IMG/VR virus record: IMGVR_UViG_3300042731_009106
Coordinates: 75,274 to 139,273 of that record
Length of the DNA stretch: 64,000 bases
Source: a virus
Strand: one strand, 5' to 3'
Shown here: positions 1-64,000 of the stretch, in pieces
Layout: each line of letters begins with the position of its first letter
Numbering within the stretch: the first letter of the stretch is position 1
The notes under the pieces: model-generated
Database searches by the model: none
What the model saw: only the letters and a program-made list of their open reading frames with translations
What the model was told of the DNA's origin: nothing
Program-made: the position numbers and the translations under genes

Positions 1-2
1 AT

Positions 3-1073
3 GTCTGCAGGGGAGGTATCTTCGGTGGGCATAAAGACTTTATAGCGGAAGCTAATGCTACTTATTATTATTTATTATTTAATTCTTTGACTGCTGGCTA
101 CATGGGCACGGAAGAAAGTATATTTACTATAATGTCTCACAAAGAGCCTAGTAAATACTCTCGCTTTGAACTTAAAACTGAAGACGCTGGACTACTGTCT
201 CCTTTTTTTGAAGTTCTTAAAAATCACAATACCCTAGAGGTCCCAAAATTATCTAAACCTGTATCCAATAAGTGTTCTTTATATGTTTTAACGTTTAACT
301 CTCCAGATCAATTTTCAAAACTTATACAATCTTTTAAACAGGTTCCAAACTTCTTTGATTTAGTAGACAAGTATGTCTTAGATAACTCTACAGATAGTTC
401 AGTTTTTGAGATCAACCAAAAAATAGCTGATGACAACGGGTTTACTTTAATTAAAAAAGATAACATAGGTATTTGCGGGGGTAGACAATTTATTGCTGAG
501 CATTTCGCTGAAACAGATTCTGAGTATATGTTATTTTTTGAGGATGATATGTTCTTAAACCCACCTAGTGCTTCTGGCTTTTGCAAAAATGGCTTTCGTC
601 AATACGTTGAAGATTTGCTACCCAAAAGCTTAAGGATAATGAATAAGCATAAATTTGACTTCCTCAAGCTGTGTTTTACGGAATTTTTTGGAGACAATAG
701 AACTCAATGGTCTTGGTATAATGTACCTCAAGATGTTAGAGAAAAATACTGGCCTAATTACAACCAACTACCAGAGCATGGCTTGGACCCAAATGCTCCA
801 CTATTATCTTTTGGCGAAATGGGGTTTGAAGACGGCTTGACATTTCTTACTGGAGAGATTTACTATGCTAATTGGCCTCAAATAGTAAGCCAAGAAGGTA
901 GTCGAAAAATGTTTCTCGACACCACTTGGGCCCATCCTTATGAGCAGACATGGATGTCTCACATATATCAAGAAACTAAGAGTGGTAACATCAAGCCAGC
1001 TATTCTATTAGCCACGCCAATTACTCATGACAGGTTTGTTCATTACGATCAATCACAAAGGGTAGAAAGTTGA
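3..1073 (+). CDS. 5'-truncated glycosyltransferase-like protein (HtrL/YibB-like tail followed by a GT2-like domain)
   Basis: The frame of ORF 87..1073 is open back to position 3 (VCRGGIFGGHKDF...GYMGTEESIF), so the gene starts upstream of the window. GT-A-like motifs NIGICGGRQF and YMLFFEDDMF. Confidence 0.6.
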   Translation, partial: VCRGGIFGGHKDFIAEANATYYYLLFNSLTAGYMGTEESIFTIMSHKEPSKYSRFELKTEDAGLLSPFFEVLKNHNTLEVPKLSKPVSNKCSLYVLTFNSPDQFSKLIQSFKQVPNFFDLVDKYVLDNSTDSSVFEINQKIADDNGFTLIKKDNIGICGGRQFIAEHFAETDSEYMLFFEDDMFLNPPSASGFCKNGFRQYVEDLLPKSLRIMNKHKFDFLKLCFTEFFGDNRTQWSWYNVPQDVREKYWPNYNQLPEHGLDPNAPLLSFGEMGFEDGLTFLTGEIYYANWPQIVSQEGSRKMFLDTTWAHPYEQTWMSHIYQETKSGNIKPAILLATPITHDRFVHYDQSQRVES

Positions 1074-1480
1074 AATTTAAAACCTTAACTGGTTCTGTGC
1101 GCAAGGTTATTGGCGTACAAAAATACAGAATTGACTGGGAAGGCAAAAGTAAAAGCAAGTTTCAGCAGTCGGTGAAAATATTTCTTCAAGAATACTGGGA
1201 AAGGCATGTTGTATTTGAGGAGTTTCCTGTCGCAGGTACTCGCATGACTTTTGATTTTTATAATGCCAATGAAAAGGTAGCCATTGAAGTACAAGGCGGT
1301 CAACACACAAAGTATGTACCTTTCTTTCATGGTGGCTACAAGAATAATTACTTAATGCAATTAAAAAGAGATCACCAAAAGCATGACTTCTGTGAATTGA
1401 ATGATATAAAGCTAGTAGAAATATACGAAAAAGATAAATTATCAAAAGATCTTTTTAAAAAGCTAGACATTTTGTTGTGA
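1070..1480 (+). CDS. Vsr/DUF559-like PD-(D/E)XK endonuclease
   Basis: EEFPV...FDFY...AIEVQGGQH motif; GTG start overlaps the upstream TGA. Confidence 0.65.
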   Translation: MKFKTLTGSVRKVIGVQKYRIDWEGKSKSKFQQSVKIFLQEYWERHVVFEEFPVAGTRMTFDFYNANEKVAIEVQGGQHTKYVPFFHGGYKNNYLMQLKRDHQKHDFCELNDIKLVEIYEKDKLSKDLFKKLDILL

Positions 1481-1498
1481 GTAGTGTAATATATATAA

Positions 1499-1759
1499 AT
1501 GCAAGAAATTGACCCAGACAACTTAGGTAGCTTTCAAATCCCAGCGGATGTCCTAGATAAACTTTATGAGTTTACTGGCGGACCTTCAGATCAATCTAAA
1601 GGTTTCATCCTAGCATATACAGATCAAAAAGGCGACCCAATGGTCTATTGCAGGGCTGGAACTCAAATCATAGATATGGGAATCCGCAAAGCTTTAGAGA
1701 AGTATCTAATAGAAATTGAAAGCGTTGATAGTCCATACGATATGGGCGAAGATCAATAA
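1499..1759 (+). CDS. hypothetical protein
   Basis: 86-aa ORF preceded by the GTGTA motif at 1484-1488. Confidence 0.7.
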   Translation: MQEIDPDNLGSFQIPADVLDKLYEFTGGPSDQSKGFILAYTDQKGDPMVYCRAGTQIIDMGIRKALEKYLIEIESVDSPYDMGEDQ

Positions 1760-1765
1760 TTTCTC

Positions 1766-1794
1766 TTGACTTAAGGCTATCTTTGTAGTAAGAT
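1766..1794 (+). promoter_or_regulatory. sigma70-type promoter for the helicase/primase operon
   Basis: TTGACT (1766-71), 17-nt spacer, TAAGAT (1789-94); ATG at 1809. Confidence 0.7.
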
Positions 1795-1808
1795 AGTCAA
1801 AATAAATT

Positions 1809-3326
1809 ATGAGTAAGACTAAATCATTTGAAGTAGAGCGTCAGTTTTTGGCAACATTAATCAACCATCCAGATAGCTACGCTGACATCGCACAATTTAT
1901 TAACGAGAAAGATTTTTGCGCAGAAAATACAAAGGTAAATCGCACAATTTTTTCTATTCTCAAAAGGTCTCTTGATACAGGTCAAGCTCTAGATCATGTA
2001 CTTCTAACAGAGAGAGTGCTATCTTTGGGTGGCTCTTTTAAAGATAACATTAATGTAAGTGATTATATTCAAGCTCTCTCAATGAGAAAGACTAAACCTT
2101 CTTCTTTAGTTGGCTTAGCGCAAGAGTTAAAGAATTTTACCTTCAGAAGGTCTAGCATACAAGCTTTTAGCGAGGCTATTCAATATCTACAAACAGAATC
2201 TATGGAAACTCCATTCACTGGTGTAGTTGATCATGTAGATAAAAAATTCCACGAGACAGTTAATGTTTATGACAATGGAGTTTCTAGTCCAGAAGATTTA
2301 TTTGCCGACATGGAAGAATGGGTTGTGGAAAGAGGTAACAATCCTGTAGACGAGTTTGGTTTAAAAGGTCCCCACAAAAGAATGCATGAATTATATGGTT
2401 CGGTCCTTAGGCCCGGAAACATAACTTGTATTACAGCTAGATCAGGAGTTGGTAAGACTCAATTTTGCTTAGACTTTGTTCTTAAAGCTTCCATTTTAAA
2501 TGGTGGTACTCCAGTCTTGCATTTCGACAACGGAGAAATGAGCAAGGAAGAGCTTCAAGGTAGATTATGTTCTGCATTATCTGGAGTTCCTTTGCATTTA
2601 ATTGAGACAGGTAAATGGAAAACCGATCAAGATGCTATAAATAAAATTTCTGCGGTTTGGCCTAAAGTCAAAAATTATAATTTACATTATTTTAATGTCG
2701 CTGGAATGAATGTTGATATGATGGTCAGCATAGTGAAACGTTTTTATTATGCCAAGGTGGGTAGAGGTAAAGAGATGATATTAAATTTTGATTACATTAA
2801 AACTACTTCCGAAAAAATGGGCAATAAAAACGAATGGCAAGTTGTTGGAGAGATGGTAGACAAGTTTAAGCAATTAATTTCTCATGGAATTACATTTGAC
2901 GGAAAGCCCATGGTTACAATGATGACTAGTGTTCAAACGAATCGACAAGGAATATCCACAAATCGTACTACCGAAAATATTGTAGAGGACGAAAGTATAA
3001 TATCTTTGTCTGATAGAATTATTCAATTTGTTTCACACTTATTTTTCTTGCGCCCTAAAAACGCTCAAGAGATGTCCGACTTTCCAGATTTCGGCACACA
3101 TAAATTAACTTGCTTAAAATCTAGATTCCTTGGCTCCAATCCAATTAGGGCAACAGAATATGTCAGGGTTCCAGATAGCACCAACATGGTTAAGAATGCT
3201 TTATTTTTTACTCTATCAAATTTTTGTGCTACGGAAATAGGAGATCTTGTTGACTGTTATGCAGACATGGAAGCAAGGGCTGACTTAAATCCTGATCACA
3301 GAGACAATCAGCTACCTAATATATGA
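1809..3326 (+). CDS. dnaB: replicative DNA helicase, DnaB family
   Basis: DnaB N-terminal domain, Walker A ARSGVGKT, HFDNGEMS and NFDYIK motifs; no intein-sized insertion. Confidence 0.92.
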   Translation: MSKTKSFEVERQFLATLINHPDSYADIAQFINEKDFCAENTKVNRTIFSILKRSLDTGQALDHVLLTERVLSLGGSFKDNINVSDYIQALSMRKTKPSSLVGLAQELKNFTFRRSSIQAFSEAIQYLQTESMETPFTGVVDHVDKKFHETVNVYDNGVSSPEDLFADMEEWVVERGNNPVDEFGLKGPHKRMHELYGSVLRPGNITCITARSGVGKTQFCLDFVLKASILNGGTPVLHFDNGEMSKEELQGRLCSALSGVPLHLIETGKWKTDQDAINKISAVWPKVKNYNLHYFNVAGMNVDMMVSIVKRFYYAKVGRGKEMILNFDYIKTTSEKMGNKNEWQVVGEMVDKFKQLISHGITFDGKPMVTMMTSVQTNRQGISTNRTTENIVEDESIISLSDRIIQFVSHLFFLRPKNAQEMSDFPDFGTHKLTCLKSRFLGSNPIRATEYVRVPDSTNMVKNALFFTLSNFCATEIGDLVDCYADMEARADLNPDHRDNQLPNI

Positions 3327-4381
3327 TAAACTCAGACAGAATCAAAGAAATATTAGAAGAGTTAGGTTACAAGCTATCCGATAAAGGTTCTTATTGGCAG
3401 TGTGCGGCTTTGTACAGAAATGGCGACAACCAAACTGCACTACAAATCTATAAAGACACAGGAGCTTGGAAAGACTATGTTAAAGGCACTAACTTCATGT
3501 CCTTCAAACAGTTATTAGTATTAACTCTTAATAGCAATGACCCAGATGTTTTAAAAAAATACCTTGATCCTTCAGCAATTACTTTTCTTCAAACAAAATC
3601 TAAAGCAAAAGAAGAGAAAATTGAATCCGAAGACATATACCCACCATCATTATTAGACAACCTATTCCCTCATTACAAATTTTATAATGATAGAGGGATC
3701 GATGATGAAGTTCTTGAGCTTCTTAAAGGTGGGCTAGCTACTAAAGGTCAAATGTATCAAAGGTTTGTTTTCCCTATCTTCAATGAGTACGGTCAAATTC
3801 ATGGATTTTCAGGCAGGGACATGTCAGGCAAAGAAGGCAAGCCCAAATGGAAGCACATGGGGAGAAAAACTAACTGGGTTTACCCAGCATTCATTCCTGA
3901 AGCTAATGGAAAATCTTTATTTGAAAATATAGATACTACTTCTATTATCATAGTGGAAAGTATTGGTGACTGTCTCTCTTTATTGCAAAGAGGGTATAAA
4001 AATGTTCTAGTTTCTTTTGGCTTAGACTTATCCTCTAAAGTCATGTGTTCTTTAATTAGGTTTAATGTGGATAAAGTTTATCTATCATTTAATAATGATT
4101 CTGGTAAAGATGACAATAGGGGAATGAATGCCTGTGTTAAAAGTTATTTAAAACTTTTAAATTTCTTTGATAAAGATTCTATCAAAATATGTCTACCAAT
4201 AAAAAATGACTTTGGAGATATGAATGATAGCGACTTCTCGAAATGGAAAGATAAAATGAATTTTATCGACGAAAACGATCAAGTTCCAAAAATTATTAGT
4301 TTCGCAAAAAAATTAAAAAAACAAAACGGCTTATCCAAGACATTAATAAAACAACTCCAATCTATCGATGAAGAAACATGA
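3323..4381 (+). CDS. dnaG: DNA primase (DnaG-like, TOPRIM)
   Basis: RFVFPIFNEYGQIHGFSGR...KWK catalytic-core motif; TOPRIM IIVESIGD; ATGA-coupled to dnaB. Confidence 0.85.
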   Translation: MINSDRIKEILEELGYKLSDKGSYWQCAALYRNGDNQTALQIYKDTGAWKDYVKGTNFMSFKQLLVLTLNSNDPDVLKKYLDPSAITFLQTKSKAKEEKIESEDIYPPSLLDNLFPHYKFYNDRGIDDEVLELLKGGLATKGQMYQRFVFPIFNEYGQIHGFSGRDMSGKEGKPKWKHMGRKTNWVYPAFIPEANGKSLFENIDTTSIIIVESIGDCLSLLQRGYKNVLVSFGLDLSSKVMCSLIRFNVDKVYLSFNNDSGKDDNRGMNACVKSYLKLLNFFDKDSIKICLPIKNDFGDMNDSDFSKWKDKMNFIDENDQVPKIISFAKKLKKQNGLSKTLIKQLQSIDEET

Positions 4382-5459
4382 ATCAGCCTTATCTGCAAGT
4401 AGGATAAAGACCCTACAAATGTGCTCTTGGAAATATTGGGGCAATTACAAATTAAAACTTCCTGATAAATCTAACGATGGTGCTAGTCGAGGTTGGATAT
4501 GTCACTTAATATTTGAATTACTTGGTGAAGAAAGACATAGACATCATTACGACAAGATCATAACCAAAGGCTCAATTTTTGCTAGTAAAGCCATATCTAA
4601 ATTAGTTTTGTACCATGCTAGAAAACTCAATGTCGATGATGATGAAAATTTACAACTGATAGACGACATGACAGTCAACGGGTTGCATTATGATTTTTTT
4701 GGCGGAGATGACTACAATCCTACTGAGGCTATATCTGAAGAAGCTTTTGACATTGAAGTTGAAACAGAAGACTTTTCTTATCGGATTAAAGGTTTTATTG
4801 ATAAGTTATTTTTATATGAAGATCAATCCTATGCTTTAATTAGGGACTTTAAAAGTAGCAAGCAAGTTTTTAAAGGTAAAGAAATTACCGACAATCTACA
4901 AGACTTAATGTATTCTTTGGCCGTTAAACACCTATACCCAAAGTATAAAAAAAGAGAAAGTGAATTTTTATTTTTAAAATTTAATTTAAATAAAGATCTA
5001 CTGGGTCAATCTGGTAACGGTGTATTAAAAATGGAACCGCTAACTGATGCGGAACTGGTTGGCTTTCAATACGAATTAACTGAAATACAAAACATTATAG
5101 ATAATTTTGATGAAGAGCAAGCTCATTCGAATTTCGCTGGTGCTCAACCCTACCCTTCTGATGGTACGTTTGGAGGGCCCTTGGCATGCGGTAAGGATGG
5201 TTATAAAATGAGCAGAGGTCAACCCGTACTTGACAAAAATGGCGAACCGATACCCGCTTTTATATGCTCTTTCCGAAAGCCATTTAAATATTACGCACTC
5301 AAAAGCGAATCAGGTAAAATTATTAAAACAGTCTTTGAAGAAGACTTAAAAACCTTAGAAGATTTAAAATCCGGAGACCAAACTATTGAACTACTTGAAT
5401 ACAAGGGCTGTCCTTATTGGACGCCCTCAGAATCAGAACATGTAGACTTATTCGATTAA
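4368..5459 (+). CDS. PD-(D/E)XK exonuclease, RecB/AddB/Cas4-like
   Basis: LSASRIKTLQMCSWKYW N-terminus, IKGFIDK and IRDFKSSK motifs, three further Cys in the C-terminal third. Confidence 0.75.
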   Translation: MKKHESALSASRIKTLQMCSWKYWGNYKLKLPDKSNDGASRGWICHLIFELLGEERHRHHYDKIITKGSIFASKAISKLVLYHARKLNVDDDENLQLIDDMTVNGLHYDFFGGDDYNPTEAISEEAFDIEVETEDFSYRIKGFIDKLFLYEDQSYALIRDFKSSKQVFKGKEITDNLQDLMYSLAVKHLYPKYKKRESEFLFLKFNLNKDLLGQSGNGVLKMEPLTDAELVGFQYELTEIQNIIDNFDEEQAHSNFAGAQPYPSDGTFGGPLACGKDGYKMSRGQPVLDKNGEPIPAFICSFRKPFKYYALKSESGKIIKTVFEEDLKTLEDLKSGDQTIELLEYKGCPYWTPSESEHVDLFD

Positions 5460-5477
5460 AAAGTGTAATACATTATT

Positions 5478-6473
5478 ATGGTATTCCCTTTTTTAATAAT
5501 GTTCTCAGCCATTACTTTGGCTGTAGTTGCTGCATATTTCAGCATAATTGGATTAACTACGATATTTCCCGGTGTTTTCTGGGCTATTGTAATCATGGGA
5601 GGCGCTCTAGAAATAGGTAAATTGATTACAGCCGTATGGCTACATCGTAACTGGAAAGATGCTAAAAGGTTTCTCAAGTTTTACTTAACTTCCGCTGTAT
5701 TAATATTGTCAGGTATTACTAGCATGGGTATCTTTGGTTTCTTGAGTAAGTCTCACATTGAGCAAGAGTCAGGTTCTTATCAGATCACTTCTCAAATAAC
5801 TCTTCTGGATAAAAAAATGGAATCTATAGATTCAAAGAAATCATCTTTAGATTTACAGAAAAAAACTAACGAGCAACTAAAAGCGGATGATTATAAATCT
5901 ATAGAAAGACTTAATGCTAGATTGTCTGACCTTGATAACATCATCTCTCAAATTAGGGATCGAGGAGGGTTTTCTGTGAGTAGTAAAATTGAAAAAGAAC
6001 AACAAAATCAATCTGCCGAACGCTCAAAGATAGAATCGCAGAAAGAATCAATACAAACACGTCTCGAAGAGTATAGAGTTAAGCTTGAAGAAAAAATATT
6101 CCCTTCTCTAGAAGAGCTTGAAGAACAATCCCTATCTATTAACTTAGAGAAAGGTAAACTAGAATCCCAATTAAAGACTTTAGAGGCTGAAATTGGTCCA
6201 GTAAAATATATAGCTGAACTCGTTTCTGACTTTGGCGGGCCAGAGGTAGATGCTCAATCAGCCGTGAGGATGGTTATTCTTATTCTGATCTTTGTCTTTG
6301 ACCCTCTAGCAATTCTGTTAGTTGTAGCTGCAGCTGCTAGTTTTAAGGATGCTCGTGGAGATGCTTTACCAAAGGATATGTTGGCTTTGAGAGAAAAGCT
6401 TATTATCGAACTCGAAATGCATATCGCTGACGGTAAACCTGTAGATACTTTTATAGAAAAATATAAATTCTAA
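5478..6473 (+). CDS. membrane protein with a long coiled coil
   Basis: Three N-terminal hydrophobic helices, a Q/E/K-rich coiled coil, and a C-terminal helix ILILIFVFDPLAILLVVAA. Confidence 0.7.
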   Translation: MVFPFLIMFSAITLAVVAAYFSIIGLTTIFPGVFWAIVIMGGALEIGKLITAVWLHRNWKDAKRFLKFYLTSAVLILSGITSMGIFGFLSKSHIEQESGSYQITSQITLLDKKMESIDSKKSSLDLQKKTNEQLKADDYKSIERLNARLSDLDNIISQIRDRGGFSVSSKIEKEQQNQSAERSKIESQKESIQTRLEEYRVKLEEKIFPSLEELEEQSLSINLEKGKLESQLKTLEAEIGPVKYIAELVSDFGGPEVDAQSAVRMVILILIFVFDPLAILLVVAAAASFKDARGDALPKDMLALREKLIIELEMHIADGKPVDTFIEKYKF

Positions 6474-6474
6474 C

Positions 6475-6503
6475 TTGACTTATTCCTATTATAATGCTAT
6501 CAT
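6475..6503 (+). promoter_or_regulatory. sigma70-type promoter giving a leaderless transcript of the polymerase operon
   Basis: TTGACT (6475-80), N17, TATCAT (6498-6503); predicted +1 is 6510, the A of the ATG. Confidence 0.75.
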
Positions 6504-6509
6504 GTAAAG

Positions 6510-7259
6510 ATGATCGCATTATTCAAGAGTCACTACTCTATAGGTAAATCAATTCTGACCCTAGACCACCCAGATAAAGTTAAGGAAGGTGGTTCAGATA
6601 GTATATTTAATATAACCCAAGGAGCCAACCAAGTTGTTTTAGTAGAAGATAGCTTGGTTGGTTTTTTGCAAGCCCAAAAAACTGCTGAGTCGTTGGGTGT
6701 TCAATTGATCTTTGGTTTAAAAATGAACTGCTCCCATGAAGCCGTTGATGATGATGGTCAATATTGCTCGCATAAGATCATCATCTTCGCTAAGAATGAT
6801 AAAGGTTGCAAGCTATTAAATTCCATATACTCAGATGCATTTTGCAACAACGAAGGGACATTAATTCTCTCAAAACTAAAAAACATGTGGGACGAAGATG
6901 CTCTTTCTATGGCTGTGCCTTTTTACGATTCATTCATATTTATGAATAGTATGCATTTTTGTAACTGCATACCAGATTTTAGTTATTGCAAACCAACTTT
7001 TTTCATTGAAAGCAATGATTTACCTTTTGATGATTTCATTAAAAACAAAGTTATCGACTACTGTAAAACATTTAATTATGACCATGAAATGACCAAGTCT
7101 ATTTATTACAAGAACCGCTCTGACTTTGAGGCTTACCAAACCTACAAATGTATTTGTAGTAAAAAATTCAAACAAAGAACTTTAGCAGTTCCAAATTTCG
7201 ATCACTTAGGTAGTCCAGAATTTTGCTACGAAAGTTTTCTAGAACATCAAAATAATTAA
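6510..7259 (+). CDS. stand-alone PHP domain of a split DnaE polymerase (metal ligands degenerate)
   Basis: ALFKSHYSIGKS, QLIFG, HKIIIFAKN and TKSIYY...YKCI align with the DnaE PHP domain, with several His ligands replaced. Confidence 0.75.
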   Translation: MIALFKSHYSIGKSILTLDHPDKVKEGGSDSIFNITQGANQVVLVEDSLVGFLQAQKTAESLGVQLIFGLKMNCSHEAVDDDGQYCSHKIIIFAKNDKGCKLLNSIYSDAFCNNEGTLILSKLKNMWDEDALSMAVPFYDSFIFMNSMHFCNCIPDFSYCKPTFFIESNDLPFDDFIKNKVIDYCKTFNYDHEMTKSIYYKNRSDFEAYQTYKCICSKKFKQRTLAVPNFDHLGSPEFCYESFLEHQNN

Positions 7260-7261
7260 TC

Positions 7262-7438
7262 ATGAATAAAAAAACAGCCATCAAAATAAAAAGAGCAATG
7301 AACTATTCTGATACTGCAGAACAAAAAAGAGTTTACAATGCCATCAAAAAACAGTATAATGGTCTCTCTGCTAAAGAAAAGAATCAATTAATTATAGACT
7401 TAGAAAAAACTTTTAATAATGAACGAGAATCTTCTTAG
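7262..7438 (+). CDS. small basic hypothetical protein (58 aa; not in the ORF track)
   Basis: Translated by hand: MNKKTAIKIKRAMNYSDTAEQKRVYNAIKKQYNGLSAKEKNQLIIDLEKTFNNERESS*; fills the gap between the PHP and exonuclease genes. Confidence 0.55.
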   Translation: MNKKTAIKIKRAMNYSDTAEQKRVYNAIKKQYNGLSAKEKNQLIIDLEKTFNNERESS

Positions 7439-8060
7439 ATTTAACAAAAAACAAAAATATATATTTTTCGATTTTGAAACTTGCTGCCTAAACCTAGGTT
7501 CTCTCGACAATAAGCCTTGGCAATTAGGTTTTATTGTAATTGAGAATGGTAGAGTTGTTAAGAAAAAAGACTATTGGATACAATGGCCTGACTTAAAAAT
7601 GACAGCAGCAGCAGCTAAAATGACAGGGTGGACAAAAGCAAAATACGACAAGAAAGCTACAGATGCAAAATCTATCCTTGCCGAATTTGAACATTACCTA
7701 TACAATAAAGATTATATAAATGTTGGCCACAACATTCTTGGTTTTGATATTTATGTTCATGGTATATACAGAAGGTGCTTGGGCCTTAAACCTGATTATT
7801 CTTATGTTTATAGATCTATTGATACCTTGTGTTTAGCTAAAGCTATTAAAAATGACATAAAATTTGATAGAGATGATAATCTTTTTAGCTGGCAATACAG
7901 ACTCAACAACATGATTGACAGAAAGTCTAAGAAAAAATTAATAGATTTATGCAAAGATTATGATATTAAAATTGATGAAAACAAATTGCATGATGCAATG
8001 TACGACATCGAACAAAATTACGAAGTATTTAAAAAAATGTTATGGGAGGTAAATATATAA
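7419..8060 (+). CDS. DEDDh 3'-5' proofreading exonuclease (epsilon-like)
   Basis: ExoI FFDFET, ExoII GHNILGFD, ExoIII LHDAMYD, all intact. Confidence 0.88.
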   Translation: MNENLLRFNKKQKYIFFDFETCCLNLGSLDNKPWQLGFIVIENGRVVKKKDYWIQWPDLKMTAAAAKMTGWTKAKYDKKATDAKSILAEFEHYLYNKDYINVGHNILGFDIYVHGIYRRCLGLKPDYSYVYRSIDTLCLAKAIKNDIKFDRDDNLFSWQYRLNNMIDRKSKKKLIDLCKDYDIKIDENKLHDAMYDIEQNYEVFKKMLWEVNI

Positions 8061-10624
8061 TGAAATCATCTTTCCTTGACAGTTTTACTAAGTATGATGA
8101 CTATGCTCCAGCTGGAGTTTTACTTCCAGAAATTGAAGTAGAAAACAAATATTACAGTCAACTTTCTATTGATTCCAATAGCTCTAATTACGATTTCCTC
8201 AGAGCTTTATGCATGCAAGGAGTCAAAGCTAAAGGTATAGATAAGCTACCAAACAAAAAAGAATATTATTCTCGCACCAAAATGGAGCTAGAAATATTTA
8301 AAGATTTAGGATTTGTTGATTATATTTTATTGAATTGGGATATATTAAAATATTGCCATGAAAATGATATACCTACAGGCCCCGGTCGTGGTTCGGCTGC
8401 AGGTTCTTTAGTTTTGTTTTTAATTGATGTCACAAAAGTAGACCCAATCAAATATGATTTATTCTTTGAGAGATTTGTTTCTAAGAGTCGAGCCAGAAAA
8501 ATTGAAAAAAATGGCACCACATATTTAGACGGAAGTTTATTGGCTGACGTAGATAATGATATAGCTTATGAGCACAGGCAAAAAGTTATCGACTATATCG
8601 AACAAAAACACCCCGGTCGTACCGCCAACATTCTCACTCTTAACACTTTAAGTGGTAAGCTATGCATTAAAGAATGCGGTAAAATCGTTGGGGAGTATTC
8701 TGAGCAAGACGTGAATTTAGTCAGCTCCTACATACCTAAAAAATTCGGCAAAGTAGCGCCGCTAGATACAGCTATCGAGGAAAGTCAAAAGTTTGCCGAT
8801 TGGGTAAATGATAATGAGCGAGTTTTTAAAATTGCTAGGCAATTAGAAAGCTTAAACAAAAACACAGGTGTTCACCCATCAGGTATAGCAATCTCTCACT
8901 CAAAAATTTCAGACATTTGCCCAATCCAAAAAACAAATGATGGATCTTTTGTTACAGGTTATGACATGAATTGGGTTTCAGAATTGATGGTTAAGTTTGA
9001 TATTTTAGGCTTAAGAACATTGAGTGTTATTTATGATGTATGCAATTCTATAAATATGGATGTGTATGATATTGATCTAGATGATCCATCTTTATATTCT
9101 GCTTTTGAAAATCTAGATAACCCTCATGGATTATTTCAAATTGAAGCGGATACTAATTTTAGAGTATGCAAGAAAATTAAGCCACGCAGCTTAGAGGAGT
9201 TAAGTGCTGTTGTCGCAATAGCTAGACCCGGAGCTCTTGAGTTTGCGGATCGCTATGCAGATTATGTATCTACAGGAGAATCTCAAAGTGTTCATGAATT
9301 CTTTGACGATGTTCTTTCTTATACAGGTGGTATACCATTATATCAAGAGCAACTTATGAAGATGGCTGTAAAAGTTGGATTCACTCTAGATGAATCAGAA
9401 CAACTTCGCAGAATTGTAGGCAAGAAGAAGGTTGATCAAATGCCAGCATGGCAAAAAAAGATAGAAGACACAATTGAAAAAAACGAATTACCAACTGAAG
9501 TTGGAGACATCTTATGGAGTGTTGCAGAAGATAGTGCCAACTATTCTTTCAACAAGTCTCACTCTATATCATATGCAACCTTAGCTGCATGGACTACTTA
9601 TTTAAAGTTCAAACATCCCAAACAATTCTTCTTAAGCTTGCTTAAGATGTCTCAATTTGAACCAAATCCACAAGATGAAATATCAAAAATAAGCAGAGAA
9701 CTACCCTTCTTTGATATAACTCTCTTGCCCCCTAACTTAATTAAATCTAAATTTGATTTTGTTATTGATAAAAATAACATTCGCTTTGGTTTAAATAGCA
9801 TCAAAGGAGTAAGCGAAAAAAGTTTAAAGTCTTTAGAGGAATTCAGAGATACAGAAAACTCAAACAAATACGATGTATTTCTATCAGCGAAGCAAGCAGG
9901 CTTAAACATAGGAGTCTTATCGGCCCTCATACAAGCTGGGGCATTGAGTGAAGACGAAGAACTTAGCAGGCCAAGACTAGTCCTAGAAGCTCAAGCCTTC
10001 AATCTTCTAACTGACAGAGAAAAACGAAACTTTATTGCCCTTGGTTCTAAATACAACTATGACATATTGAATTCTATTCATGCTGCTAAGACTGAGTCTC
10101 TAGTTGCTGATGACAACAAGCCAGTAATGAAAGAGTCTCGATTCACTACCTTTAAAAAGAAGTATGATAAGTACAAAGAAATATATGAGCAAAATGTTAA
10201 ATACGAAAACTTTGCTAATTGGTATTTTGAAAAAAAATTACTTGGGTATAGCTACTCTCACAAGCTAAAAGAAGTATTTAAGAACGAGAGAAATTCATTA
10301 AAAGATTCTTTATATTACCGCTCAATGGAGAACAATGATAAAGCTAAGTTCATTGGCGTGGTAGAGGACTCATTCAAAAGCACTAGCGCTAATGGCAACA
10401 AGTATATTAAAATTCTTTTAAGTGACGAATTAGGCAACATACCAGCAATCATGGTAGATTCACGCAGGCAAGCTACATGCACTCAATATTTAGAAAAAAG
10501 CAAAGCTCCAGACAAAGACAATATCGTTGTCCTTACAGGAAGAAAAGGTGATGATATTTTGTTTATTGATGATCTTTCTATTGTTGACGAAAAAATATGC
10601 ATGAAGTTAGCAGACTTAAAATAA
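8060..10624 (+). CDS. dnaE: DNA polymerase III alpha catalytic subunit lacking its PHP domain
   Basis: GPGRGSAAGS, FERF, ADVDND (catalytic DxD), HPSG, KFDILGL, YSFNKSH, IRFGLNSIKG, C-terminal OB fold. ATG 8060 overlaps the upstream TAA. Confidence 0.93.
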   Translation: MKSSFLDSFTKYDDYAPAGVLLPEIEVENKYYSQLSIDSNSSNYDFLRALCMQGVKAKGIDKLPNKKEYYSRTKMELEIFKDLGFVDYILLNWDILKYCHENDIPTGPGRGSAAGSLVLFLIDVTKVDPIKYDLFFERFVSKSRARKIEKNGTTYLDGSLLADVDNDIAYEHRQKVIDYIEQKHPGRTANILTLNTLSGKLCIKECGKIVGEYSEQDVNLVSSYIPKKFGKVAPLDTAIEESQKFADWVNDNERVFKIARQLESLNKNTGVHPSGIAISHSKISDICPIQKTNDGSFVTGYDMNWVSELMVKFDILGLRTLSVIYDVCNSINMDVYDIDLDDPSLYSAFENLDNPHGLFQIEADTNFRVCKKIKPRSLEELSAVVAIARPGALEFADRYADYVSTGESQSVHEFFDDVLSYTGGIPLYQEQLMKMAVKVGFTLDESEQLRRIVGKKKVDQMPAWQKKIEDTIEKNELPTEVGDILWSVAEDSANYSFNKSHSISYATLAAWTTYLKFKHPKQFFLSLLKMSQFEPNPQDEISKISRELPFFDITLLPPNLIKSKFDFVIDKNNIRFGLNSIKGVSEKSLKSLEEFRDTENSNKYDVFLSAKQAGLNIGVLSALIQAGALSEDEELSRPRLVLEAQAFNLLTDREKRNFIALGSKYNYDILNSIHAAKTESLVADDNKPVMKESRFTTFKKKYDKYKEIYEQNVKYENFANWYFEKKLLGYSYSHKLKEVFKNERNSLKDSLYYRSMENNDKAKFIGVVEDSFKSTSANGNKYIKILLSDELGNIPAIMVDSRRQATCTQYLEKSKAPDKDNIVVLTGRKGDDILFIDDLSIVDEKICMKLADLK

Positions 10625-10642
10625 GTGTATATATTTTTGTAG

Positions 10643-13036
10643 ATGCAAGCCAACTTCACTCCTAGATGTCAAGAAATTTTAGCTTTAGCTAAAAAGCTAG
10701 CCGAAAAGTTCAACAACCCAGAAGTTACCGTTGAGCATGTCTTTCTTTCTTTTTTAAAGATTGACTCTTTTTTATTTCCACGTATAGAGCAAGAGATACA
10801 AATTGATCTTGAAGCTTTAGTTCAGTCCGTCGTCGAATCTCTCGCCAACAAATCCCAAGAAAATATAGAAAAAGTTAGCTTCGGTGAAGATGTAAAGCAA
10901 TGCCTAGACTTAGCCTACCAAACATCTAACTCCAAAAGCCATACTTACATTAGTGTCGAGCACTTGTTTTTTGCATTACTAAATGAGCCAAACTCTAATA
11001 TTATAGATTATTTCATTGCGCATGACATAGATATTTTAAAGGTAGATGATTTCTTACAAGATTACTTAGAGAACAGTCAGTCAAGAGACAATATAACATT
11101 TACTTATAGTAATGAAAATCCTATGTCAGCTTTTGGATCGCAGTCTCAAGGTATAGAGGCTTATAGTGTTGACTTAAATAAGTTAGCTAAAGAAGGTGAA
11201 TTCAACTTTATATCCGCAAACATGGATTATGTCCATGCTTTAGAAGAAACCTTATGCCGTAAAACAAAATCATGCGCCTTACTTATTGGTGATCCGGGTA
11301 TTGGTAAAACTGCCATTGTGGAATACTTGGCAAAAAGAATTACAAGTATGACCACCAATGACTATTTATCTAATAAAAAAATTCTAGCGGTAGACCTTCC
11401 CTCTATGGTTGCTGGAACAAAATATAGAGGTCAATTTGAAGAAAGATTAAAAACTTTTATAGATGCAGTAAAACAAGAAAAAAACATTATTCTTTTTATA
11501 GATGAAATACATACTATAGTTGGTGCTGGTAATTCTGAGGGAGCTTTAGATGCGGCTAACATCCTAAAACCTTATATTGCACGTGGAGAATTAACTTGCA
11601 TCGGGGCAACAACTTATGAAGAATACAAAAAGTCTTTTGCCAAAGACCCTGCTCTTAGACGTAGGTTTAATAATATAAAAATTTCAGAACCTTCAGAAGG
11701 AGAAGCTTTAGTTATCTTAAAAAACTTAGCGCCAAGTTATGAAGCTTTTCATGGTGTCACCTATTCTGAAGATAGCTTAAATCAAGCCATTGTTTTATCT
11801 AAAAAATTTATTATAGATAGAAAGTTGCCTGATAAAGCTATTGATTTATTAGATCAAGCTGGCTCAAAATTAAAGATCAGTCATTTTCAAAAGCCTAAAA
11901 TGGCAAAGCAAATGGAAAAAGTTTTAATTGCTGAAGATGTAGAAACTTCAATAAAAGAGAACGTATTCAAAACATACAAAGAAACTTTAGATAAATGGCA
12001 AAAAAGAAAACTATCTAAAATGCCGACAGTTCAATCAAATCATATTAATGAAATTATATCTGATATGTTTGACATCCCTATTGAATCCCTAAAAGAGACT
12101 AAGTCTCAAAAATTAATACAGCTTGAACCCAGAATTCAAAAAGATGTTATTGGTCAAGATAGAGCCATCTCTAGATTAGTTAACAGTTTATTTAAAACTC
12201 ATGCAGGCCTACAAGATCCTAATAGACCTATTGGTAGTTTTTTGTTTTTAGGTAAAACTGGCACAGGTAAAACTCTTACTTCTAAATCTTTAGCTAAACA
12301 TTATTTCGGTTCAGATAAAAAATTAATTTATTTTGACATGAGTGAGTTTAGTGAATCTACATCTGTTAGTAAATTTTCTGGTTCTTCACCCGGTTACGTT
12401 GGCTACGAAAAAGGCGGCATACTAACCGAGAAAGTTAAAAGAGATCCACATTGTGTTCTACTTTTTGATGAGATTGAAAAAGCTCACCCAATAGTACTAC
12501 AGTCCTTACTTCAAATATTAGAAGAAGGCAGAATGACAGACAATTCTGGAGAAGAAACATCTTTTAAAAATACTATTATTATTTTAACAAGTAATCTTGG
12601 AGCAGAACTAGTAGACAAAAATCCATCTGTAGGATTCATGAGGCAACAAGAGTCTAATTATGACAAGATTTTTGACGAGGCTAAACGTAGATTAAGTCCT
12701 GAACTAGTTAATAGATTTGATGGTATTATATTATTCAATAACTTTAGTGATGAAAGTCTATCTCAAATCATTAATATTGAATTAAATAAAGTTAAAAATA
12801 AATTAAAATCAAAAGGAATTAAAATAACTTTCAAACCGAAAGTTAAGAAACGTATTCTAGATCAAACTATAGCTGAAAAACTTGGTGGCAGACCTATTCG
12901 CAGAATTATTCAAAATGATATTGAAGTTGAGCTTGCTAAATTTATTATAATGAATAACCCAGAAAGTGTAAATATTGATTACATAGACGATCAATTTACC
13001 TGCCATGTACCACGCAAGACATCCAAGAAGACCTAG
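10643..13036 (+). CDS. clpC: ClpA/ClpC-type AAA+ unfoldase
   Basis: Two Clp_N repeats; D1 GDPGIGKT/FIDEIH; D2 GKTGTGKT/FDEIEKAH; pore loops KYRG and GYVG; short middle domain; ClpP-docking-type SVGF tripeptide (about 12629-12637). Confidence 0.88.
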   Translation: MQANFTPRCQEILALAKKLAEKFNNPEVTVEHVFLSFLKIDSFLFPRIEQEIQIDLEALVQSVVESLANKSQENIEKVSFGEDVKQCLDLAYQTSNSKSHTYISVEHLFFALLNEPNSNIIDYFIAHDIDILKVDDFLQDYLENSQSRDNITFTYSNENPMSAFGSQSQGIEAYSVDLNKLAKEGEFNFISANMDYVHALEETLCRKTKSCALLIGDPGIGKTAIVEYLAKRITSMTTNDYLSNKKILAVDLPSMVAGTKYRGQFEERLKTFIDAVKQEKNIILFIDEIHTIVGAGNSEGALDAANILKPYIARGELTCIGATTYEEYKKSFAKDPALRRRFNNIKISEPSEGEALVILKNLAPSYEAFHGVTYSEDSLNQAIVLSKKFIIDRKLPDKAIDLLDQAGSKLKISHFQKPKMAKQMEKVLIAEDVETSIKENVFKTYKETLDKWQKRKLSKMPTVQSNHINEIISDMFDIPIESLKETKSQKLIQLEPRIQKDVIGQDRAISRLVNSLFKTHAGLQDPNRPIGSFLFLGKTGTGKTLTSKSLAKHYFGSDKKLIYFDMSEFSESTSVSKFSGSSPGYVGYEKGGILTEKVKRDPHCVLLFDEIEKAHPIVLQSLLQILEEGRMTDNSGEETSFKNTIIILTSNLGAELVDKNPSVGFMRQQESNYDKIFDEAKRRLSPELVNRFDGIILFNNFSDESLSQIINIELNKVKNKLKSKGIKITFKPKVKKRILDQTIAEKLGGRPIRRIIQNDIEVELAKFIIMNNPESVNIDYIDDQFTCHVPRKTSKKT

Positions 13037-14339
13037 TGTAAAATACGGAAACGAATTTCTGTATTCTAGTTTTGATGCAACAGGTTACCACTTTAATAAT
13101 GAAGTGGCAATAGATAGTGGTTGCGCTCTAAGGAACATCCCTTGGACAGATTGTTCTGGCAACTTAGTTCGGCAAATACATAGAATTCAATCTGCTACAT
13201 ACGGTTTTACTGTCAGCAAAAAAGATGTAAACCAATTTGGTAAAATGGCTAGAGTAGATTCTGTAGCTATTGATACACCTACTGTAACAATGGATTTTGA
13301 ATATTTTCTAGCTGATGGATTCAATGAGCAAGTAATGGGTTTCATTGTTGATGGAGAACATCAAGCTTTATACAACCATATAGCTATGAACAATAGAGTT
13401 GGTTGTAATATTTTTGTTGCAACTATGCCAGAAGGCCATGAAGTTGTCGGCGCGAACCTTAAGAACACATCTCAAGTCAAACAGATTAGATCTTCATATG
13501 AAGGAGCCAAGGATACTGCTAGAGTAGTAGGCATAGGTAATGCCTTCTTAAATCAATATGCAGTAACTGTAGAAGTGGGTAATATCCCAAAGGCTAGAAT
13601 GAGCTTTGACGCATATAATATGCGATCTTATGAAGGTTTTTGCGATCTCCCTATACCAGCAATCAACCCTAAAGCTGCTTGCATTAAAGACAACGTTCAC
13701 TTTAGTTTGCCAGACACTTATGAATCATTTGTATATGAACAATTGGCGGGTCAAGACGAAATTGTATATCAAGATGGAGCTGGAGCATTGAAGCCGGGAA
13801 ATATACGTTTAACTCTAGGTGATGCAGCTATTATGAGCCAATTAGGTAGTGACCTAGCCTCCTTCCACAGAGGGGCGGCACATATACAAGGTTTTACAAT
13901 AAATGTTCCTTTAGGTAATACCCGCTTAAATAGAATAGGTAGTTATTATGAATTTGCTAGATCTATAGATTTTCCAAGTCTCATTGAAGTTGAAGTTCAA
14001 GCCATCATTAGCGAACTCAAAGATGATAGTTCAGTAAAGGAGTTGTTTTATTGTCCAACAGAAAGACATGACCTCGTTCTATTACTTGAAGACTGTCAAG
14101 GTATACAAGAATGCGACTATAGATTGCTTCCAGTTAGTACCAACATGGCTTTTTATATTAAAGGAGCGATGATTCAAGAAGAGTCAATAACTTCTAATAT
14201 TACCGATAATAAAGTAGTGAGCCTTAAATTTACAGCTCCTTTAGGAGGTTTGGACGACAAAGGTAATGGCTTATTTATTTTTGGCAAAAGTTATTTCCCT
14301 GATAAACCTAAAATTCTAGCTTGGGGTCAACCTTTGTAA
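13005..14339 (+). CDS. probable virion structural protein (tail-tube-like?)
   Basis: 444 aa, beta-rich, no enzyme motif; RIQSATYGFTVSKKDVNQFG...PTVTMDFEY resembles large-phage structural proteins as I recall them. Function unverified. Confidence 0.35.
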   Translation: MYHARHPRRPSVKYGNEFLYSSFDATGYHFNNEVAIDSGCALRNIPWTDCSGNLVRQIHRIQSATYGFTVSKKDVNQFGKMARVDSVAIDTPTVTMDFEYFLADGFNEQVMGFIVDGEHQALYNHIAMNNRVGCNIFVATMPEGHEVVGANLKNTSQVKQIRSSYEGAKDTARVVGIGNAFLNQYAVTVEVGNIPKARMSFDAYNMRSYEGFCDLPIPAINPKAACIKDNVHFSLPDTYESFVYEQLAGQDEIVYQDGAGALKPGNIRLTLGDAAIMSQLGSDLASFHRGAAHIQGFTINVPLGNTRLNRIGSYYEFARSIDFPSLIEVEVQAIISELKDDSSVKELFYCPTERHDLVLLLEDCQGIQECDYRLLPVSTNMAFYIKGAMIQEESITSNITDNKVVSLKFTAPLGGLDDKGNGLFIFGKSYFPDKPKILAWGQPL

Positions 14340-14347
14340 TTTTTTTC

Positions 14348-14376
14348 TTTACATCCATTCACTTTTGTTGTAATAT
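14348..14376 (+). promoter_or_regulatory. promoter for the tmRNA precursor
   Basis: TTTACA (14348-53), N17, TAATAT (14371-76); 25 nt upstream of the mature 5' end. Confidence 0.55.
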
Positions 14377-14401
14377 ATATAAGTTCTTTGATAAATTTTA
14401 T

Positions 14402-14765
14402 GGGCGTGTACTGGATTCGATTTAAATTGAATGGGTATACTGCAAGTAGGAGTTGCATCTGGCTCCTAAAAAAGGTGCAAAAATCTACATGGCAATAAGT
14501 CACGTGTTAAAGCTTTCGCCTTCAAAAAGCGCGAGCTTGCTTTAGCAGCATAAGTCTGCTACCTCATAACCTTTGACGCAGATAAAGGGATTATGGGGTC
14601 ATTAATCTGCAAAACAGATAAAAGTTTATCCATATCATAAACTGTAAATAATTGAAATGGTTAGTTGGATGTTTATATCATAACTATAAAAAAAATAAAC
14701 TAAACTTGTAGATGTATATTACGGAAGATTTAAAGACGCGGGTTCAACTCCCGCCACGTCCACCA
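14402..14765 (+). ncRNA. ssrA: tmRNA, one-piece, 364 nt
   Basis: 5' GGGCGTG pairs with 3' CACGTCC-ACCA including the G3:U alanine determinant; GGATTCGA D-loop; T-arm GCGGG-TTCAACT-CCCGC; pk1 (GGAG..CTCC with TGCATCT/AGGTGCA); pk2 (GCAGAT/ATCTGC). Tag ORF 14491-14553 reads GNKSRVKAFAFKKRELALAA*. Confidence 0.97.
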
Positions 14766-14780
14766 TTTTTAAAATAAAAC

Positions 14781-14809
14781 TTGACTATATGCAAAATATA
14801 TGTCATACT
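14781..14809 (+). promoter_or_regulatory. sigma70-type promoter (extended -10), near-leaderless
   Basis: TTGACT, N17, CATACT preceded by TGn; ATG at 14818. Confidence 0.7.
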
Positions 14810-14817
14810 TAACAATT

Positions 14818-15354
14818 ATGAATCTTTTATACAAAACAAAAACCTATCTAGTTGGCCACATGCAATATGTTAGTGGTAGAAATTGGCGTGAAGATGTCAC
14901 TCAAAAGCTAGAACCTTTAAACATTACATGTTTTGATCCATATAAAAAACCATTTATGAAAGACGTAGAGGAAGATGAAGCGTCTCGACAAGAAATGGAA
15001 ACTTGGATGAAAACAAAACAATATGATCGAGTAACTGAGCGCATGAAAACTGTTCGCGCATATGATTTAAATTTAGTTGATCGCTCTGACTTCATCATAG
15101 CTCATCTTGTTCCTGATGTAGCATCTTGGGGTAGTGCAGAAGAAATTGTTACAGCCGTACGTGAAAAGAAACCTGTGTTTGTTAGCATGGAAGGCGGAAA
15201 AGCTAAAACTCCTCTATGGATGCTTGGCATGTTTCCTCATAAATATATTTATAATTCTCTTGACGAAATTATTGAGATGTTGTATGCTATAGATAGTGGC
15301 GACAAACCAATAGATTCTGATCGCTGGAGATTGTTACAAAAAAAATTCAGATAA
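14818..15354 (+). CDS. nucleoside 2-deoxyribosyltransferase / nucleotide N-glycosidase-like protein
   Basis: TYLVG...WR...FDPY...DLNLVDRSDFIIAH...WGSAEE pattern. Start moved from 14800 to 14818 because 14800 lies inside the promoter. Confidence 0.7.
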   Translation: MNLLYKTKTYLVGHMQYVSGRNWREDVTQKLEPLNITCFDPYKKPFMKDVEEDEASRQEMETWMKTKQYDRVTERMKTVRAYDLNLVDRSDFIIAHLVPDVASWGSAEEIVTAVREKKPVFVSMEGGKAKTPLWMLGMFPHKYIYNSLDEIIEMLYAIDSGDKPIDSDRWRLLQKKFR

Positions 15355-15455
15355 ACTAGAAAAACTAAAATTAAAAATTATTATGATTACATTTACATTA
15401 TATTCAATCGGAGCATTCTGCGTATACTTATATTTAGGAACTAAACAAAAATAAA

Positions 15456-15749
15456 ATGACAACTCAATCTAATATTCCACCTCACATATCTGGTTTATTT
15501 TACCAACTTCTTGGAGAACGTAATACCAAAGTCGCAGACTTTAAGCTTTTAACCTTAAAAGGTTGTGATGATGTCATGTCAACTTCAATTCGACTAAAGG
15601 AAACCTTGCAAGACATTGCAAACATAGAAATTCAATTAGAAGCTTTGGTGGAATTCTATCCAGATCTTAATGAAAAAGGGGATCAATCAACTCCAAGCTC
15701 AGTAAATCCGGATGACAATCCAATTGGAGCTGACTCACAAATGCTTTAA
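15456..15749 (+). CDS. hypothetical protein
   Basis: 97-aa ORF in the operon direction. Confidence 0.55.
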   Translation: MTTQSNIPPHISGLFYQLLGERNTKVADFKLLTLKGCDDVMSTSIRLKETLQDIANIEIQLEALVEFYPDLNEKGDQSTPSSVNPDDNPIGADSQML

Positions 15750-16037
15750 TTTATTAATTAAATCTCCGTAATTATATTCGTTTATATATTGAAAACCAAT
15801 TCTCTTTTTTGGTCCAACACTGACTCCTTCTTGCCTTTCTCCCTCTAGGATTAATTCTTGAACAAAGTCGTGAGCGCCATAATTTTTAATCCACTGCCAA
15901 TATAAACTACGAGTTCCCTGTTTACATCTTATTATATTTTCTGCTTCAAGAAAAACTTGAGCATACAAAGTTACATCTCTAAAACAATGTACTGAGCTAG
16001 GTGGTTCAGTCAACACCGAATCATAAATTATAACCAT
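15735..16037 (-). CDS. hypothetical protein
   Basis: 100-aa ORF with a minus-strand GTGTA motif (16047-51) 9 nt upstream of its ATG. Confidence 0.65.
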   Translation of the reverse strand: MVIIYDSVLTEPPSSVHCFRDVTLYAQVFLEAENIIRCKQGTRSLYWQWIKNYGAHDFVQELILEGERQEGVSVGPKKRIGFQYINEYNYGDLINKLKHL

Positions 16038-16054
16038 AAATTATTATACACATT

Positions 16055-16333
16055 ATGTTAGAAGACAATCAAAAAGAAAAAGTTAACTCTTGGAAAGAAC
16101 GTGAATTAGGAGCCTTCTGGACTCAGGATAGCAAAAAAGGTAAGTATTTATCTGGCTCGGTTGACTTGGCCAAGCTTACAGGTGATGGCAAAATGCGCGT
16201 GGTCATGTTTCCAAATAGCAACAAAGAAAATGACAATCAGCCTGACTATATTTTATATGTTTCAAAGGATGCTCAGCCTCAAGCTAGCAATGGTGAAACA
16301 AAAAAAGCAGAAATTCCAGAAACTTTAGTGTAA
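16055..16333 (+). CDS. DUF736-like small protein
   Basis: ELGAFW...GKYLSG...NKENDNQPDY pattern. Confidence 0.55.
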   Translation: MLEDNQKEKVNSWKERELGAFWTQDSKKGKYLSGSVDLAKLTGDGKMRVVMFPNSNKENDNQPDYILYVSKDAQPQASNGETKKAEIPETLV

Positions 16334-16345
16334 TTTAATGCACAA

Positions 16346-17458
16346 ATGAATGTTCAATACGGATTAATTAGTACCTCAGAACTCCTTAAAGAGAGGGATC
16401 CAGATAGTTCTTATACCTTTTCAGGTATAACTGTCAGAAATTTTAACGCCGCCAAAGAAAGCTCAGGAATCGAAGGAGCTTTATCTGAACTCTCTAATCG
16501 TATTCATCATAATTTGCGATTAACCGAAAATATCATTGAGTTCTTACCGAAAGTTAAAATCACTCATTACCGTATTAGTAATTCTTTGTTCAGTATACTT
16601 TCAGATTTCTCGGATGGTGTTGCTGTTACAATTCAGGATCTCCCTGACTCTCAAGAAATTATTGCTAAAATACGAGAAATAGGATTTCTTGCTAGACAAA
16701 ACAATATCACATTATCTGTCTATCCAGATTCAACTACTAGTTTGACAAGCACTGACGAGCAAGCTATCGACAGAGCTGTTAAAGAACTTAATTTTCATAG
16801 CTGGTTTCTTGATACTGCTGGATTTCCCTCAAATCCATCTAGCCCAATTATCATAAAGCCTTTTGCGCAACCTAGCTCTAGTAGTCATGAAGCAGCAGTT
16901 GAGTTTGTAAAAAGTTTTTACGAAAGCTATAAAAAACTTGATAGAGAAACTCAAAGTAGAATAGTAATACAGAATGAAGATGAAGGTTTTTGGAATGCGA
17001 TTAATTTATTTAAATATTTTCATGTTTATTTAAACGAAAAATTCAAAGAAGGCATGGTATTAAGTTACCACAACTATGCCGATCAAATGAATCCGGGCAT
17101 GTTGGGTTCTGATGCCGTTTCGATTGATGTTAATGTTGGAGCTTTTCATGAAACTTGGAAAGGTGTTGTGCCGATTTTCTTATGGTCAGAAAAAGATCGT
17201 GGGAATCCACAAGTTTCATCAGAATATCTATCTGAACCAATTCCAGATTTTAATTATCAAATTAAATGGGAATGCGATGTGAGAAAAAGGGATAAGGCTA
17301 TTGTTAAATTTACAATGCCTGAGGACGAAGATAAAGTTACTGAAGAAGTCATAATGACTATAACTAAAAATAAATACAAAAGGTCTAGCGACGCATCAAA
17401 AGCCTTTAATGCACTATATGACAAATCCTCCAATGCCCAATCGCCAAACCAAATATAA
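16346..17458 (+). CDS. UvsE/UVDE-fold paralogue with substituted metal ligands (predicted pseudonuclease)
   Basis: Colinear with the ORF at 53111 (HYRIS, YPD, QNEDEGF, LWSE, WECDV..DKAI) but the catalytic His/Glu/Asp positions are replaced. Confidence 0.8.
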   Translation: MNVQYGLISTSELLKERDPDSSYTFSGITVRNFNAAKESSGIEGALSELSNRIHHNLRLTENIIEFLPKVKITHYRISNSLFSILSDFSDGVAVTIQDLPDSQEIIAKIREIGFLARQNNITLSVYPDSTTSLTSTDEQAIDRAVKELNFHSWFLDTAGFPSNPSSPIIIKPFAQPSSSSHEAAVEFVKSFYESYKKLDRETQSRIVIQNEDEGFWNAINLFKYFHVYLNEKFKEGMVLSYHNYADQMNPGMLGSDAVSIDVNVGAFHETWKGVVPIFLWSEKDRGNPQVSSEYLSEPIPDFNYQIKWECDVRKRDKAIVKFTMPEDEDKVTEEVIMTITKNKYKRSSDASKAFNALYDKSSNAQSPNQI

Positions 17459-17912
17459 AACTCTATTTTCAGAATTAGCTGAATCCAAAGGTTACAAGAT
17501 TCTTGAGCCTAGTTTTTCTGAAAAGAAGGCTAATATAGATTTAAAACTCGAAGGTCATATTGGTGGCAAAAAAACAATTGTTTCCATCGACATTAAAAAA
17601 AGTAACCAACACTCAAATCAATGGGTCTACATAGAATTTGACAATTCCAAAGGCGGTAAAGGATGGATTTATGGAAAATGTCAATTTGTTGTTTTTGAAA
17701 CAAAGAAAAGCTTTATTTTTGTTCCACGAAAAAAACTTCTCACTTGGTTAACTTCCTCTCAAACTATTCGTTTTGACTTGCCTTATGTTGATAAGCCTTG
17801 GAATTCTAAATATAGATTATTTCGCAGAAAAAATACACTTGAAACTATCACGCAAATTAAAGTAAGTGACTTACTAAGCATCGAGGGTCATCAAGTATGG
17901 CAGAAGCTTTAA
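17409..17912 (+). CDS. PD-(D/E)XK nuclease-like protein (probable start 17433)
   Basis: IDLK...SIDIKK...WVYIEF...GWIYG pattern. Confidence 0.55.
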   Translation: MHYMTNPPMPNRQTKYKTLFSELAESKGYKILEPSFSEKKANIDLKLEGHIGGKKTIVSIDIKKSNQHSNQWVYIEFDNSKGGKGWIYGKCQFVVFETKKSFIFVPRKKLLTWLTSSQTIRFDLPYVDKPWNSKYRLFRRKNTLETITQIKVSDLLSIEGHQVWQKL

Positions 17913-18051
17913 AAATAATATTTGAAAATTTTTGGACTTTTTCTGGTACTCTAGTTATAATATTAGTAATTGGACATTCATTAGCTTTACCTTTTTATTG
18001 GTACTATAAAATTAAACAAAATAAATTAAATAAATCTATCTGGAATCATCA

Positions 18052-18201
18052 ATGAAACCTAATAATTCTTGCAGTAAAGGCAAATGCCCAGCTCCAAAAA
18101 TTCAAAACAAACATCGCAATGGAAAAGGTGACAAGCCTCGCCCATTCGAAAAAAAACAGTATGATAAAAACTATGAATCAATTAATTGGAAAAAAAGATA
18201 A
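18052..18201 (+). CDS. small basic phage protein (49 aa; not in the ORF track)
   Basis: Translated by hand: MKPNNSCSKGKCPAPKIQNKHRNGKGDKPRPFEKKQYDKNYESINWKKR*. It overlaps the 5' part of ORF 18119..18379, whose true start is probably further downstream. Confidence 0.5.
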   Translation: MKPNNSCSKGKCPAPKIQNKHRNGKGDKPRPFEKKQYDKNYESINWKKR

Positions 18202-18409
18202 GCAAACATTTTATGTAGTCACTCGCAACGGTCGTAGAGCTTGGCCTAAAGACTACTGGACTATTCAAGAAGCTCAAAATCATGCCCAAAAACTTATTCA
18301 AAGTTTAAAAAATTATAAAGATCCAGATTACAAAAAAGTAGTAATCATGGAAACAGAAGATCCAGAATCTATTACTTAATACTTGACAATATAATTTCTA
18401 TATAGTATA

Positions 18410-18838
18410 ATGGCTTCACAATCTAAATTAGATGAAGCTTATCTTAAAATCTGTAATACATGGTCTCAACTTTCCCATGCTAGACGTAAGAAAGTTGGAT
18501 GTATAATAGTAAAAGATGGAGCAATTATATCTGATGGATACAATGGCACACCGAAAGGGTTTGACAATGATTGTGAAATAACATATAATGGAAAACTTAA
18601 AACAAAAGATGAAGTCTTACATGCTGAAAGTAATGCTATTACAAAACTCGCCAAGTCTACGCAGACTAGCATTGGGGCGACAATGTATATTACAATTTCA
18701 CCTTGTGTAGAATGCTCAAAACTAATTATTCAATCAGGAATATCTAGAGTGGTATACAAAGACTTTTATCGTGACGATAGAGGAATCCAATTATTAAAAC
18801 AAGCTAATATAGAAGTACAAAAATATGAATACAGATAA
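18410..18838 (+). CDS. dCMP deaminase
   Basis: KVGC...GYNG, HAESNAI, SPCVECSK zinc motifs. Confidence 0.92.
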   Translation: MASQSKLDEAYLKICNTWSQLSHARRKKVGCIIVKDGAIISDGYNGTPKGFDNDCEITYNGKLKTKDEVLHAESNAITKLAKSTQTSIGATMYITISPCVECSKLIIQSGISRVVYKDFYRDDRGIQLLKQANIEVQKYEYR

Positions 18839-19040
18839 ACTAACATCAGTTATTAATTATACATTAAATAAATTTTGCCCAATAGTGGTAATTACATTTC
18901 TTGCCTTCCTCAAGATGGGTTTTGAAACTTGGGAGCCATATGTAATAGTAGGACTTGTTCTTTTTGCTATGAATTTTCACTACAAAGTAGGATACAGTGT
19001 TGCAATTTGTGAAGAAAGGGGGCTACTAGATGATGAGTAA
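18825..19040 (+). CDS. small membrane protein
   Basis: Two hydrophobic segments in 71 aa. Confidence 0.55.
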   Translation: MNTDKLTSVINYTLNKFCPIVVITFLAFLKMGFETWEPYVIVGLVLFAMNFHYKVGYSVAICEERGLLDDE

Positions 19041-19284
19041 TTTATCATTTGCGAAGAAGATAAAATCAAAGCTTAGTTGTTTATTTTGTAAAAGATATTA
19101 TATTGTTTACAAAAATTCGAATGGCAAAATAAAAACATACCAAGTTGGAAACATAAATCTTTTCAATTCTTTTGGTAATAAATCATCCAACAGAGATAAT
19201 GTTGGATTCAAAGCTTATTGTTTTGGTAGGCAAGAGGTTAGATCATTTAGGCATGATCGTATTATCTCAATTACAAAAAAATAA
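19030..19284 (+). CDS. stand-alone WYL-domain protein
   Basis: IVYKNSNG and AYCFGRQEVRSFRHDRIISI match the WYL signature. Confidence 0.65.
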   Translation: MMSNLSFAKKIKSKLSCLFCKRYYIVYKNSNGKIKTYQVGNINLFNSFGNKSSNRDNVGFKAYCFGRQEVRSFRHDRIISITKK

Positions 19285-19287
19285 ATT

Positions 19288-19824
19288 TTGTATTTTTTAT
19301 TTGAAATTGCCCTCATTGGGTGTATAATATATCTCAGTTATACAATATTTTTATTAAAGAAAAACCAACTTAACGCCGATTCATTAGAAAAAGAAAACGA
19401 ATTCCTAAAGAATCAATTTAACCAATCTCAAGAATATCTCAGTAAACAGCAAAAATCTATAGAAGATTATCGCCAAGAATTAGAATATAAAGAAAAACTC
19501 CTAATTGAAACTAATCAAACTTTAGAACAAAAACTTGCTGAAGAGACTGACAAACTTAAAAAACTAACACATCAAAAAAAGAGTAGCGAAGTCCGCCTTG
19601 GTCATATTGCGGAAACCTTAGCTCCCTTTTTAGATCAGTTTGATTTTGAACCCGAACAGTGTAGCTTCCTTGGTCAACCAATTGACTATATTTCATTTGG
19701 AGACGATGTCGTTACCTTTATCGAAGTAAAGAGCGGTAAGAGTCAATTAAACTCAAAACAACGACATATTAGAGATTTAGTCAAGAACAACTGTGTGGAA
19801 TGGAAAGAAATTAGAATACAGTAA
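19288..19824 (+). CDS. membrane-anchored Holliday-junction-resolvase-like endonuclease (PF10107-like)
   Basis: N-terminal TM helix and coiled coil, then SSEVRLGHIAETLAPF...FLGQPIDYI...FIEVKSG. Confidence 0.8.
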   Translation: MYFLFEIALIGCIIYLSYTIFLLKKNQLNADSLEKENEFLKNQFNQSQEYLSKQQKSIEDYRQELEYKEKLLIETNQTLEQKLAEETDKLKKLTHQKKSSEVRLGHIAETLAPFLDQFDFEPEQCSFLGQPIDYISFGDDVVTFIEVKSGKSQLNSKQRHIRDLVKNNCVEWKEIRIQ

Positions 19825-19844
19825 ATTTTAACCCATAAATTATT

Positions 19845-20489
19845 ATGAAACTAAAACTAACATCATTATTAGTAGCCCTTGGGCTCCTTACTAACGCCGC
19901 ATTTGCGGGAAATTCAGCTAAAATCGGATACGCTTCTGACTTCTTTTATAGAGGAGCTCAAAAGTCTCTAGAGTCTGTTCAAGCAGCGCTTGATTTAGAG
20001 TCTTCAGTTCTTGGTCTTAATGGCAGCCTACATGCATGCACTAATCAATCAGTTGATGAAGGTGTTGACAGCTATCGTTTTGCTGCTGGCTTAGGTGCTT
20101 CTTTGGGAGATTTGCTTGCCGTTTATGGCGGATTTAATCATTTTGAAGATGTTGCTGGTGAAGCTTTATCTGAAATTGAGTTGAGAGCATCTGTTGATAT
20201 GCTTGGTAATCCAAGTGTTTCAGCGTATCGTGATTTAGATGATGATCTATACACATTTGAAGGCTCTTTGTCTCATTCAATTAATGTGTCAATTGCTGAT
20301 CTTGAAGTTCGTGGTTCTTTAGGCAATACAGATGTTACTGCTTCCAATAATCGCACTTACTACTCTGTTGGTGCTGGTTTAAGTAGAGCTCTTGGCGGAG
20401 CTACTGTTGGAGCTTCTGTAGATCTTGTGGATTCTGACGACATCGAGCGTGAGTTTGTGTTTGGCACAGCTCTTACTTTTAATTTCTAA
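19845..20489 (+). CDS. putative outer-membrane beta-barrel/porin (TorF/TIGR02001-like)
   Basis: Signal peptide ending AAFA, GYASDFFYRG motif, alternating hydrophobic strands, C-terminal Phe (FGTALTFNF). Confidence 0.7.
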   Translation: MKLKLTSLLVALGLLTNAAFAGNSAKIGYASDFFYRGAQKSLESVQAALDLESSVLGLNGSLHACTNQSVDEGVDSYRFAAGLGASLGDLLAVYGGFNHFEDVAGEALSEIELRASVDMLGNPSVSAYRDLDDDLYTFEGSLSHSINVSIADLEVRGSLGNTDVTASNNRTYYSVGAGLSRALGGATVGASVDLVDSDDIEREFVFGTALTFNF

Positions 20490-20512
20490 TTTTAATCTAA
20501 AATAGATATAAT

Positions 20513-20752
20513 ATGAAAGAAACACTAAAAACAATCAGTGGAGCAGTAAAAGGTATTGCTGCTACATTACTTAGCGTTCTTGGCCTACTAGTAGTAGTTC
20601 AAGCTGTATTCGGAGCTTCTGCTCCTGTCAATGTCATCGGCAACCTCCAAGGTCTTCTTGGTGGATTTGTCGGAGCGGGTGCTAATTTCACTTCTTTTGT
20701 GACTTTAGTATTGGTGGTTGCTCTTGTAGTTAAGCTTACTGACAAAGATTAA
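20513..20752 (+). CDS. small two-helix membrane protein
   Basis: Hydrophobic G/A/V/L-rich 79 aa (NVIGNLQGLL); co-oriented with the porin gene. Confidence 0.7.
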   Translation: MKETLKTISGAVKGIAATLLSVLGLLVVVQAVFGASAPVNVIGNLQGLLGGFVGAGANFTSFVTLVLVVALVVKLTDKD

Positions 20753-20779
20753 TTACATTATGCTCGGTCAAGATTTTTC

Positions 20780-20827
20780 TTGACTTTATTAAGGGGAGCG
20801 GCTATAATAGCCGTTCCTCTTTTTTTT
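20780..20827 (+). terminator. intrinsic terminator hairpin superimposed on a sigma70 promoter
   Basis: Arms 20791-20804 and 20808-20821 (14 bp with G:U pairs), then a T-run to 20827. TTGACT (20780), N17, TATAAT (20803-08) with the -10 in the hairpin apex. Confidence 0.75.
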
Positions 20828-21886
20828 ATGAAAGTATTATCTTTATTTGCTAATGTTGGGCTTGGAGAATTTTATTTCAAGTCTGCTGGTTTTAATGTGG
20901 TTGTAGCTAACGAACTACTTAGTGATCGTGTAGAGTTTTACAAAAAACTATACCCAGACACTAATAAAGTCATTGGTGGAGATATAGCCAAAGATTCAAT
21001 CAGAGATCAAATTGTAGACGCTTGCAATGAATTTGGTCCAATAGATTTAGTTATCGCTACCCCACCTTGTCAGGGTATGAGTGTAGCCAATGCTCTCAAA
21101 AAGCCTGACGATGACAGGAATAAGCTGGTAGTCTATGCTCTTGATATTTTTGATAGGATAGGAGCGAAGTATATGTTGATTGAAAATGTGCCACAGATGG
21201 CCAAAACTTTTATCAATCACAAAGGCTCAGCAGTAAACATTATTGATTACATTAATCAATCCATACCATCAAATTATAAATGCATATGCAAAACATTGAA
21301 TGCTAAACATTTAGGCTCACCTCAATCCAGAAGACGCTCGATATCATTAATTTCACCTAATGGTTCTTGGTCTCACCCCGAAGAAAATCAAAAAATTAAA
21401 TCCTTGAGAGATGCGATTGGACATTTACCATCACTATCGAATGGAGAGCATTCTAATTTACCTTGGCATTTTGCATCTAACCACAACCCCAATCATGTGA
21501 AATGGATGTCTGCCACACCAGAAGGTGAAACTGCATTCAATAACAAGATAGATTATCCACAAAAAGATGGCCGCAAAATCAAAGGTTTCATGACAACATA
21601 TAAGCGGATGTTCTGGGATCAGCCAGCACCAACAGTAACAATGGCTAATGGCTCTATTTCTAGTCAAAATAATGTTCACCCGAAAGATCCCAGAGTCTTA
21701 ACTATTCGAGAATTGCTCTGTGTTTGTGGGTTGCCAGAAAATGCATTTGATAAATTCGCAAACTTACAAACTGATGGAACATACAAGTATGACTATAGTC
21801 CCAACTTCATCCGCAAAGTAATTGGTGAATTATTTCTACCAAGAATGTCGCTATCTATACTAAATAATTTAAATGAAACAAACTAA
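20828..21886 (+). CDS. C5-cytosine DNA methyltransferase
   Basis: Motif I LSLFANVG, motif IV TPPCQG, motif VI IENV, motif VIII QSRRR, motif X LTIRE. The track's TTG start at 20780 is the -35 box. Confidence 0.9.
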   Translation: MKVLSLFANVGLGEFYFKSAGFNVVVANELLSDRVEFYKKLYPDTNKVIGGDIAKDSIRDQIVDACNEFGPIDLVIATPPCQGMSVANALKKPDDDRNKLVVYALDIFDRIGAKYMLIENVPQMAKTFINHKGSAVNIIDYINQSIPSNYKCICKTLNAKHLGSPQSRRRSISLISPNGSWSHPEENQKIKSLRDAIGHLPSLSNGEHSNLPWHFASNHNPNHVKWMSATPEGETAFNNKIDYPQKDGRKIKGFMTTYKRMFWDQPAPTVTMANGSISSQNNVHPKDPRVLTIRELLCVCGLPENAFDKFANLQTDGTYKYDYSPNFIRKVIGELFLPRMSLSILNNLNETN

Positions 21887-22532
21887 TTTCAGGGAAGCTC
21901 AACTTTTTGTTGAAGAATCTAGAAAACTAGATCAAGAATCTCTTAGTGGTCCGGGTAGTTCGGTCGTTAATGCTAGTGAGGTTACTAATTTAATCAAAGA
22001 AACAATCAAACAATACAATATTAAATCTATTTTAGATTTAGGTTGTGGTGACTGGAATTGGTTTCAACATATTGAATTAAAAGACATAGAGTATCAAGGA
22101 TGGGATGCTGACATGGATATGATTATACAAAATCAATTCAATCATGGGGAAAGTAATATAAATTTCTATGTTAACGATATAGTGCAAGATAATTACCCAG
22201 ATGTTGATTTGATTATTTGCAGGGATGTTTTATTTCATATGCCAATGTCTCTAGCTAATCACATCATTTCAAAAGCTAAATCAGCTTGTAAATACTTTAT
22301 ATCTACTAGTTTTCGTGATGTCGATGTTAATACAGGTATACCTAATGGATTAAACTGGGGATATTATTCTATTAATTTAAATAAAAATCCTTTTAATTTA
22401 TTTGACAACGAAATTAAATTCCAAAGAGAAATGCTTGGAGCTTCTCGTGACGGAATTACTCTATCCCCTAAAAGATATATCTGTCTTTATGATTTTTTTA
22501 ATTTTCAAAAAAAATTTTCGGAGCAAAATTGA
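21873..22532 (+). CDS. class I SAM-dependent methyltransferase
   Basis: SGPGS, ILDLGCGDWNW, DLIICRDVLFH. Confidence 0.85.
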   Translation: MKQTNFREAQLFVEESRKLDQESLSGPGSSVVNASEVTNLIKETIKQYNIKSILDLGCGDWNWFQHIELKDIEYQGWDADMDMIIQNQFNHGESNINFYVNDIVQDNYPDVDLIICRDVLFHMPMSLANHIISKAKSACKYFISTSFRDVDVNTGIPNGLNWGYYSINLNKNPFNLFDNEIKFQREMLGASRDGITLSPKRYICLYDFFNFQKKFSEQN

Positions 22533-22552
22533 ATCATAGTGGACGATATACA
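22506..22552. repeat. 47-bp imperfect direct repeat, copy 1
   Basis: CAAAAAAAATTTTCGGAGCAAAATTGAATCATAGTGGACGATATACA; 41/47 identical to 23411-23457. Confidence 0.85.
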
Positions 22553-22588
22553 TTCTAGAAAAAATAATTTTTAAGCATATAATAATAT

Positions 22589-22807
22589 ATGTCAGAAGAA
22601 GATGATTTATATATTAGTGGCCCAAAGGACTACGATGAACAAACCGATTCCTTTAGAATGGATTTAGAAAATCTTATATATAGATATATAGATGAATATG
22701 ATATAAACACCATTACAATGATAGGCGCTCTCCAAGAAAAGATAATTGAACTATCTAATGAAGGTAATATAGAATTTGAAGATGATATAGAATTTGAAGA
22801 AGAATAA
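22589..22807 (+). CDS. small, very acidic protein
   Basis: 72 aa; ends in a tandem duplication IEFEDD IEFEEE. Confidence 0.65.
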   Translation: MSEEDDLYISGPKDYDEQTDSFRMDLENLIYRYIDEYDINTITMIGALQEKIIELSNEGNIEFEDDIEFEEE

Positions 22808-22819
22808 AATATAATAACT

Positions 22820-23407
22820 ATGGCTCAATTAATAGGAATATCAGGCTTTGCTCGTTCAGGCAAAGATACATTTTATCAACGCAGTGCAACACTTCTTGAA
22901 AAAGAGGGAAAAAAATGCAGAAGATTTGCTTTTGCAGATGCCTTGAAAGAAGAGGTTGACGAATTACTCCTCAAATACACGGGTATTTCTGCTTTCACAG
23001 AAGAAAACAAAAATAAAGAAATTATCAGGCCTTTGCTGGTTACATATGGTACTGAAATTCGTAGAAAATTAAATGAAAACTGCTGGATAGAGAAAATTCA
23101 AGATAGAGTAGTCGAAAGTTTAAATAATAACGAATATGTTTTTATCACAGATGTTAGATTCAAAAATGAAGCTGAATGGATTAGAATTAATGGCGGTCTT
23201 CTAGTTAATGTTGCTCGCGCAGGAATTTCACCAGCCAATCATGAAGAACATAAACAATTACACCTCATGAAGCGCTTCATTACTCATAATGCTTTTTGGG
23301 AAACTTACGGAGACGATCATCTAGATAAATGTGATGATCATGTTCTTCCAATTTTAGCTCACATTTTACAAATGGCTCCTCGCCCACAAATTGAGCAAGT
23401 TTTGTAA
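22820..23407 (+). CDS. deoxynucleoside monophosphate kinase (T4 gp1-like)
   Basis: LIGISGFARSGKDT, FAFADALK, VFITDVRFKNE. Confidence 0.85.
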   Translation: MAQLIGISGFARSGKDTFYQRSATLLEKEGKKCRRFAFADALKEEVDELLLKYTGISAFTEENKNKEIIRPLLVTYGTEIRRKLNENCWIEKIQDRVVESLNNNEYVFITDVRFKNEAEWIRINGGLLVNVARAGISPANHEEHKQLHLMKRFITHNAFWETYGDDHLDKCDDHVLPILAHILQMAPRPQIEQVL

Positions 23408-23410
23408 TTG

Positions 23411-23457
23411 CAAAAAAAATTTTCGGAGAAAAATTTAACTCTAGTGGACGATAGACA
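23411..23457. repeat. 47-bp imperfect direct repeat, copy 2
   Basis: CAAAAAAAATTTTCGGAGAAAAATTTAACTCTAGTGGACGATAGACA. Confidence 0.85.
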
Positions 23458-23615
23458 AAAGAAATACGCCTCCAGCTCAAAGGGTAAAGAATCCCTAAAA
23501 AAAGCTAGAGACAAATATGACGAAGAGAATAAAGAAAAGCGTCGTCAACAAAAAAGAGATTATATGAGAAGAAAGAGGTCAGAAGACCCAAACTACTGTA
23601 AATGGAAATAATCTC

Positions 23616-23648
23616 TTGACTTTATACAGTATATAGGGTATACTGTAT
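23616..23648 (+). promoter_or_regulatory. sigma70 promoter with an overlapping 10-bp inverted repeat (candidate operator); leaderless
   Basis: TTGACT (23616), N17, TATACT (23639-44); ATACAGTATA-N5-TATACTGTAT at 23624-23648; predicted +1 is ATG 23651. Confidence 0.75.
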
Positions 23649-23650
23649 TC

Positions 23651-24517
23651 ATGAAAAAGTCACGTAGCATACAAGCCAAATTAAGAAAAGAAAAATTTTC
23701 ATTCGATCAATACTGGAGTGTTCAATTTACTGAGGTTTTTGCAAATCGCTCTGAAAAAGACTACAAAACCATCATTAAAGCTAGGTCTGCTGATTTAGCT
23801 AAAGAAATCTTACAATGTAAAATTAAAAAAGACAACCCAAAGCATAGAACTAAGGCTATTCAATTGTTCATGCTTAGACCTGACGGTCAAGTCAATGGTT
23901 ATTCCTTAACTACAAAAGACTGGAATCATATACATAGAGCAAGTTTTCCAAATGCTGCAAATGTACTTTTTAAATGTTATAAACCTCGCCCAGAAGGTTA
24001 TACGAATAGATTTAACAAGAAAGATGCAGCTCACTGCAATCGTTTTAAGAAAGGTGAAAAATACCGTTTCTATGTTCCACCTGATGAAGAAAAACCATAT
24101 TGGAAATGGGATGGCAAATGGAAACCTTGGCCAAAAAAAGAAAGAGAAAACCTAAAAGAGCAAATGATTTTAGCTCTATCTTTAAACAATAACTCTCGCA
24201 CTCTTGCTGCAAAATCGATGGGTTTAGGGCGAAGACATTTCTATAAACTTATGAATAAAAAGTTCGTAGAGATTGATTGGAGTAAGGAATATCCACCTCC
24301 TAAGCCAAAAATTAAAGAAGCTCGCATTGATCACGAGAAAAGAGTTAAAAACATGAAGGCAGCTCAACAACGTAGGAGTGAAGAGTATATTAAAAGCATA
24401 TACCCCAAATATAAAGAGCTACAAAAACAAGGCTTATTAAAAAGCCACATTAGACGAGCATTAGGTTGCAACCTTAACGTAATTAACAAATGCATTGAAT
24501 ATGATAAGCAAAGATGA
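23651..24517 (+). CDS. basic protein with an internal Fis-type HTH
   Basis: LALSLNNNSRTLAAKSMGLGRRHFYKLM fits the Fis/HTH_8 pattern; a second HTH-like segment at the C-terminus (SHIRRALGCNLNVINK). Confidence 0.5.
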   Translation: MKKSRSIQAKLRKEKFSFDQYWSVQFTEVFANRSEKDYKTIIKARSADLAKEILQCKIKKDNPKHRTKAIQLFMLRPDGQVNGYSLTTKDWNHIHRASFPNAANVLFKCYKPRPEGYTNRFNKKDAAHCNRFKKGEKYRFYVPPDEEKPYWKWDGKWKPWPKKERENLKEQMILALSLNNNSRTLAAKSMGLGRRHFYKLMNKKFVEIDWSKEYPPPKPKIKEARIDHEKRVKNMKAAQQRRSEEYIKSIYPKYKELQKQGLLKSHIRRALGCNLNVINKCIEYDKQR

Positions 24518-25187
24518 AATTATACAGTATCTTGGTGAATATCAAGATGATTTATTAAAAATTGTAGGAAAACACAGAAAACCTACTCATGCTCTTTCTG
24601 TAGAGGAGATTGTTTCTGAAGTTAATAACCATATTATTAGTAATCCAGAGATTTTTCTTAAAAGAGAAATTGATTCTCATACAGACTTCAAGAAGTTATC
24701 TTATAGTATTGCTAGAAACTTCATCGTATGGACAGCTGATGGCGCTAAGGCTAAGGACAAAAAATACAAGAACAAAAAGGTTGATTATGTAGTGAATGAT
24801 GACGAAGATGGTGAAATGACAGCCTTTGAGTATATTTGCTCTACAATGGGTGAGGAAGATCCAGAGTTCGCAAAACTTAACGAGTCTCAAAAATACAATA
24901 ATATTCTTGACTGGGTTTTAAATTATAGCCATTTTCTTTCTTACAGACAAAAGAATGTTATACCTTATATGCTAAAGGGCAACACTCTTGATGAAATTGC
25001 TCAAGCTCTCAATGTAACGCATCAAGCTGTTTCCCACATTATGAGGGATGCTTTTGAGAAAATCAAGCAATATGTAAAAACAGATATAAATGTTGACTCT
25101 GAACAAAGAGTAATTAGGCAAGGCAGATCTTCTATCAATTATTTATTTGGAGAAAAGCGAAAAAAAGAAAGATCTATCAACAAGTAA
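24495..25187 (+). CDS. sigma70-family sigma factor
   Basis: Region-2-like FKKLSYSIARN; region-4 HTH LSYRQKNV..TLDEIAQALNVTHQAVSH. Confidence 0.7.
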   Translation: MNMISKDEIIQYLGEYQDDLLKIVGKHRKPTHALSVEEIVSEVNNHIISNPEIFLKREIDSHTDFKKLSYSIARNFIVWTADGAKAKDKKYKNKKVDYVVNDDEDGEMTAFEYICSTMGEEDPEFAKLNESQKYNNILDWVLNYSHFLSYRQKNVIPYMLKGNTLDEIAQALNVTHQAVSHIMRDAFEKIKQYVKTDINVDSEQRVIRQGRSSINYLFGEKRKKERSINK

Positions 25188-25202
25188 TGTGTAACATATT
25201 AT

Positions 25203-25418
25203 GTGAAAGTTTTTTCTATTGAATTTGGACTATTAGCTTGTGCATTATATCTTTGCTGGTTTATGTACAAACAATCTGAAGAAATCAACTATTTAGAAGA
25301 AACAATTCATATACAAAATGAAGCTATATACCAACAAAACTTTTTAATTAACTTGCAAAATTCTGTAATTCAAAATTCTCAATACGAAGACCCCCTGAGT
25401 CCAATTATATACCAATGA
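25203..25418 (+). CDS. small membrane-anchored protein
   Basis: N-terminal hydrophobic helix; GTGTA motif 9 nt upstream. Confidence 0.55.
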   Translation: MKVFSIEFGLLACALYLCWFMYKQSEEINYLEETIHIQNEAIYQQNFLINLQNSVIQNSQYEDPLSPIIYQ

Positions 25419-25789
25419 AAACTTTTCGTGAATATTTAGTATCAACGCCCTATAAAACTATTTTTAATGAGATTTACAAGCTTTATTTAAAAGATAAATT
25501 TGATGATAAATTTATTACTGAACATGACCTCTCTGTCTCTTCTTATGTTGAATACTTGAAAGGTTTACCGCCCAAGTTAGATATTTCTCATGAAATTCAT
25601 ATAGTAGAACAAGATGGACAGCCCTCAGTACATTGTGATCATGAATGTGAATGCGTGGGAGATCGAGATGGTTGCTCTGTTCTAGAAGATCCAGCAAAAG
25701 ATCACATGGACTTAAATATTAAAACTGATCTTGATATTTCTGATGCAAAAATTTGTGCATTAATAATAGAATATTTATCTGATAAATAA
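25415..25789 (+). CDS. hypothetical protein
   Basis: 124 aa, ATGA-coupled to the upstream ORF. Confidence 0.6.
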   Translation: MKTFREYLVSTPYKTIFNEIYKLYLKDKFDDKFITEHDLSVSSYVEYLKGLPPKLDISHEIHIVEQDGQPSVHCDHECECVGDRDGCSVLEDPAKDHMDLNIKTDLDISDAKICALIIEYLSDK

Positions 25790-25823
25790 TTAGATATTTA
25801 AGCTATAAATTTTAGTATTTATA

Positions 25824-26333
25824 GTGAACTTATATTCTTTATCTACACACCCAAACTCGCCAGAATGTGTCAATGCTGTGGTGGAAATTCCTAAAGGCAC
25901 CTCTGCAAAATATGAATACCATCCCGATGGCTATTTCTTTTATGATAGAAGCCTAAGCAGCTCTATGGTTTATCCAGCTAGCTATGGCTTTATTCCTCAA
26001 ACATTAGGTGATGATGGAGATGCTTTAGATATATTGGTTTATAATGCTACACCCATTGAAAGGGGTACAGTTGTAGAATGTAATGTGATAGGCATTCTTG
26101 ACATGGATGACGAAGGTGATAAGGACTACAAAATACTAGGGGTACCTACTTCTCATGTGAGAGACTACCAATCCTTGGGTGATGTAGACTCTCTATTTTT
26201 AGACATAACTAAAAATTTCTTTTTACACTACAAAGATTTAAATGAAAAAAAAGTAACAGTTCATAATTGGCATGAAAAAAACGAAGCTCACTCTATAATA
26301 AAGGAAGGAAACGAAAAATGGAAACTCTCATAG
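25824..26333 (+). CDS. ppa: family I inorganic pyrophosphatase
   Basis: VEIPKG..KYE, DR, YPASYGFIPQT, DGDALD, DEGDKDYK, FFLHYK. Confidence 0.95.
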   Translation: MNLYSLSTHPNSPECVNAVVEIPKGTSAKYEYHPDGYFFYDRSLSSSMVYPASYGFIPQTLGDDGDALDILVYNATPIERGTVVECNVIGILDMDDEGDKDYKILGVPTSHVRDYQSLGDVDSLFLDITKNFFLHYKDLNEKKVTVHNWHEKNEAHSIIKEGNEKWKLS

Positions 26334-26392
26334 TTATTGGCTTATTAGCTATTCTCTATACATTTTGTGTTTGGGAAAAATATAAGTGGTAA

Positions 26393-27769
26393 ATGAATTT
26401 TCTAGATTTATCCAACATAGCTTTATGTTGCATCGATGATGTTGATACAGATCGAGCAATCAAGGTTTTAAACCATTGTTCTAACCTATGTTTTTTTGAA
26501 TCTATTAACTTATTTACAAGTAAAAAAGTTAGTCTTCCTTTTGGAGTTTCAGTTCATCAAACTCAACCACTTGAATCCGTAGAAGATGTTGATAATTTTA
26601 TAGCTCAAAGTTTGTTTAAATTTATTGAACATTCGAAGTGTTCACATGTATTACTAGTTCAACATGATGGGTTTATATTGAATCCTCATGCTTGGACCAA
26701 TGAATTTTTGTGTTATGACGTTATAGGAGCTCCAGCTGAAGAAGCTGGCGCTCCCCCAACTACAGAAGGGGTTGTGAGATTTTTTAATTCTGGCTTTGCT
26801 CTTTTTAGTAAAAAATTACTTCAAGCATTCTCGGAAATCGTTGAATCAGAAAATATTAAATCAGTCTCGCCATTAGATGGAACTACTTCTGGCCTCGTTC
26901 AACCAAATGGAATAAACTTTAGAGAAAAGTTTACTGAATTAGGTTTTCATTATCCTTCTGGCGAACTTGCTAGCCAGTTTTCCGTAGAATATAGTGAACA
27001 TAAAGGTAGCTTTGGCTATCATTCAAGAGCTTTTCAACACCTTAATCAATTTAAATTAGGGCAATCCTTTGATAGGTTCTTAGATGAGCACGCATACAAA
27101 AAACAGACACACAAGTTTTACCAAATAGGCTATAAAGAGGAACATATTGAACAAGTTTTGCCTAATTTTGAGTTTGTACTAAATTATCCAAATTCCATAT
27201 TTTTGGAGCACGCGGCCATATCTAGAATTATCAACCCCCACATCACCTTCGACTGGATTGGATTCTTCCCTTATCGAGTTCGTGAAAAACTAAATGAAGA
27301 TTTCTCTTATGAAAAATGCGTAGATATGTGTGAAAGATTTCCAAAAGCTGACATATTAAGTCATGGCACATTAAAGTATGGCAATCATATCACTTCCAAC
27401 CCAAGAGAAATACACCCTGATATGTGGCCAGTTTTTGATAAAATCATGCATAAGTTAGGATTTCTTAAATTCAATGAACAAGCTTTCTCGGAGCCTTTAA
27501 AAATGATTTACACCAGCAGTTTTATAGGCAAAAAAGACATTCTTCTAAATTACAGAGATGAACTTTTAGTGCCCATGATGGACTTAATGCAGTTTGATGA
27601 TGAAATTTACCACCTTTCTCGTGAACGGTCTGACTACGGATTTATGCCACCTAAAGAACTCACTGACATTAGCGGCCTACCCTACTGGACCCACGTACCC
27701 TTTTTATTAGAAAGGGCTATAAGCTTTTATTGTGAAATAAAAAACCTCGAAATACGTTTTTGTCTATGA
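26393..27769 (+). CDS. two-domain glycosyltransferase-like protein (DUF5672-like N-terminus)
   Basis: HVLLVQHDGFILNPHAW..EFLCYDVIGAP, FNSGFALFSKKL; second domain ends PFLLERAISF. Confidence 0.6.
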   Translation: MNFLDLSNIALCCIDDVDTDRAIKVLNHCSNLCFFESINLFTSKKVSLPFGVSVHQTQPLESVEDVDNFIAQSLFKFIEHSKCSHVLLVQHDGFILNPHAWTNEFLCYDVIGAPAEEAGAPPTTEGVVRFFNSGFALFSKKLLQAFSEIVESENIKSVSPLDGTTSGLVQPNGINFREKFTELGFHYPSGELASQFSVEYSEHKGSFGYHSRAFQHLNQFKLGQSFDRFLDEHAYKKQTHKFYQIGYKEEHIEQVLPNFEFVLNYPNSIFLEHAAISRIINPHITFDWIGFFPYRVREKLNEDFSYEKCVDMCERFPKADILSHGTLKYGNHITSNPREIHPDMWPVFDKIMHKLGFLKFNEQAFSEPLKMIYTSSFIGKKDILLNYRDELLVPMMDLMQFDDEIYHLSRERSDYGFMPPKELTDISGLPYWTHVPFLLERAISFYCEIKNLEIRFCL

Positions 27770-28476
27770 ATATACCAATTAAACAAATTAATTATATCAG
27801 CACCCCCACTTTATTTTCTAACATACTAAAAGGATCTATTGCACTTTCATTTTTTAAAGAATCAATTGATGAAGCGGATTGGGTCGAGTATTATAATTCT
27901 CACGAAGATTTATATGGTTCTTTTTCCCCAGAAGATTCTGAAGCTCTTAAATACCACTACGTACATAATGGTATTTTTGAGGGTAGGATGATCAATACTT
28001 TTCCTGATCATTTTCTTTGGCTTGGTAAACCGAAAGAGTTCAGTAATCAAACTTTTGTAATCGGATCACTATTAAATCCTTATGAATACTCAATAGAATG
28101 TTTTATAAACTTAAACTCTAAGTTTACATCAATTAGAGATCACACACCTGAACTTTTCTTGGAGTTTCTTCGTAAGAGTGGTCCTTACGAAACTTTATTG
28201 CAAGATTCAAATATATACGATCAAGTAAAATTTTTCTTTAAGCCTCAATCTTATTTTTTCTTTGATGAAAACAACAATAATGTTACTAACTTTTTAATAA
28301 GATCTGATAGATTTGAAAAAGATAATTCTTTTTTGCAAGATTTAATACAATTAGAAAGCCATCCTTATACGAGAGATTTAATTGATATATCTAAATATAT
28401 AACATCAGACGATCATTGGAATTTAATTAAAGATATTTATCGTTCAGATTTTGATAATTTTGGCTATGAGCGATAG
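27766..28476 (+). CDS. degenerate sulfotransferase-fold protein with a DWxxY...HY...EGR insert
   Basis: LLNPYE and the C-terminus IKDIYRSDFDNFGY match the neighbouring sulfotransferases; the PKTG loop is absent. Confidence 0.5.
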   Translation: MNIPIKQINYISTPTLFSNILKGSIALSFFKESIDEADWVEYYNSHEDLYGSFSPEDSEALKYHYVHNGIFEGRMINTFPDHFLWLGKPKEFSNQTFVIGSLLNPYEYSIECFINLNSKFTSIRDHTPELFLEFLRKSGPYETLLQDSNIYDQVKFFFKPQSYFFFDENNNNVTNFLIRSDRFEKDNSFLQDLIQLESHPYTRDLIDISKYITSDDHWNLIKDIYRSDFDNFGYER

Positions 28477-29227
28477 TCATACATTAAATATCGTTACTCC
28501 ATGCAGCCGAACAACTTATTTAAGATCTATTTATTACTCTATAGGAGCCTCCTTTTTTAACCTTCCTCACAAAATTAACTGGCATATAGTTTTAGATAAA
28601 CATGTAAAATACGATAAATGCCCAATAAAAAAATGCCCTGAGTTCCGTTCTATTTCAATTATTTTGCATCAATCTTTAACTAAGAGTTATTACGGTAATT
28701 GTTGTCGAAATATAGCCCTTGATTTAATTGATTCCGGTTTTATTTATTTTTTAGATGATGACACTTTAATGCATTTAAATTTTGGCAAATATTTTCAATT
28801 TTTTCAACCAAATAACGCTTATACTTTCTTAAGTGAAGGTTTACCTTTTAATGTGTTAAGAATAATACAATCGAAAGCTAATAACTTTCAAATTATTGAT
28901 TGCAATCATTCTCAAATTGGACCAAATTACCAATCTTACGCTACAGCTTTAGAAAATTATCAATTACTTTTAAATCAACCAACCTTCTTATCTTTCCTTG
29001 CCCCAAATTACCCATTGCCATCAAGGATAGACTCAAGCATGTTTTGTGTTTGCAGTAGTTTAGTTAAGGAAACGCGCTGGGATGACTCAAATTACAGGTC
29101 TGATGGAGTTTTCATCAGTAGAATAGTCGAGAGTGTAGGTTTTGAAAATCTTAAATATGTTAATAAAATTTTAGGTCATTATAATTTTTTAGATCCAGAT
29201 CCAAAACCTACAATTTATCGTGAATAA
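28466..29227 (+). CDS. GT2-like glycosyltransferase
   Basis: IVTPCSR, GNCCRNIALD, IYFLDDD, IDSSMF. Confidence 0.7.
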   Translation: MSDSHTLNIVTPCSRTTYLRSIYYSIGASFFNLPHKINWHIVLDKHVKYDKCPIKKCPEFRSISIILHQSLTKSYYGNCCRNIALDLIDSGFIYFLDDDTLMHLNFGKYFQFFQPNNAYTFLSEGLPFNVLRIIQSKANNFQIIDCNHSQIGPNYQSYATALENYQLLLNQPTFLSFLAPNYPLPSRIDSSMFCVCSSLVKETRWDDSNYRSDGVFISRIVESVGFENLKYVNKILGHYNFLDPDPKPTIYRE

Positions 29228-29792
29228 TTTTGTTTTTCAAATTGGTTTCAATAAGTGTGGGACTCGCTCCCTGTATCATTTGTTCTCTGAAAGTAAAATT
29301 CCATCCCTACATTGGCACAATGATCACGGAAAACTGCCAAAACTCATGCTTCATAATTTTTTTGCGGGTAGACCCTTAATACCCTCAAGTTATGAAAAGT
29401 ATGTTTTCTTTTCTGACTTAGAGGACATCTATCACAATAAATATTTAGCCAATCACTCATATTATTTTTATCAATATTTATATAATCAATACCCCAACTC
29501 TAAATTTATTTTAAACATTCGACCTCTGGATGATTGGCTAAACTCTAGGCTAAGGCATGATGATGGAAAATATTTAAAACAATATATGCAAACTTTAAGC
29601 CTCAATAAGAGTGAAATTATAGACTACTGGGTAGACCATTTTAACAATCATATTCAATCGGTTAAAGATTTTTTTCTAGATAAACCAAATAAATTAATTA
29701 TATTTAATATTGCTACAGATAAAGTTGACAAACTCATTAACTTCTTTCCAGACCTTAATTTAAAATTTGAAAACTGGAAACAAATTCGATGA
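29220..29792 (+). CDS. sulfotransferase (P-loop type)
   Basis: FQIGFNKCGTRSL (5'-PSB loop); KFILNIRPLDDWLNSR (3'-PB). Confidence 0.8.
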   Translation: MNNFVFQIGFNKCGTRSLYHLFSESKIPSLHWHNDHGKLPKLMLHNFFAGRPLIPSSYEKYVFFSDLEDIYHNKYLANHSYYFYQYLYNQYPNSKFILNIRPLDDWLNSRLRHDDGKYLKQYMQTLSLNKSEIIDYWVDHFNNHIQSVKDFFLDKPNKLIIFNIATDKVDKLINFFPDLNLKFENWKQIR

Positions 29793-30418
29793 AAAAATTT
29801 TTAGTATATCAATACTTCTGCAAAAGTGACGGAATGTATTGTGATATTGACTCTAGTAATTACTATGAACTCAGCCATCAGTCCATTCAAAAATATTGCC
29901 TACAACACAATATAGATTATGAATTGCTTGACAATGGTCACAAAATCACTCCTTTTTATGGAATCTTTGTTCCTTTTTGTTTAAATCACATATATAACTA
30001 TGATGCAATTTGCTTTATTGACTCTGATGTTTTAGCTACTAAAAACTCAATAAATGTTTTTGACTATTATCATGAATCAAAAATCACGGCCAATATTATG
30101 GACTTAGGTCACGCTAATACTGGTGTGGTCATTTTTCCAAAATCATTTTTCACAGAGATTAAAACTAATATACTGGATAAGCTAGAAGATATGCATGATA
30201 AAATCCTTCCCATCATGGATAAGTATGGCCCATTTGATCAATATTTAATAAATAAGTTTTATCTACCAGACAAAATAAATAATTTACCAAAACATATGAA
30301 TTGGGTTATTCACAGATATGGCTTAAACAATAGATTTGAAAAAAGCTTAATTCACTATAACATGGCTTATAAGTCTCACATTCACAAAGATTTCGTGAGT
30401 GATCTAATTTTAAAATGA
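29789..30418 (+). CDS. GT-A glycosyltransferase (GT8/GT34-like)
   Basis: FIDSDV (DxD), NTGVVIF, DQYLIN, LIHY. Confidence 0.65.
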   Translation: MKKFLVYQYFCKSDGMYCDIDSSNYYELSHQSIQKYCLQHNIDYELLDNGHKITPFYGIFVPFCLNHIYNYDAICFIDSDVLATKNSINVFDYYHESKITANIMDLGHANTGVVIFPKSFFTEIKTNILDKLEDMHDKILPIMDKYGPFDQYLINKFYLPDKINNLPKHMNWVIHRYGLNNRFEKSLIHYNMAYKSHIHKDFVSDLILK

Positions 30419-31377
30419 AACTCGCACATATTTCATGCAAACCATCATCTGGTTTAAGTAAGTTAGTTTCATCTTTAGAGATGTTGTTAATCAAGTCCAA
30501 CTTCGTTGTTAGTTTAGTTGATCCTGAAATTCCTTCTGGTAGCTGTGATTTATGTATTCATATGGAGAAAGTTTCCCCTGTTAATACTAAGCTAGCTTCA
30601 CATAATGCATTAGTCCCGATGCCTGAACATGTTCTTTCGTTTGACTATTATGACAAATTAGATTCAGTATTATGTGTTAATAAATACGGCTTTGATCTCT
30701 TTCGAGAGATAGAGCATAAATTTAATTATCAAACTCTCCTTATTGGATGCACTACCCTCATAGACAAACCATTTAAACTTTATGCCAAAGACTATGAGCA
30801 AGCCATACACTTCGCTGGAACATCACCTTGGAAAAATACAAATTTAGTTTTACAAACTTGGAAAAACAATCCAAACCTACCAAAGCTAAATGTTACATGC
30901 TTAGATCGCTCAGAATACAGAAGCTGTTTTCGTGAGCACTCAAAACTCATAAGCGAATGTGTATCTTGCAAAAATATTGAAATCCACACCAAACCTTTAG
31001 CTCGTGATGAAATTTCAGAATTGCAGTCTCTAGCTGGCTTATCTATATGCCCAAGCGAAGCTGAAGGTTATAGTAATTATATAAATGAATCTTTATATTT
31101 TGGTAGCATTGTTTTAACTTTAGATTATCCACCCATGAATGAGTTAGTGGATTCGGATTGTGGTATTGTCATAAAATCAAAACACACTCGCCATCATAAT
31201 AAGCTCAATGTTAGCTGTAGAAGTTTTAGTCAATCTGAATTAGTTAATGGTGTCAACGAATACCTAAATCTTTCTTATGAGAAAAAATTAGAAAGAAGCG
31301 TAAAATCTCATACTATATACCAAAGAAATCAATCATTTTTTCTTAATTCATTTAAACATTTTTTAAATAATGTATAA
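30415..31377 (+). CDS. GT-B glycosyltransferase (GT4-like)
   Basis: HFAGTSPWKNT; ICPSEAEGYSNYINES...VLTLDYPPMNE. Confidence 0.75.
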   Translation: MKLAHISCKPSSGLSKLVSSLEMLLIKSNFVVSLVDPEIPSGSCDLCIHMEKVSPVNTKLASHNALVPMPEHVLSFDYYDKLDSVLCVNKYGFDLFREIEHKFNYQTLLIGCTTLIDKPFKLYAKDYEQAIHFAGTSPWKNTNLVLQTWKNNPNLPKLNVTCLDRSEYRSCFREHSKLISECVSCKNIEIHTKPLARDEISELQSLAGLSICPSEAEGYSNYINESLYFGSIVLTLDYPPMNELVDSDCGIVIKSKHTRHHNKLNVSCRSFSQSELVNGVNEYLNLSYEKKLERSVKSHTIYQRNQSFFLNSFKHFLNNV

Positions 31378-32284
31378 CCACAATGGAATAAAATATTTAT
31401 CACACCAATGCTTATCAGAGTCCAATCAAGAGCAAAAACAATCTTTATTACTGCAGAAACATACAGTTAATTTAAAAGAAGGCTTGTTCTGGCATTTAAG
31501 AGGTGACCCTGAATGGGAGTGTGGTAAACTTTTTTATAAACTTTATGATAATACACATGAGTTAAAGTTCGATAGGTTCAATTATGTTCGTCAAGGAGGA
31601 ACTCATGATCCTCGATACTTTTACTTTAATAGCGACTTGTATTTGCTTTTTAATGGCTTACTACATAGTAACGAGAGAGGAATGTTCTTGTATAACTTTA
31701 GCAAAAATATTTTAACAAAACTTTGGGCTTTGAATACGAGCCACTTATCTAACTTTCCTCAAAAAAACTGGATGCCTTATATTTATTCGGGTGAATTATT
31801 TTTTGTATTTTCTTTTCAGCCAAACTGTGTTTTAAAACTTTCTTCTTTAAATACAGGAGAATGTGAAATCATCAAAGGCGACCCATTAGAATTTGAGTAC
31901 TGGATAGATTATGCTGGATCAACTTGCTTTTCTCAAATCTCTAAAACTAAATTTTTTGGCTTTGCTCGGAGTAGAGTGAGGGAGCCGGGATTTGATAAAA
32001 TCATGAAACCCGTTCCAGTTATTTGGGATGCCGAAAAGCTGGAAGTGATCAAGGATAGTTCTTACATGAAATTTGATGATGAGTTTTTTGATACTGGATT
32101 AGATAAAGGTCCAAGCTTTTACAGAAATAGACCAAACAATACTCCTCCGAACGATATGCATTTTCCATATCATTATGATTTTTTGAATAGTGATAAATCA
32201 CAAATTAATTTATATGTTAATTTTCACGAGTATAAAGATATAGTTATTCAGCTTGATGTAGAAAACTTTTTGTATGATTCCTAA
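31370..32284 (+). CDS. probable beta-propeller glycan-active protein (GH130/GT91-like)
   Basis: HDPR..F, QKNWMPY..ELFFVFS.QP and AGST motifs. Confidence 0.4.
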   Translation: MYNHNGIKYLSHQCLSESNQEQKQSLLLQKHTVNLKEGLFWHLRGDPEWECGKLFYKLYDNTHELKFDRFNYVRQGGTHDPRYFYFNSDLYLLFNGLLHSNERGMFLYNFSKNILTKLWALNTSHLSNFPQKNWMPYIYSGELFFVFSFQPNCVLKLSSLNTGECEIIKGDPLEFEYWIDYAGSTCFSQISKTKFFGFARSRVREPGFDKIMKPVPVIWDAEKLEVIKDSSYMKFDDEFFDTGLDKGPSFYRNRPNNTPPNDMHFPYHYDFLNSDKSQINLYVNFHEYKDIVIQLDVENFLYDS

Positions 32285-33653
32285 AATTCTTCACTATTAT
32301 TGGTCATCAGGCAAGCCAACTAACTTCCATCAGTATTGCCTTGACAGTTGGAGAAAGTCAAACCCTGAATATACAATTCAATGCTTCAACAAAGAAGATC
32401 TAAAAACTTTATCCCAATTTAATTCCTCAGTATTAAATTCTTGTAGAAACTCTTCTGAAGAAAGCGATGTCGCTAGATTTTGGATTCTATATGATCATGG
32501 AGGAATTTATTTAGATACAGATATTGAATTATTTAGTTCAATAGATTCTATTTTTCAAAATAATGATTTTAGTATTGGTTGTAGTAAAGATCATTGTCTG
32601 CAGGGAAGTGTTATCGCCTCTATACCAAAAGGTAAAGAAATTAAATTGTTATGTAAAAACTTACAGAGAAGATTAAAAACTCACCCAAATGCGAGTTCCG
32701 AATATAAGTTTGGACCTCATTATTGCATGGATAACTTAAATTTTACTGAAGTCAATAAAGTATATGACTTTTTCCCTTTTTCTTATTCAGATAGATTATG
32801 TTATAATAAAGATAATATTTTAGATCATTTTCCTAACCTTGTTGGGGTTCATTATTTTGATCATAGCTGGTCAGGTAAATCTATTGACTGTTACATGATT
32901 ACTGATAGAAGTAATGACTTATCTGAATCTAATTATTTATTTTCAAATAAAAAATTCAATAACACACTTAAATCTTTTGACGCAATAATGACTCAAAAGA
33001 GTCAATCTGAAGAAGTTTTGTTTCGTAATTTATCTGAAAACCTTCCTGAAAACTGGATTAACTTTGATGACTCTTGGATTAGGAATAAATATATATTAGG
33101 ATGCTCTGCATCTTATGTGTCTTTATTTTATCAGATTTATACTGAAAAAATTCCAAGTGCAAACTGGTATCTAGTTATGGAAGATGATGTAACACTTAAT
33201 GTTGAATTTTCATATTTAGCGAGTCAATTAAATACCATAACTGCGCAGTTACCAGATGACATAGATTTAGTTAATTTATGTCCGTTAAATAGTATTATTT
33301 CTCACAAACAGTTTGATTTAAAGCATCATATTTTTGCCAACTTTTATCGCAAAAGAAATAGGGCGGCTTTTGGCTCTCAAGTAATTTTGTACAAGCATTC
33401 ATTTATTGAAAAGATGATGAAAAGCTTACCTCTGCGTAATGAAATCGACATACATTATATGCTTGAAATGAATGACGGTAAATTTAAATATTGGGCTCAT
33501 AAAAATAACTGGTTTAATCATTTTGGTGAAGATCATTTAGATAGTGTCAGACAACTATATGCAGATAAATTCAATGAACACTTCCCTGATGAAATATGCA
33601 TCAGAAACTCACGAGAGCTACCCTCTCGCAGGTCTTCTCAGTTAGATCAATGA
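32274..33653 (+). CDS. GT32 (DXD sugar-binding) + GT25-like fusion glycosyltransferase
   Basis: IPKILHYYW...SDVARFWILYDHGGIYLDTD; second domain YLVMEDDV...GSQVIL...EID. Confidence 0.8.
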   Translation: MIPKILHYYWSSGKPTNFHQYCLDSWRKSNPEYTIQCFNKEDLKTLSQFNSSVLNSCRNSSEESDVARFWILYDHGGIYLDTDIELFSSIDSIFQNNDFSIGCSKDHCLQGSVIASIPKGKEIKLLCKNLQRRLKTHPNASSEYKFGPHYCMDNLNFTEVNKVYDFFPFSYSDRLCYNKDNILDHFPNLVGVHYFDHSWSGKSIDCYMITDRSNDLSESNYLFSNKKFNNTLKSFDAIMTQKSQSEEVLFRNLSENLPENWINFDDSWIRNKYILGCSASYVSLFYQIYTEKIPSANWYLVMEDDVTLNVEFSYLASQLNTITAQLPDDIDLVNLCPLNSIISHKQFDLKHHIFANFYRKRNRAAFGSQVILYKHSFIEKMMKSLPLRNEIDIHYMLEMNDGKFKYWAHKNNWFNHFGEDHLDSVRQLYADKFNEHFPDEICIRNSRELPSRRSSQLDQ

Positions 33654-34570
33654 AGTTCTTGTTTATAGCTCCAGAAGGCACTTGTATACCCCCTCAAGGT
33701 CACGGAGCAGTAGAATCTATAGTTTACGATTATTACAGCGGTCTTTCTCGACTAGGTCATGTTGTAAAAATCTACCAAGGTAGCAATTTCGATGAATTTA
33801 AATTATTTACTGATGAATTTAAACCAGACATTTGCTACAGCCATTGTTATTATGGCGTATATAGACAGTTTCTACATTACTGTAAAGCTAAACTTAAGTT
33901 TGCAACCAATCATTTTGGCGAATATTATAATGACATAAACACTAACAAAAAGCAAAGCTTATCTGGTATATCTGGACATTTCAATGTAGACTCAATGCCT
34001 ATTCCAGATAATATTAATTTTATTTGTTTATCTCAAGAAATACTTCGCTATCATCATGACATTTTAGGAGTTGATTTTAAAAATTTATTTTTTATCCCAA
34101 ATAGGGTTTATCCAGATAATTTTACATTTAATGAGCTCCCTACCTTCAATAAATCGATTTATTTAGGAGCAATTTCCGAAAGGAAAAGGCAATTTCTTGT
34201 TAAGGGTATTGACATCATTGAAGTAGTGCATGATAAATCAAAAACTTGGTTACATAATAACCTTACAAATTATAAGAACAGCGTTCTTTTAAGTAGTAGT
34301 GAAGCCGCCTCTCTAAGCGTTGTAGAATCTTTAATGTCGGGCTTAGGCATTGTAATATCAAATGCTTGCTCTTATAATTTAGATACCAATTTAGAGTTTA
34401 TCAATGTCATTAGTGAAGATAACTTAAATATGTCAAACATTCAAAACTTGGTTATGGAGAATGTGGAAGTGTGCCACAAGTTACGAAAACGTATTAGAGA
34501 TTATGCTATGGATAAATTTGATTTTAATAAAAGTATTAAAGAGCTTGTTGACATAATTGATAATATTTAA
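33650..34570 (+). CDS. GT-B glycosyltransferase (GT4-like)
   Basis: IPPQGHGAVE, YLGAISERKRQ, SSSEAASLSVVESLMSGL; start at ATG 33650 (ATGA overlap). Confidence 0.75.
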   Translation: MKFLFIAPEGTCIPPQGHGAVESIVYDYYSGLSRLGHVVKIYQGSNFDEFKLFTDEFKPDICYSHCYYGVYRQFLHYCKAKLKFATNHFGEYYNDINTNKKQSLSGISGHFNVDSMPIPDNINFICLSQEILRYHHDILGVDFKNLFFIPNRVYPDNFTFNELPTFNKSIYLGAISERKRQFLVKGIDIIEVVHDKSKTWLHNNLTNYKNSVLLSSSEAASLSVVESLMSGLGIVISNACSYNLDTNLEFINVISEDNLNMSNIQNLVMENVEVCHKLRKRIRDYAMDKFDFNKSIKELVDIIDNI

Positions 34571-35270
34571 AACCATCAATCAATTGCTTTTGCAATAAAA
34601 AATTTAGATTATCTGGTTCATTTTTATTAACTTTTTTAGTTTCAGACCATTTAAATTTTGGTGGACTTTGAGCATCCCAAAACACTTTCCCTCTGCACAT
34701 GCAACCAGCCAACCAACTAAAACCTCTATGTGACAATATTAAATCTTCAGAGTTTATTAAAGTTAAAAAATCTTCGTCTACATTTGTACTGGTATGATTA
34801 ATTTTTGGAAATAGTTTTTTTAATTCTACTTCAAGCTCAAAAATCCATTTATTTGATTCCGCTTTATTTTTTGTATTATGAAATCCGTAAATTAAATTAC
34901 ATTCTTTATGTTTTACATTTAGTTCGTTCTCAACAATTATATCAACAATCTTCTTCTGAGTTAGGCTTTCTTTTAAAGTGTCTCCTAGTCTTAAATGTAT
35001 ATTTAGAAGATTTTTATAATTACTCTTTTGTTTGATTAAACAAATGCTTTTTAAGAGCTCCCAATCAACATTCTTGATATCTCCCAACCTCCATGATGCG
35101 CACCCTAATTTTGGATCCCAATCATGAAGACTATCTTCAAGGTTAGAAATGTATTCGTAACCTATACTATCTTTAAAGTTCTTACCTTTTGCGAATCTAA
35201 ATCTTATTATATCTGCTAGTGTATATCTATTCTTCCATTGCTTAACCCACTCTGGTATCTCAAAACTCAT
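34536..35270 (-). CDS. fucosyltransferase-like (GT11/GT23-type) domain protein
   Basis: IHLRLGD and DEDF..L......S.RGFSWLAG motifs. Confidence 0.5.
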   Translation of the reverse strand: MSFEIPEWVKQWKNRYTLADIIRFRFAKGKNFKDSIGYEYISNLEDSLHDWDPKLGCASWRLGDIKNVDWELLKSICLIKQKSNYKNLLNIHLRLGDTLKESLTQKKIVDIIVENELNVKHKECNLIYGFHNTKNKAESNKWIFELEVELKKLFPKINHTSTNVDEDFLTLINSEDLILSHRGFSWLAGCMCRGKVFWDAQSPPKFKWSETKKVNKNEPDNLNFLLQKQLIDGFKYYQLCQQAL

Positions 35271-35838
35271 ATTTAAATAACTTAATTTCCTCTTTATAGT
35301 CTTTATAGATAATGTCTCTCATTTTTGGAGAGTAATAATCCTGATAAGAATTATGCTCTGATTTATTTATGTGAGGTAATTCAATTTTAATATTTAATTT
35401 ATCGCATATTTTAAGCCAATCATTTTTCAAACTTTCAAATCTACCAATAAAGTCTACATGGATATTTTGATTTATCTTCATAAAATTAGTTTGAGCTAAC
35501 TTGTGCCTATCGTGATCTAATCTTTTTAATGGTCTACTTTTAGTTCTGAAATAAAATTCCTCTAAATCCATTTGCCTCCATCTCGCTGCAGACACAATTC
35601 TGTCCCAAGGATTTCTTACCACAGAAAACACGAAGTATTCATCTATTGGTTTTTTGATTTGTTTATACTTTATCATTTCTTGAAGGGTAAAATGAACACT
35701 CCAATGCTTAGATTCTTCGTGCCAAAAGTCATAGTCAAATCTATAAATATCGTAATGAGAGGCTAACGCTCTCTCAATACTCGTTCCTCCTGTTTTGGGT
35801 ACATGAAGGAATATAAAATTATGTTCTTCTGATATCAT
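35260..35838 (-). CDS. sulfotransferase family 2
   Basis: FLHVPKTGGTSI; VRNPWDRIVS; DFIGRFE; LPHINKS. Confidence 0.88.
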   Translation of the reverse strand: MISEEHNFIFLHVPKTGGTSIERALASHYDIYRFDYDFWHEESKHWSVHFTLQEMIKYKQIKKPIDEYFVFSVVRNPWDRIVSAARWRQMDLEEFYFRTKSRPLKRLDHDRHKLAQTNFMKINQNIHVDFIGRFESLKNDWLKICDKLNIKIELPHINKSEHNSYQDYYSPKMRDIIYKDYKEEIKLFKYEF

Positions 35839-36551
35839 TGTTTATCGTAGGGGTTTATAAAAGATGGTCTCTTGTACATAAAGTGACTAGCTCTATCTTT
35901 CCATTTTCTACCTAAATCCCAATTTGCGGAATTAGGAAGCTCGACATTTACTTTTACCATATTGTCTACAATGTTTTTGATTTTGTTGTTTTTATCGTAC
36001 AATCTAGATAAGGCTTTATGTGAGAAAAAATAATTACTTGGATCAAAATTTCCATTTTTATCTTTGCCTGAATTAAAATCTTTAGGTCCAAAAATATAAT
36101 CTTTTTTATATTCTTTCATCCACTCTTTAACAATATAGCATCCTTGCTTAGCTACCAAGAAAAAACTAGCCACATCTCTTCCGTTAGACCTCTGTGGAAA
36201 TGAATAAGCAAAGAAATTTTTTTCATTTAAAATTTGATTTATAAATTCACGCAATGGCTTATCGGGATATAAACTTGCATCACACCAAATACCGCCAAAT
36301 TTATCCAGTAACATCAATCGAATTAGATCCGTCTTTGCTTGATAATTTCTTTTAAATCTGCACATTTTATCTATTTCATAAAACTCAGGTAAATATTGAT
36401 ACAAACTTTTATCATCAAGCAATGTAAATTTAAATTCTGGATTTAAAGTTCCCCATCTTTCTGTGCAAATTTTATTTAGCTTAGGTATTTCGGCGCCATC
36501 CCAAAACATCCATATATTTTGCTCAATATTCGTATTTAAACTTTTCAACAT
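35835..36551 (-). CDS. capsular-polysaccharide-synthesis-like glycosyltransferase (GT32 clan)
   Basis: IWMFWDG; TDLIRLMLLDKFGGIWCDAS. Confidence 0.8.
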   Translation of the reverse strand: MLKSLNTNIEQNIWMFWDGAEIPKLNKICTERWGTLNPEFKFTLLDDKSLYQYLPEFYEIDKMCRFKRNYQAKTDLIRLMLLDKFGGIWCDASLYPDKPLREFINQILNEKNFFAYSFPQRSNGRDVASFFLVAKQGCYIVKEWMKEYKKDYIFGPKDFNSGKDKNGNFDPSNYFFSHKALSRLYDKNNKIKNIVDNMVKVNVELPNSANWDLGRKWKDRASHFMYKRPSFINPYDKQ

Positions 36552-37089
36552 CCTCCTTATATATATCTCTTACTATTTGAATCATTTCTTGATCATAATA
36601 CTGCTTGTAGTGTTTATGGTTAGATTGATTAATTTTACATAAAGGTTTCACCTTTAAGTTGTTTTCACTAACAAATTCACCATAAGATACACTCAAATGC
36701 TCATAACTTATTGTGTAGTCTAAAGGTTCATCTATAAACCAAGATTGACTAACAAAATGGGTATCATTTTTTACTTTTAATATACCTCTACCTTTAATGA
36801 AACTCTTGAATGTTAAATACTCTTTAATTTTTTCTTGGCATTTCAAGTCCCAGACATTTCCAGATCCACCTTTCTTGATGTAGTGAAATGAGCTTACTAG
36901 TCTGTCCCATGGATTTCTGATTACCGCAAATGTCATTGCATTTGAATTAATCTCTTGTTTTAATTTAGTAATTCGAGCATGAGCCGTCAACTGTATGCAT
37001 TCATTATATGTTTCTATAGACTGCCTAATTGAGTTGCCAGCATTTTTTGGGATATGAATAAATAAGATATTTTTATTTTTAATAAACAT
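36523..37089 (-). CDS. sulfotransferase family 2
   Basis: FIHIPKNAGNSI; IRNPWDRLVSSF. Confidence 0.88.
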   Translation of the reverse strand: MFIKNKNILFIHIPKNAGNSIRQSIETYNECIQLTAHARITKLKQEINSNAMTFAVIRNPWDRLVSSFHYIKKGGSGNVWDLKCQEKIKEYLTFKSFIKGRGILKVKNDTHFVSQSWFIDEPLDYTISYEHLSVSYGEFVSENNLKVKPLCKINQSNHKHYKQYYDQEMIQIVRDIYKEDVEKFKYEY

Positions 37090-37848
37090 TTATAATCTGT
37101 GGTAATCAACAAGCTCAAAAAAAGAATTATCTTCTATTCTATTGTCTTTAATCAAATGTATCGCTAGCTCTGTTTCAATTTTTTCTTTCCTCTTTCTTGA
37201 TACTACATCGATTGGTATAACTTGTATTGATCCTAGGATTGTATCAAATATATTTTTCTGGACTTTTCTAATATTATCTTTAATTAATTGATTTAATGCT
37301 TTTTGATCATCCAGCGATTTATAACAAGATGTACCAATCAATCTATCCCAAAGTTCCTTGTTTGTCTCAGAATACCATTCGTTGACAAAATTTTTTAAAA
37401 AGTTAATGCTTTTTTTGTCGCAAATAAAAAAACCAGTACAAAAACTAAATCCAAATTTTTTTCTAAAGTTTTGCGGTATGGCTCCTTTCTGTTCTGATAT
37501 TGATATAGCTATCTCAGCATTATCTTCTACTGATAACTGGCTTATTGCGTTAGATAATGGAATACAATCAATGTCTGAATATATTAATTTGTAATCGGCA
37601 TATTGGTTTTGTAAAAGTTTAATTAACAACTCATATCTATACAAATAGCTGTATTCTTTGTCGAAAAACCCTCTCTCTACATCTATTGAGTGCTTTGTTA
37701 AGAATTGGAATGTTTCTTCGTCTAAACAATATATTTTATATTTTAATTTTAACTTTATACATTGTTTGGCAAAATATAAAGCTATATTTTTTTGATCGTT
37801 ATTTGAATGCGCAACGACTAAATATTTATCATAATATTTCATCTTCAT
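37090..37848 (-). CDS. nucleotide-diphospho-sugar transferase (GT77-like)
   Basis: IYSDID, FCTGFF, DDQKALN. Confidence 0.65.
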   Translation of the reverse strand: MKMKYYDKYLVVAHSNNDQKNIALYFAKQCIKLKLKYKIYCLDEETFQFLTKHSIDVERGFFDKEYSYLYRYELLIKLLQNQYADYKLIYSDIDCIPLSNAISQLSVEDNAEIAISISEQKGAIPQNFRKKFGFSFCTGFFICDKKSINFLKNFVNEWYSETNKELWDRLIGTSCYKSLDDQKALNQLIKDNIRKVQKNIFDTILGSIQVIPIDVVSRKRKEKIETELAIHLIKDNRIEDNSFFELVDYHRL

Positions 37849-38836
37849 ATTTTATATTCTTTAAAAATATTTTCAGAGTTACTAATTCTTCTTTTTTAAC
37901 AATGCCTTCTTTTTCTAATGCCTCGTAAACTCGTATTATATCTTCAACTTCGCCTTTCAATTTTACAGAAGGCAAAGTATTAGTAAGCAACTTATAAAGG
38001 GATTTGTACATACTTATTTCTGAATCAAAATCTTTCATGTAATCGTGGGCATTTCTAGTTTGATGAAAAAACGGTGAAGTGACCGCAAATAAAGAATCGT
38101 ACTCCCACATACATCTTTGAGCCACATACATTTTCAATATATCACAAAACCTAAACGATACTGTGACAGGAATGTATAAAAGATGAAATAGTTGCGGATT
38201 TACCCATAAAGTAGCTTGTGTATTACCTTGGGAGTATACCCCTTTATTAAATGTACAACTTTTCCCTGACAGAAATTTAAAATTGCTTGTATATTCGTTA
38301 GAGGTTAAACGGAAAATTGCATCTACATCAGGGTCGCCATCTACAAGGCTTTGAATAATACCAACTTTATTTATATCTGTTTCATTAATTTTCTTAAAAG
38401 CAATTTCACTTTGTTTATTAATTAATTCCAAAGGGTAACCCCTTGACCATATATTTGCTTCTGAAAAATAATTAAGTATATTTGGTATACTTGGCTCGAC
38501 TACTAAAGTGTTTTTTAATTTTTTCCAATTATAAATATCAGATTTTAGAAAATTGTCGTCATCTGTGTCAAGGATTAACTTTATTCCTTGCCTTATTGCA
38601 TGCAAGTATCCTAAATTTTTTCTACAATAATGGTTGCAAGGTAAAGCTTTAGATACCTCTGGAAACAATTTACATACCGAGGGAATATAATGAATGTTTT
38701 TCTTGTTCTTATAACTTAGTTCATTAGTTTTTGTGTCGCCAACAATAATACATTTATAGCCTTCATCTATAAAATCTTGAATAAATGTATTCTCAATATC
38801 ATTGATGGTTGTGATTATAGAGGTTTTTTCTTCCAT
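37829..38836 (-). CDS. STELLO/DUF288-like glycosyltransferase
   Basis: IITTIN, IVGDTKT, RKNLGYLHAI, DTDDDN, RGYP, IQSLVDGDPDVDAI, RFCDI. Confidence 0.8.
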   Translation of the reverse strand: MEEKTSIITTINDIENTFIQDFIDEGYKCIIVGDTKTNELSYKNKKNIHYIPSVCKLFPEVSKALPCNHYCRKNLGYLHAIRQGIKLILDTDDDNFLKSDIYNWKKLKNTLVVEPSIPNILNYFSEANIWSRGYPLELINKQSEIAFKKINETDINKVGIIQSLVDGDPDVDAIFRLTSNEYTSNFKFLSGKSCTFNKGVYSQGNTQATLWVNPQLFHLLYIPVTVSFRFCDILKMYVAQRCMWEYDSLFAVTSPFFHQTRNAHDYMKDFDSEISMYKSLYKLLTNTLPSVKLKGEVEDIIRVYEALEKEGIVKKEELVTLKIFLKNIKYEDEIL

Positions 38837-38841
38837 TTACT

Positions 38842-39624
38842 TTATAATGCCTTGGTTACATATTTCTGAACATCTTTGGCCGTTACATGTAAATAATCAT
38901 TATGTGGCACACTAGCCTCATGCCTAAAACCCTTTGTATGGTCATGTTTTTCAAATTCTTCCTTATGCTGTTCCGAAATTAAAATTTTCTTAAAATAAGA
39001 TTTACATAGTTCAGTTGTATTGGCATCTTGATGCGGTACATGTCTCGTGTTTCTCGCTCGCACTAAATTTAAAAATAATGATCTTTCTGGACAAATTTTA
39101 CGAGCCAAAAATTGTGCATACCACATACTGGCGTTTGATCCGTGATACCATGTCGGAAACATCAAATTTGCAAAACTCTCAGAAAAAAACTGAGTACATA
39201 AGTCTCCTCCTATCATTGTAAATGCATCCATTTTCTTAACCCTATCTGTTCTTATGTCGTGCCAGTTTGGCCAATTATCATTATTTATAGATCCATGAAT
39301 CGGTTTGTATTTTTCTAGTTGATTCTTAATTTGCTGTGCGGCCTTAACCTTTGTACTAGTATGGATGGAGATGTCGTCATCTATAAAAAAATAATAATCA
39401 TATTTCCCTTTAACTTGTTCATATAAATAGCTTCGACCTTCGCTCCAACATAAATTATTTTTAAAAAAATCAGCTTGCGTGTCTCTTTTGTCGCCTTTCC
39501 AGTTCAATCGAAAACAATCACTAAACTCAGTATTGAATTGCTCTTTGTGTGTTTTAGTTAATTTGTAATTAATTTGGCAACCTTGTTCCAGTACTACAAA
39601 TGTTTTTTTCATAATTTTATTCAA
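38842..39624 (-). CDS. GT-A-like glycosyltransferase
   Basis: WSEGRSYL..YDYYFFIDDD. Confidence 0.45.
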   Translation of the reverse strand: MNKIMKKTFVVLEQGCQINYKLTKTHKEQFNTEFSDCFRLNWKGDKRDTQADFFKNNLCWSEGRSYLYEQVKGKYDYYFFIDDDISIHTSTKVKAAQQIKNQLEKYKPIHGSINNDNWPNWHDIRTDRVKKMDAFTMIGGDLCTQFFSESFANLMFPTWYHGSNASMWYAQFLARKICPERSLFLNLVRARNTRHVPHQDANTTELCKSYFKKILISEQHKEEFEKHDHTKGFRHEASVPHNDYLHVTAKDVQKYVTKAL

Positions 39625-40229
39625 ACAGCCTCACTAAAATTATAATTCAAAAACTCTATATCCTTTTGCCTCAATTCAGCTACAAGTTTTATGGATTCTT
39701 GATCATAATATTGCATAATTGATTTCTTTTTTGCTTTCCTGAGGTGAACTAAAGGCTCAAAAGGCTTTTTAATATTTTTACATATTTGAGGCCAAGCTTG
39801 ATTCAGGTTTTCGTATCTTATAATCTTGTCTACATGTATTGCTCCTTCATGCATTAAGTAGTCCACCTGATTCCTGAATACTATATTTCTGAATTTAGGA
39901 TGTTCGAATTCTAAATTTTTTTTAATCACTCTTTGCAAAAATTGCTTAAAATTCAAATGTCTGTACTTAACTTGCCCTTTCATCATATTATATAAAGACA
40001 AGTCCCTCTCCCATGGATTTCTAACTACTGTAAATTTAAAATAGTCCTTGTAAAAGTTCTCCCAATACTGATAGTATTCTTTTGCACCCCAATGTTTACC
40101 TTTTCCAACTTTATCTTTTGTTAGTAATCCAAATTTATCGTATTCAGCAAAACCAAACATAGCTTCTATTGATGTGCCTCCAGTTTTAGGTATGTGTACA
40201 AATATAGTTTTAAAATCGTGAGATATCAT
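39621..40229 (-). CDS. sulfotransferase family 2
   Basis: FVHIPKTGGTSI; VRNPWERDLS; first gene of the minus-strand operon. Confidence 0.88.
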   Translation of the reverse strand: MISHDFKTIFVHIPKTGGTSIEAMFGFAEYDKFGLLTKDKVGKGKHWGAKEYYQYWENFYKDYFKFTVVRNPWERDLSLYNMMKGQVKYRHLNFKQFLQRVIKKNLEFEHPKFRNIVFRNQVDYLMHEGAIHVDKIIRYENLNQAWPQICKNIKKPFEPLVHLRKAKKKSIMQYYDQESIKLVAELRQKDIEFLNYNFSEAV

Positions 40230-40240
40230 ATCTTATATAT

Positions 40241-40280
40241 TACACTTAAGAGTTGACAATTCGATTTTTAATGCTATTAT
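40241..40280. promoter_or_regulatory. back-to-back promoters: minus-strand GTGTA class and plus-strand sigma70 class
   Basis: TACAC 40241-45, 11 nt from the minus-strand ATG at 40229; TTGACA 40253, N16, TATTAT 40275-80 with predicted +1 at ATG 40287. Confidence 0.7.
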
Positions 40281-40286
40281 GTATGC

Positions 40287-41443
40287 ATGAAAATTACCAA
40301 AGAACTAAAGCATGCTAGCTTCGATTACGATGAGTCTTCAAAAACTTTTGGTATTACCACAGAAAATGGTAGAATTACTTTAAACAAAGTTTATGCTTTT
40401 GCTTTCATGAGATTTGTGGTTCGAATTGCCCAAAGAAATTGGTTCCGCAAAAAAAGTGTTGACGAAGTTGCCGAAGATGTGCTATACTCAGATCAAGATG
40501 AACCAGAAAACCCAAACCAACTACAAATGTTCTAATATGAAATGTCAAATAATATACGCAACCGAATACGAAGAATTCTTTTATGAAGAAGACGATATGC
40601 CTGTGCCAGAAGGTCAACCTATTGGCGTTGAAGTTGACTTAGGTGACTCCGTAGAGTTATTGCTCCTAGAAGGTTTATATCATTTAATCAATGAAGAAGG
40701 TTAATAAAGTTCCACTATTTGAGTATAGAATTAAATACAATGTAGGCATGAATCATTCGGCTCTTGATAGTTATCATTTTTATTTAGCTGAAAATGCCGA
40801 TCAAGCTTTCGAATTCCATCTATCATCCATGAAACATAATCACGCATCAGCACAAAACTTGAGTATCGAAAAATGGAATCCTTATTCTGAGAAATGGGAA
40901 GATGAATCAGATCACATTAACATTAAAGAGGTAGATTTTTCACATGGAGATTAACTCACATCAAATAATCTACTCAGAGCATGGTTACGATGAATGTTTT
41001 GAGTATATAGACGGCAGGGGCAGAGTCCCAGAAGGTGAAGCTGTTGGTTATCAAGCTGACACAAAAACTCTAATTTTATTTAAAGACATAAAGTATAGTG
41101 AATACGATCATGACTATTGGGACAATTATGAACTTGAGCATGATGTTGATAGAATTGTAATTCCATGATTAGTATAAATCGAAATGACCCACCATTCTTT
41201 GATGAAGGCGAAGATGATTTAGTTCAAGACTTAGCCAAGAAATTAAAAAATGAAATTGATTTATTAGATTTGCTAAATTTAAATGGTGACCCAAGTCAAG
41301 TTATTATCAAGGAAGGAAACACTAAAGATTTAATTGACATTGTATACAAAAAGTTATATGATGAAAAGAATCAAACTTTAAATATAATTGTAGGTAAAAA
41401 TGACAACAATAGTTTAGGAATTATTTTAGATGTAATAGAATGA
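40287..41443 (+). other. run of five small hypothetical ORFs (40287-40535, about 40498-40704, 40691-40954, 40944-41168, 41165-41443)
   Basis: Overlapping or coupled ORFs, mostly acidic, no recognisable motifs. Confidence 0.6.
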
Positions 41444-41979
41444 ATTCAAAGAATAAAATTAAATTTGATTTAGAAATCAAAAAAATACAACCATTTTTAT
41501 ATAGTTATATTTTTAGTTTATGTCCTCACAAACAAGACGCTGAAGACATTCTTCAAAAGACTAATTTGATTTTATGCAAAAAACAAGAAGAGATAGATGA
41601 TTTTAAAAGTTTTAAAGCTTGGGCATTTAAAATTGGTAAATTCCAAGTCATGGGACACAGAACACTTCGAGCTCGCAGTAAAATTTGCTTCAGTAACGAA
41701 TTAACTGAACAATTGGCTGATGAAGGTGTAGACTGCCATGAGCTATCACTCAAAAAGCGAGCTCTCAATGAGTGCTACAAAAAATTACCCCCCCACATGT
41801 CCATTATAGCTGAACTTAGATACAAGAAAAATCTTTCGTTAAAAGAAATTTCTTTAGCTACTTCTAGACCCATCGGCTCAGTATCTGCAACAATGTTTAG
41901 AATAAGGGAATCCTTATCTAAATGCATTCATCAAGAATACAAAAAAGTAAAAGAATCAGAATTTTTTAAAGTACTATGA
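41440..41979 (+). CDS. ECF sigma factor (resembles the Rhodopirellula/Verrucomicrobium family, TIGR02989)
   Basis: LYSYIFSL..DAEDILQKTNL..FKAWAFKIGKFQV; region 4 LPPHMS..LRY..SLKEIS..RPIGSVSATMFRIRESL. Confidence 0.85.
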   Translation: MNSKNKIKFDLEIKKIQPFLYSYIFSLCPHKQDAEDILQKTNLILCKKQEEIDDFKSFKAWAFKIGKFQVMGHRTLRARSKICFSNELTEQLADEGVDCHELSLKKRALNECYKKLPPHMSIIAELRYKKNLSLKEISLATSRPIGSVSATMFRIRESLSKCIHQEYKKVKESEFFKVL

Positions 41980-42170
41980 TATTAATAGAAGACGCAAACG
42001 AAGAAAAATATCACATCAACCCCAAGCAAGTGATATATGTAAAAGAACGCCAACACATGGGAAAAATTATGTGGAAGATAATGATGGCTAATGGAGAAGC
42101 CTTAATGACTGAAAATGAGCAAGGAGCAAAGTGCATTATAGCTTCAATCAAAAGCAAAAAGAATGCCTAG
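41976..42170 (+). CDS. small protein, weakly FlbD-like
   Basis: MILIE..YHINPKQVIYVKE. Confidence 0.35.
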   Translation: MILIEDANEEKYHINPKQVIYVKERQHMGKIMWKIMMANGEALMTENEQGAKCIIASIKSKKNA

Positions 42171-42741
42171 AAAATTAAATAACAGAAGGGTCAAAGAAGA
42201 CATTCTTCGATTACATTCAGAAGGTAAAACTTATTCTCAAATACAAAAAGAATTAAAATGTTCTAAGTCGGTTATCAGCTATCACTGCGGTAGTGGTACA
42301 GAAAAGGCTAGAGTAAAAGCTTCCGTTAAAAATCGTCCAGCAATCTGCAAAAAGGTTTCTGGGTTTAAAACTAGATGCTCTAGAGCTAACTATAAACTTT
42401 TTCAAGCAAAGTTGAAAACTTTTAAAAGAAAAAATTCTTCAAGTGGAAATCACACAAATACTATAGTCAACAGCATAAGCAAGAACTATACATGCAAGGA
42501 TGTGATTGATAAATTTGGAGATAAACCTACATGCTACCTAACAGGAAAGCCAATCGACTTAAATGATTCATCTTCTTATAATTTAGACCATATTGTACCC
42601 ACCTCAAAAGGGGGCACAAATGATCTAAGTAACTTGCAAATTTGCTTAACTGAAGCGAATACCGCCAAAGGCAATCTTTTACTTCCTGAGCTTTTAAATT
42701 TATGCAAGGCTATATTGAAACATCATAATGTTTCTATTTAG
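42163..42741 (+). CDS. HTH + HNH endonuclease
   Basis: GKTYSQIQKELKCSKSVISYH; CYLTG..LDHIVPTSKGGTNDLSNLQIC..AN..K. Confidence 0.85.
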   Translation: MPRKLNNRRVKEDILRLHSEGKTYSQIQKELKCSKSVISYHCGSGTEKARVKASVKNRPAICKKVSGFKTRCSRANYKLFQAKLKTFKRKNSSSGNHTNTIVNSISKNYTCKDVIDKFGDKPTCYLTGKPIDLNDSSSYNLDHIVPTSKGGTNDLSNLQICLTEANTAKGNLLLPELLNLCKAILKHHNVSI

Positions 42742-42913
42742 ATTTTATTTTTTTTAATATTTTTCTTTTTTCTTGATCACTCATTTTTAAGTATTGGGAC
42801 AAAGCTATACTTCTTATTAGGAAGTAGCGCTTCGTTGGGTTCCCATTAACTTCATATCCAACTAATGTATTAGTTAGTTGTGACGATAAGTATTGAATTA
42901 TTTGATCTTTCAT
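42734..42913 (-). CDS. possible 59-aa ORF (not in the ORF track)
   Basis: Translated by hand: MKDQIIQYLSSQLTNTLVGYEVNGNPTKRYFLIRSIALSQYLKMSDQEKRKILKKIKSK*. Confidence 0.35.
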   Translation of the reverse strand: MKDQIIQYLSSQLTNTLVGYEVNGNPTKRYFLIRSIALSQYLKMSDQEKRKILKKIKSK

Positions 42914-42921
42914 TGTATTAT
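42893..42921 (+). promoter_or_regulatory. sigma70-type promoter for the tRNA and downstream HNH gene
   Basis: TTGAAT (42893-98), N17, TATTAT (42916-21). Confidence 0.55.
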
Positions 42922-42935
42922 AAATTGATTAATTT

Positions 42936-43011
42936 GCCACCTTAGCACAGTTGGTAGTGCGACGCACTTGTAATGCGTAGGTCGTCAGTTCGATCCTGAC
43001 AGGTGGCTCCA
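42936..43011 (+). tRNA. trnT: tRNA-Thr(UGU) with encoded CCA
   Basis: Acceptor GCCACCT/AGGTGGC, D-stem GCAC/GTGC, anticodon arm ACGCA-CTTGTAA-TGCGT, T-arm GTCAG-TTCGATC-CTGAC, discriminator T plus CCA; 76 nt. Confidence 0.97.
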
Positions 43012-43017
43012 TCTATT

Positions 43018-43449
43018 ATGCATAAACATCACATTATACCAAAACACATGGGCGGATCAGATGATCCCGACAACTTGACATATCTTTCTGTCAAAGAGCA
43101 TGCTATCGCTCATGCAGAACTCTATAAAAAATATGGAAAACATGAAGATTATGTAGCTTTCAAAGCCCTTAAAAAACACATAGACAAAGAAGATTTATAT
43201 AAAGAAACTTCAGCTATGGGTGGATTAAATAATACTGGAAAACCTAAATCTATTGATCATAGAAATAATATTGCAAAAGCTAACAAAGATAATCCCAAAT
43301 TAAAAATACCACTAACAGAAGATCGTAAAAATAAAATTTCAAAATCAATGAAAGGTAACAGCAACTCATCCAATCATTCTTCTCCTGAATATAAGAAAAA
43401 ACAAAGTGAGGCAATGAAAAAAGCTTGGGCAAAACGAAAGCTTAAATGA
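43018..43449 (+). CDS. HNH homing endonuclease with NUMOD3-like repeats
   Basis: HKHHIIPKHMGGSDDPDNL..EHAIAH; KPKS.DHRNNIAKA, TEDRKNKISKSMKG, KKKQSEAMK. Start is the ATG 6 nt after the tRNA CCA. Confidence 0.85.
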   Translation: MHKHHIIPKHMGGSDDPDNLTYLSVKEHAIAHAELYKKYGKHEDYVAFKALKKHIDKEDLYKETSAMGGLNNTGKPKSIDHRNNIAKANKDNPKLKIPLTEDRKNKISKSMKGNSNSSNHSSPEYKKKQSEAMKKAWAKRKLK

Positions 43450-44059
43450 TAATAGTCGTTATATACTCTTGATTAGGATATTCGTCAAGAGCTATATATT
43501 CTCCAGTTTGTGGCTCAAATATATACCAATCTTTGTTAGTAAAAACAATATTCAACATATGCAAAGCTCCCGATGGCACACCTCCAAATGGATTAATTTG
43601 TTTGACAATAACTAAACCTACTGCCGGCTCATGCCCTACTCCACTCTTATAGCTTGCTACGCTAAATAATGATTTGTAAAGCATTGCAAAGTTATCACAA
43701 TCCAAAGTTTCATTTTGGTTAATGGGCATAATGCCGTTATTGAATTGAAGTTTGTCAAACCAATTATTAAACTTAAGAAAAAAGAAATAATCCACATTTC
43801 TATACTTAGAGTCTAGTAATAAAAACCTTAAATCTTTTGATGTGCTAATTTTTTTTGAATTGTGTCCGATTTGATGATTAAATCTTAAACCTAAATCCTG
43901 AGGAGTCCACAGTGAATATTTTTGCTCGTCTCCCGTTATTAAAGGTATGCTTTTTATATCTTCCAACTTTGTATCTAAACAGGCTGTAGTTAAAAATAAG
44001 CCAACGAGAAGGGCAGGCACCCCCAAAAGGGATGTCCACACACATTTTCTGAACTTCAT
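43442..44059 (-). CDS. predicted lipoprotein with a papain/transglutaminase-like Cys-His domain
   Basis: Lipobox LTTAC after a hydrophobic stretch; LDCDNFA, HMLN, WYIFEPQ. Confidence 0.5.
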   Translation of the reverse strand: MKFRKCVWTSLLGVPALLVGLFLTTACLDTKLEDIKSIPLITGDEQKYSLWTPQDLGLRFNHQIGHNSKKISTSKDLRFLLLDSKYRNVDYFFFLKFNNWFDKLQFNNGIMPINQNETLDCDNFAMLYKSLFSVASYKSGVGHEPAVGLVIVKQINPFGGVPSGALHMLNIVFTNKDWYIFEPQTGEYIALDEYPNQEYITTIII

Positions 44060-44392
44060 TTAGTCCCAGTTGCCTTTAGCAACATTTCTGCCGTCTAAAT
44101 TGCTCCAATCAACCGCAAATGGATCCTCATCCTCAATTTGCTCAATTTGCTCGCTTTTTACCGCTTGCATTTGGTTATCGTATAATTTACTATGCATTCT
44201 TTGTCCCATCCATAAAGATTCGAGTAATAACGCTCTCACGGCTTCAAGATTGTAACTCTCTTCTTTACTGCAACGATATGCTAGTTTTAAAACATTGCAT
44301 AAGGTTCTCTTCTCATCAAATGGAGCTTTCATTTCTTGCTTCATTTGTTCAGCGATGTCCTTTGTAAAAGGTTTTGGTTTATATTCGCTCAT
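44060..44392 (-). CDS. hypothetical protein
   Basis: 110 aa; GTGTA motif 9 nt upstream. Confidence 0.65.
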   Translation of the reverse strand: MSEYKPKPFTKDIAEQMKQEMKAPFDEKRTLCNVLKLAYRCSKEESYNLEAVRALLLESLWMGQRMHSKLYDNQMQAVKSEQIEQIEDEDPFAVDWSNLDGRNVAKGNWD

Positions 44393-44406
44393 ATAGATGT
44401 ATACAC

Positions 44407-44967
44407 TTAACCAAAAGGATATCCTTCTTCTAAATATTGATTGTATTGCTCTTCGGAATAATAATTCCAGCCTGTTTTAGCGCAAATTTCACGAACAAGT
44501 TCTAGAAAATAGTAAACTTTTGGATGGTTTATTTGTTGCATTGTAATTTTAGAACCATGTTTTTGGATAATTTTATGAGCGGGAATATCTATATTGTATT
44601 TTTCTGCCCTTTCTATCATTCCATTTAGGTGTTTTTGCTCTGGGTCATCAGGGTTATAAAACATAGAGCTAATTGATATTAATTTTGCATTTTTTGCATG
44701 TATTTTTATTTTTTCTAAGTTATAATTCTCAGAAGATTCGGATTGAAGATGTTGAAAAATGAGATGATCCGAAGATTGTAATCTGTTAGTGGCTTCTTGT
44801 ATATCAGTAATTACATTAATTGGTTTACCTTCAAACATTGAGTCTGGACCCCAATTTGACACGAACGATTCTATGGATATCCACTTTACATCAAAGTTTT
44901 GATCTAGTTGCTCAATATACCAACTTAAAGCTTTTGTTTGGCAATTGCCTAATAGAGTAATTCTCAT
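44407..44967 (-). CDS. WcbI-like polysaccharide biosynthesis protein
   Basis: ITLLGNCQTKAL; paralogue of 50237..50830 (both end ..YY/F.EEQY....YPFG). Confidence 0.55.
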   Translation of the reverse strand: MRITLLGNCQTKALSWYIEQLDQNFDVKWISIESFVSNWGPDSMFEGKPINVITDIQEATNRLQSSDHLIFQHLQSESSENYNLEKIKIHAKNAKLISISSMFYNPDDPEQKHLNGMIERAEKYNIDIPAHKIIQKHGSKITMQQINHPKVYYFLELVREICAKTGWNYYSEEQYNQYLEEGYPFG

Positions 44968-44976
44968 ATTAATATA

Positions 44977-45016
44977 TACACTTTGTCTTGACTTTTGTTT
45001 GTATTTATGAGATTAT
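44977..45016. promoter_or_regulatory. back-to-back promoters: minus-strand GTGTA class and plus-strand sigma70 class
   Basis: TACAC 44977-81; TTGACT 44988, N17, GATTAT 45011-16 with predicted +1 at ATG 45023. Confidence 0.65.
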
Positions 45017-45022
45017 ATAATC

Positions 45023-45196
45023 ATGAACACTAGTTTTATTACTTTAACAGATCTTTGGCATAATGGAAAATATGTCGAAGTTGGAGATATTATTAGAGCT
45101 GAACAATGGAACGCTGGTAAAGTTGCAGAATTCTGCTTATACTTTGTGAAATATGTAGGCTTAAAAGAATTTGAGGTTTTATATAAGTTTTTATGA
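45023..45196 (+). CDS. 57-aa hypothetical protein (not in the ORF track)
   Basis: MNTSFITLTDLWHNGKYVEVGDIIRAEQWNAGKVAEFCLYFVKYVGLKEFEVLYKFL*; leaderless promoter upstream, ATGA-coupled to 45193. Confidence 0.65.
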   Translation: MNTSFITLTDLWHNGKYVEVGDIIRAEQWNAGKVAEFCLYFVKYVGLKEFEVLYKFL

Positions 45197-45564
45197 ATGA
45201 TCAATATTTACTCGATTGGGAAACTTTTGAATTTTATACTCAAGAACTCCATAAGCAAGAGGAGTATAACATAAATCTCATGCGAACAATTCAAACTTTT
45301 ATAGAAAATAATCCTTCTCCTAAGCGCTACCAACGAAAACGCTTATTATCTAGAGCTGATCAATGCTATACAACATTAAGTCATTTATATAAAAAGCAAA
45401 TTGACTCGGTTGATTCATTAATTGAGCATCATAAAGATGACTCTACTGTTCCTGATGAATTTAAAATTGAGCCACATACTTTGTATGCTTTACGCAATTT
45501 AACATTTACTCTCATTGAGCAAATCAAAAAAGAAAACAAACAAATCAAAAAACTACTATCTTAA
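45193..45564 (+). CDS. hypothetical protein
   Basis: 123 aa, helical. Confidence 0.6.
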   Translation: MNDQYLLDWETFEFYTQELHKQEEYNINLMRTIQTFIENNPSPKRYQRKRLLSRADQCYTTLSHLYKKQIDSVDSLIEHHKDDSTVPDEFKIEPHTLYALRNLTFTLIEQIKKENKQIKKLLS

Positions 45565-45566
45565 TT

Positions 45567-45818
45567 ATGCCATATATACCATCATCAGAAAAAAACAAAG
45601 TTGATCAAGATAATTTAATTCAAAATGCAGGTCAATTTAATTATGCATTAAATCAAGTTATCTCGATTTACATTGAACAAAATGAATTGAATTATCAAAC
45701 TTGCAACGATATCATAGGAGCAATGGAATGCGCCAAAATGGAATTATATCGTAGATTGGTTGCTCCTTATGAAGATAAAAAAATATTACAAAACGGAGAC
45801 GTAAAGCCTTACAAATAA
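45567..45818 (+). CDS. conserved phage protein (DUF6899-like)
   Basis: MPYI..GQFNYA..NDIIGAMECAKMELYRRLVAPYEDKKI..NGDV. Confidence 0.7.
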   Translation: MPYIPSSEKNKVDQDNLIQNAGQFNYALNQVISIYIEQNELNYQTCNDIIGAMECAKMELYRRLVAPYEDKKILQNGDVKPYK

Positions 45819-45841
45819 AAAAGCCCCCAATTTCGAGGGCT
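45817..45841 (-). terminator. intrinsic terminator between convergent genes
   Basis: On the minus strand AGCCCTC-GAAATT-GGGGGCT followed by TTTTT. Confidence 0.65.
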
Positions 45842-45866
45842 AGTTTATTTTAGCAAGGTATGGTTA

Positions 45867-46238
45867 CTAGCAATTCATTGTAACTTCGCCATTATCGTCA
45901 TCCCAACTTCCATTAAGAAACTTTTCAGCAGTTTTGTATTCATCTGAATCTGAGTTTAAGCTATCTTTGTAATCTTGTATTTGACCTCTAATCCCGGCAG
46001 AATAAGGAGTTGGGCCTAAGTTATCAAAACAAGACCCTTTATCTAACTTTTCTACAGGAACAATTAGCGGGCAATTTGGGTCATTTAAAAAGTTTTCTAA
46101 ATGTCTATGAAATGCATTAGCTGCATTAAAACCTTCAGCTTCTAAAGCTGCTCTGGTTGCACTACTAATTTGAGGCGGACATGAGGCAAAATCGTCCTTA
46201 TACCTTTCACGTTGAGCATTGTTTTGTATCGTTGTCAT
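45867..46238 (-). CDS. hypothetical protein
   Basis: 123 aa; GTGTA motif 9 nt upstream. Confidence 0.65.
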   Translation of the reverse strand: MTTIQNNAQRERYKDDFASCPPQISSATRAALEAEGFNAANAFHRHLENFLNDPNCPLIVPVEKLDKGSCFDNLGPTPYSAGIRGQIQDYKDSLNSDSDEYKTAEKFLNGSWDDDNGEVTMNC

Positions 46239-46281
46239 ATTTATTTATACACAAGTTTATTATATTGTGTAATTCATCTTC

Positions 46282-46476
46282 ATGAATGAAAAACAATTAC
46301 AACTTGCATTAATTAAAAAAGATAGGCAAATTTCCGACTTATATGCATTAATTGACACCCTGCAAACCAACTTGAGAACGGCTACCAGCTATTTGTCTGA
46401 AAAAGATAAATCTGAAGTAGTTAATGTTCAAAGTTATAAATGGTGCATGAATTGGCGTCAAGGTGACGAAATTTAG
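46282..46476 (+). CDS. small hypothetical protein
   Basis: 64 aa; GTGTA motif 10 nt upstream. Confidence 0.6.
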   Translation: MNEKQLQLALIKKDRQISDLYALIDTLQTNLRTATSYLSEKDKSEVVNVQSYKWCMNWRQGDEI

Positions 46477-46478
46477 TC

Positions 46479-46507
46479 TTGAATAATTCATTTTTTTAAG
46501 TTATAAT
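46479..46507 (+). promoter_or_regulatory. sigma70-type promoter, near-leaderless
   Basis: TTGAAT, N17, TATAAT (46502-07); ATG 46515. Confidence 0.7.
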
Positions 46508-46514
46508 ATAGGTT

Positions 46515-47060
46515 ATGTACAATTACCTAATTGACCATAATAAAGAGTTCATTTATTACGTCACCCCAAAATGCGCTTCAAGGACATTTTTTGACATCCT
46601 TAATTTTAAAGGTGGTGAAGAAAGACCTCTTAGCCTCAAACATGAAGAGTATTTTTCTTGGACTTTTGTGCGCAATCCTTATGCTAGAGTTGTATCTGCA
46701 TATCAAAATAAAGTTGTCGATAAATTTCAAAGTGGTTTAGATGAATTTAGGCACTTAACTTCTTTTGAAGATTTTGTTCAAGCGATAAGTAAAATTGATA
46801 TAAATAAAGCTGATCGACACATTCGACCAATGAACACTTTTTTTCCAGAGTCCATTAGTTATGTAGGTAAACTAGAAAACTTAAATTCTGACTTTGATTT
46901 TATTTGTGATAAAATTAATCTACCAAAAGTAAACTTACCTCATTTAAATAAAAGTTTAAGCAAAGACTACACAGAGTATTACAATACAGAAACTCAATCA
47001 ATAGTCAACAAAATATATAGCAAAGATTTAGATATTTTTAAATATTCTTACGGAGATTAG
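46515..47060 (+). CDS. sulfotransferase family 2
   Basis: VTPKCASRT; VRNPYARVVSAY; DRHIRP; VGKLENL. Confidence 0.85.
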   Translation: MYNYLIDHNKEFIYYVTPKCASRTFFDILNFKGGEERPLSLKHEEYFSWTFVRNPYARVVSAYQNKVVDKFQSGLDEFRHLTSFEDFVQAISKIDINKADRHIRPMNTFFPESISYVGKLENLNSDFDFICDKINLPKVNLPHLNKSLSKDYTEYYNTETQSIVNKIYSKDLDIFKYSYGD

Positions 47061-47065
47061 ATTTT

Positions 47066-47821
47066 ATGGGTAAAGGTATCTCAATAGCTTTCATTACTTC
47101 AGTATTTGGATACAATGGCAATGACCCTAAAAAATTTGAAAAAATTAAAGGGGCTCAATATTTTTTATTTACAGATAGGCCTGAATCTAGCTTCGATACT
47201 GATTGGGAAATCATTAATGTTGCAGGTATCCTAGATATTGCTAATTTAGATTGCAATGTAAAAAAATCTAGATATTGCAAATTTATGGGCTGGAGTGTGC
47301 TAGAGGCAATGGGTGGCGTTTTTGATTATGTTTATTATTGCGATGTTCATTTAAGCCCAAATCATCATTTAAATTGGCCAGAGCTTTCCAAATACATATC
47401 TCATCATGATTTTCCCTTTACTCAAGATGTCCATATTGATCCCGAAATAAGAAAAAAAGGAATCAAACAAGAACTTAAAGCAATAATCAAACATGAACGA
47501 GATACTGTAGAGCAAGTTGACAAAACAACACGATATCTTGAAAAATGGTTTCCAGATGTAGACTTAGATTCTCCTAAGTTTTTTCAAAATACTGTTTTTG
47601 GCTACGAATATCAATCCAAATTAGTAAGGCTTATTTTTGCAACATTTTGGGGACATTACTCAAGAAATGACATTACCTTCAGAGATCAACCATTATGGAA
47701 TGCTATTTTAAAGAAATATAAACTAATACCCTTTCACAAAGTCAAACTCCTAAATCGTTTTTTTGTTAAAACAGGCCTTTATGGTAAACATGGCTTAAGA
47801 GGTTTTGACGATGAAGATTAG
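47066..47821 (+). CDS. DUF616/TOD1-MUCI70-like glycosyltransferase
   Basis: TSVFG, YFLFTD, SRYCK, YCD, RDQPLWN. Confidence 0.6.
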   Translation: MGKGISIAFITSVFGYNGNDPKKFEKIKGAQYFLFTDRPESSFDTDWEIINVAGILDIANLDCNVKKSRYCKFMGWSVLEAMGGVFDYVYYCDVHLSPNHHLNWPELSKYISHHDFPFTQDVHIDPEIRKKGIKQELKAIIKHERDTVEQVDKTTRYLEKWFPDVDLDSPKFFQNTVFGYEYQSKLVRLIFATFWGHYSRNDITFRDQPLWNAILKKYKLIPFHKVKLLNRFFVKTGLYGKHGLRGFDDED

Positions 47822-47840
47822 TAATTTAACATAAAAAGTA

Positions 47841-48746
47841 ATGTACATAATATTAGGAAAAAACGGATATATAGCAGAAGCTATAACAAAAGAATTAAAG
47901 TCACGCGATTTACCTCATATCGCGCTTAGTCGCACAGATGTAGATTATACAAATATGAAAATTTTTGATAATTGGCTATCAAATACTGTATACAAAAAAA
48001 CAGTGAAACATCATAATGTTTCTATCATTAATTGCGCGGGATATATCGGTAAACCAAATGTGGATGCTTGCGAGCTAAATAAAGCAGATACAGTTGAAGG
48101 TAATGTAATATTCCCTGCAATGCTTTCGCAACTTTGTGCAAATAAAGGATATTTATATACTCATATTTCTTCGGGATGTATTTATGGCGGGTATGAAAAA
48201 GATTTCACAGAAGAAGATGCGCCTAATTTTGACTTTCAAAATGGTAGTTTTTATAGTGGGACAAAAGCTCTTGCAGAAAAAATTGTAAAACAAAATGTAC
48301 CAAAGAGTTATATTTTTAGATTACGCATACCATTTGATGAATTTGAGTCTCCACGTAATTACTTGACTAAATTATTATCTTATGACATGCTTCTAGATGC
48401 GCGTAACTCTCTTTCTCATCGTGCAGATTTCGCAAAATACACAATTGACTTAATCGAGAAAAAAGTTCCATTTGGGATTTACAATGTGACAAATAAAGGT
48501 AGTGTTACTACCAAAGAAGTTGTAGAACTCATGAAATGCCATTTGCGCGACAACTTAGCTTTCAAAATGCCAGATAAAGAGTTTAAATTCTTCAGTAAGT
48601 TAGATAATTTCATGCAAGAGGTTACTGCTCCTCGCTCGAATTGTGTTCTTGACACATCAAAAATTGAAAAATATATTCCCATCAGAACTGCACAAGATGC
48701 ACTCAAAGATGCTCTATCTAAATATGTAATTCAAAAAGATTTATGA
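47841..48746 (+). CDS. NDP-4-keto-6-deoxyglucose reductase (RmlD-like, UER1/NRS-ER type)
   Basis: ILGKNGYIA, INCAGYIGKPNVDACE, SSGCIY, FYSGTK (YxxxK), RLRIPF. Confidence 0.85.
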   Translation: MYIILGKNGYIAEAITKELKSRDLPHIALSRTDVDYTNMKIFDNWLSNTVYKKTVKHHNVSIINCAGYIGKPNVDACELNKADTVEGNVIFPAMLSQLCANKGYLYTHISSGCIYGGYEKDFTEEDAPNFDFQNGSFYSGTKALAEKIVKQNVPKSYIFRLRIPFDEFESPRNYLTKLLSYDMLLDARNSLSHRADFAKYTIDLIEKKVPFGIYNVTNKGSVTTKEVVELMKCHLRDNLAFKMPDKEFKFFSKLDNFMQEVTAPRSNCVLDTSKIEKYIPIRTAQDALKDALSKYVIQKDL

Positions 48747-49528
48747 ATCCTTTGGATTTGCATAATCAAAATACAGGTAAAACTATCAACGAGCGGATAC
48801 AATGGTCTATGGCTCATGCTAGACTACCTTTAAAAAAGTACTGCACAGATAAAATCAAATGCAAGCAATATATTAAAGATAAATTAGGAGAAGGTTTTAC
48901 GGCTAAACTTTTAGCTTCTGCAGATAATGTTGATACTCTTCGGTCAATTATATCAAAATCCGAAAATCATCCTAATAATTTTATATTAAAAGCCAATAAT
49001 GATTCAGGCGGAACTACTTTCATTAAAGATAAAAAAATCTCAAAAGATCAACAATCATTAATTGAGAAATATAAAAATAACATATATGAGGGGTTTTTTC
49101 AAGGTGAGTGGTTTTATTCAGGCATAGAATATAAATGTTTTTCTGAAGAATTATTGGGTAATAATTTAACTGACTACAAATTTCATTGCGCTGGAGGTTC
49201 ACCAAGGTTTGCAAATATTGTCAAAGATAGAAATATTAACTCTATAAATCACATTCATGTTGATATGGAAGGTCAAGCTTTAAACTTTGAATTAGAATCT
49301 TCAATCCCACTTTCCAAAACATTTATAAAGCCATCTAACTGGGAGTTAATGAAATTAGTTGCCAAGGTATTATGTCAAGATTTTGATTACGTTAGGGTTG
49401 ATTTATTTAATACAGATTTACATGATTGTTCTGACAAATCAATTTTTGTATCCGAATTAACCTTTGCTCCAATGAGAGGACATCATTGCGGTTCTGGTCA
49501 AACAGAGGCTGGCAGATTAATTTCTTGA
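48743..49528 (+). CDS. TupA-like ATP-grasp amide ligase
   Basis: TDKIKCKQYI, FILKANNDSG, DYKFHC, DYVRVDLF, SELTFAP. Confidence 0.85.
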   Translation: MNPLDLHNQNTGKTINERIQWSMAHARLPLKKYCTDKIKCKQYIKDKLGEGFTAKLLASADNVDTLRSIISKSENHPNNFILKANNDSGGTTFIKDKKISKDQQSLIEKYKNNIYEGFFQGEWFYSGIEYKCFSEELLGNNLTDYKFHCAGGSPRFANIVKDRNINSINHIHVDMEGQALNFELESSIPLSKTFIKPSNWELMKLVAKVLCQDFDYVRVDLFNTDLHDCSDKSIFVSELTFAPMRGHHCGSGQTEAGRLIS

Positions 49529-49671
49529 TGTGCAATATATATATTTTTTGCGAAGGAGGCTTGGGTAACAGAATTAATACCCTAATTAATGGCTTATTTT
49601 TATCTACAGAACTTAATAGAAAACTTATTTTAATTTGGCCTCAAACTAATTGCAAAACTTTTAAAGTGTAA
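49528..49671 (+). pseudogene. 47-aa N-terminal remnant of a fucosyltransferase-like gene
   Basis: CEGGLGNRINTLINGL..LNRKLILIW, then a TAA lying inside the downstream GTGTAA promoter motif. Confidence 0.5.
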
Positions 49672-49679
49672 TATAATGC

Positions 49680-50219
49680 GTGGAACTTTGCAATAATACA
49701 CCAGCAATCAAATGTTTTTTAAGGAGAGAATTCGTCTCCAACTCTGAAGATATACCCGATCATTTAAATTGTGTAATTTTCGGCGTTCATACAATCAAAA
49801 ATCAAGCTATGACATTTGTAGCTATGATTGAAAATGGCGCAGTATATACCAAGCTACCCTTACATGCCTTTTGTTGGCTCAAGGAAGCTCCACAAAGAGA
49901 TTTGTCATTCTTAATGACTTATGACTCATTTAGCTACTCAAACAGCGTTATTGAATACGATTATCTCAAATATATGAATTGTAAGTTTTTTGATGAAAAT
50001 AAAGAATTTCATCATGGTCAATATATGTTTACCCTAGAGCCTTATGGTTCAGATCGTGCAGAAGACCCAAAGTTTTATAAACCATTTCATTTTATAAAAT
50101 TAAACGAGGGCAATTTTGCCGCACAACCAACAAATAAGATCATATGGGATGACCATATAGTAAATGATAGTGTAAAATTTATACCTAAACCCAACACGGA
50201 AATATATAACGTAGAATAG
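49680..50219 (+). CDS. conserved phage hypothetical protein
   Basis: CVIFGV..ENGAVY.KLP..AF, GQYMFT, GNFAAQPTNKIIW; GTGTA motif 9 nt upstream of the GTG. Confidence 0.65.
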   Translation: MELCNNTPAIKCFLRREFVSNSEDIPDHLNCVIFGVHTIKNQAMTFVAMIENGAVYTKLPLHAFCWLKEAPQRDLSFLMTYDSFSYSNSVIEYDYLKYMNCKFFDENKEFHHGQYMFTLEPYGSDRAEDPKFYKPFHFIKLNEGNFAAQPTNKIIWDDHIVNDSVKFIPKPNTEIYNVE

Positions 50220-50236
50220 AAACTTACAAATATTAA

Positions 50237-50830
50237 ATGAAAATTGCAACAATAGGCAGTTGTCAAGCAATGGCGCTAAATTGGTATGTACATAGATTGC
50301 TGCCAGATTCTGAATGTAAATGGGTATCACCTGAATTATTTCAATTTTGGGGAAATAAGCCCCAATACACTTCAACAAAAAGTATGTGGCAATCTCAAGC
50401 AAATCATAATATTTTTAATACGGATGAAGGTATTGATTATATAAAATCAGCAGATTATATTGTTTATCAAAAAATAAAACCTTCAACATCTGCTTCATTC
50501 AACTATGAGAAAATTGAATCCTATACAAAACCTTCAGCTCAAGTAGTATCGTTAACATATATTCATTACGATAAAAGTGCAAGTGATCCACTACAAGGAA
50601 TGGTCGAACGAGAAGAACTTCTTTCACCTGATATTAGAATCAGTAAATTAATTTCAGAACACCCTGATCGTGAAAATTTTAAATTTAATGCGAAAGGCAC
50701 ACATTGCAATTCAGTTGTATTTCTTGAGATATTGAGGGAAATATGTGAAAATTTTAATTGGGCTTTTTTCAACGACGAGCAATATATTAAAATTCAGGAA
50801 AAATATTACCCTTTTGGGGAAAACCTATGA
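50237..50830 (+). CDS. WcbI-like protein, paralogue of 44407..44967
   Basis: IATIGSCQAMALNWY; ADYIVYQ; YYPFG. Confidence 0.55.
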   Translation: MKIATIGSCQAMALNWYVHRLLPDSECKWVSPELFQFWGNKPQYTSTKSMWQSQANHNIFNTDEGIDYIKSADYIVYQKIKPSTSASFNYEKIESYTKPSAQVVSLTYIHYDKSASDPLQGMVEREELLSPDIRISKLISEHPDRENFKFNAKGTHCNSVVFLEILREICENFNWAFFNDEQYIKIQEKYYPFGENL

Positions 50831-50842
50831 CCAACACAAATC

Positions 50843-51637
50843 ATGCAAATATTCTACGACCACGTTATTTCTAAACAAGCTGACACAGACTTTAATTATA
50901 CTCTTATTTCTGCTTGGGTTGATAGTGGTGAAGAGGATGAAGCTCTAGCTACGGGTTGGTTGCCTACATATTTCTATACCGATGATTGTGAATTTGCGAA
51001 AGAGAGTGAGTCAAATAAGCGTCAAATTTGGTGTCAATTAAGAAGCACAAGAATCGAGTGTGAAAAGTTTCGTGCAAAAAGTAAACATTTAAAAGCATTA
51101 AAATTGCAAAACTTTAAGTATCAAATAATAAAACAAAAAGACATTTATGGAGATTTGAATGTCTTATCTACCCTTTACCAAATATACAACAAATATGTAA
51201 CTTACAAAAATTACAAAGACATACTAGATAAAGATGGTTTTATTAAACATATAATTGATGATAGTAGTCATTTTATTTTATTTATGATTGACGATAGAAT
51301 TGTAGCTTGTACCGCAATGCAACAATTTGGCAATAGTTTTGTTTCGGGCTTGTTTTTTTGGGATTACGCAAATAAAGAGCTATCATTAGGCAATTTATCT
51401 AATCATCTTGAAGTTGAACTTTCAAGAGAGTATGGTTTCAAATACCTATATATCGGTGTGTATAGCGAGATACCTTCCCAATACAAATCTTACATCAAAG
51501 GAGTACAGGTTTGGACAGGAAGAAAATGGATGTCAAATAAACGACAATTAATAAATATTGCACAGAATGATTCAAATAGTAATACATTAGAAGATTTTGT
51601 AGATTATAATAAATTTCAAAAACTATTAGAATTTTAA
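50843..51637 (+). CDS. ATE/Bpt-like aminoacyl-tRNA-protein transferase
   Basis: GW..STRI N-terminal part; YNKY; FFWDY..LSLGNLS..EVELSREYGFKYLYIG..YK (ATE_C signature). Confidence 0.75.
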   Translation: MQIFYDHVISKQADTDFNYTLISAWVDSGEEDEALATGWLPTYFYTDDCEFAKESESNKRQIWCQLRSTRIECEKFRAKSKHLKALKLQNFKYQIIKQKDIYGDLNVLSTLYQIYNKYVTYKNYKDILDKDGFIKHIIDDSSHFILFMIDDRIVACTAMQQFGNSFVSGLFFWDYANKELSLGNLSNHLEVELSREYGFKYLYIGVYSEIPSQYKSYIKGVQVWTGRKWMSNKRQLINIAQNDSNSNTLEDFVDYNKFQKLLEF

Positions 51638-52231
51638 GTGATTTTATCTCATAAATATAATTTTATTTTTATCGCAATCCCCAAGACTGGAACAACAAGT
51701 GTGCAAAGAAGGTTTGAATTAATGAACCTAGAAGGTACAAATATATGTAATACTAGAGAGCCTAACTTAACACAACCAAAACCACTTTTCACCAAACATA
51801 TACCTGCTATAGAACTTAAACAAAAATGTGAAAAATTTGACCAATATTTTAAGTTTTCATTTGTGAGAAATCCATATGCTAGAGCCGTATCTTGGGTTTT
51901 TTATCATTTAAGAAATGAAAATTATGATTTAGAAAATTATTCTTTCAGCGAACTAATTTTAAGATGTCCACATTGGATATGGTATCCTCAACATAGGTGG
52001 ATATATTCAAATGGTAATAATTTAATGAATTTTGTAGGAAAAATAGAAAGCCTTCAACAAGATTTCAACATCGTCTGCGACAAAATCGGAATCCCACAAC
52101 AAAAACTGCCACACATCAATAAAAGTAACCACAAACATTATACGGAATACTATGATAATGAAACTCGAAAAATGGTGTCAGAAAGGTATGCGGAGGATAT
52201 TGAGTTTTTTGGGTATAAATTTGGCGAATAG
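51638..52231 (+). CDS. sulfotransferase family 2
   Basis: IAIPKTGTTSV; VRNPYARAVS; FVGKIESLQQDF; LPHINKS. Confidence 0.88.
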   Translation: MILSHKYNFIFIAIPKTGTTSVQRRFELMNLEGTNICNTREPNLTQPKPLFTKHIPAIELKQKCEKFDQYFKFSFVRNPYARAVSWVFYHLRNENYDLENYSFSELILRCPHWIWYPQHRWIYSNGNNLMNFVGKIESLQQDFNIVCDKIGIPQQKLPHINKSNHKHYTEYYDNETRKMVSERYAEDIEFFGYKFGE

Positions 52232-52426
52232 CCTAAAATATAATAATTAATTTAATTAACATAAAACAGACTTCCATTATTGCTTCGCGCTCAAGAAAGA
52301 ATAGTAATAAGGTAACAATCCAATACCAATCTTTTTGCACTTAATTATTGCTTAAAAGAATTGTCATCATTGAACCCGCTAGAGCCAAATAAAGAAACAC
52401 TTGCCAAATCTCTGTGAATAATTCCA

Positions 52427-52684
52427 TTATTTAAAAATTTTTTCGTAAATTTTAATTACATCTTGCCTACGATCTTCAAGTAGTTTTGATATTTGCGCCC
52501 ATCGCTCTTCGTCCCTTGCTTCATTTTTTGCTAATTTTATTTCAATATTTCTCACATCATCACTTAACTTGCTAATTTTTGAACTCTCCTTTTTCAAATA
52601 AAAGGCAATAATTGAAACCATTGCTCCAATTACCAATAAGACAATCTCTTTAATTTCCATCGTCATTCCCCTTTTGCTTGACAC
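52427..52684 (-). CDS. small membrane-anchored coiled-coil protein
   Basis: MEIKEIVLLVIGAMVSIIAFYL followed by a coiled coil; minus-strand GTGTA motif at 52722-26. Confidence 0.55.
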   Translation of the reverse strand: MSSKRGMTMEIKEIVLLVIGAMVSIIAFYLKKESSKISKLSDDVRNIEIKLAKNEARDEERWAQISKLLEDRRQDVIKIYEKIFK

Positions 52685-52778
52685 AATATCGTTGATTTGA
52701 TACCTTTCATATACATAAAATTACACTTTTTTCATTTTTTTCTTTTCTTTTGCCTCAACCAATGTCACTATAAGAGGT

Positions 52779-53075
52779 ATGCAAGTTCCAAGACACTCCA
52801 AAAAAAGATTGATAGAACGCTTTGGGTTTGACCCAAAACCTAGCGATATGAGAGCTATGAGAAAAATGGTACTCAGAGGCAAATACAAAAGCCTTGAATC
52901 GGTAGATGGTTATACTCGCAAGCCCCACACTATACTAGGTGAATTGACCTACAAGGGGGTTAGGGTAGCATTTTCGTTTCATATATTTGCAAATAATTTT
53001 GTTACATTTATGAAGCCCCCAAGAACAGAAAACAGAGGTCTTCATGTTTCTTTGGGGGATTTTTGGAAAAATTGA
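52779..53075 (+). CDS. small basic protein, possible BECR/DUF4258-like RNase fold
   Basis: VPRHSKKRLIERF N-terminus; VTFM near the C-terminus. Confidence 0.3.
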   Translation: MQVPRHSKKRLIERFGFDPKPSDMRAMRKMVLRGKYKSLESVDGYTRKPHTILGELTYKGVRVAFSFHIFANNFVTFMKPPRTENRGLHVSLGDFWKN

Positions 53076-53104
53076 TTGACAAAGGTTAAATTTTTTGCAA
53101 TATT
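53076..53104 (+). promoter_or_regulatory. sigma70-type promoter, leaderless for uvsE
   Basis: TTGACA, N17, AATATT; predicted +1 is the second ATG at 53111. Confidence 0.6.
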
Positions 53105-53110
53105 ATGAGC

Positions 53111-54112
53111 ATGACAAATACAATACTAGGCTTAACTTGCATTAGCGAGCAACTCAAAGATCAAGACAAGAAAGCATATTCGTTTCGCACGATGACTCGC
53201 AAACGCTTCAATGACTTGTGTAACAAGGAAGGTAGAAATGAAGCAATTAAAGAGCTATCTGATAGAATTTTGCATAATGTTGTTGTTACTGCACATATTG
53301 TCAATCATTGTGCTAAGTCAAACATTGGGCATTATCGTGTTAGTTCTGCTCTTTTTCCTCTCGTTACCGATGAAACTTTGGAAATTGATCTTGAAGAGTT
53401 GCCCGATATTGAGGAAATCAACCAAGGATTGCGACAAGTAGGTATCGTTGCCAAGACTCTTGGCATAAGCATGGGTTCGCATCCCGATCAATTCAATGTT
53501 CTCGCATCAACAAATACTGATGCGGTTCGTAGAACTATTGGAGAATTAAATATGCAAGCTAGTGTGCTTGATAAAATGGGATTACCTCAAGATCATACTG
53601 CCCCAATGAACATTCATGTTAATTATACTCCCAAGATGGATGAAACTTTGGAAATTGTTGCAACTAGATTCTTTCGTAATCTCGCTATGTGTAATGCAGG
53701 AGTCTATAATCGCATTACTATCGAGAATGAAGATAAGGGTTTCTTTAATGTAGATAATTGCATTAAATTTAGCGACTATTTATTCGAGGTTCATAAGGTA
53801 AATATCCCTGTTTGTTATGACAATCTTCATGATTTTTGTAATCCATCAGAAGTCGAAAGTGTCTCATTTCAAGCTGAACGTTGTGCATATACATGGGTCA
53901 ACCAAGACGATGGTGACGAACATTTCATTGCTCCTGTCTTTCATTGGTCAGAAGGAACTCCCGAAAAACCTCGCGCTCATGCAGATTATTTTGCTCTTGG
54001 AAGTTTTCCACCTTATATTGCCATCGAAACAGACAAACCTGCAAAGTGGGAATGTGAAGTAAAACAAAAAGACAAAGCTATTGCATTACTACTTCAGAAT
54101 GCAAACATATAA
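53111..54112 (+). CDS. uvsE: UV DNA damage endonuclease
   Basis: LGLTC, YRVSS, SHPDQF, NIH, IENED, YDNLH, FHWSE, AHAD, ECEVKQKD all intact. Alternative start 53105. Confidence 0.92.
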   Translation: MTNTILGLTCISEQLKDQDKKAYSFRTMTRKRFNDLCNKEGRNEAIKELSDRILHNVVVTAHIVNHCAKSNIGHYRVSSALFPLVTDETLEIDLEELPDIEEINQGLRQVGIVAKTLGISMGSHPDQFNVLASTNTDAVRRTIGELNMQASVLDKMGLPQDHTAPMNIHVNYTPKMDETLEIVATRFFRNLAMCNAGVYNRITIENEDKGFFNVDNCIKFSDYLFEVHKVNIPVCYDNLHDFCNPSEVESVSFQAERCAYTWVNQDDGDEHFIAPVFHWSEGTPEKPRAHADYFALGSFPPYIAIETDKPAKWECEVKQKDKAIALLLQNANI

Positions 54113-54740
54113 AATAAAGGAATTAAGTAGACCAAACTTATTGATTGTATTTCAATCAATGAATCAGTTCTTATACAAAGAAGAAAATGCTGATACATTT
54201 GAATTTGAAAAAACTCTTTCACGCCAAGAACATGATGTAGGGTCATGTGATTATTTATTTATAAAAGACAACATCAAACCTTCTCTTGGCGGGGGTTGGT
54301 ATGTGAATCCACATGAAAAAATCAATAAGCTGAAAAAATTTTTACTAAAGCAAAAAACAAAGTATAATAAAATATGCACAACAGGCACAAGTGCAGGGGG
54401 TTTTGCAAGTATTCTTTATGGTAGCTTATGTAATGTAGATTTAGTTTTAGCGCTTGACCCTCAAACTATTTTATTCGACCTTCAAAGCAATAAAAAATTT
54501 CATAAAGTGAGACATTTAGAGGATACATTTCTTGACTGCAAACCTCATATCAATAATACTACAAAATATTTTATTTACAATAAATGCAACAAACCATACA
54601 ATGAATGTGACATTCCCGACAAGCTACATCATGTAGTCAATTCTCAACGACTTGAGAATTTTCCTAATGTTGAAATTATCAACTATGGCGATATTGGTAG
54701 TGAAGATTGGAAATCTTTATTAAAAAATAATGGATTTTAA
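54099..54740 (+). CDS. alpha/beta-hydrolase-like protein
   Basis: Nucleophile elbow GTSAGGFAS; LALDPQT. Confidence 0.55.
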   Translation: MQTYKIKELSRPNLLIVFQSMNQFLYKEENADTFEFEKTLSRQEHDVGSCDYLFIKDNIKPSLGGGWYVNPHEKINKLKKFLLKQKTKYNKICTTGTSAGGFASILYGSLCNVDLVLALDPQTILFDLQSNKKFHKVRHLEDTFLDCKPHINNTTKYFIYNKCNKPYNECDIPDKLHHVVNSQRLENFPNVEIINYGDIGSEDWKSLLKNNGF

Positions 54741-54742
54741 GT

Positions 54743-54771
54743 TTGACACATCAAAATATTTATTGTAGATT
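54743..54771 (+). promoter_or_regulatory. sigma70-type promoter, leaderless
   Basis: TTGACA, N17, TAGATT; predicted +1 is ATG 54778. Confidence 0.75.
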
Positions 54772-54777
54772 TAAATT

Positions 54778-55314
54778 ATGAACAAAAAACCATTTCTTAT
54801 TGGCGATTTCGTTAAAGAGAGATCACTTAGATTAAAAAAACGTATCGGTCAAATTACTGCAATTAGAGACGACAAAAATACCACACTTGAATGTATTCAA
54901 GTTCATCACAGAAACCTTGAACCAATTCAAGATTATATTGGTCAAGCTAAAAGTTTTACTTTGCGATCAAAAAATGCCAAGCATTATACTCCAAAACATT
55001 TATTGTTTCACAAAAAACCATTTGACATTTCATCTTACATTCAATATAAAGAGAAAGGTAAATACAAGTTTGGCAGAATCGTTGGTTACTTACATCGAGA
55101 AGAAGGTTTATATCCACACTCTTATGACATTAGAAAGCACAATGGTAAAGATTTATTAGAATGCATAGAAATAAAACCTATTGGTTTAAGTAGAGTCAAA
55201 AATGCTCATGGTTGCCCTAACTTTTTCGTAGCTGACCCAAGCAAATCAAAAGTCCTTGGTGTTGTTTATGATGAAGAGGATGGTAAAATTAAATTAGAAG
55301 GATTTCATTCTTAA
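54778..55314 (+). CDS. protein with an internal duplication (SH3/KOW-like repeats?)
   Basis: KKPFLIGDFV..IGQI..LECIQV versus KKPFDISSYI..FGRI..LECIEI. Confidence 0.55.
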   Translation: MNKKPFLIGDFVKERSLRLKKRIGQITAIRDDKNTTLECIQVHHRNLEPIQDYIGQAKSFTLRSKNAKHYTPKHLLFHKKPFDISSYIQYKEKGKYKFGRIVGYLHREEGLYPHSYDIRKHNGKDLLECIEIKPIGLSRVKNAHGCPNFFVADPSKSKVLGVVYDEEDGKIKLEGFHS

Positions 55315-55319
55315 AAAAT

Positions 55320-55820
55320 ATGAATACATTAACAGATAATATAGAAATAATTGAAGGCAACTTACTCAAGATGCACTTTCATGGATTGGATTACATTGCT
55401 CATTCTTGTAATACCCATAATGTAATGGGTGCAGGTATTGCATTAGATATAAAACATACTTACCCCGAAGCATACTCTGCTGATTGTCATGCAATGATGG
55501 AAGGAGAGAATAAATTAGGTTGGTATAGTTTTGCATGGACTGACGCGACTCAAAGCAAAGGCGTATATAATATGTACACTCAAGATAGTATCGGGGGTGA
55601 AAGAGCAGTTAATTATGAAGCATTTTATACTGCTTTAAATCATGTTGCTAACCACATTGAATGGCAAGATGAGCATGATGATAAAACTTCCACTTTCGCC
55701 CTACCTTATGGTATTTCTTGTGGTCTTGCAGGGGGCAGTCCAAGAATCATTAATTCAATGATCCACGACATTTTAGTTGACAGATCATTTAAAACATATA
55801 TAGTTAAATACCATGAATAA
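55320..55820 (+). CDS. macrodomain (ADP-ribose-binding/hydrolase) protein
   Basis: IIEGNLL, IAHSCN..MGAGIA, VYNMYTQ, LPYGISCGLAGG. Confidence 0.88.
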   Translation: MNTLTDNIEIIEGNLLKMHFHGLDYIAHSCNTHNVMGAGIALDIKHTYPEAYSADCHAMMEGENKLGWYSFAWTDATQSKGVYNMYTQDSIGGERAVNYEAFYTALNHVANHIEWQDEHDDKTSTFALPYGISCGLAGGSPRIINSMIHDILVDRSFKTYIVKYHE

Positions 55821-56751
55821 ATTAGAAGAAGCAATGGGTATGATGTCTAATATACAATCTGACATTGATACTATGATCTATGCAATCGGTGATGCTCCTC
55901 GTAAATATACTGAGGATGAATTACTTAATATGTTGATGGGAATGAGTCAATTACATCAAACTCGTTATGATCATCTATGGGTTGAGTATGAAAATTTCAA
56001 ACGAGAGCATAGAGCCTTTGATGAGGATGATATATTCGATCAAAATTACCAAAACACAAATAAAGGGAAATAATTATGGAAGTTTGTTTAGAGTTAGAGC
56101 AAAAATATAAAGATAGTCTAATTGCAAAGTTTTTACATCATGTAGAAAAAGTTGAAGCCGATCACGATGTTAAAACTGATGGCGATAATACAGATTATTG
56201 GAATAGTATGCAATTAGAGGATGGAAGTTTCGTTGATTATAATTTTCACATGATGTCTGAATGGGATGACCTCGATAGAAGTTGGACTTGTGAAGTTTAC
56301 TCAGTTGATCCACCAACAGAAGATAATGAATATCATTCGATCAATACTGATTTGGTATTGTTGTTAGCTTTTTATCAACCCAAAACCAAAAAATTAGAAA
56401 TAGATGACTTGGTTCATTAAATATTTAATTATAACTTCTCTTGTGATATGGTTTTTAGTTCTTATGAGTTGAAAATCGCTATCGCAAATTTAACATATAT
56501 AATCACACAAAGAAAGGAAAATATGAAATATCAACCTAGAAAGAATAATACCTTATATGCAAATATCAACAATCGTATTGATTTTAACATTTTTAATTTT
56601 CTCTTTATTTGGGGGTTGCAAACCTAAAGTCTGCATTGAAGATTTTGAATACGAAGAGGTTTACCATCAATGCCCAAAACAAGGTCATGGTCAATGCCCT
56701 ATTTGCTTTGACCCACAATTAAAGAATCATGAAATGGCTCTCAAAAATTAA
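55813..56751 (+). other. small acidic hypothetical ORFs (55813-56073, 56076-56420, 56557-56751)
   Basis: Co-oriented short ORFs; 56557 has an N-terminal hydrophobic helix and four Cys. Confidence 0.55.
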
Positions 56752-56899
56752 TGCGGTTTTTATTAGAGTTATCTCTCATAATAATTATATTAGTCTTGAG
56801 TGTGCTATTCTTTTGGTCATAACCATTTTGCTATTTTTTTCAGCTTTTTAAATTTTTTTCTTTGCTTTTCGTTTTCGTTGCGCTATACTTATAACCATT

Positions 56900-57403
56900 A
56901 TGAATACAGACACACCAATATCCACTAAATGTCGAGTCAATAGTTTTATTACTTGCGATGGCGTTCACATTGATCCCGCAACAGGGAAACATTCACTCTT
57001 AGGAATCTTTTCAAGTTTAAGAGCTAAAAATTTTCCTGTTGTTCATCCTAAGATGACTTGGTTCTTATCTTTATCTGAACTACGTAAAGGCACGCATCAT
57101 CTTACAATTTCTATGGCAGACCCAACAGGAGAGCTAGAGCCTAAAATAATTATAGACAGAGATTTTGAAGCACCCGATCCTCTACATAGAGTTAATTTGA
57201 TCAATGACATTCATCGCCTCAAAATATTAGAAGCAAAAAATTACTCCATTGTCATTGAGGTAGATGACGAAATTATTTTTGTTGACACTTTACCTGTGAT
57301 AGATCAATATAGGAAATTAGAGAAAGATTTAGAACAACTCATAGAAGAGTATGAGGAAGACGAAGATGATGATTACTACAATGATGATGATAGCGTTTTT
57401 TAA
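56900..57403 (+). CDS. DUF6941-like beta-sandwich protein with an acidic tail
   Basis: ITCDGVHIDPATGKHSLLGIF..FP motif. Confidence 0.55.
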   Translation: MNTDTPISTKCRVNSFITCDGVHIDPATGKHSLLGIFSSLRAKNFPVVHPKMTWFLSLSELRKGTHHLTISMADPTGELEPKIIIDRDFEAPDPLHRVNLINDIHRLKILEAKNYSIVIEVDDEIIFVDTLPVIDQYRKLEKDLEQLIEEYEEDEDDDYYNDDDSVF

Positions 57404-57405
57404 TT

Positions 57406-58053
57406 ATGAATGATTTACAAATAGATAGTTGGCTCACTATTAGGCAAGAAGATGATGAAGATGTAATGTCTGCACCAATCATGTGGTTGGATGATAATTC
57501 AGAGTATGATTTGTTTCCATCTAGCGATCTAAATATAGATTGGGTAGAAGAAATGGATAAGGAAGGCGCACCAATTATTGATGGTGATTCTCTTGGGCGT
57601 GACATTTGCATTGAAGTATCTTCTCTATCTAAGGGTTGGAATAAACGACGTGCAGTTGGATACAATATTGATTTTAATTGGAATTAAATAATTATGAAAT
57701 TATCACTAACATTACACAATAAAACTTATAGCATTGAATCTGACGAAGGTTACGATGGATCAAATGTTTACGAACTCGCAGAACAATTTAAAGGCTTGCT
57801 CGTCAATGCAGGATTTCATCCATCTAATGTTGATAGTATTTTTAATTTAGATTGCCAATGGTTTACTGACGAAGAAAATGAAGGCAATATGCAAGGTCAT
57901 ATTAATTTCAACAAAACCAACCAATTTGGCAAATTACCTCATCATTACGACAACGAACCTATACTAGATTCCGAAGCAAAAGATAGGATGCAAAAGAGGA
58001 TAGATCAATTTCAAAACAATATGTATAGACAAGATGATGACAAGCCTCTTTAG
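57406..58053 (+). other. two acidic hypothetical ORFs (57406-57687, 57694-58053)
   Basis: D/E-rich ORFs in the operon direction. Confidence 0.55.
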
Positions 58054-58199
58054 TCGAATTCTTTTTTACATTGGTGATAAAATTAGCAATTTATTGTACT
58101 TTAAGTGGATGGGTATAATTTTATATCCTGTTTACAAAAAGTTAATGATTTGGAGTTCTGAGCTTGACAAAGACGGCATAATATGGAAAGATATAGACA

Positions 58200-58751
58200 A
58201 TGATACTTAATACTTTAGAAACAATACCTTTTACCCAAGAAGATATTGACAATGCTCATGCTAGAGCTAAAGCTATGGGTGAAATTGCTAACTCCATAAC
58301 AAAAGGCAGAGCTAATAAATCTGCTTTTTTATGCGAAAACGCCATCCTTAGATCATTACATGAACCTTTGTCTGACGAAAAAGATTTTGACTTTTTACAC
58401 AAAAACTATCGTTGTGAAATTAAGACAAAGAGGGGAGAATATGATCCACAACCTCATTACGATGCAAGTATAGCTGACACTAGCACACATCAAAATCCCG
58501 ACATCTATATTTTTTGTAGAATCATTTTTGCAGAAAAGAAAGGCAAAGGGATTCATGCAGAATACTTCAAACCTCAAAGGATTTGGTTCTGCGGTTGGGA
58601 CTACAAAGATAGTTACTTTAAAAAAGCTACTTACCACAAAAAGGGGGACTATGATCCTAGCAATAAATTTTACTTTAAGAATAATTGCTACAATGTACCT
58701 TACTCTAAATTACGTTCTTTTACTCAATTCAAAATATTACATCCAAAATGA
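58200..58751 (+). CDS. PD-(D/E)XK nuclease-like protein
   Basis: DFDF..CEIKTKR..HYDASIA..DIYIF..GW. Confidence 0.55.
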   Translation: MILNTLETIPFTQEDIDNAHARAKAMGEIANSITKGRANKSAFLCENAILRSLHEPLSDEKDFDFLHKNYRCEIKTKRGEYDPQPHYDASIADTSTHQNPDIYIFCRIIFAEKKGKGIHAEYFKPQRIWFCGWDYKDSYFKKATYHKKGDYDPSNKFYFKNNCYNVPYSKLRSFTQFKILHPK

Positions 58752-59838
58752 ATGGAAAATGGGATCATTCAACAAAACCATCTACCTACAAATTGCTTGA
58801 CAAAGATGGAAAAGTGTTTTATAGTGGAGCATTTAAAAACTGCATGGAGAAACAAGAAAAAATGAATGGAGAAATAACACAAGATGTATATTTTACTAGA
58901 GGATACCAAAAAGGTTACTCTGACGCTCAAGAAAGTTTGGCACTTAAAATGAGTAAAACTATTATGGATGATAGTGATGCAGGTTACGATCAAGGAATTA
59001 AAGATTGCAATAGAATTTTATGCGAGCAATTAGACGAAATGATTGCAGATCAAAAAGCGATTTATGAAAGATATGAATATAAAGACGAATGGAGTGCTTT
59101 GATGAAACTTCAAGATGTTCGTGAAAAACTTTTTGGATCGTATAAAAATGATTGACACAATTTTACAATCTGATATAAAATGGGATGCAGTTGTTGCAGT
59201 TATAATCATCATTGGATGTCTTGGAATTAGTATTTATAACCTTTGGAATAATAATAGAGATTCGTGAAAACAATTAAAACAAAAACACAACCATACAAAG
59301 CTGAACATTGTACTTACTATTTAGTAAGTAGAAAGTCTAATTTAAACAAAAAAGGTATCAAGAGAAAACGTGGCGAGCAACTCATCTTACGCACTAGAGA
59401 TAGTTATAAGTCAACTTATCCCGAATTTCCGAATGGTACATATTATGAATATCAAATTCACATTGATCCCTTTATGAAAGGAAAACCATGCAAGAAATAT
59501 TATTTTCACGACACAAAACAAAACCATAAACATTTTCTTGGTGTTGAAATCTTTGAAAGCATTGATCCTAAATATATTGGTAAAAGAGATAATAGTTGCT
59601 TTCATGTCAAAGGTGGAGTTGTTAGATTTGGAGATAAAAATAAATGCTCAAAAAATTTTGGTTAATATGGGCTAGAACATTAGACCATCGAGTTGGCAGA
59701 ACTGATGACGATGAACCCGACATACCTATTCTATCTTTAAAAGATGCACAATTTAGTTTAACCTTGAGGACGATTATAGTTGTTTTAAATATGATAACTT
59801 GTGTATTTATTATCCTAAATGTAATCAGACATTGGTAA
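58748..59838 (+). other. hypothetical ORFs 58748-59155, 59264-59665, 59644-59838
   Basis: Coupled ORFs; the last has a C-terminal TM helix. Confidence 0.55.
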
Positions 59839-60239
59839 TGGATGAAAAAAAAATACCCGACAACGTCGCACTAAACCCCCACTCTCTTCCTTATGCTAGT
59901 AATTTAGGCTCTCCTGTCATCAAGCCCGACCATAGCTTGGGCGGTTGGAAAGATGGAGCAGTTCATCGAGCAAATAAACATTATGATGAAAGATTTAACA
60001 AACTAAAAAAAGAATTCAACGAATTATATGACGAATTCAAATGGAATGAAATAATCTTCAATGCCGAAATGAGGTTTAAACCTGTTATTGGAAAACCTTA
60101 TTATCTTTTTCAAAAAGAAAATGGTAAATTTTACTTGACTTTATTTGCTCCACATGAAAGAATTGGTGGAGATGAAGGTTATCAAGGTGCATTTAGATTA
60201 AATTATGACAATAGATGGGAAAAGATAAATGAAAAATAA
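59838..60239 (+). CDS. DUF2452-like protein
   Basis: LPYASNLGSPVIKP, FKPVIGKPYYL, FRLNYDNRW; ATG 59838 overlaps the upstream TAA. Confidence 0.6.
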   Translation: MDEKKIPDNVALNPHSLPYASNLGSPVIKPDHSLGGWKDGAVHRANKHYDERFNKLKKEFNELYDEFKWNEIIFNAEMRFKPVIGKPYYLFQKENGKFYLTLFAPHERIGGDEGYQGAFRLNYDNRWEKINEK

Positions 60240-60341
60240 ATTAAACGCAATTAAAGAAACTTTTTGTTTCATTGGAGTATTTTTTGCCTTGCTATGTTTG
60301 CAAATATGGTACATACTCACAGATAGTGAATAAAATAATTC

Positions 60342-60370
60342 TTGACAAATAACTCAAATAACAATAAAAT
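60342..60370 (+). promoter_or_regulatory. sigma70-type promoter, near-leaderless
   Basis: TTGACA, N17, TAAAAT; ATG 60378. The track's TTG start at 60342 is the -35 box. Confidence 0.75.
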
Positions 60371-60377
60371 TATTATT

Positions 60378-61737
60378 ATGAATAACGAACTATATCAAAT
60401 GTTAAAATCGTCTGCTGAAGCAGATATAGCTAAAGCGAAACTCACGCTTAATCTTTTAAGTGAAAAGTCAGTAGGAATTGGAGATCACTCCACCGAAGAT
60501 TTCTACAAAAATGCAGAACAAGCATTAGCTTTGTTGGATGATGGTCAAAGCAGACTTGAAACTTTAGAGAAATATAAACAAAGCGTTTAATGAAAGAAAT
60601 AATCTTAAATGTTTTAAGTGACATTGCTTGTGGTAATACAGGCACTTGTCAAATAAATATGCAATCAGAAAGCGCTAGAGAAATGATTGCCAATAAACTT
60701 GAAAAAGAACTTGACAAATACGTTAATTCTATGATAGAAGATATTATGTGTCCACCATTAGAAAAATATGAATAAAGACGAAGAATATGTAAAAACCTTA
60801 TTAAAACTCAATCAACTTATTGGTCAAGATATTTTAAAAAACGATAGCTTTACCGAAGAAGATTTAACGGAAGTACGAGATCGAGTAGGTGATCTTATCA
60901 CTCAATTAGAATTTTGGATTGAGCAAGATAATTCTGAAAGATTTTGCTACGAATTAAAAAACCACATCCAATGGATGATAGATAATTACTCTTAATAAAA
61001 CCTAAATATATAATGAATACTGAAATGAATATTAATACTCTTAAAGAACAACGCGATCACCTACTTTCTCATGTTTGGCATGACTCAAAACAACCTCCTC
61101 AAGCTATTGATGATGAAGTTGCATGGGGTATTATTGAATTACTAGACTCTCTAATTAGTGAGAGCGAGGATGTTAAAAACGTAATCTACAAATAAGATGG
61201 GTTGCGAGAAAGAAAATTGTAATTGCTCATGCTCAGATAGGGCAAGAGAGCATTATGAAGATTTAATGTTTGAACATTACTCAAATTTATTTCTCAATGG
61301 TGAAGATATTATTAATCAAGTATCTCAATCGAATACTGATGCTATTGTTCTTGAGCCAAGAAAAACAATGAATTGCGCTATTGTGGGATTTGATTCTGAT
61401 AATAGAATTATTTATTCTTACAATAAAATAATTGAAATGTTTATGCACTTCGATAAAATGTCTGAAGAGGAAGCAAGAGAACACTTTGATTATAATGTTC
61501 TAGGAACTTTTGATGGTATGGACAATAAAAATAAACCTATTTTCATGTATGAAAATTAAAACATACGAAATTGAAGTTAGTGCCACTACTTGTCGCACTT
61601 ATTACATTGATGCCGAATCAAGCGATGAGGCAGAAGAAAGAGTTTTTGCTGAAATAGATGCGGATTGGGAGATTAGTAAGGCATGGAAGCAAAATGCCGA
61701 AATTTCTTACATCGAAGAGCAAGATAAAAAAAATTAA
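60378..61737 (+). other. run of small hypothetical ORFs (60378-60590, 60590-60775, 60768-60995, 61013-61195, 61197-61559, 61549-61737)
   Basis: Coupled short ORFs; 61197 carries the common phage motif AIVG..IYSY..EEA.EHFDYNV.G. Confidence 0.6.
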
Positions 61738-61745
61738 TTTTTTCC

Positions 61746-61774
61746 TTGCCTTTTAGCAAAAGGTTTAGTAGTAT
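61746..61774 (+). promoter_or_regulatory. sigma70-type promoter
   Basis: TTGCCT, N17, TAGTAT; ATG 61785. The track's TTG start is the -35 box. Confidence 0.6.
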
Positions 61775-61784
61775 CATAATTATT

Positions 61785-62882
61785 ATGGATATTACAGAAG
61801 AAAAAAACCAACTTGCAAGCCTACTTTCTTATGAATGTACGCTCAATAATATGATTAACGAGTTTCTCGATTATGAAGCTACAAGTGATGTCGCTAACGA
61901 AATGTTGTTACTCAACGATGTCTTACTTGAAAAGATGCTAGAGAGAGCAGAACACATTGGCATCGAGGGCGTTAATGAAAATACTACTCACTCTGATTTC
62001 TATGCAATTCTAAATACAGACTAATCATGGGTGGAGAAGGAAAGTCAGTAAGTTTTAGAAGAACGTTAGAGACTACAAAGTCCAATCAAGAACTCCTTGA
62101 AGAGTTTAAGGATTTAGTTTATTCTAATAAAAAGATAATGTCTCACATGAAATGGTATGGTTATGCCCATAGTGTTTATATGGAAGAGCATGGTGATAAA
62201 GAATTGGAAACATGGCAAAAAGAATATGTTGCAATTAAAGATACTTTTAATTTCTGCATTAGTGTTTATGATTCTTGGTATGAAGATGCCGACCTTTATG
62301 AGTCACATGAGCGAGAAGATAGTTTCGTTTCTCTTGCTAGAAAATTTGCAAACGACAATGCTCTCATGTACTTTCCTTGTGGCTTTACTCCCGAATGGTA
62401 TGAGAAAAACGAAGAAGGAAAGTATGAGCATTTTAAAGTCGAACCCAATGATAAAAATATTGACAAAATATGTGATATGTGGCATCGTTATGGAATAATG
62501 AAACTACAAGCATTTGACGAAGAACTTGAATCTCAACTTTTGGGCGAGGCTCAAGAAGAAATTAAACAACTAATAACTACCTAATATGTGGAATTACAGA
62601 ATAATCAAACAAAAAGATTGTTATGGTCTTTACGAGGTCATATATAATGACGATGGAGAAATATGTGCGCATGGTGAAGAACCCGAAATGATCGGCGCAA
62701 GCCCAAAAGATTTGCTTGACACTTTAGAATTAATGATACATGATGTAAACGAACACATTATTGATGGTAAAGAAATATTAGAATATGATAAAATTAAATT
62801 CCATGAATTTTGTAAAGATTTAGATAAAGGTGAAGAAATAACAATAGAAGAATTAGATGATATATTAAAGGACTTAGAATGA
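61785..62882 (+). other. acidic hypothetical ORFs (61785-62024, 62027-62584, 62586-62882)
   Basis: 62586 starts with the common phage motif MWNYRII..YGLYEV.Y. Confidence 0.6.
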
Positions 62883-63169
62883 ATGAATTAAAATTAAAAG
62901 AAACAGAAGATGGTGAATTATTTTTCAATATCCCCGATGATGTACTAGAAAGGCTAGGTTGGGAAGAGGGTGATGAAATAAAGTTTGTCGAGCAAGATGG
63001 TGGATTCTTATTAAAAAAAGTAAAATACGAATCGGTTGAGCTTGACTTTGACAAAGAAGATTTGTTAAACTACATGACTTATGCTCATTTTAAAAATATT
63101 ACATTCAACGAACTTTGTGAACAAGCAATTAAGGAAAAACTAGATGAACTCGAAAAAGAAGAAGGATAA
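62879..63169 (+). CDS. AbrB/MazE-like swapped-hairpin DNA-binding protein
   Basis: GELFFNIPDDVLERLGWEEGDEIKF. Confidence 0.7.
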   Translation: MNELKLKETEDGELFFNIPDDVLERLGWEEGDEIKFVEQDGGFLLKKVKYESVELDFDKEDLLNYMTYAHFKNITFNELCEQAIKEKLDELEKEEG

Positions 63170-63507
63170 ATACTTTGTATTCTCTGTGCCAACTGCTTTT
63201 GTTTATGAAATACAAGCAGAAACAGAAGAAGAGGCGCGCGAAATATTAGTCGAAGAAGGTGGACTCAGTATTTTTGGCGAGCAATGCGAAATGACAAGTG
63301 AAGATTACGCTCAAGCAGACTTGGAACAAACTTACGAAATGTAGAAGTGGATAATTTAGATAAAATCATAATCAAGGGAATAGATAATTACTTACTAGAT
63401 AATGGTTATCAATCATTTTCTCCGAATCTACTCTTGAAGCAAACACAATTAGAGTTAGCTATTTACATAAGGAAGCAAGTTCAATTATATTTAACAGGAA
63501 AAAAATC

Positions 63508-63536
63508 TTGACAATTCAAAACAATCAATATAAGGT
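63508..63536 (+). promoter_or_regulatory. sigma70-type promoter, leaderless
   Basis: TTGACA, N17, TAAGGT; predicted +1 is ATG 63543. Confidence 0.7.
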
Positions 63537-63542
63537 GAGATA

Positions 63543-64000
63543 ATGAAAGAAATAATAGGAGACGATTACCCAACTTACGAAGATTCAGTAAATGCCACTC
63601 TTGCAGAAAAACAACAAGAGGATGCTTATACTTATTTAAAAGAAGTTGAAGATAAAATTCACAAAGATAACTTAGAGAGATTACTCAAAGAAAATCTTGA
63701 GCTTAGACATCGTTTGTCTTGCATTGCTGATGATATTGAAATTATTGATAGGCATATCCAAAATAATTGCAACAAAAGATTCAAAAGACCAAGTTTAAAT
63801 AAAGATGGTAGCACATTTGCAGACCAAGCATGGCACAATGTTACTAATATACAAATTGCTTGTGATTTAAATGATGACGAACCAATGGAGTGGGGTAGTA
63901 AAGTTAAGCATGAAGCACAACTTGACAATTTAAATAAAGATTTAGGTGAAGACTCTGTTTTTCAAGGTCATTTAAAACACATGGAATCAGTCGATGAGTA
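63543..64000 (+). CDS. 3'-truncated hypothetical protein (not in the ORF track)
   Basis: MKEIIGDDYPTYEDSVN... is open to the window end. Confidence 0.65.
   Translation, partial: MKEIIGDDYPTYEDSVNATLAEKQQEDAYTYLKEVEDKIHKDNLERLLKENLELRHRLSCIADDIEIIDRHIQNNCNKRFKRPSLNKDGSTFADQAWHNVTNIQIACDLNDDEPMEWGSKVKHEAQLDNLNKDLGEDSVFQGHLKHMESVDE

Follow-up and report, generated by a model that had tools for sequence, protein, structure and literature searches.

A tmRNA, a ClpC-type unfoldase and an ATE-like transferase in the genome of an uncultured marine phage

Phage tmRNAs have been described in the OM43 phage Melnitz and in pelagimyophages (PMC9004378); Bacillus megaphage G has one as well, alongside ClpX and ClpP genes of its own (PMC12484599). 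The roles that have been proposed for them are to keep hijacked ribosomes running or to tag proteins for degradation (PMC9004378, PMC12484599). For Clp unfoldases, the solved B. subtilis and S. aureus ClpC (PDB 3j3s, 6em8) served as references, and for the aminoacyl-transferases of the Bpt/ATE1 type the klAte1 structure (PMC9351520). Phage SPO1 is reported to supply a small adaptor-like protein, Gp53, for host ClpC (PMC6873191); the phage studied here would likewise intervene in host Clp-dependent proteolysis but supplies a whole unfoldase instead of an adaptor.

We analysed a 64,000-nucleotide window, the whole stretch of DNA under study, from the 139,273-bp record (98% complete) of an uncultured marine phage, labelled G000 here. 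Its lineage was set by the neighbouring DnaE gene and was analysed in 41 records, including 11 near-complete genomes (10 relatives and G000); at least 588 related IMG/VR contigs carry DnaE. Because many relatives are fragments, absence of a gene beyond the 11 near-complete genomes is weak evidence. A sequence-only reading of the window had joined a tmRNA, a ClpA/C-type ATPase and an ATE-like protein into one protein-tagging and proteolysis set. The tmRNA and ClpC are fixtures of the whole lineage and the ATE-like gene is sporadic. We consider it probable, from the sequence comparisons, that the three are separately evolving auxiliary modules and not one three-part system. No ClpP, ClpS or SmpB is encoded in the window, as had been noted, and the search of the whole record was likewise negative, so any activity would rely on host parts. 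Among the 40 relatives, SmpB was found in none and a ClpP-family match in two.

The tmRNA is a one-piece molecule at 14402..14765 (+ strand), detected by Infernal with Rfam RF00023 at 133.4 bits (E 5e-52; gathering score 47) over the full model (1-374). ARAGORN did not call it, even when run on this segment alone. The acceptor stem carries G3:U70 and the 3' CCA is genome-encoded. The tag reading frame, taken from reading of the sequence (14491..14553, + strand; 20 codons and TAA), gives GNKSRVKAFAFKKRELALAA followed by TAA, with LALAA as its C-terminal end; the intact tmRNA with an ALAA-ending tag was thus correctly described, the tag frame being exactly as first read. Across 21 lineage copies, compensatory changes were observed in 37 of the 61 predicted pairs, a strong covariation. 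G3:U70 is kept in every copy, and so are the tag frame and its hydrophobic end (21/21 relatives), with a diverging tag body. Tag length ranges from 20 to about 40 residues, and there are two types of tag, basic and acidic. All 11 near-complete genomes (10/10 relatives and G000) have the tmRNA. As judged from these features, it is intact, under selection and probably functional. Host AlaRS would probably charge it and, in the absence of a phage SmpB, the host protein would deliver it; it would free ribosomes stalled in infection and append a peptide whose LALAA end could serve host ClpXP/ClpAP-type proteases as a degron. As in the known cases, the ssrA gene is complete and stands in a phage genome of lytic type that lacks smpB. 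Unlike the known phage tmRNAs, this one is one-piece and fixed across a large uncultured marine lineage, has these long tags of two types and no match to the glutamine riboswitch in the Rfam/Infernal scan, and its Clp partner is ClpC-type, without a phage ClpP.

The ClpA/C-type ATPase had been placed 1.4 kb upstream of the tmRNA, and we measured a gap of 1.37 kb from its end. The gene (10643..13036, + strand) encodes a 797-aa class-I Hsp100 protein (Pfam Clp_N, AAA, AAA_lid_9, AAA_2, ClpB_D2-small) with the ClpC layout of N-domain, D1, shortened middle region, D2 and D2-small, both AAA+ modules being present. Among solved structures it is closest to B. subtilis ClpC (3j3s; E 4e-170), aligning with it in a single unbroken stretch (3-793) in which the two Walker A/B sets can be seen, as can the KYRG and GYVGY pore-loop motifs; it also matches phrog_4871, 'ATP-dependent protease', at 734 bits. 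The ClpP-docking tripeptide VGF (residues 663-665; codons at 12629..12637, + strand) stands column for column with that of B. subtilis ClpC. A ClpC homolog occurs in 41/41 lineage records, and 71 of 73 lineage homologs have an [IVML]GF docking tripeptide. The protein shares with the B. subtilis and S. aureus ClpC an end-to-end alignment including N-domain, two AAA+ rings, pore loops and the VGF loop; it differs from them in being about 36–38% identical, in an M region about 16 residues shorter in the alignment, in scoring under every NCBIfam equivalog cut-off and in lying directly 3' of the DnaE gene. No MecA/McsB-type adaptor was recognised near it. On these motifs we assign the ATPase to the ClpC-type unfoldases, its ClpP-docking tripeptide being conserved.

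The DnaE-type DNA polymerase III alpha gene (8042..10624, + strand; Pfam DNA_pol3_alpha 204 bits, with finger and HHH_6 domains) precedes ClpC. The order DnaE-ClpC holds across the lineage (41/41 records), and in the relatives checked the coordinates put ClpC immediately downstream. The double-ring unfoldase appears to have been inherited with this replication module. Since the docking loop is kept though the phage has no ClpP, the unfoldase would most likely cap host ClpP and redirect or boost proteolysis early in infection. The earlier suggestion that host ClpP would be used is, on the same two grounds, a fair one; the transferase as a third member is not supported.

Only in the closest subclade (G000, G002-G005 and G037) are the tmRNA and ClpC close together on one strand, about 1.3 kb apart; other subclades have them at spacings of 3.5 kb up to about 100 kb, in some cases on opposite strands. 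Their universality in the lineage, together with the close spacing in the G000 subclade, fits a functional pair and runs against full separation of the modules; a functional tmRNA-ClpC link is possible. Between the two lies a 444-aa ORF (13005..14339, + strand) that overlaps the ClpC end by 32 nt and gave no match in Pfam, NCBIfam and PHROG searches. Among the relatives, only G002-G005 and G037 have it at this place; in other genomes, 2–4 clustered paralogs are found distant from ClpC. In the atlas it neighbours viral hypothetical proteins, some of which include tail-tube families at a low share. It is not recognisable as an adaptor and belongs, as one paralog, to a phage family present in several copies.

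The 264-aa ATE/Bpt-like aminoacyl-tRNA-dependent transferase is encoded at 50843..51637 (+ strand), where an ATE_C-like protein had been reported, and scores 38.6 bits against PF04377 (cut-off 25). Bpt NCBIfam models score it at only about 30 bits, with cut-offs of 170 or more. Aligned by hhalign to Bpt-like proteins, it gave 99.8% probability (E 1e-29) over about 200 columns. Its AF2 model (pLDDT 74) has ATE1, the MprF C-domain, L/F-transferase, FemX and Sba18 as top Foldseek matches. The predicted fold matches to FemX, MprF, Aat (L/F-transferase) and Sba18 (E 1e-5 to 4e-7) make aminoacyl-tRNA the likely donor. Sequence similarity, in contrast, is detectable only to ATE/Bpt, and the phage protein is a single domain without the FemX tandem repeat or the MprF membrane domain.

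Features common to it and Bpt/ATE1 are the GNAT-like ATE_C core, a catalytic Tyr-Lys pair and the basic helix after the 'R..RI' strand. Residue mapping places the pair at Tyr214-Lys215 and the aminoacyl-pocket positions at Ser168, Ser186, Glu190 and Leu202, a Ser/Ser/Glu pocket as in Ate1; Lys215 is present in 31/31 family members and Glu190 in 25/31. However, there is no ATE_N Pfam match and no C4 zinc finger, no CxxC being found in any family member examined. The GFRRSG motif is GWLPT in the phage protein, essential Arg80 being replaced by Leu; this klAte1 position is hydrophobic in the family, its six commonest residues never being basic. The N-terminal 27 residues and a WTGR.W tail are specific to the phage family. 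The clade keeps the catalytic Lys, and most of its members also have the acidic pocket residue to which the arginyl moiety binds in Ate1. The zinc finger has been lost, as has the Arg for recognition of Asp/Glu N-termini. These losses contradict the earlier picture of a Bpt-like N-degron writer for Asp/Glu. We infer that the protein most likely transfers an amino acid, which may be basic, and that its acceptor is an amine but not an acidic protein N-terminus. A small two-barrel protein that recurs beside it would probably assist.

This partner (179 aa; 49680..50219, + strand; phrog_3704) is predicted as two small SH3/Tudor-like barrels (AF2 pLDDT 78, fold matches only Z 6–6.7), and members of its family in cultured marine phages carry the label 'PurM' or 'ferredoxin'. 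It is the family most often adjoining ATE-like genes and, unlike ClpC or tmRNA, a recurrent neighbour, the only one. It adjoins the ATE-like gene in 69/93 loci, representing 14/28 clusters at 70% identity, and in most of 52 loci lies directly upstream on the same strand with a 1–4 nt overlap. In G000 a 197-aa ORF (50237..50830, + strand) without match in Pfam, NCBIfam and PHROG searches stands between them; at its place G001 has a 225-aa ORF and a Methyltransf_24 protein. The ATE-like family is phage-only, with members on at least 516 viral contigs and 7 MAG contigs and none in deposited phage records.

In a three-part set, degrons would be added to C-termini by the tmRNA and to N-termini by the ATE-like enzyme, and ClpC, docked on host ClpP, would read the two kinds. 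This would draw on the presence of all three genes in one genome (within 14 kb in G001) and on the homology to Bpt/ATE1. We regard it as very improbable. The ATE-like gene shows the independent, patchy distribution that had been named beforehand as refuting such a set (4/11 near-complete genomes against 11/11 for tmRNA and ClpC; 10/41 records) and its similarity is discordant with ClpC: between G000 and G001, identity is 79% for the ATE-like protein and 99% for its partner, compared to 41% for ClpC and 63% for DnaE. The gene is also widespread in phages lacking the other two. Of 17 other ATE-bearing contigs, three have a tmRNA match over cut-off (one only 70 nt), two a Clp protein having N-domain and D1 only, and none both. 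With no ClpS partner in the phage genome, the two-barrel protein as sole recurrent partner, and a sporadic gene devoid of the acidic-end recognition site, a three-part tagging kit is unsupported. A two-part private channel, with the tmRNA writing lineage-specific tags that ClpC reads on host ClpP and the ATE-like protein unrelated, is less improbable, but we hold it to be unlikely. It would account for the shared 11/11 distribution, the 1.3-kb subclade spacing and the docking motif kept without a phage ClpP; unusually long basic or acidic tags with a constant hydrophobic end are expected if the body matters to a co-evolving reader, and mycobacterial ClpC1 degrades ssrA-tagged substrates in vitro. 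However, co-presence inside one lineage is a single evolutionary event, the spacing is lost in other subclades, and the fixed neighbour of ClpC is DnaE instead. A tmRNA over cut-off is missing from five further phage records that carry a ClpA/C-type gene, and G055 is a complete tmRNA-bearing phage without ClpC. In B. subtilis, moreover, ssrA tags are handled by ClpX and not ClpC, and ordinary host ClpX/ClpA would be able to read a LALAA end. Also against such a channel, tmRNAs occur in about 2.3% of phage genomes (PMC9004378).

The surroundings of the ATE-like gene bring in another explanation, glycan tailoring in this phage by FemX-like transfer of an amino acid from aminoacyl-tRNA to an amino sugar or uronic acid of a sulfated glycan that the genes around it would build. 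FemX itself acts on cell-wall precursors. Its stop abuts the start of a sulfotransferase family 2 gene (51638..52231, + strand; PF03567 65 bits), and the same-strand run includes an upstream glycan-type block (46515..49528, + strand) of genes assigned by Pfam: a second sulfotransferase (46515-47060), an unassigned gene (47066-47821), an RmlD-like reductase (47841-48746) and a TupA-like ATP-grasp (48743-49528). G001 has the same sulfotransferase pairing, with two methyltransferases alongside, and the fold relatives MprF, FemX and Sba18 have non-protein acceptors. We find this explanation improbable, as the pairing is in none of the other 91 ATE loci, leaving such context in only 2/93 loci and one clade. 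At other loci the gene adjoins the two-barrel partner, AdoMetDC, RNR, Hsp20/Cpn10, DnaE or tRNAs; a conserved family is expected to keep one kind of acceptor, and its closest sequence relatives all act on protein N-termini.

Counting against the preferred reading of three separate modules, the ATE-like protein may have a proteostasis role. Two independent clades (G001, and G016/G022/G034) have its gene no more than 2 kb from the tmRNA, and in single other lineages it adjoins Hsp20/Cpn10 or a Clp N+D1 protein.

A search with the DnaE-type gene at 8042–10624 gave at least 588 related contigs from viruses, and 40 of these records were searched together with the phage record holding the window (G000). 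A ClpC homolog was found in all 40 relatives (34–66% identity), and in those relatives whose coordinates were compared it comes immediately after DnaE. The 797-aa member encoded at 10643–13036 has Clp_N, two AAA+ modules, AAA_lid_9 and D2-small in Pfam, and its best solved relatives are the ClpC proteins of B. subtilis and S. aureus. It matched B. subtilis ClpC (3j3s) in a single unbroken alignment (residues 3–793, E 4e-170); ClpB and Hsp104 aligned to it in two pieces. Both Walker A/B pairs are intact, the pore-loop motifs in the 3j3s alignment are KYRG and GYVGY, and the middle region is ∼16 residues shorter than that of B. subtilis ClpC. The (I/L/V)-G-(F/L) loop of D2, through which ClpP is docked, is absent from ClpB. 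In the phage protein, VGF at residues 663–665 falls in the same column as the ClpP-docking VGF of B. subtilis ClpC, and a docking tripeptide of the form [IVML]GF was observed in 71 of 73 lineage homologs. The sequence-only reading had placed a ClpA/C-type ATPase upstream of the tmRNA, and the presence of Clp_N, both AAA+ modules and the docking VGF bears this out. Its scores lie below every NCBIfam equivalog cut-off (ClpA, 657.7 against 993; ClpB, 684.3 against 1232; TssH, 603.6 against 885), and we therefore describe it as a divergent ClpC-type protein, not as orthologous to any named protein.

The window is the final 64 kb of one IMG/VR record, 139,273 bp long and 98% complete by CheckV. That reading had seen no clpP, clpS or smpB gene in the window, and profile searches extended this to the whole genome, where no ClpP, SmpB or ClpS family was detectable; the same searches gave matches in most of the control genomes. 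SmpB (PF01668) was missing from G000 and from each of the 40 relatives, the ClpS recognin (PF02617) was not found in G000, and just 2 of the 40 relatives had a ClpP-family match. These two are CLP_protease-family ORFs (92–97 bits) that could be either ClpP or a prohead protease (G032:C1:162921-163409 and G030:C1:63578-64045); the former sits 5 kb upstream of ClpC. Conservation of the docking motif in phages lacking their own ClpP argues that this ClpC would dock on host ClpP and that docking is the selected function. Similarly, as SmpB is absent from G000 and its 40 relatives, the phage tmRNA must depend on the SmpB of the host.

The tmRNA (RF00023) lies at 14402–14765 on the plus strand and scored 133.4 bits in Infernal (gathering score 47) over the full model, positions 1–374. 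Reading of the sequence showed a 7-bp acceptor stem, GGGCGUG/CACGUCC, with G3:U70, a T-arm and an encoded 3' CCA. The tag frame at 14491–14553 (plus strand) reads GNKSRVKAFAFKKRELALAA-stop and ends in LALAA-TAA, so the intact tmRNA with an ALAA-ending tag proposed earlier was recovered in full. ARAGORN did not detect it, even on the isolated segment, although it does detect the tmRNAs of relatives (L002, L085, L086 and L090). Phage tmRNA censuses resting on ARAGORN alone may therefore be undercounts. Scans for sigma-70 promoters and for terminators counted about as many sites as in shuffled sequence; accordingly, the sites found before the tmRNA (14348–14376) and before the 179-aa ORF discussed below (49650–49677) carry no weight beyond mention. 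Immediately after the tmRNA is a nucleoside 2-deoxyribosyltransferase-like gene (14800–15354; PF15891, 33 bits), whose copy in the related record G001 is 72% identical.

Among the relatives, 25 of 40 have a tmRNA above the Rfam cut-off, as have all 10 with a completeness of ≥90%. When 21 lineage copies were aligned, compensatory double changes were observed at 37 of 61 predicted pairs, including acceptor pairs 4, 5 and 6 and the T-stem, and G3:U70 was invariant (21/21). The tag frame is open in every one of the 21 copies and ends in LALAA, AMAA, LEMAA or LEMVA. Covarying pairs together with open tag frames thus indicate that the lineage tmRNA is functional and that its coding part is under selection. 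The tag bodies (loci L094–L113) include a basic class of the GNK(S/N)R...type, to which G000 belongs, and a strongly acidic class (G001, G006 and G036), 33 to ∼40 residues long and with LEMVA or LEMAA at the end. The tag of G032 starts with ANNIVRF, which we take to resemble cyanobacterial tags, and this start could be a lead to the host.

Phage tmRNAs and Clp ATPases have been annotated previously, and the two described here are fresh members of kinds already known. In their lineage of at least 588 contigs, no near-complete genome examined lacks either. Megaphage G, a cultured phage, combines a tmRNA with ClpX and ClpP (PMC12484599). The sequence-only reading had considered that the phage might redirect host ClpP against host or defence proteins or clear stalled ribosomes; tmRNAs occur in ∼2.3% of phage genomes, and two such hypotheses, upkeep of hijacked ribosomes or tagging of proteins for degradation, were already offered there (PMC9004378). 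With a ClpP-docking loop, no phage ClpP and two charge classes of tag, the purpose of a phage tmRNA becomes testable with few recombinant parts. The segment 10643–14800 gave no megablast match among deposited phages.

Does the co-presence of tmRNA and ClpC mean that they work together? Their lineage-wide occurrence, complete as it is among near-complete genomes, is one evolutionary event. A gap of ∼1.3 kb with one ORF in between was found only in G000, G002–G005 and G037; in other members of the lineage the distance ranges from 3.5 kb to ∼100 kb, with some pairs on opposite strands. The 444-aa ORF in this gap (13005–14339) has no family match in Pfam, NCBIfam or PHROG, and its homologs elsewhere are clustered paralogs remote from ClpC; it is therefore no recognisable adaptor, and we rejected for it both the role of a Clp adaptor and that of a stand-in for SmpB. 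Outside the lineage, five phage records with a ClpA/C-type gene (XaC1, an Asteriusvirus, an Alcyoneusvirus fragment, a 735-kb phage and a faecal phage) had no tmRNA above cut-off, and the complete phage G055 (158 kb) had a tmRNA but no ClpC. On this evidence we find it doubtful that tmRNA and ClpC are a functional pair. A more specific proposal is that the lineage's tmRNA writes long, specific tags which its ClpC, working on host ClpP, prefers. In such a private C-degron channel the tag body would be basic or acidic with the LALAA-type end held constant, and ClpC, held on host ClpP by its conserved [IVML]GF loop, would read phage tags preferentially. This we rate as unlikely; if true, the phage would own a degradation route apart from host ClpX and ClpA. 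What stands of the set proposed from the sequence is thus the tmRNA and the ClpP-docking unfoldase, both present and both probably relying on host partners; for the transferase, neither the part of an N-degron writer nor membership of a set is supported.

The 264-aa protein encoded at 50843–51637 had been read as ATE_C-like, and this identification stood: it matches Pfam ATE_C (PF04377) with 38.6 bits and its catalytic Lys is aligned. Profile–profile comparison related the family to Bpt-like proteins over 197 columns (99.8% probability, E 1e-29). An AlphaFold model (pLDDT 74) matched human and yeast ATE1, the MprF C-domain, L/F-transferase, FemX and Sba18, in all of which the donor is an aminoacyl-tRNA. 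Functional residues were taken from PMC9351520, with klAte1 numbering mapped through the 7wfx alignment. Tyr214 and Lys215 form the catalytic pair; Lys215 does not vary across the 31 members and aligns with the catalytic Lys of ATE1 (Lys304 in klAte1, Lys305 in FemX). The aminoacyl pocket, Ser168, Ser186, Glu190 and Leu202, is Ate1-like at three of four positions, with Glu present in 25 of 31 members; mutating this Glu in klAte1 abolishes or nearly abolishes arginylation (PMC9351520). The acceptor side is different. In klAte1 the acidic N-terminal residue is received by a basic residue of the pocket, Arg80, and R80E is inactive (PMC9351520). The GFRRSG motif, of which Arg80 is the first R, is replaced by GWLPT in the phage protein, so that the essential Arg becomes Leu40; across the family this position is hydrophobic, most commonly L/I/T/C/A/M.

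The C4 zinc finger of ATE_N is formed by Cys23, 26, 95 and 96 in klAte1 and by C...CxxCxxC in Bpt. In the alignment of the phage profile, the segment bearing these Cys residues is a gap, i.e. it has been deleted. No CxxC was found in the 31 members, Cys64 and Cys73 are conserved in 2 of 31, and the ATE_N Pfam domain was not detected in the window protein. Curated NCBIfam Bpt/arginyltransferase models reached at best 32.4 bits against cut-offs of 170–358. The clade therefore keeps the core of catalysis but has an acceptor site unlike that of every characterised ATE/Bpt. As the catalytic Lys and pocket are retained, the enzyme probably still transfers an amino acid, perhaps a basic one, from aminoacyl-tRNA; as Arg80 and the zinc finger are gone, writing of the Bpt/ATE1 type on Asp/Glu N-termini is not expected of it. 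The Bpt-like N-degron writer that had been proposed, with Leu40 for Arg80, no zinc finger and ∼30 bits in the Bpt models, is thus not supported. If the enzyme does act on proteins, it would represent a new post-translational aminoacylation specificity used in infection.

The distribution of the gene is also unlike that of ClpC. It was found in 10 of 41 lineage records and in 4 of 11 near-complete genomes. G000 and G001 share 79% identity in the ATE-like protein and 99% in the product of the ORF two genes upstream (93.5% at the DNA level), against just 41% in ClpC and 63% in DnaE. Identities so far above those of ClpC and DnaE point to horizontal exchange of the ATE-like block. Seventeen longer ATE-bearing contigs of other lineages included three with a tmRNA over cut-off (one of them merely 70 nt long) and two with a Clp of N-domain and D1 only; tmRNA and Clp together were found in none (0/17). 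The sequence-only reading had joined tmRNA, transferase and unfoldase into one tagging and proteolysis set, and had named independent, patchy distributions as speaking against it; since the distribution across relatives is just that, the three-gene set fails. One further phage lineage has DnaE followed by a Clp of N-domain and D1 only (464–510 aa; L124:963-2357 and L127:50-3576), 1.4–3 kb from an ATE-like gene; without D2 such proteins are without the ClpP loop.

A profile search among 1.84 billion cluster representatives gave 180 clusters of the ATE-like family at E ≤0.001, and a degenerate-pattern scan found it in at least 516 viral contigs. The same type of scan over 185,579 species genomes gave seven contigs, every one from MAGs, and tblastn with three divergent queries against 50,697 deposited phage records gave no match. 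These aminoacyl-tRNA transferases thus make up a clade confined to phages, spread over at least 516 contigs, with a recurrent two-barrel partner and no cultured representative. Although a novel relative within an already known kind of enzyme, the clade is, together with its partner, what is most original in the finding.

In the window, the gene lies in a same-strand run with Pfam-assigned glycan-type neighbours: a sulfotransferase (46515–47060), an ORF (47066–47821), an RmlD-like reductase (47841–48746), a TupA-like ATP-grasp (48743–49528), the 179-aa partner (49680–50219), a 197-aa ORF (50237–50830) without match in Pfam, NCBIfam or PHROG scans, the transferase (50843–51637) and a second sulfotransferase (51638–52231), whose start abuts the transferase stop. 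This glycan-gene setting was found again only in G001. Over 93 ATE loci, the sole recurrent neighbour is the partner family (phrog_3704), adjacent in 69; in 52 it immediately precedes the ATE-like gene on that gene's strand, usually with a 1- or 4-nt overlap. When the ATE-like proteins are clustered at 70% identity, 14 of the 28 clusters show this association, as do 7 of the 19 formed at 50%. The partner family, seen in the window and at loci L121–L200, is very conserved (mean column identity 63% among 24 members). Its model (pLDDT 78) shows two small SH3/Tudor-like barrels with middling structural matches; against Tudor/chromo/SH3-like barrels (VIA), Z was 6–6.7, too low to indicate anything beyond a shared arrangement. 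This predicted fold is a weak hint of a binding module. Homologs are labelled 'PurM' or 'ferredoxin' in cyanophage, pelagiphage HTVC008M and Flavobacterium phage records that lack the ATE-like gene; in HTVC008M, Flavobacterium phage immuto and S-TIM5 none lies beside the partner homolog. No Pfam match was obtained in 24 members, and Foldseek gave no match of any kind at E ≤0.001. With no Pfam domain and a two-barrel predicted fold, both labels look wrong; they and the three-gene 'kit' are the two over-readings corrected here.

A remote clade within the DnaE lineage has the gene in a cassette of AdoMetDC-like (PF02675, 43–48 bits), ATE-like and phrog_10325 genes with overlapping stops and starts (L086:7882-9441, L087:7304-8918 and L088:6687-8268). 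This flanking hints at an amine- or polyamine-related acceptor; no AdoMetDC gene was found in G000. The cassette of G031 is just downstream of tRNA-Leu, tRNA-Arg and tRNA-Thr, and in G001 and G016/G022/G034 the ATE-like gene is <2 kb from the tmRNA. Such proximity might conceivably reflect a link of the gene to aminoacyl-tRNA supply; at ∼80 ATE loci of other lineages, no tmRNA was seen within ∼5 kb, and we take the proximity as placement in an accessory-gene island.

One abundant contig group has the order partner, ATE-like, Hsp20, small ORF and Cpn10 (GroES) (L187:5839-6261 and L180:6027-6359), which may be coincidence. A proteostasis theme built on the Hsp20, Cpn10 and Clp(N+D1) neighbours was not relied on: each comes from just one or two of the 28 clusters at 70% identity, so they were not counted as support. 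Elsewhere in the window, 55320–55820 gave a weak Macro-domain match (PF01661, 20.9 bits, cut-off 22), and 53105–54112 encodes a UvdE-family UV endonuclease (PF03851, 111 bits).
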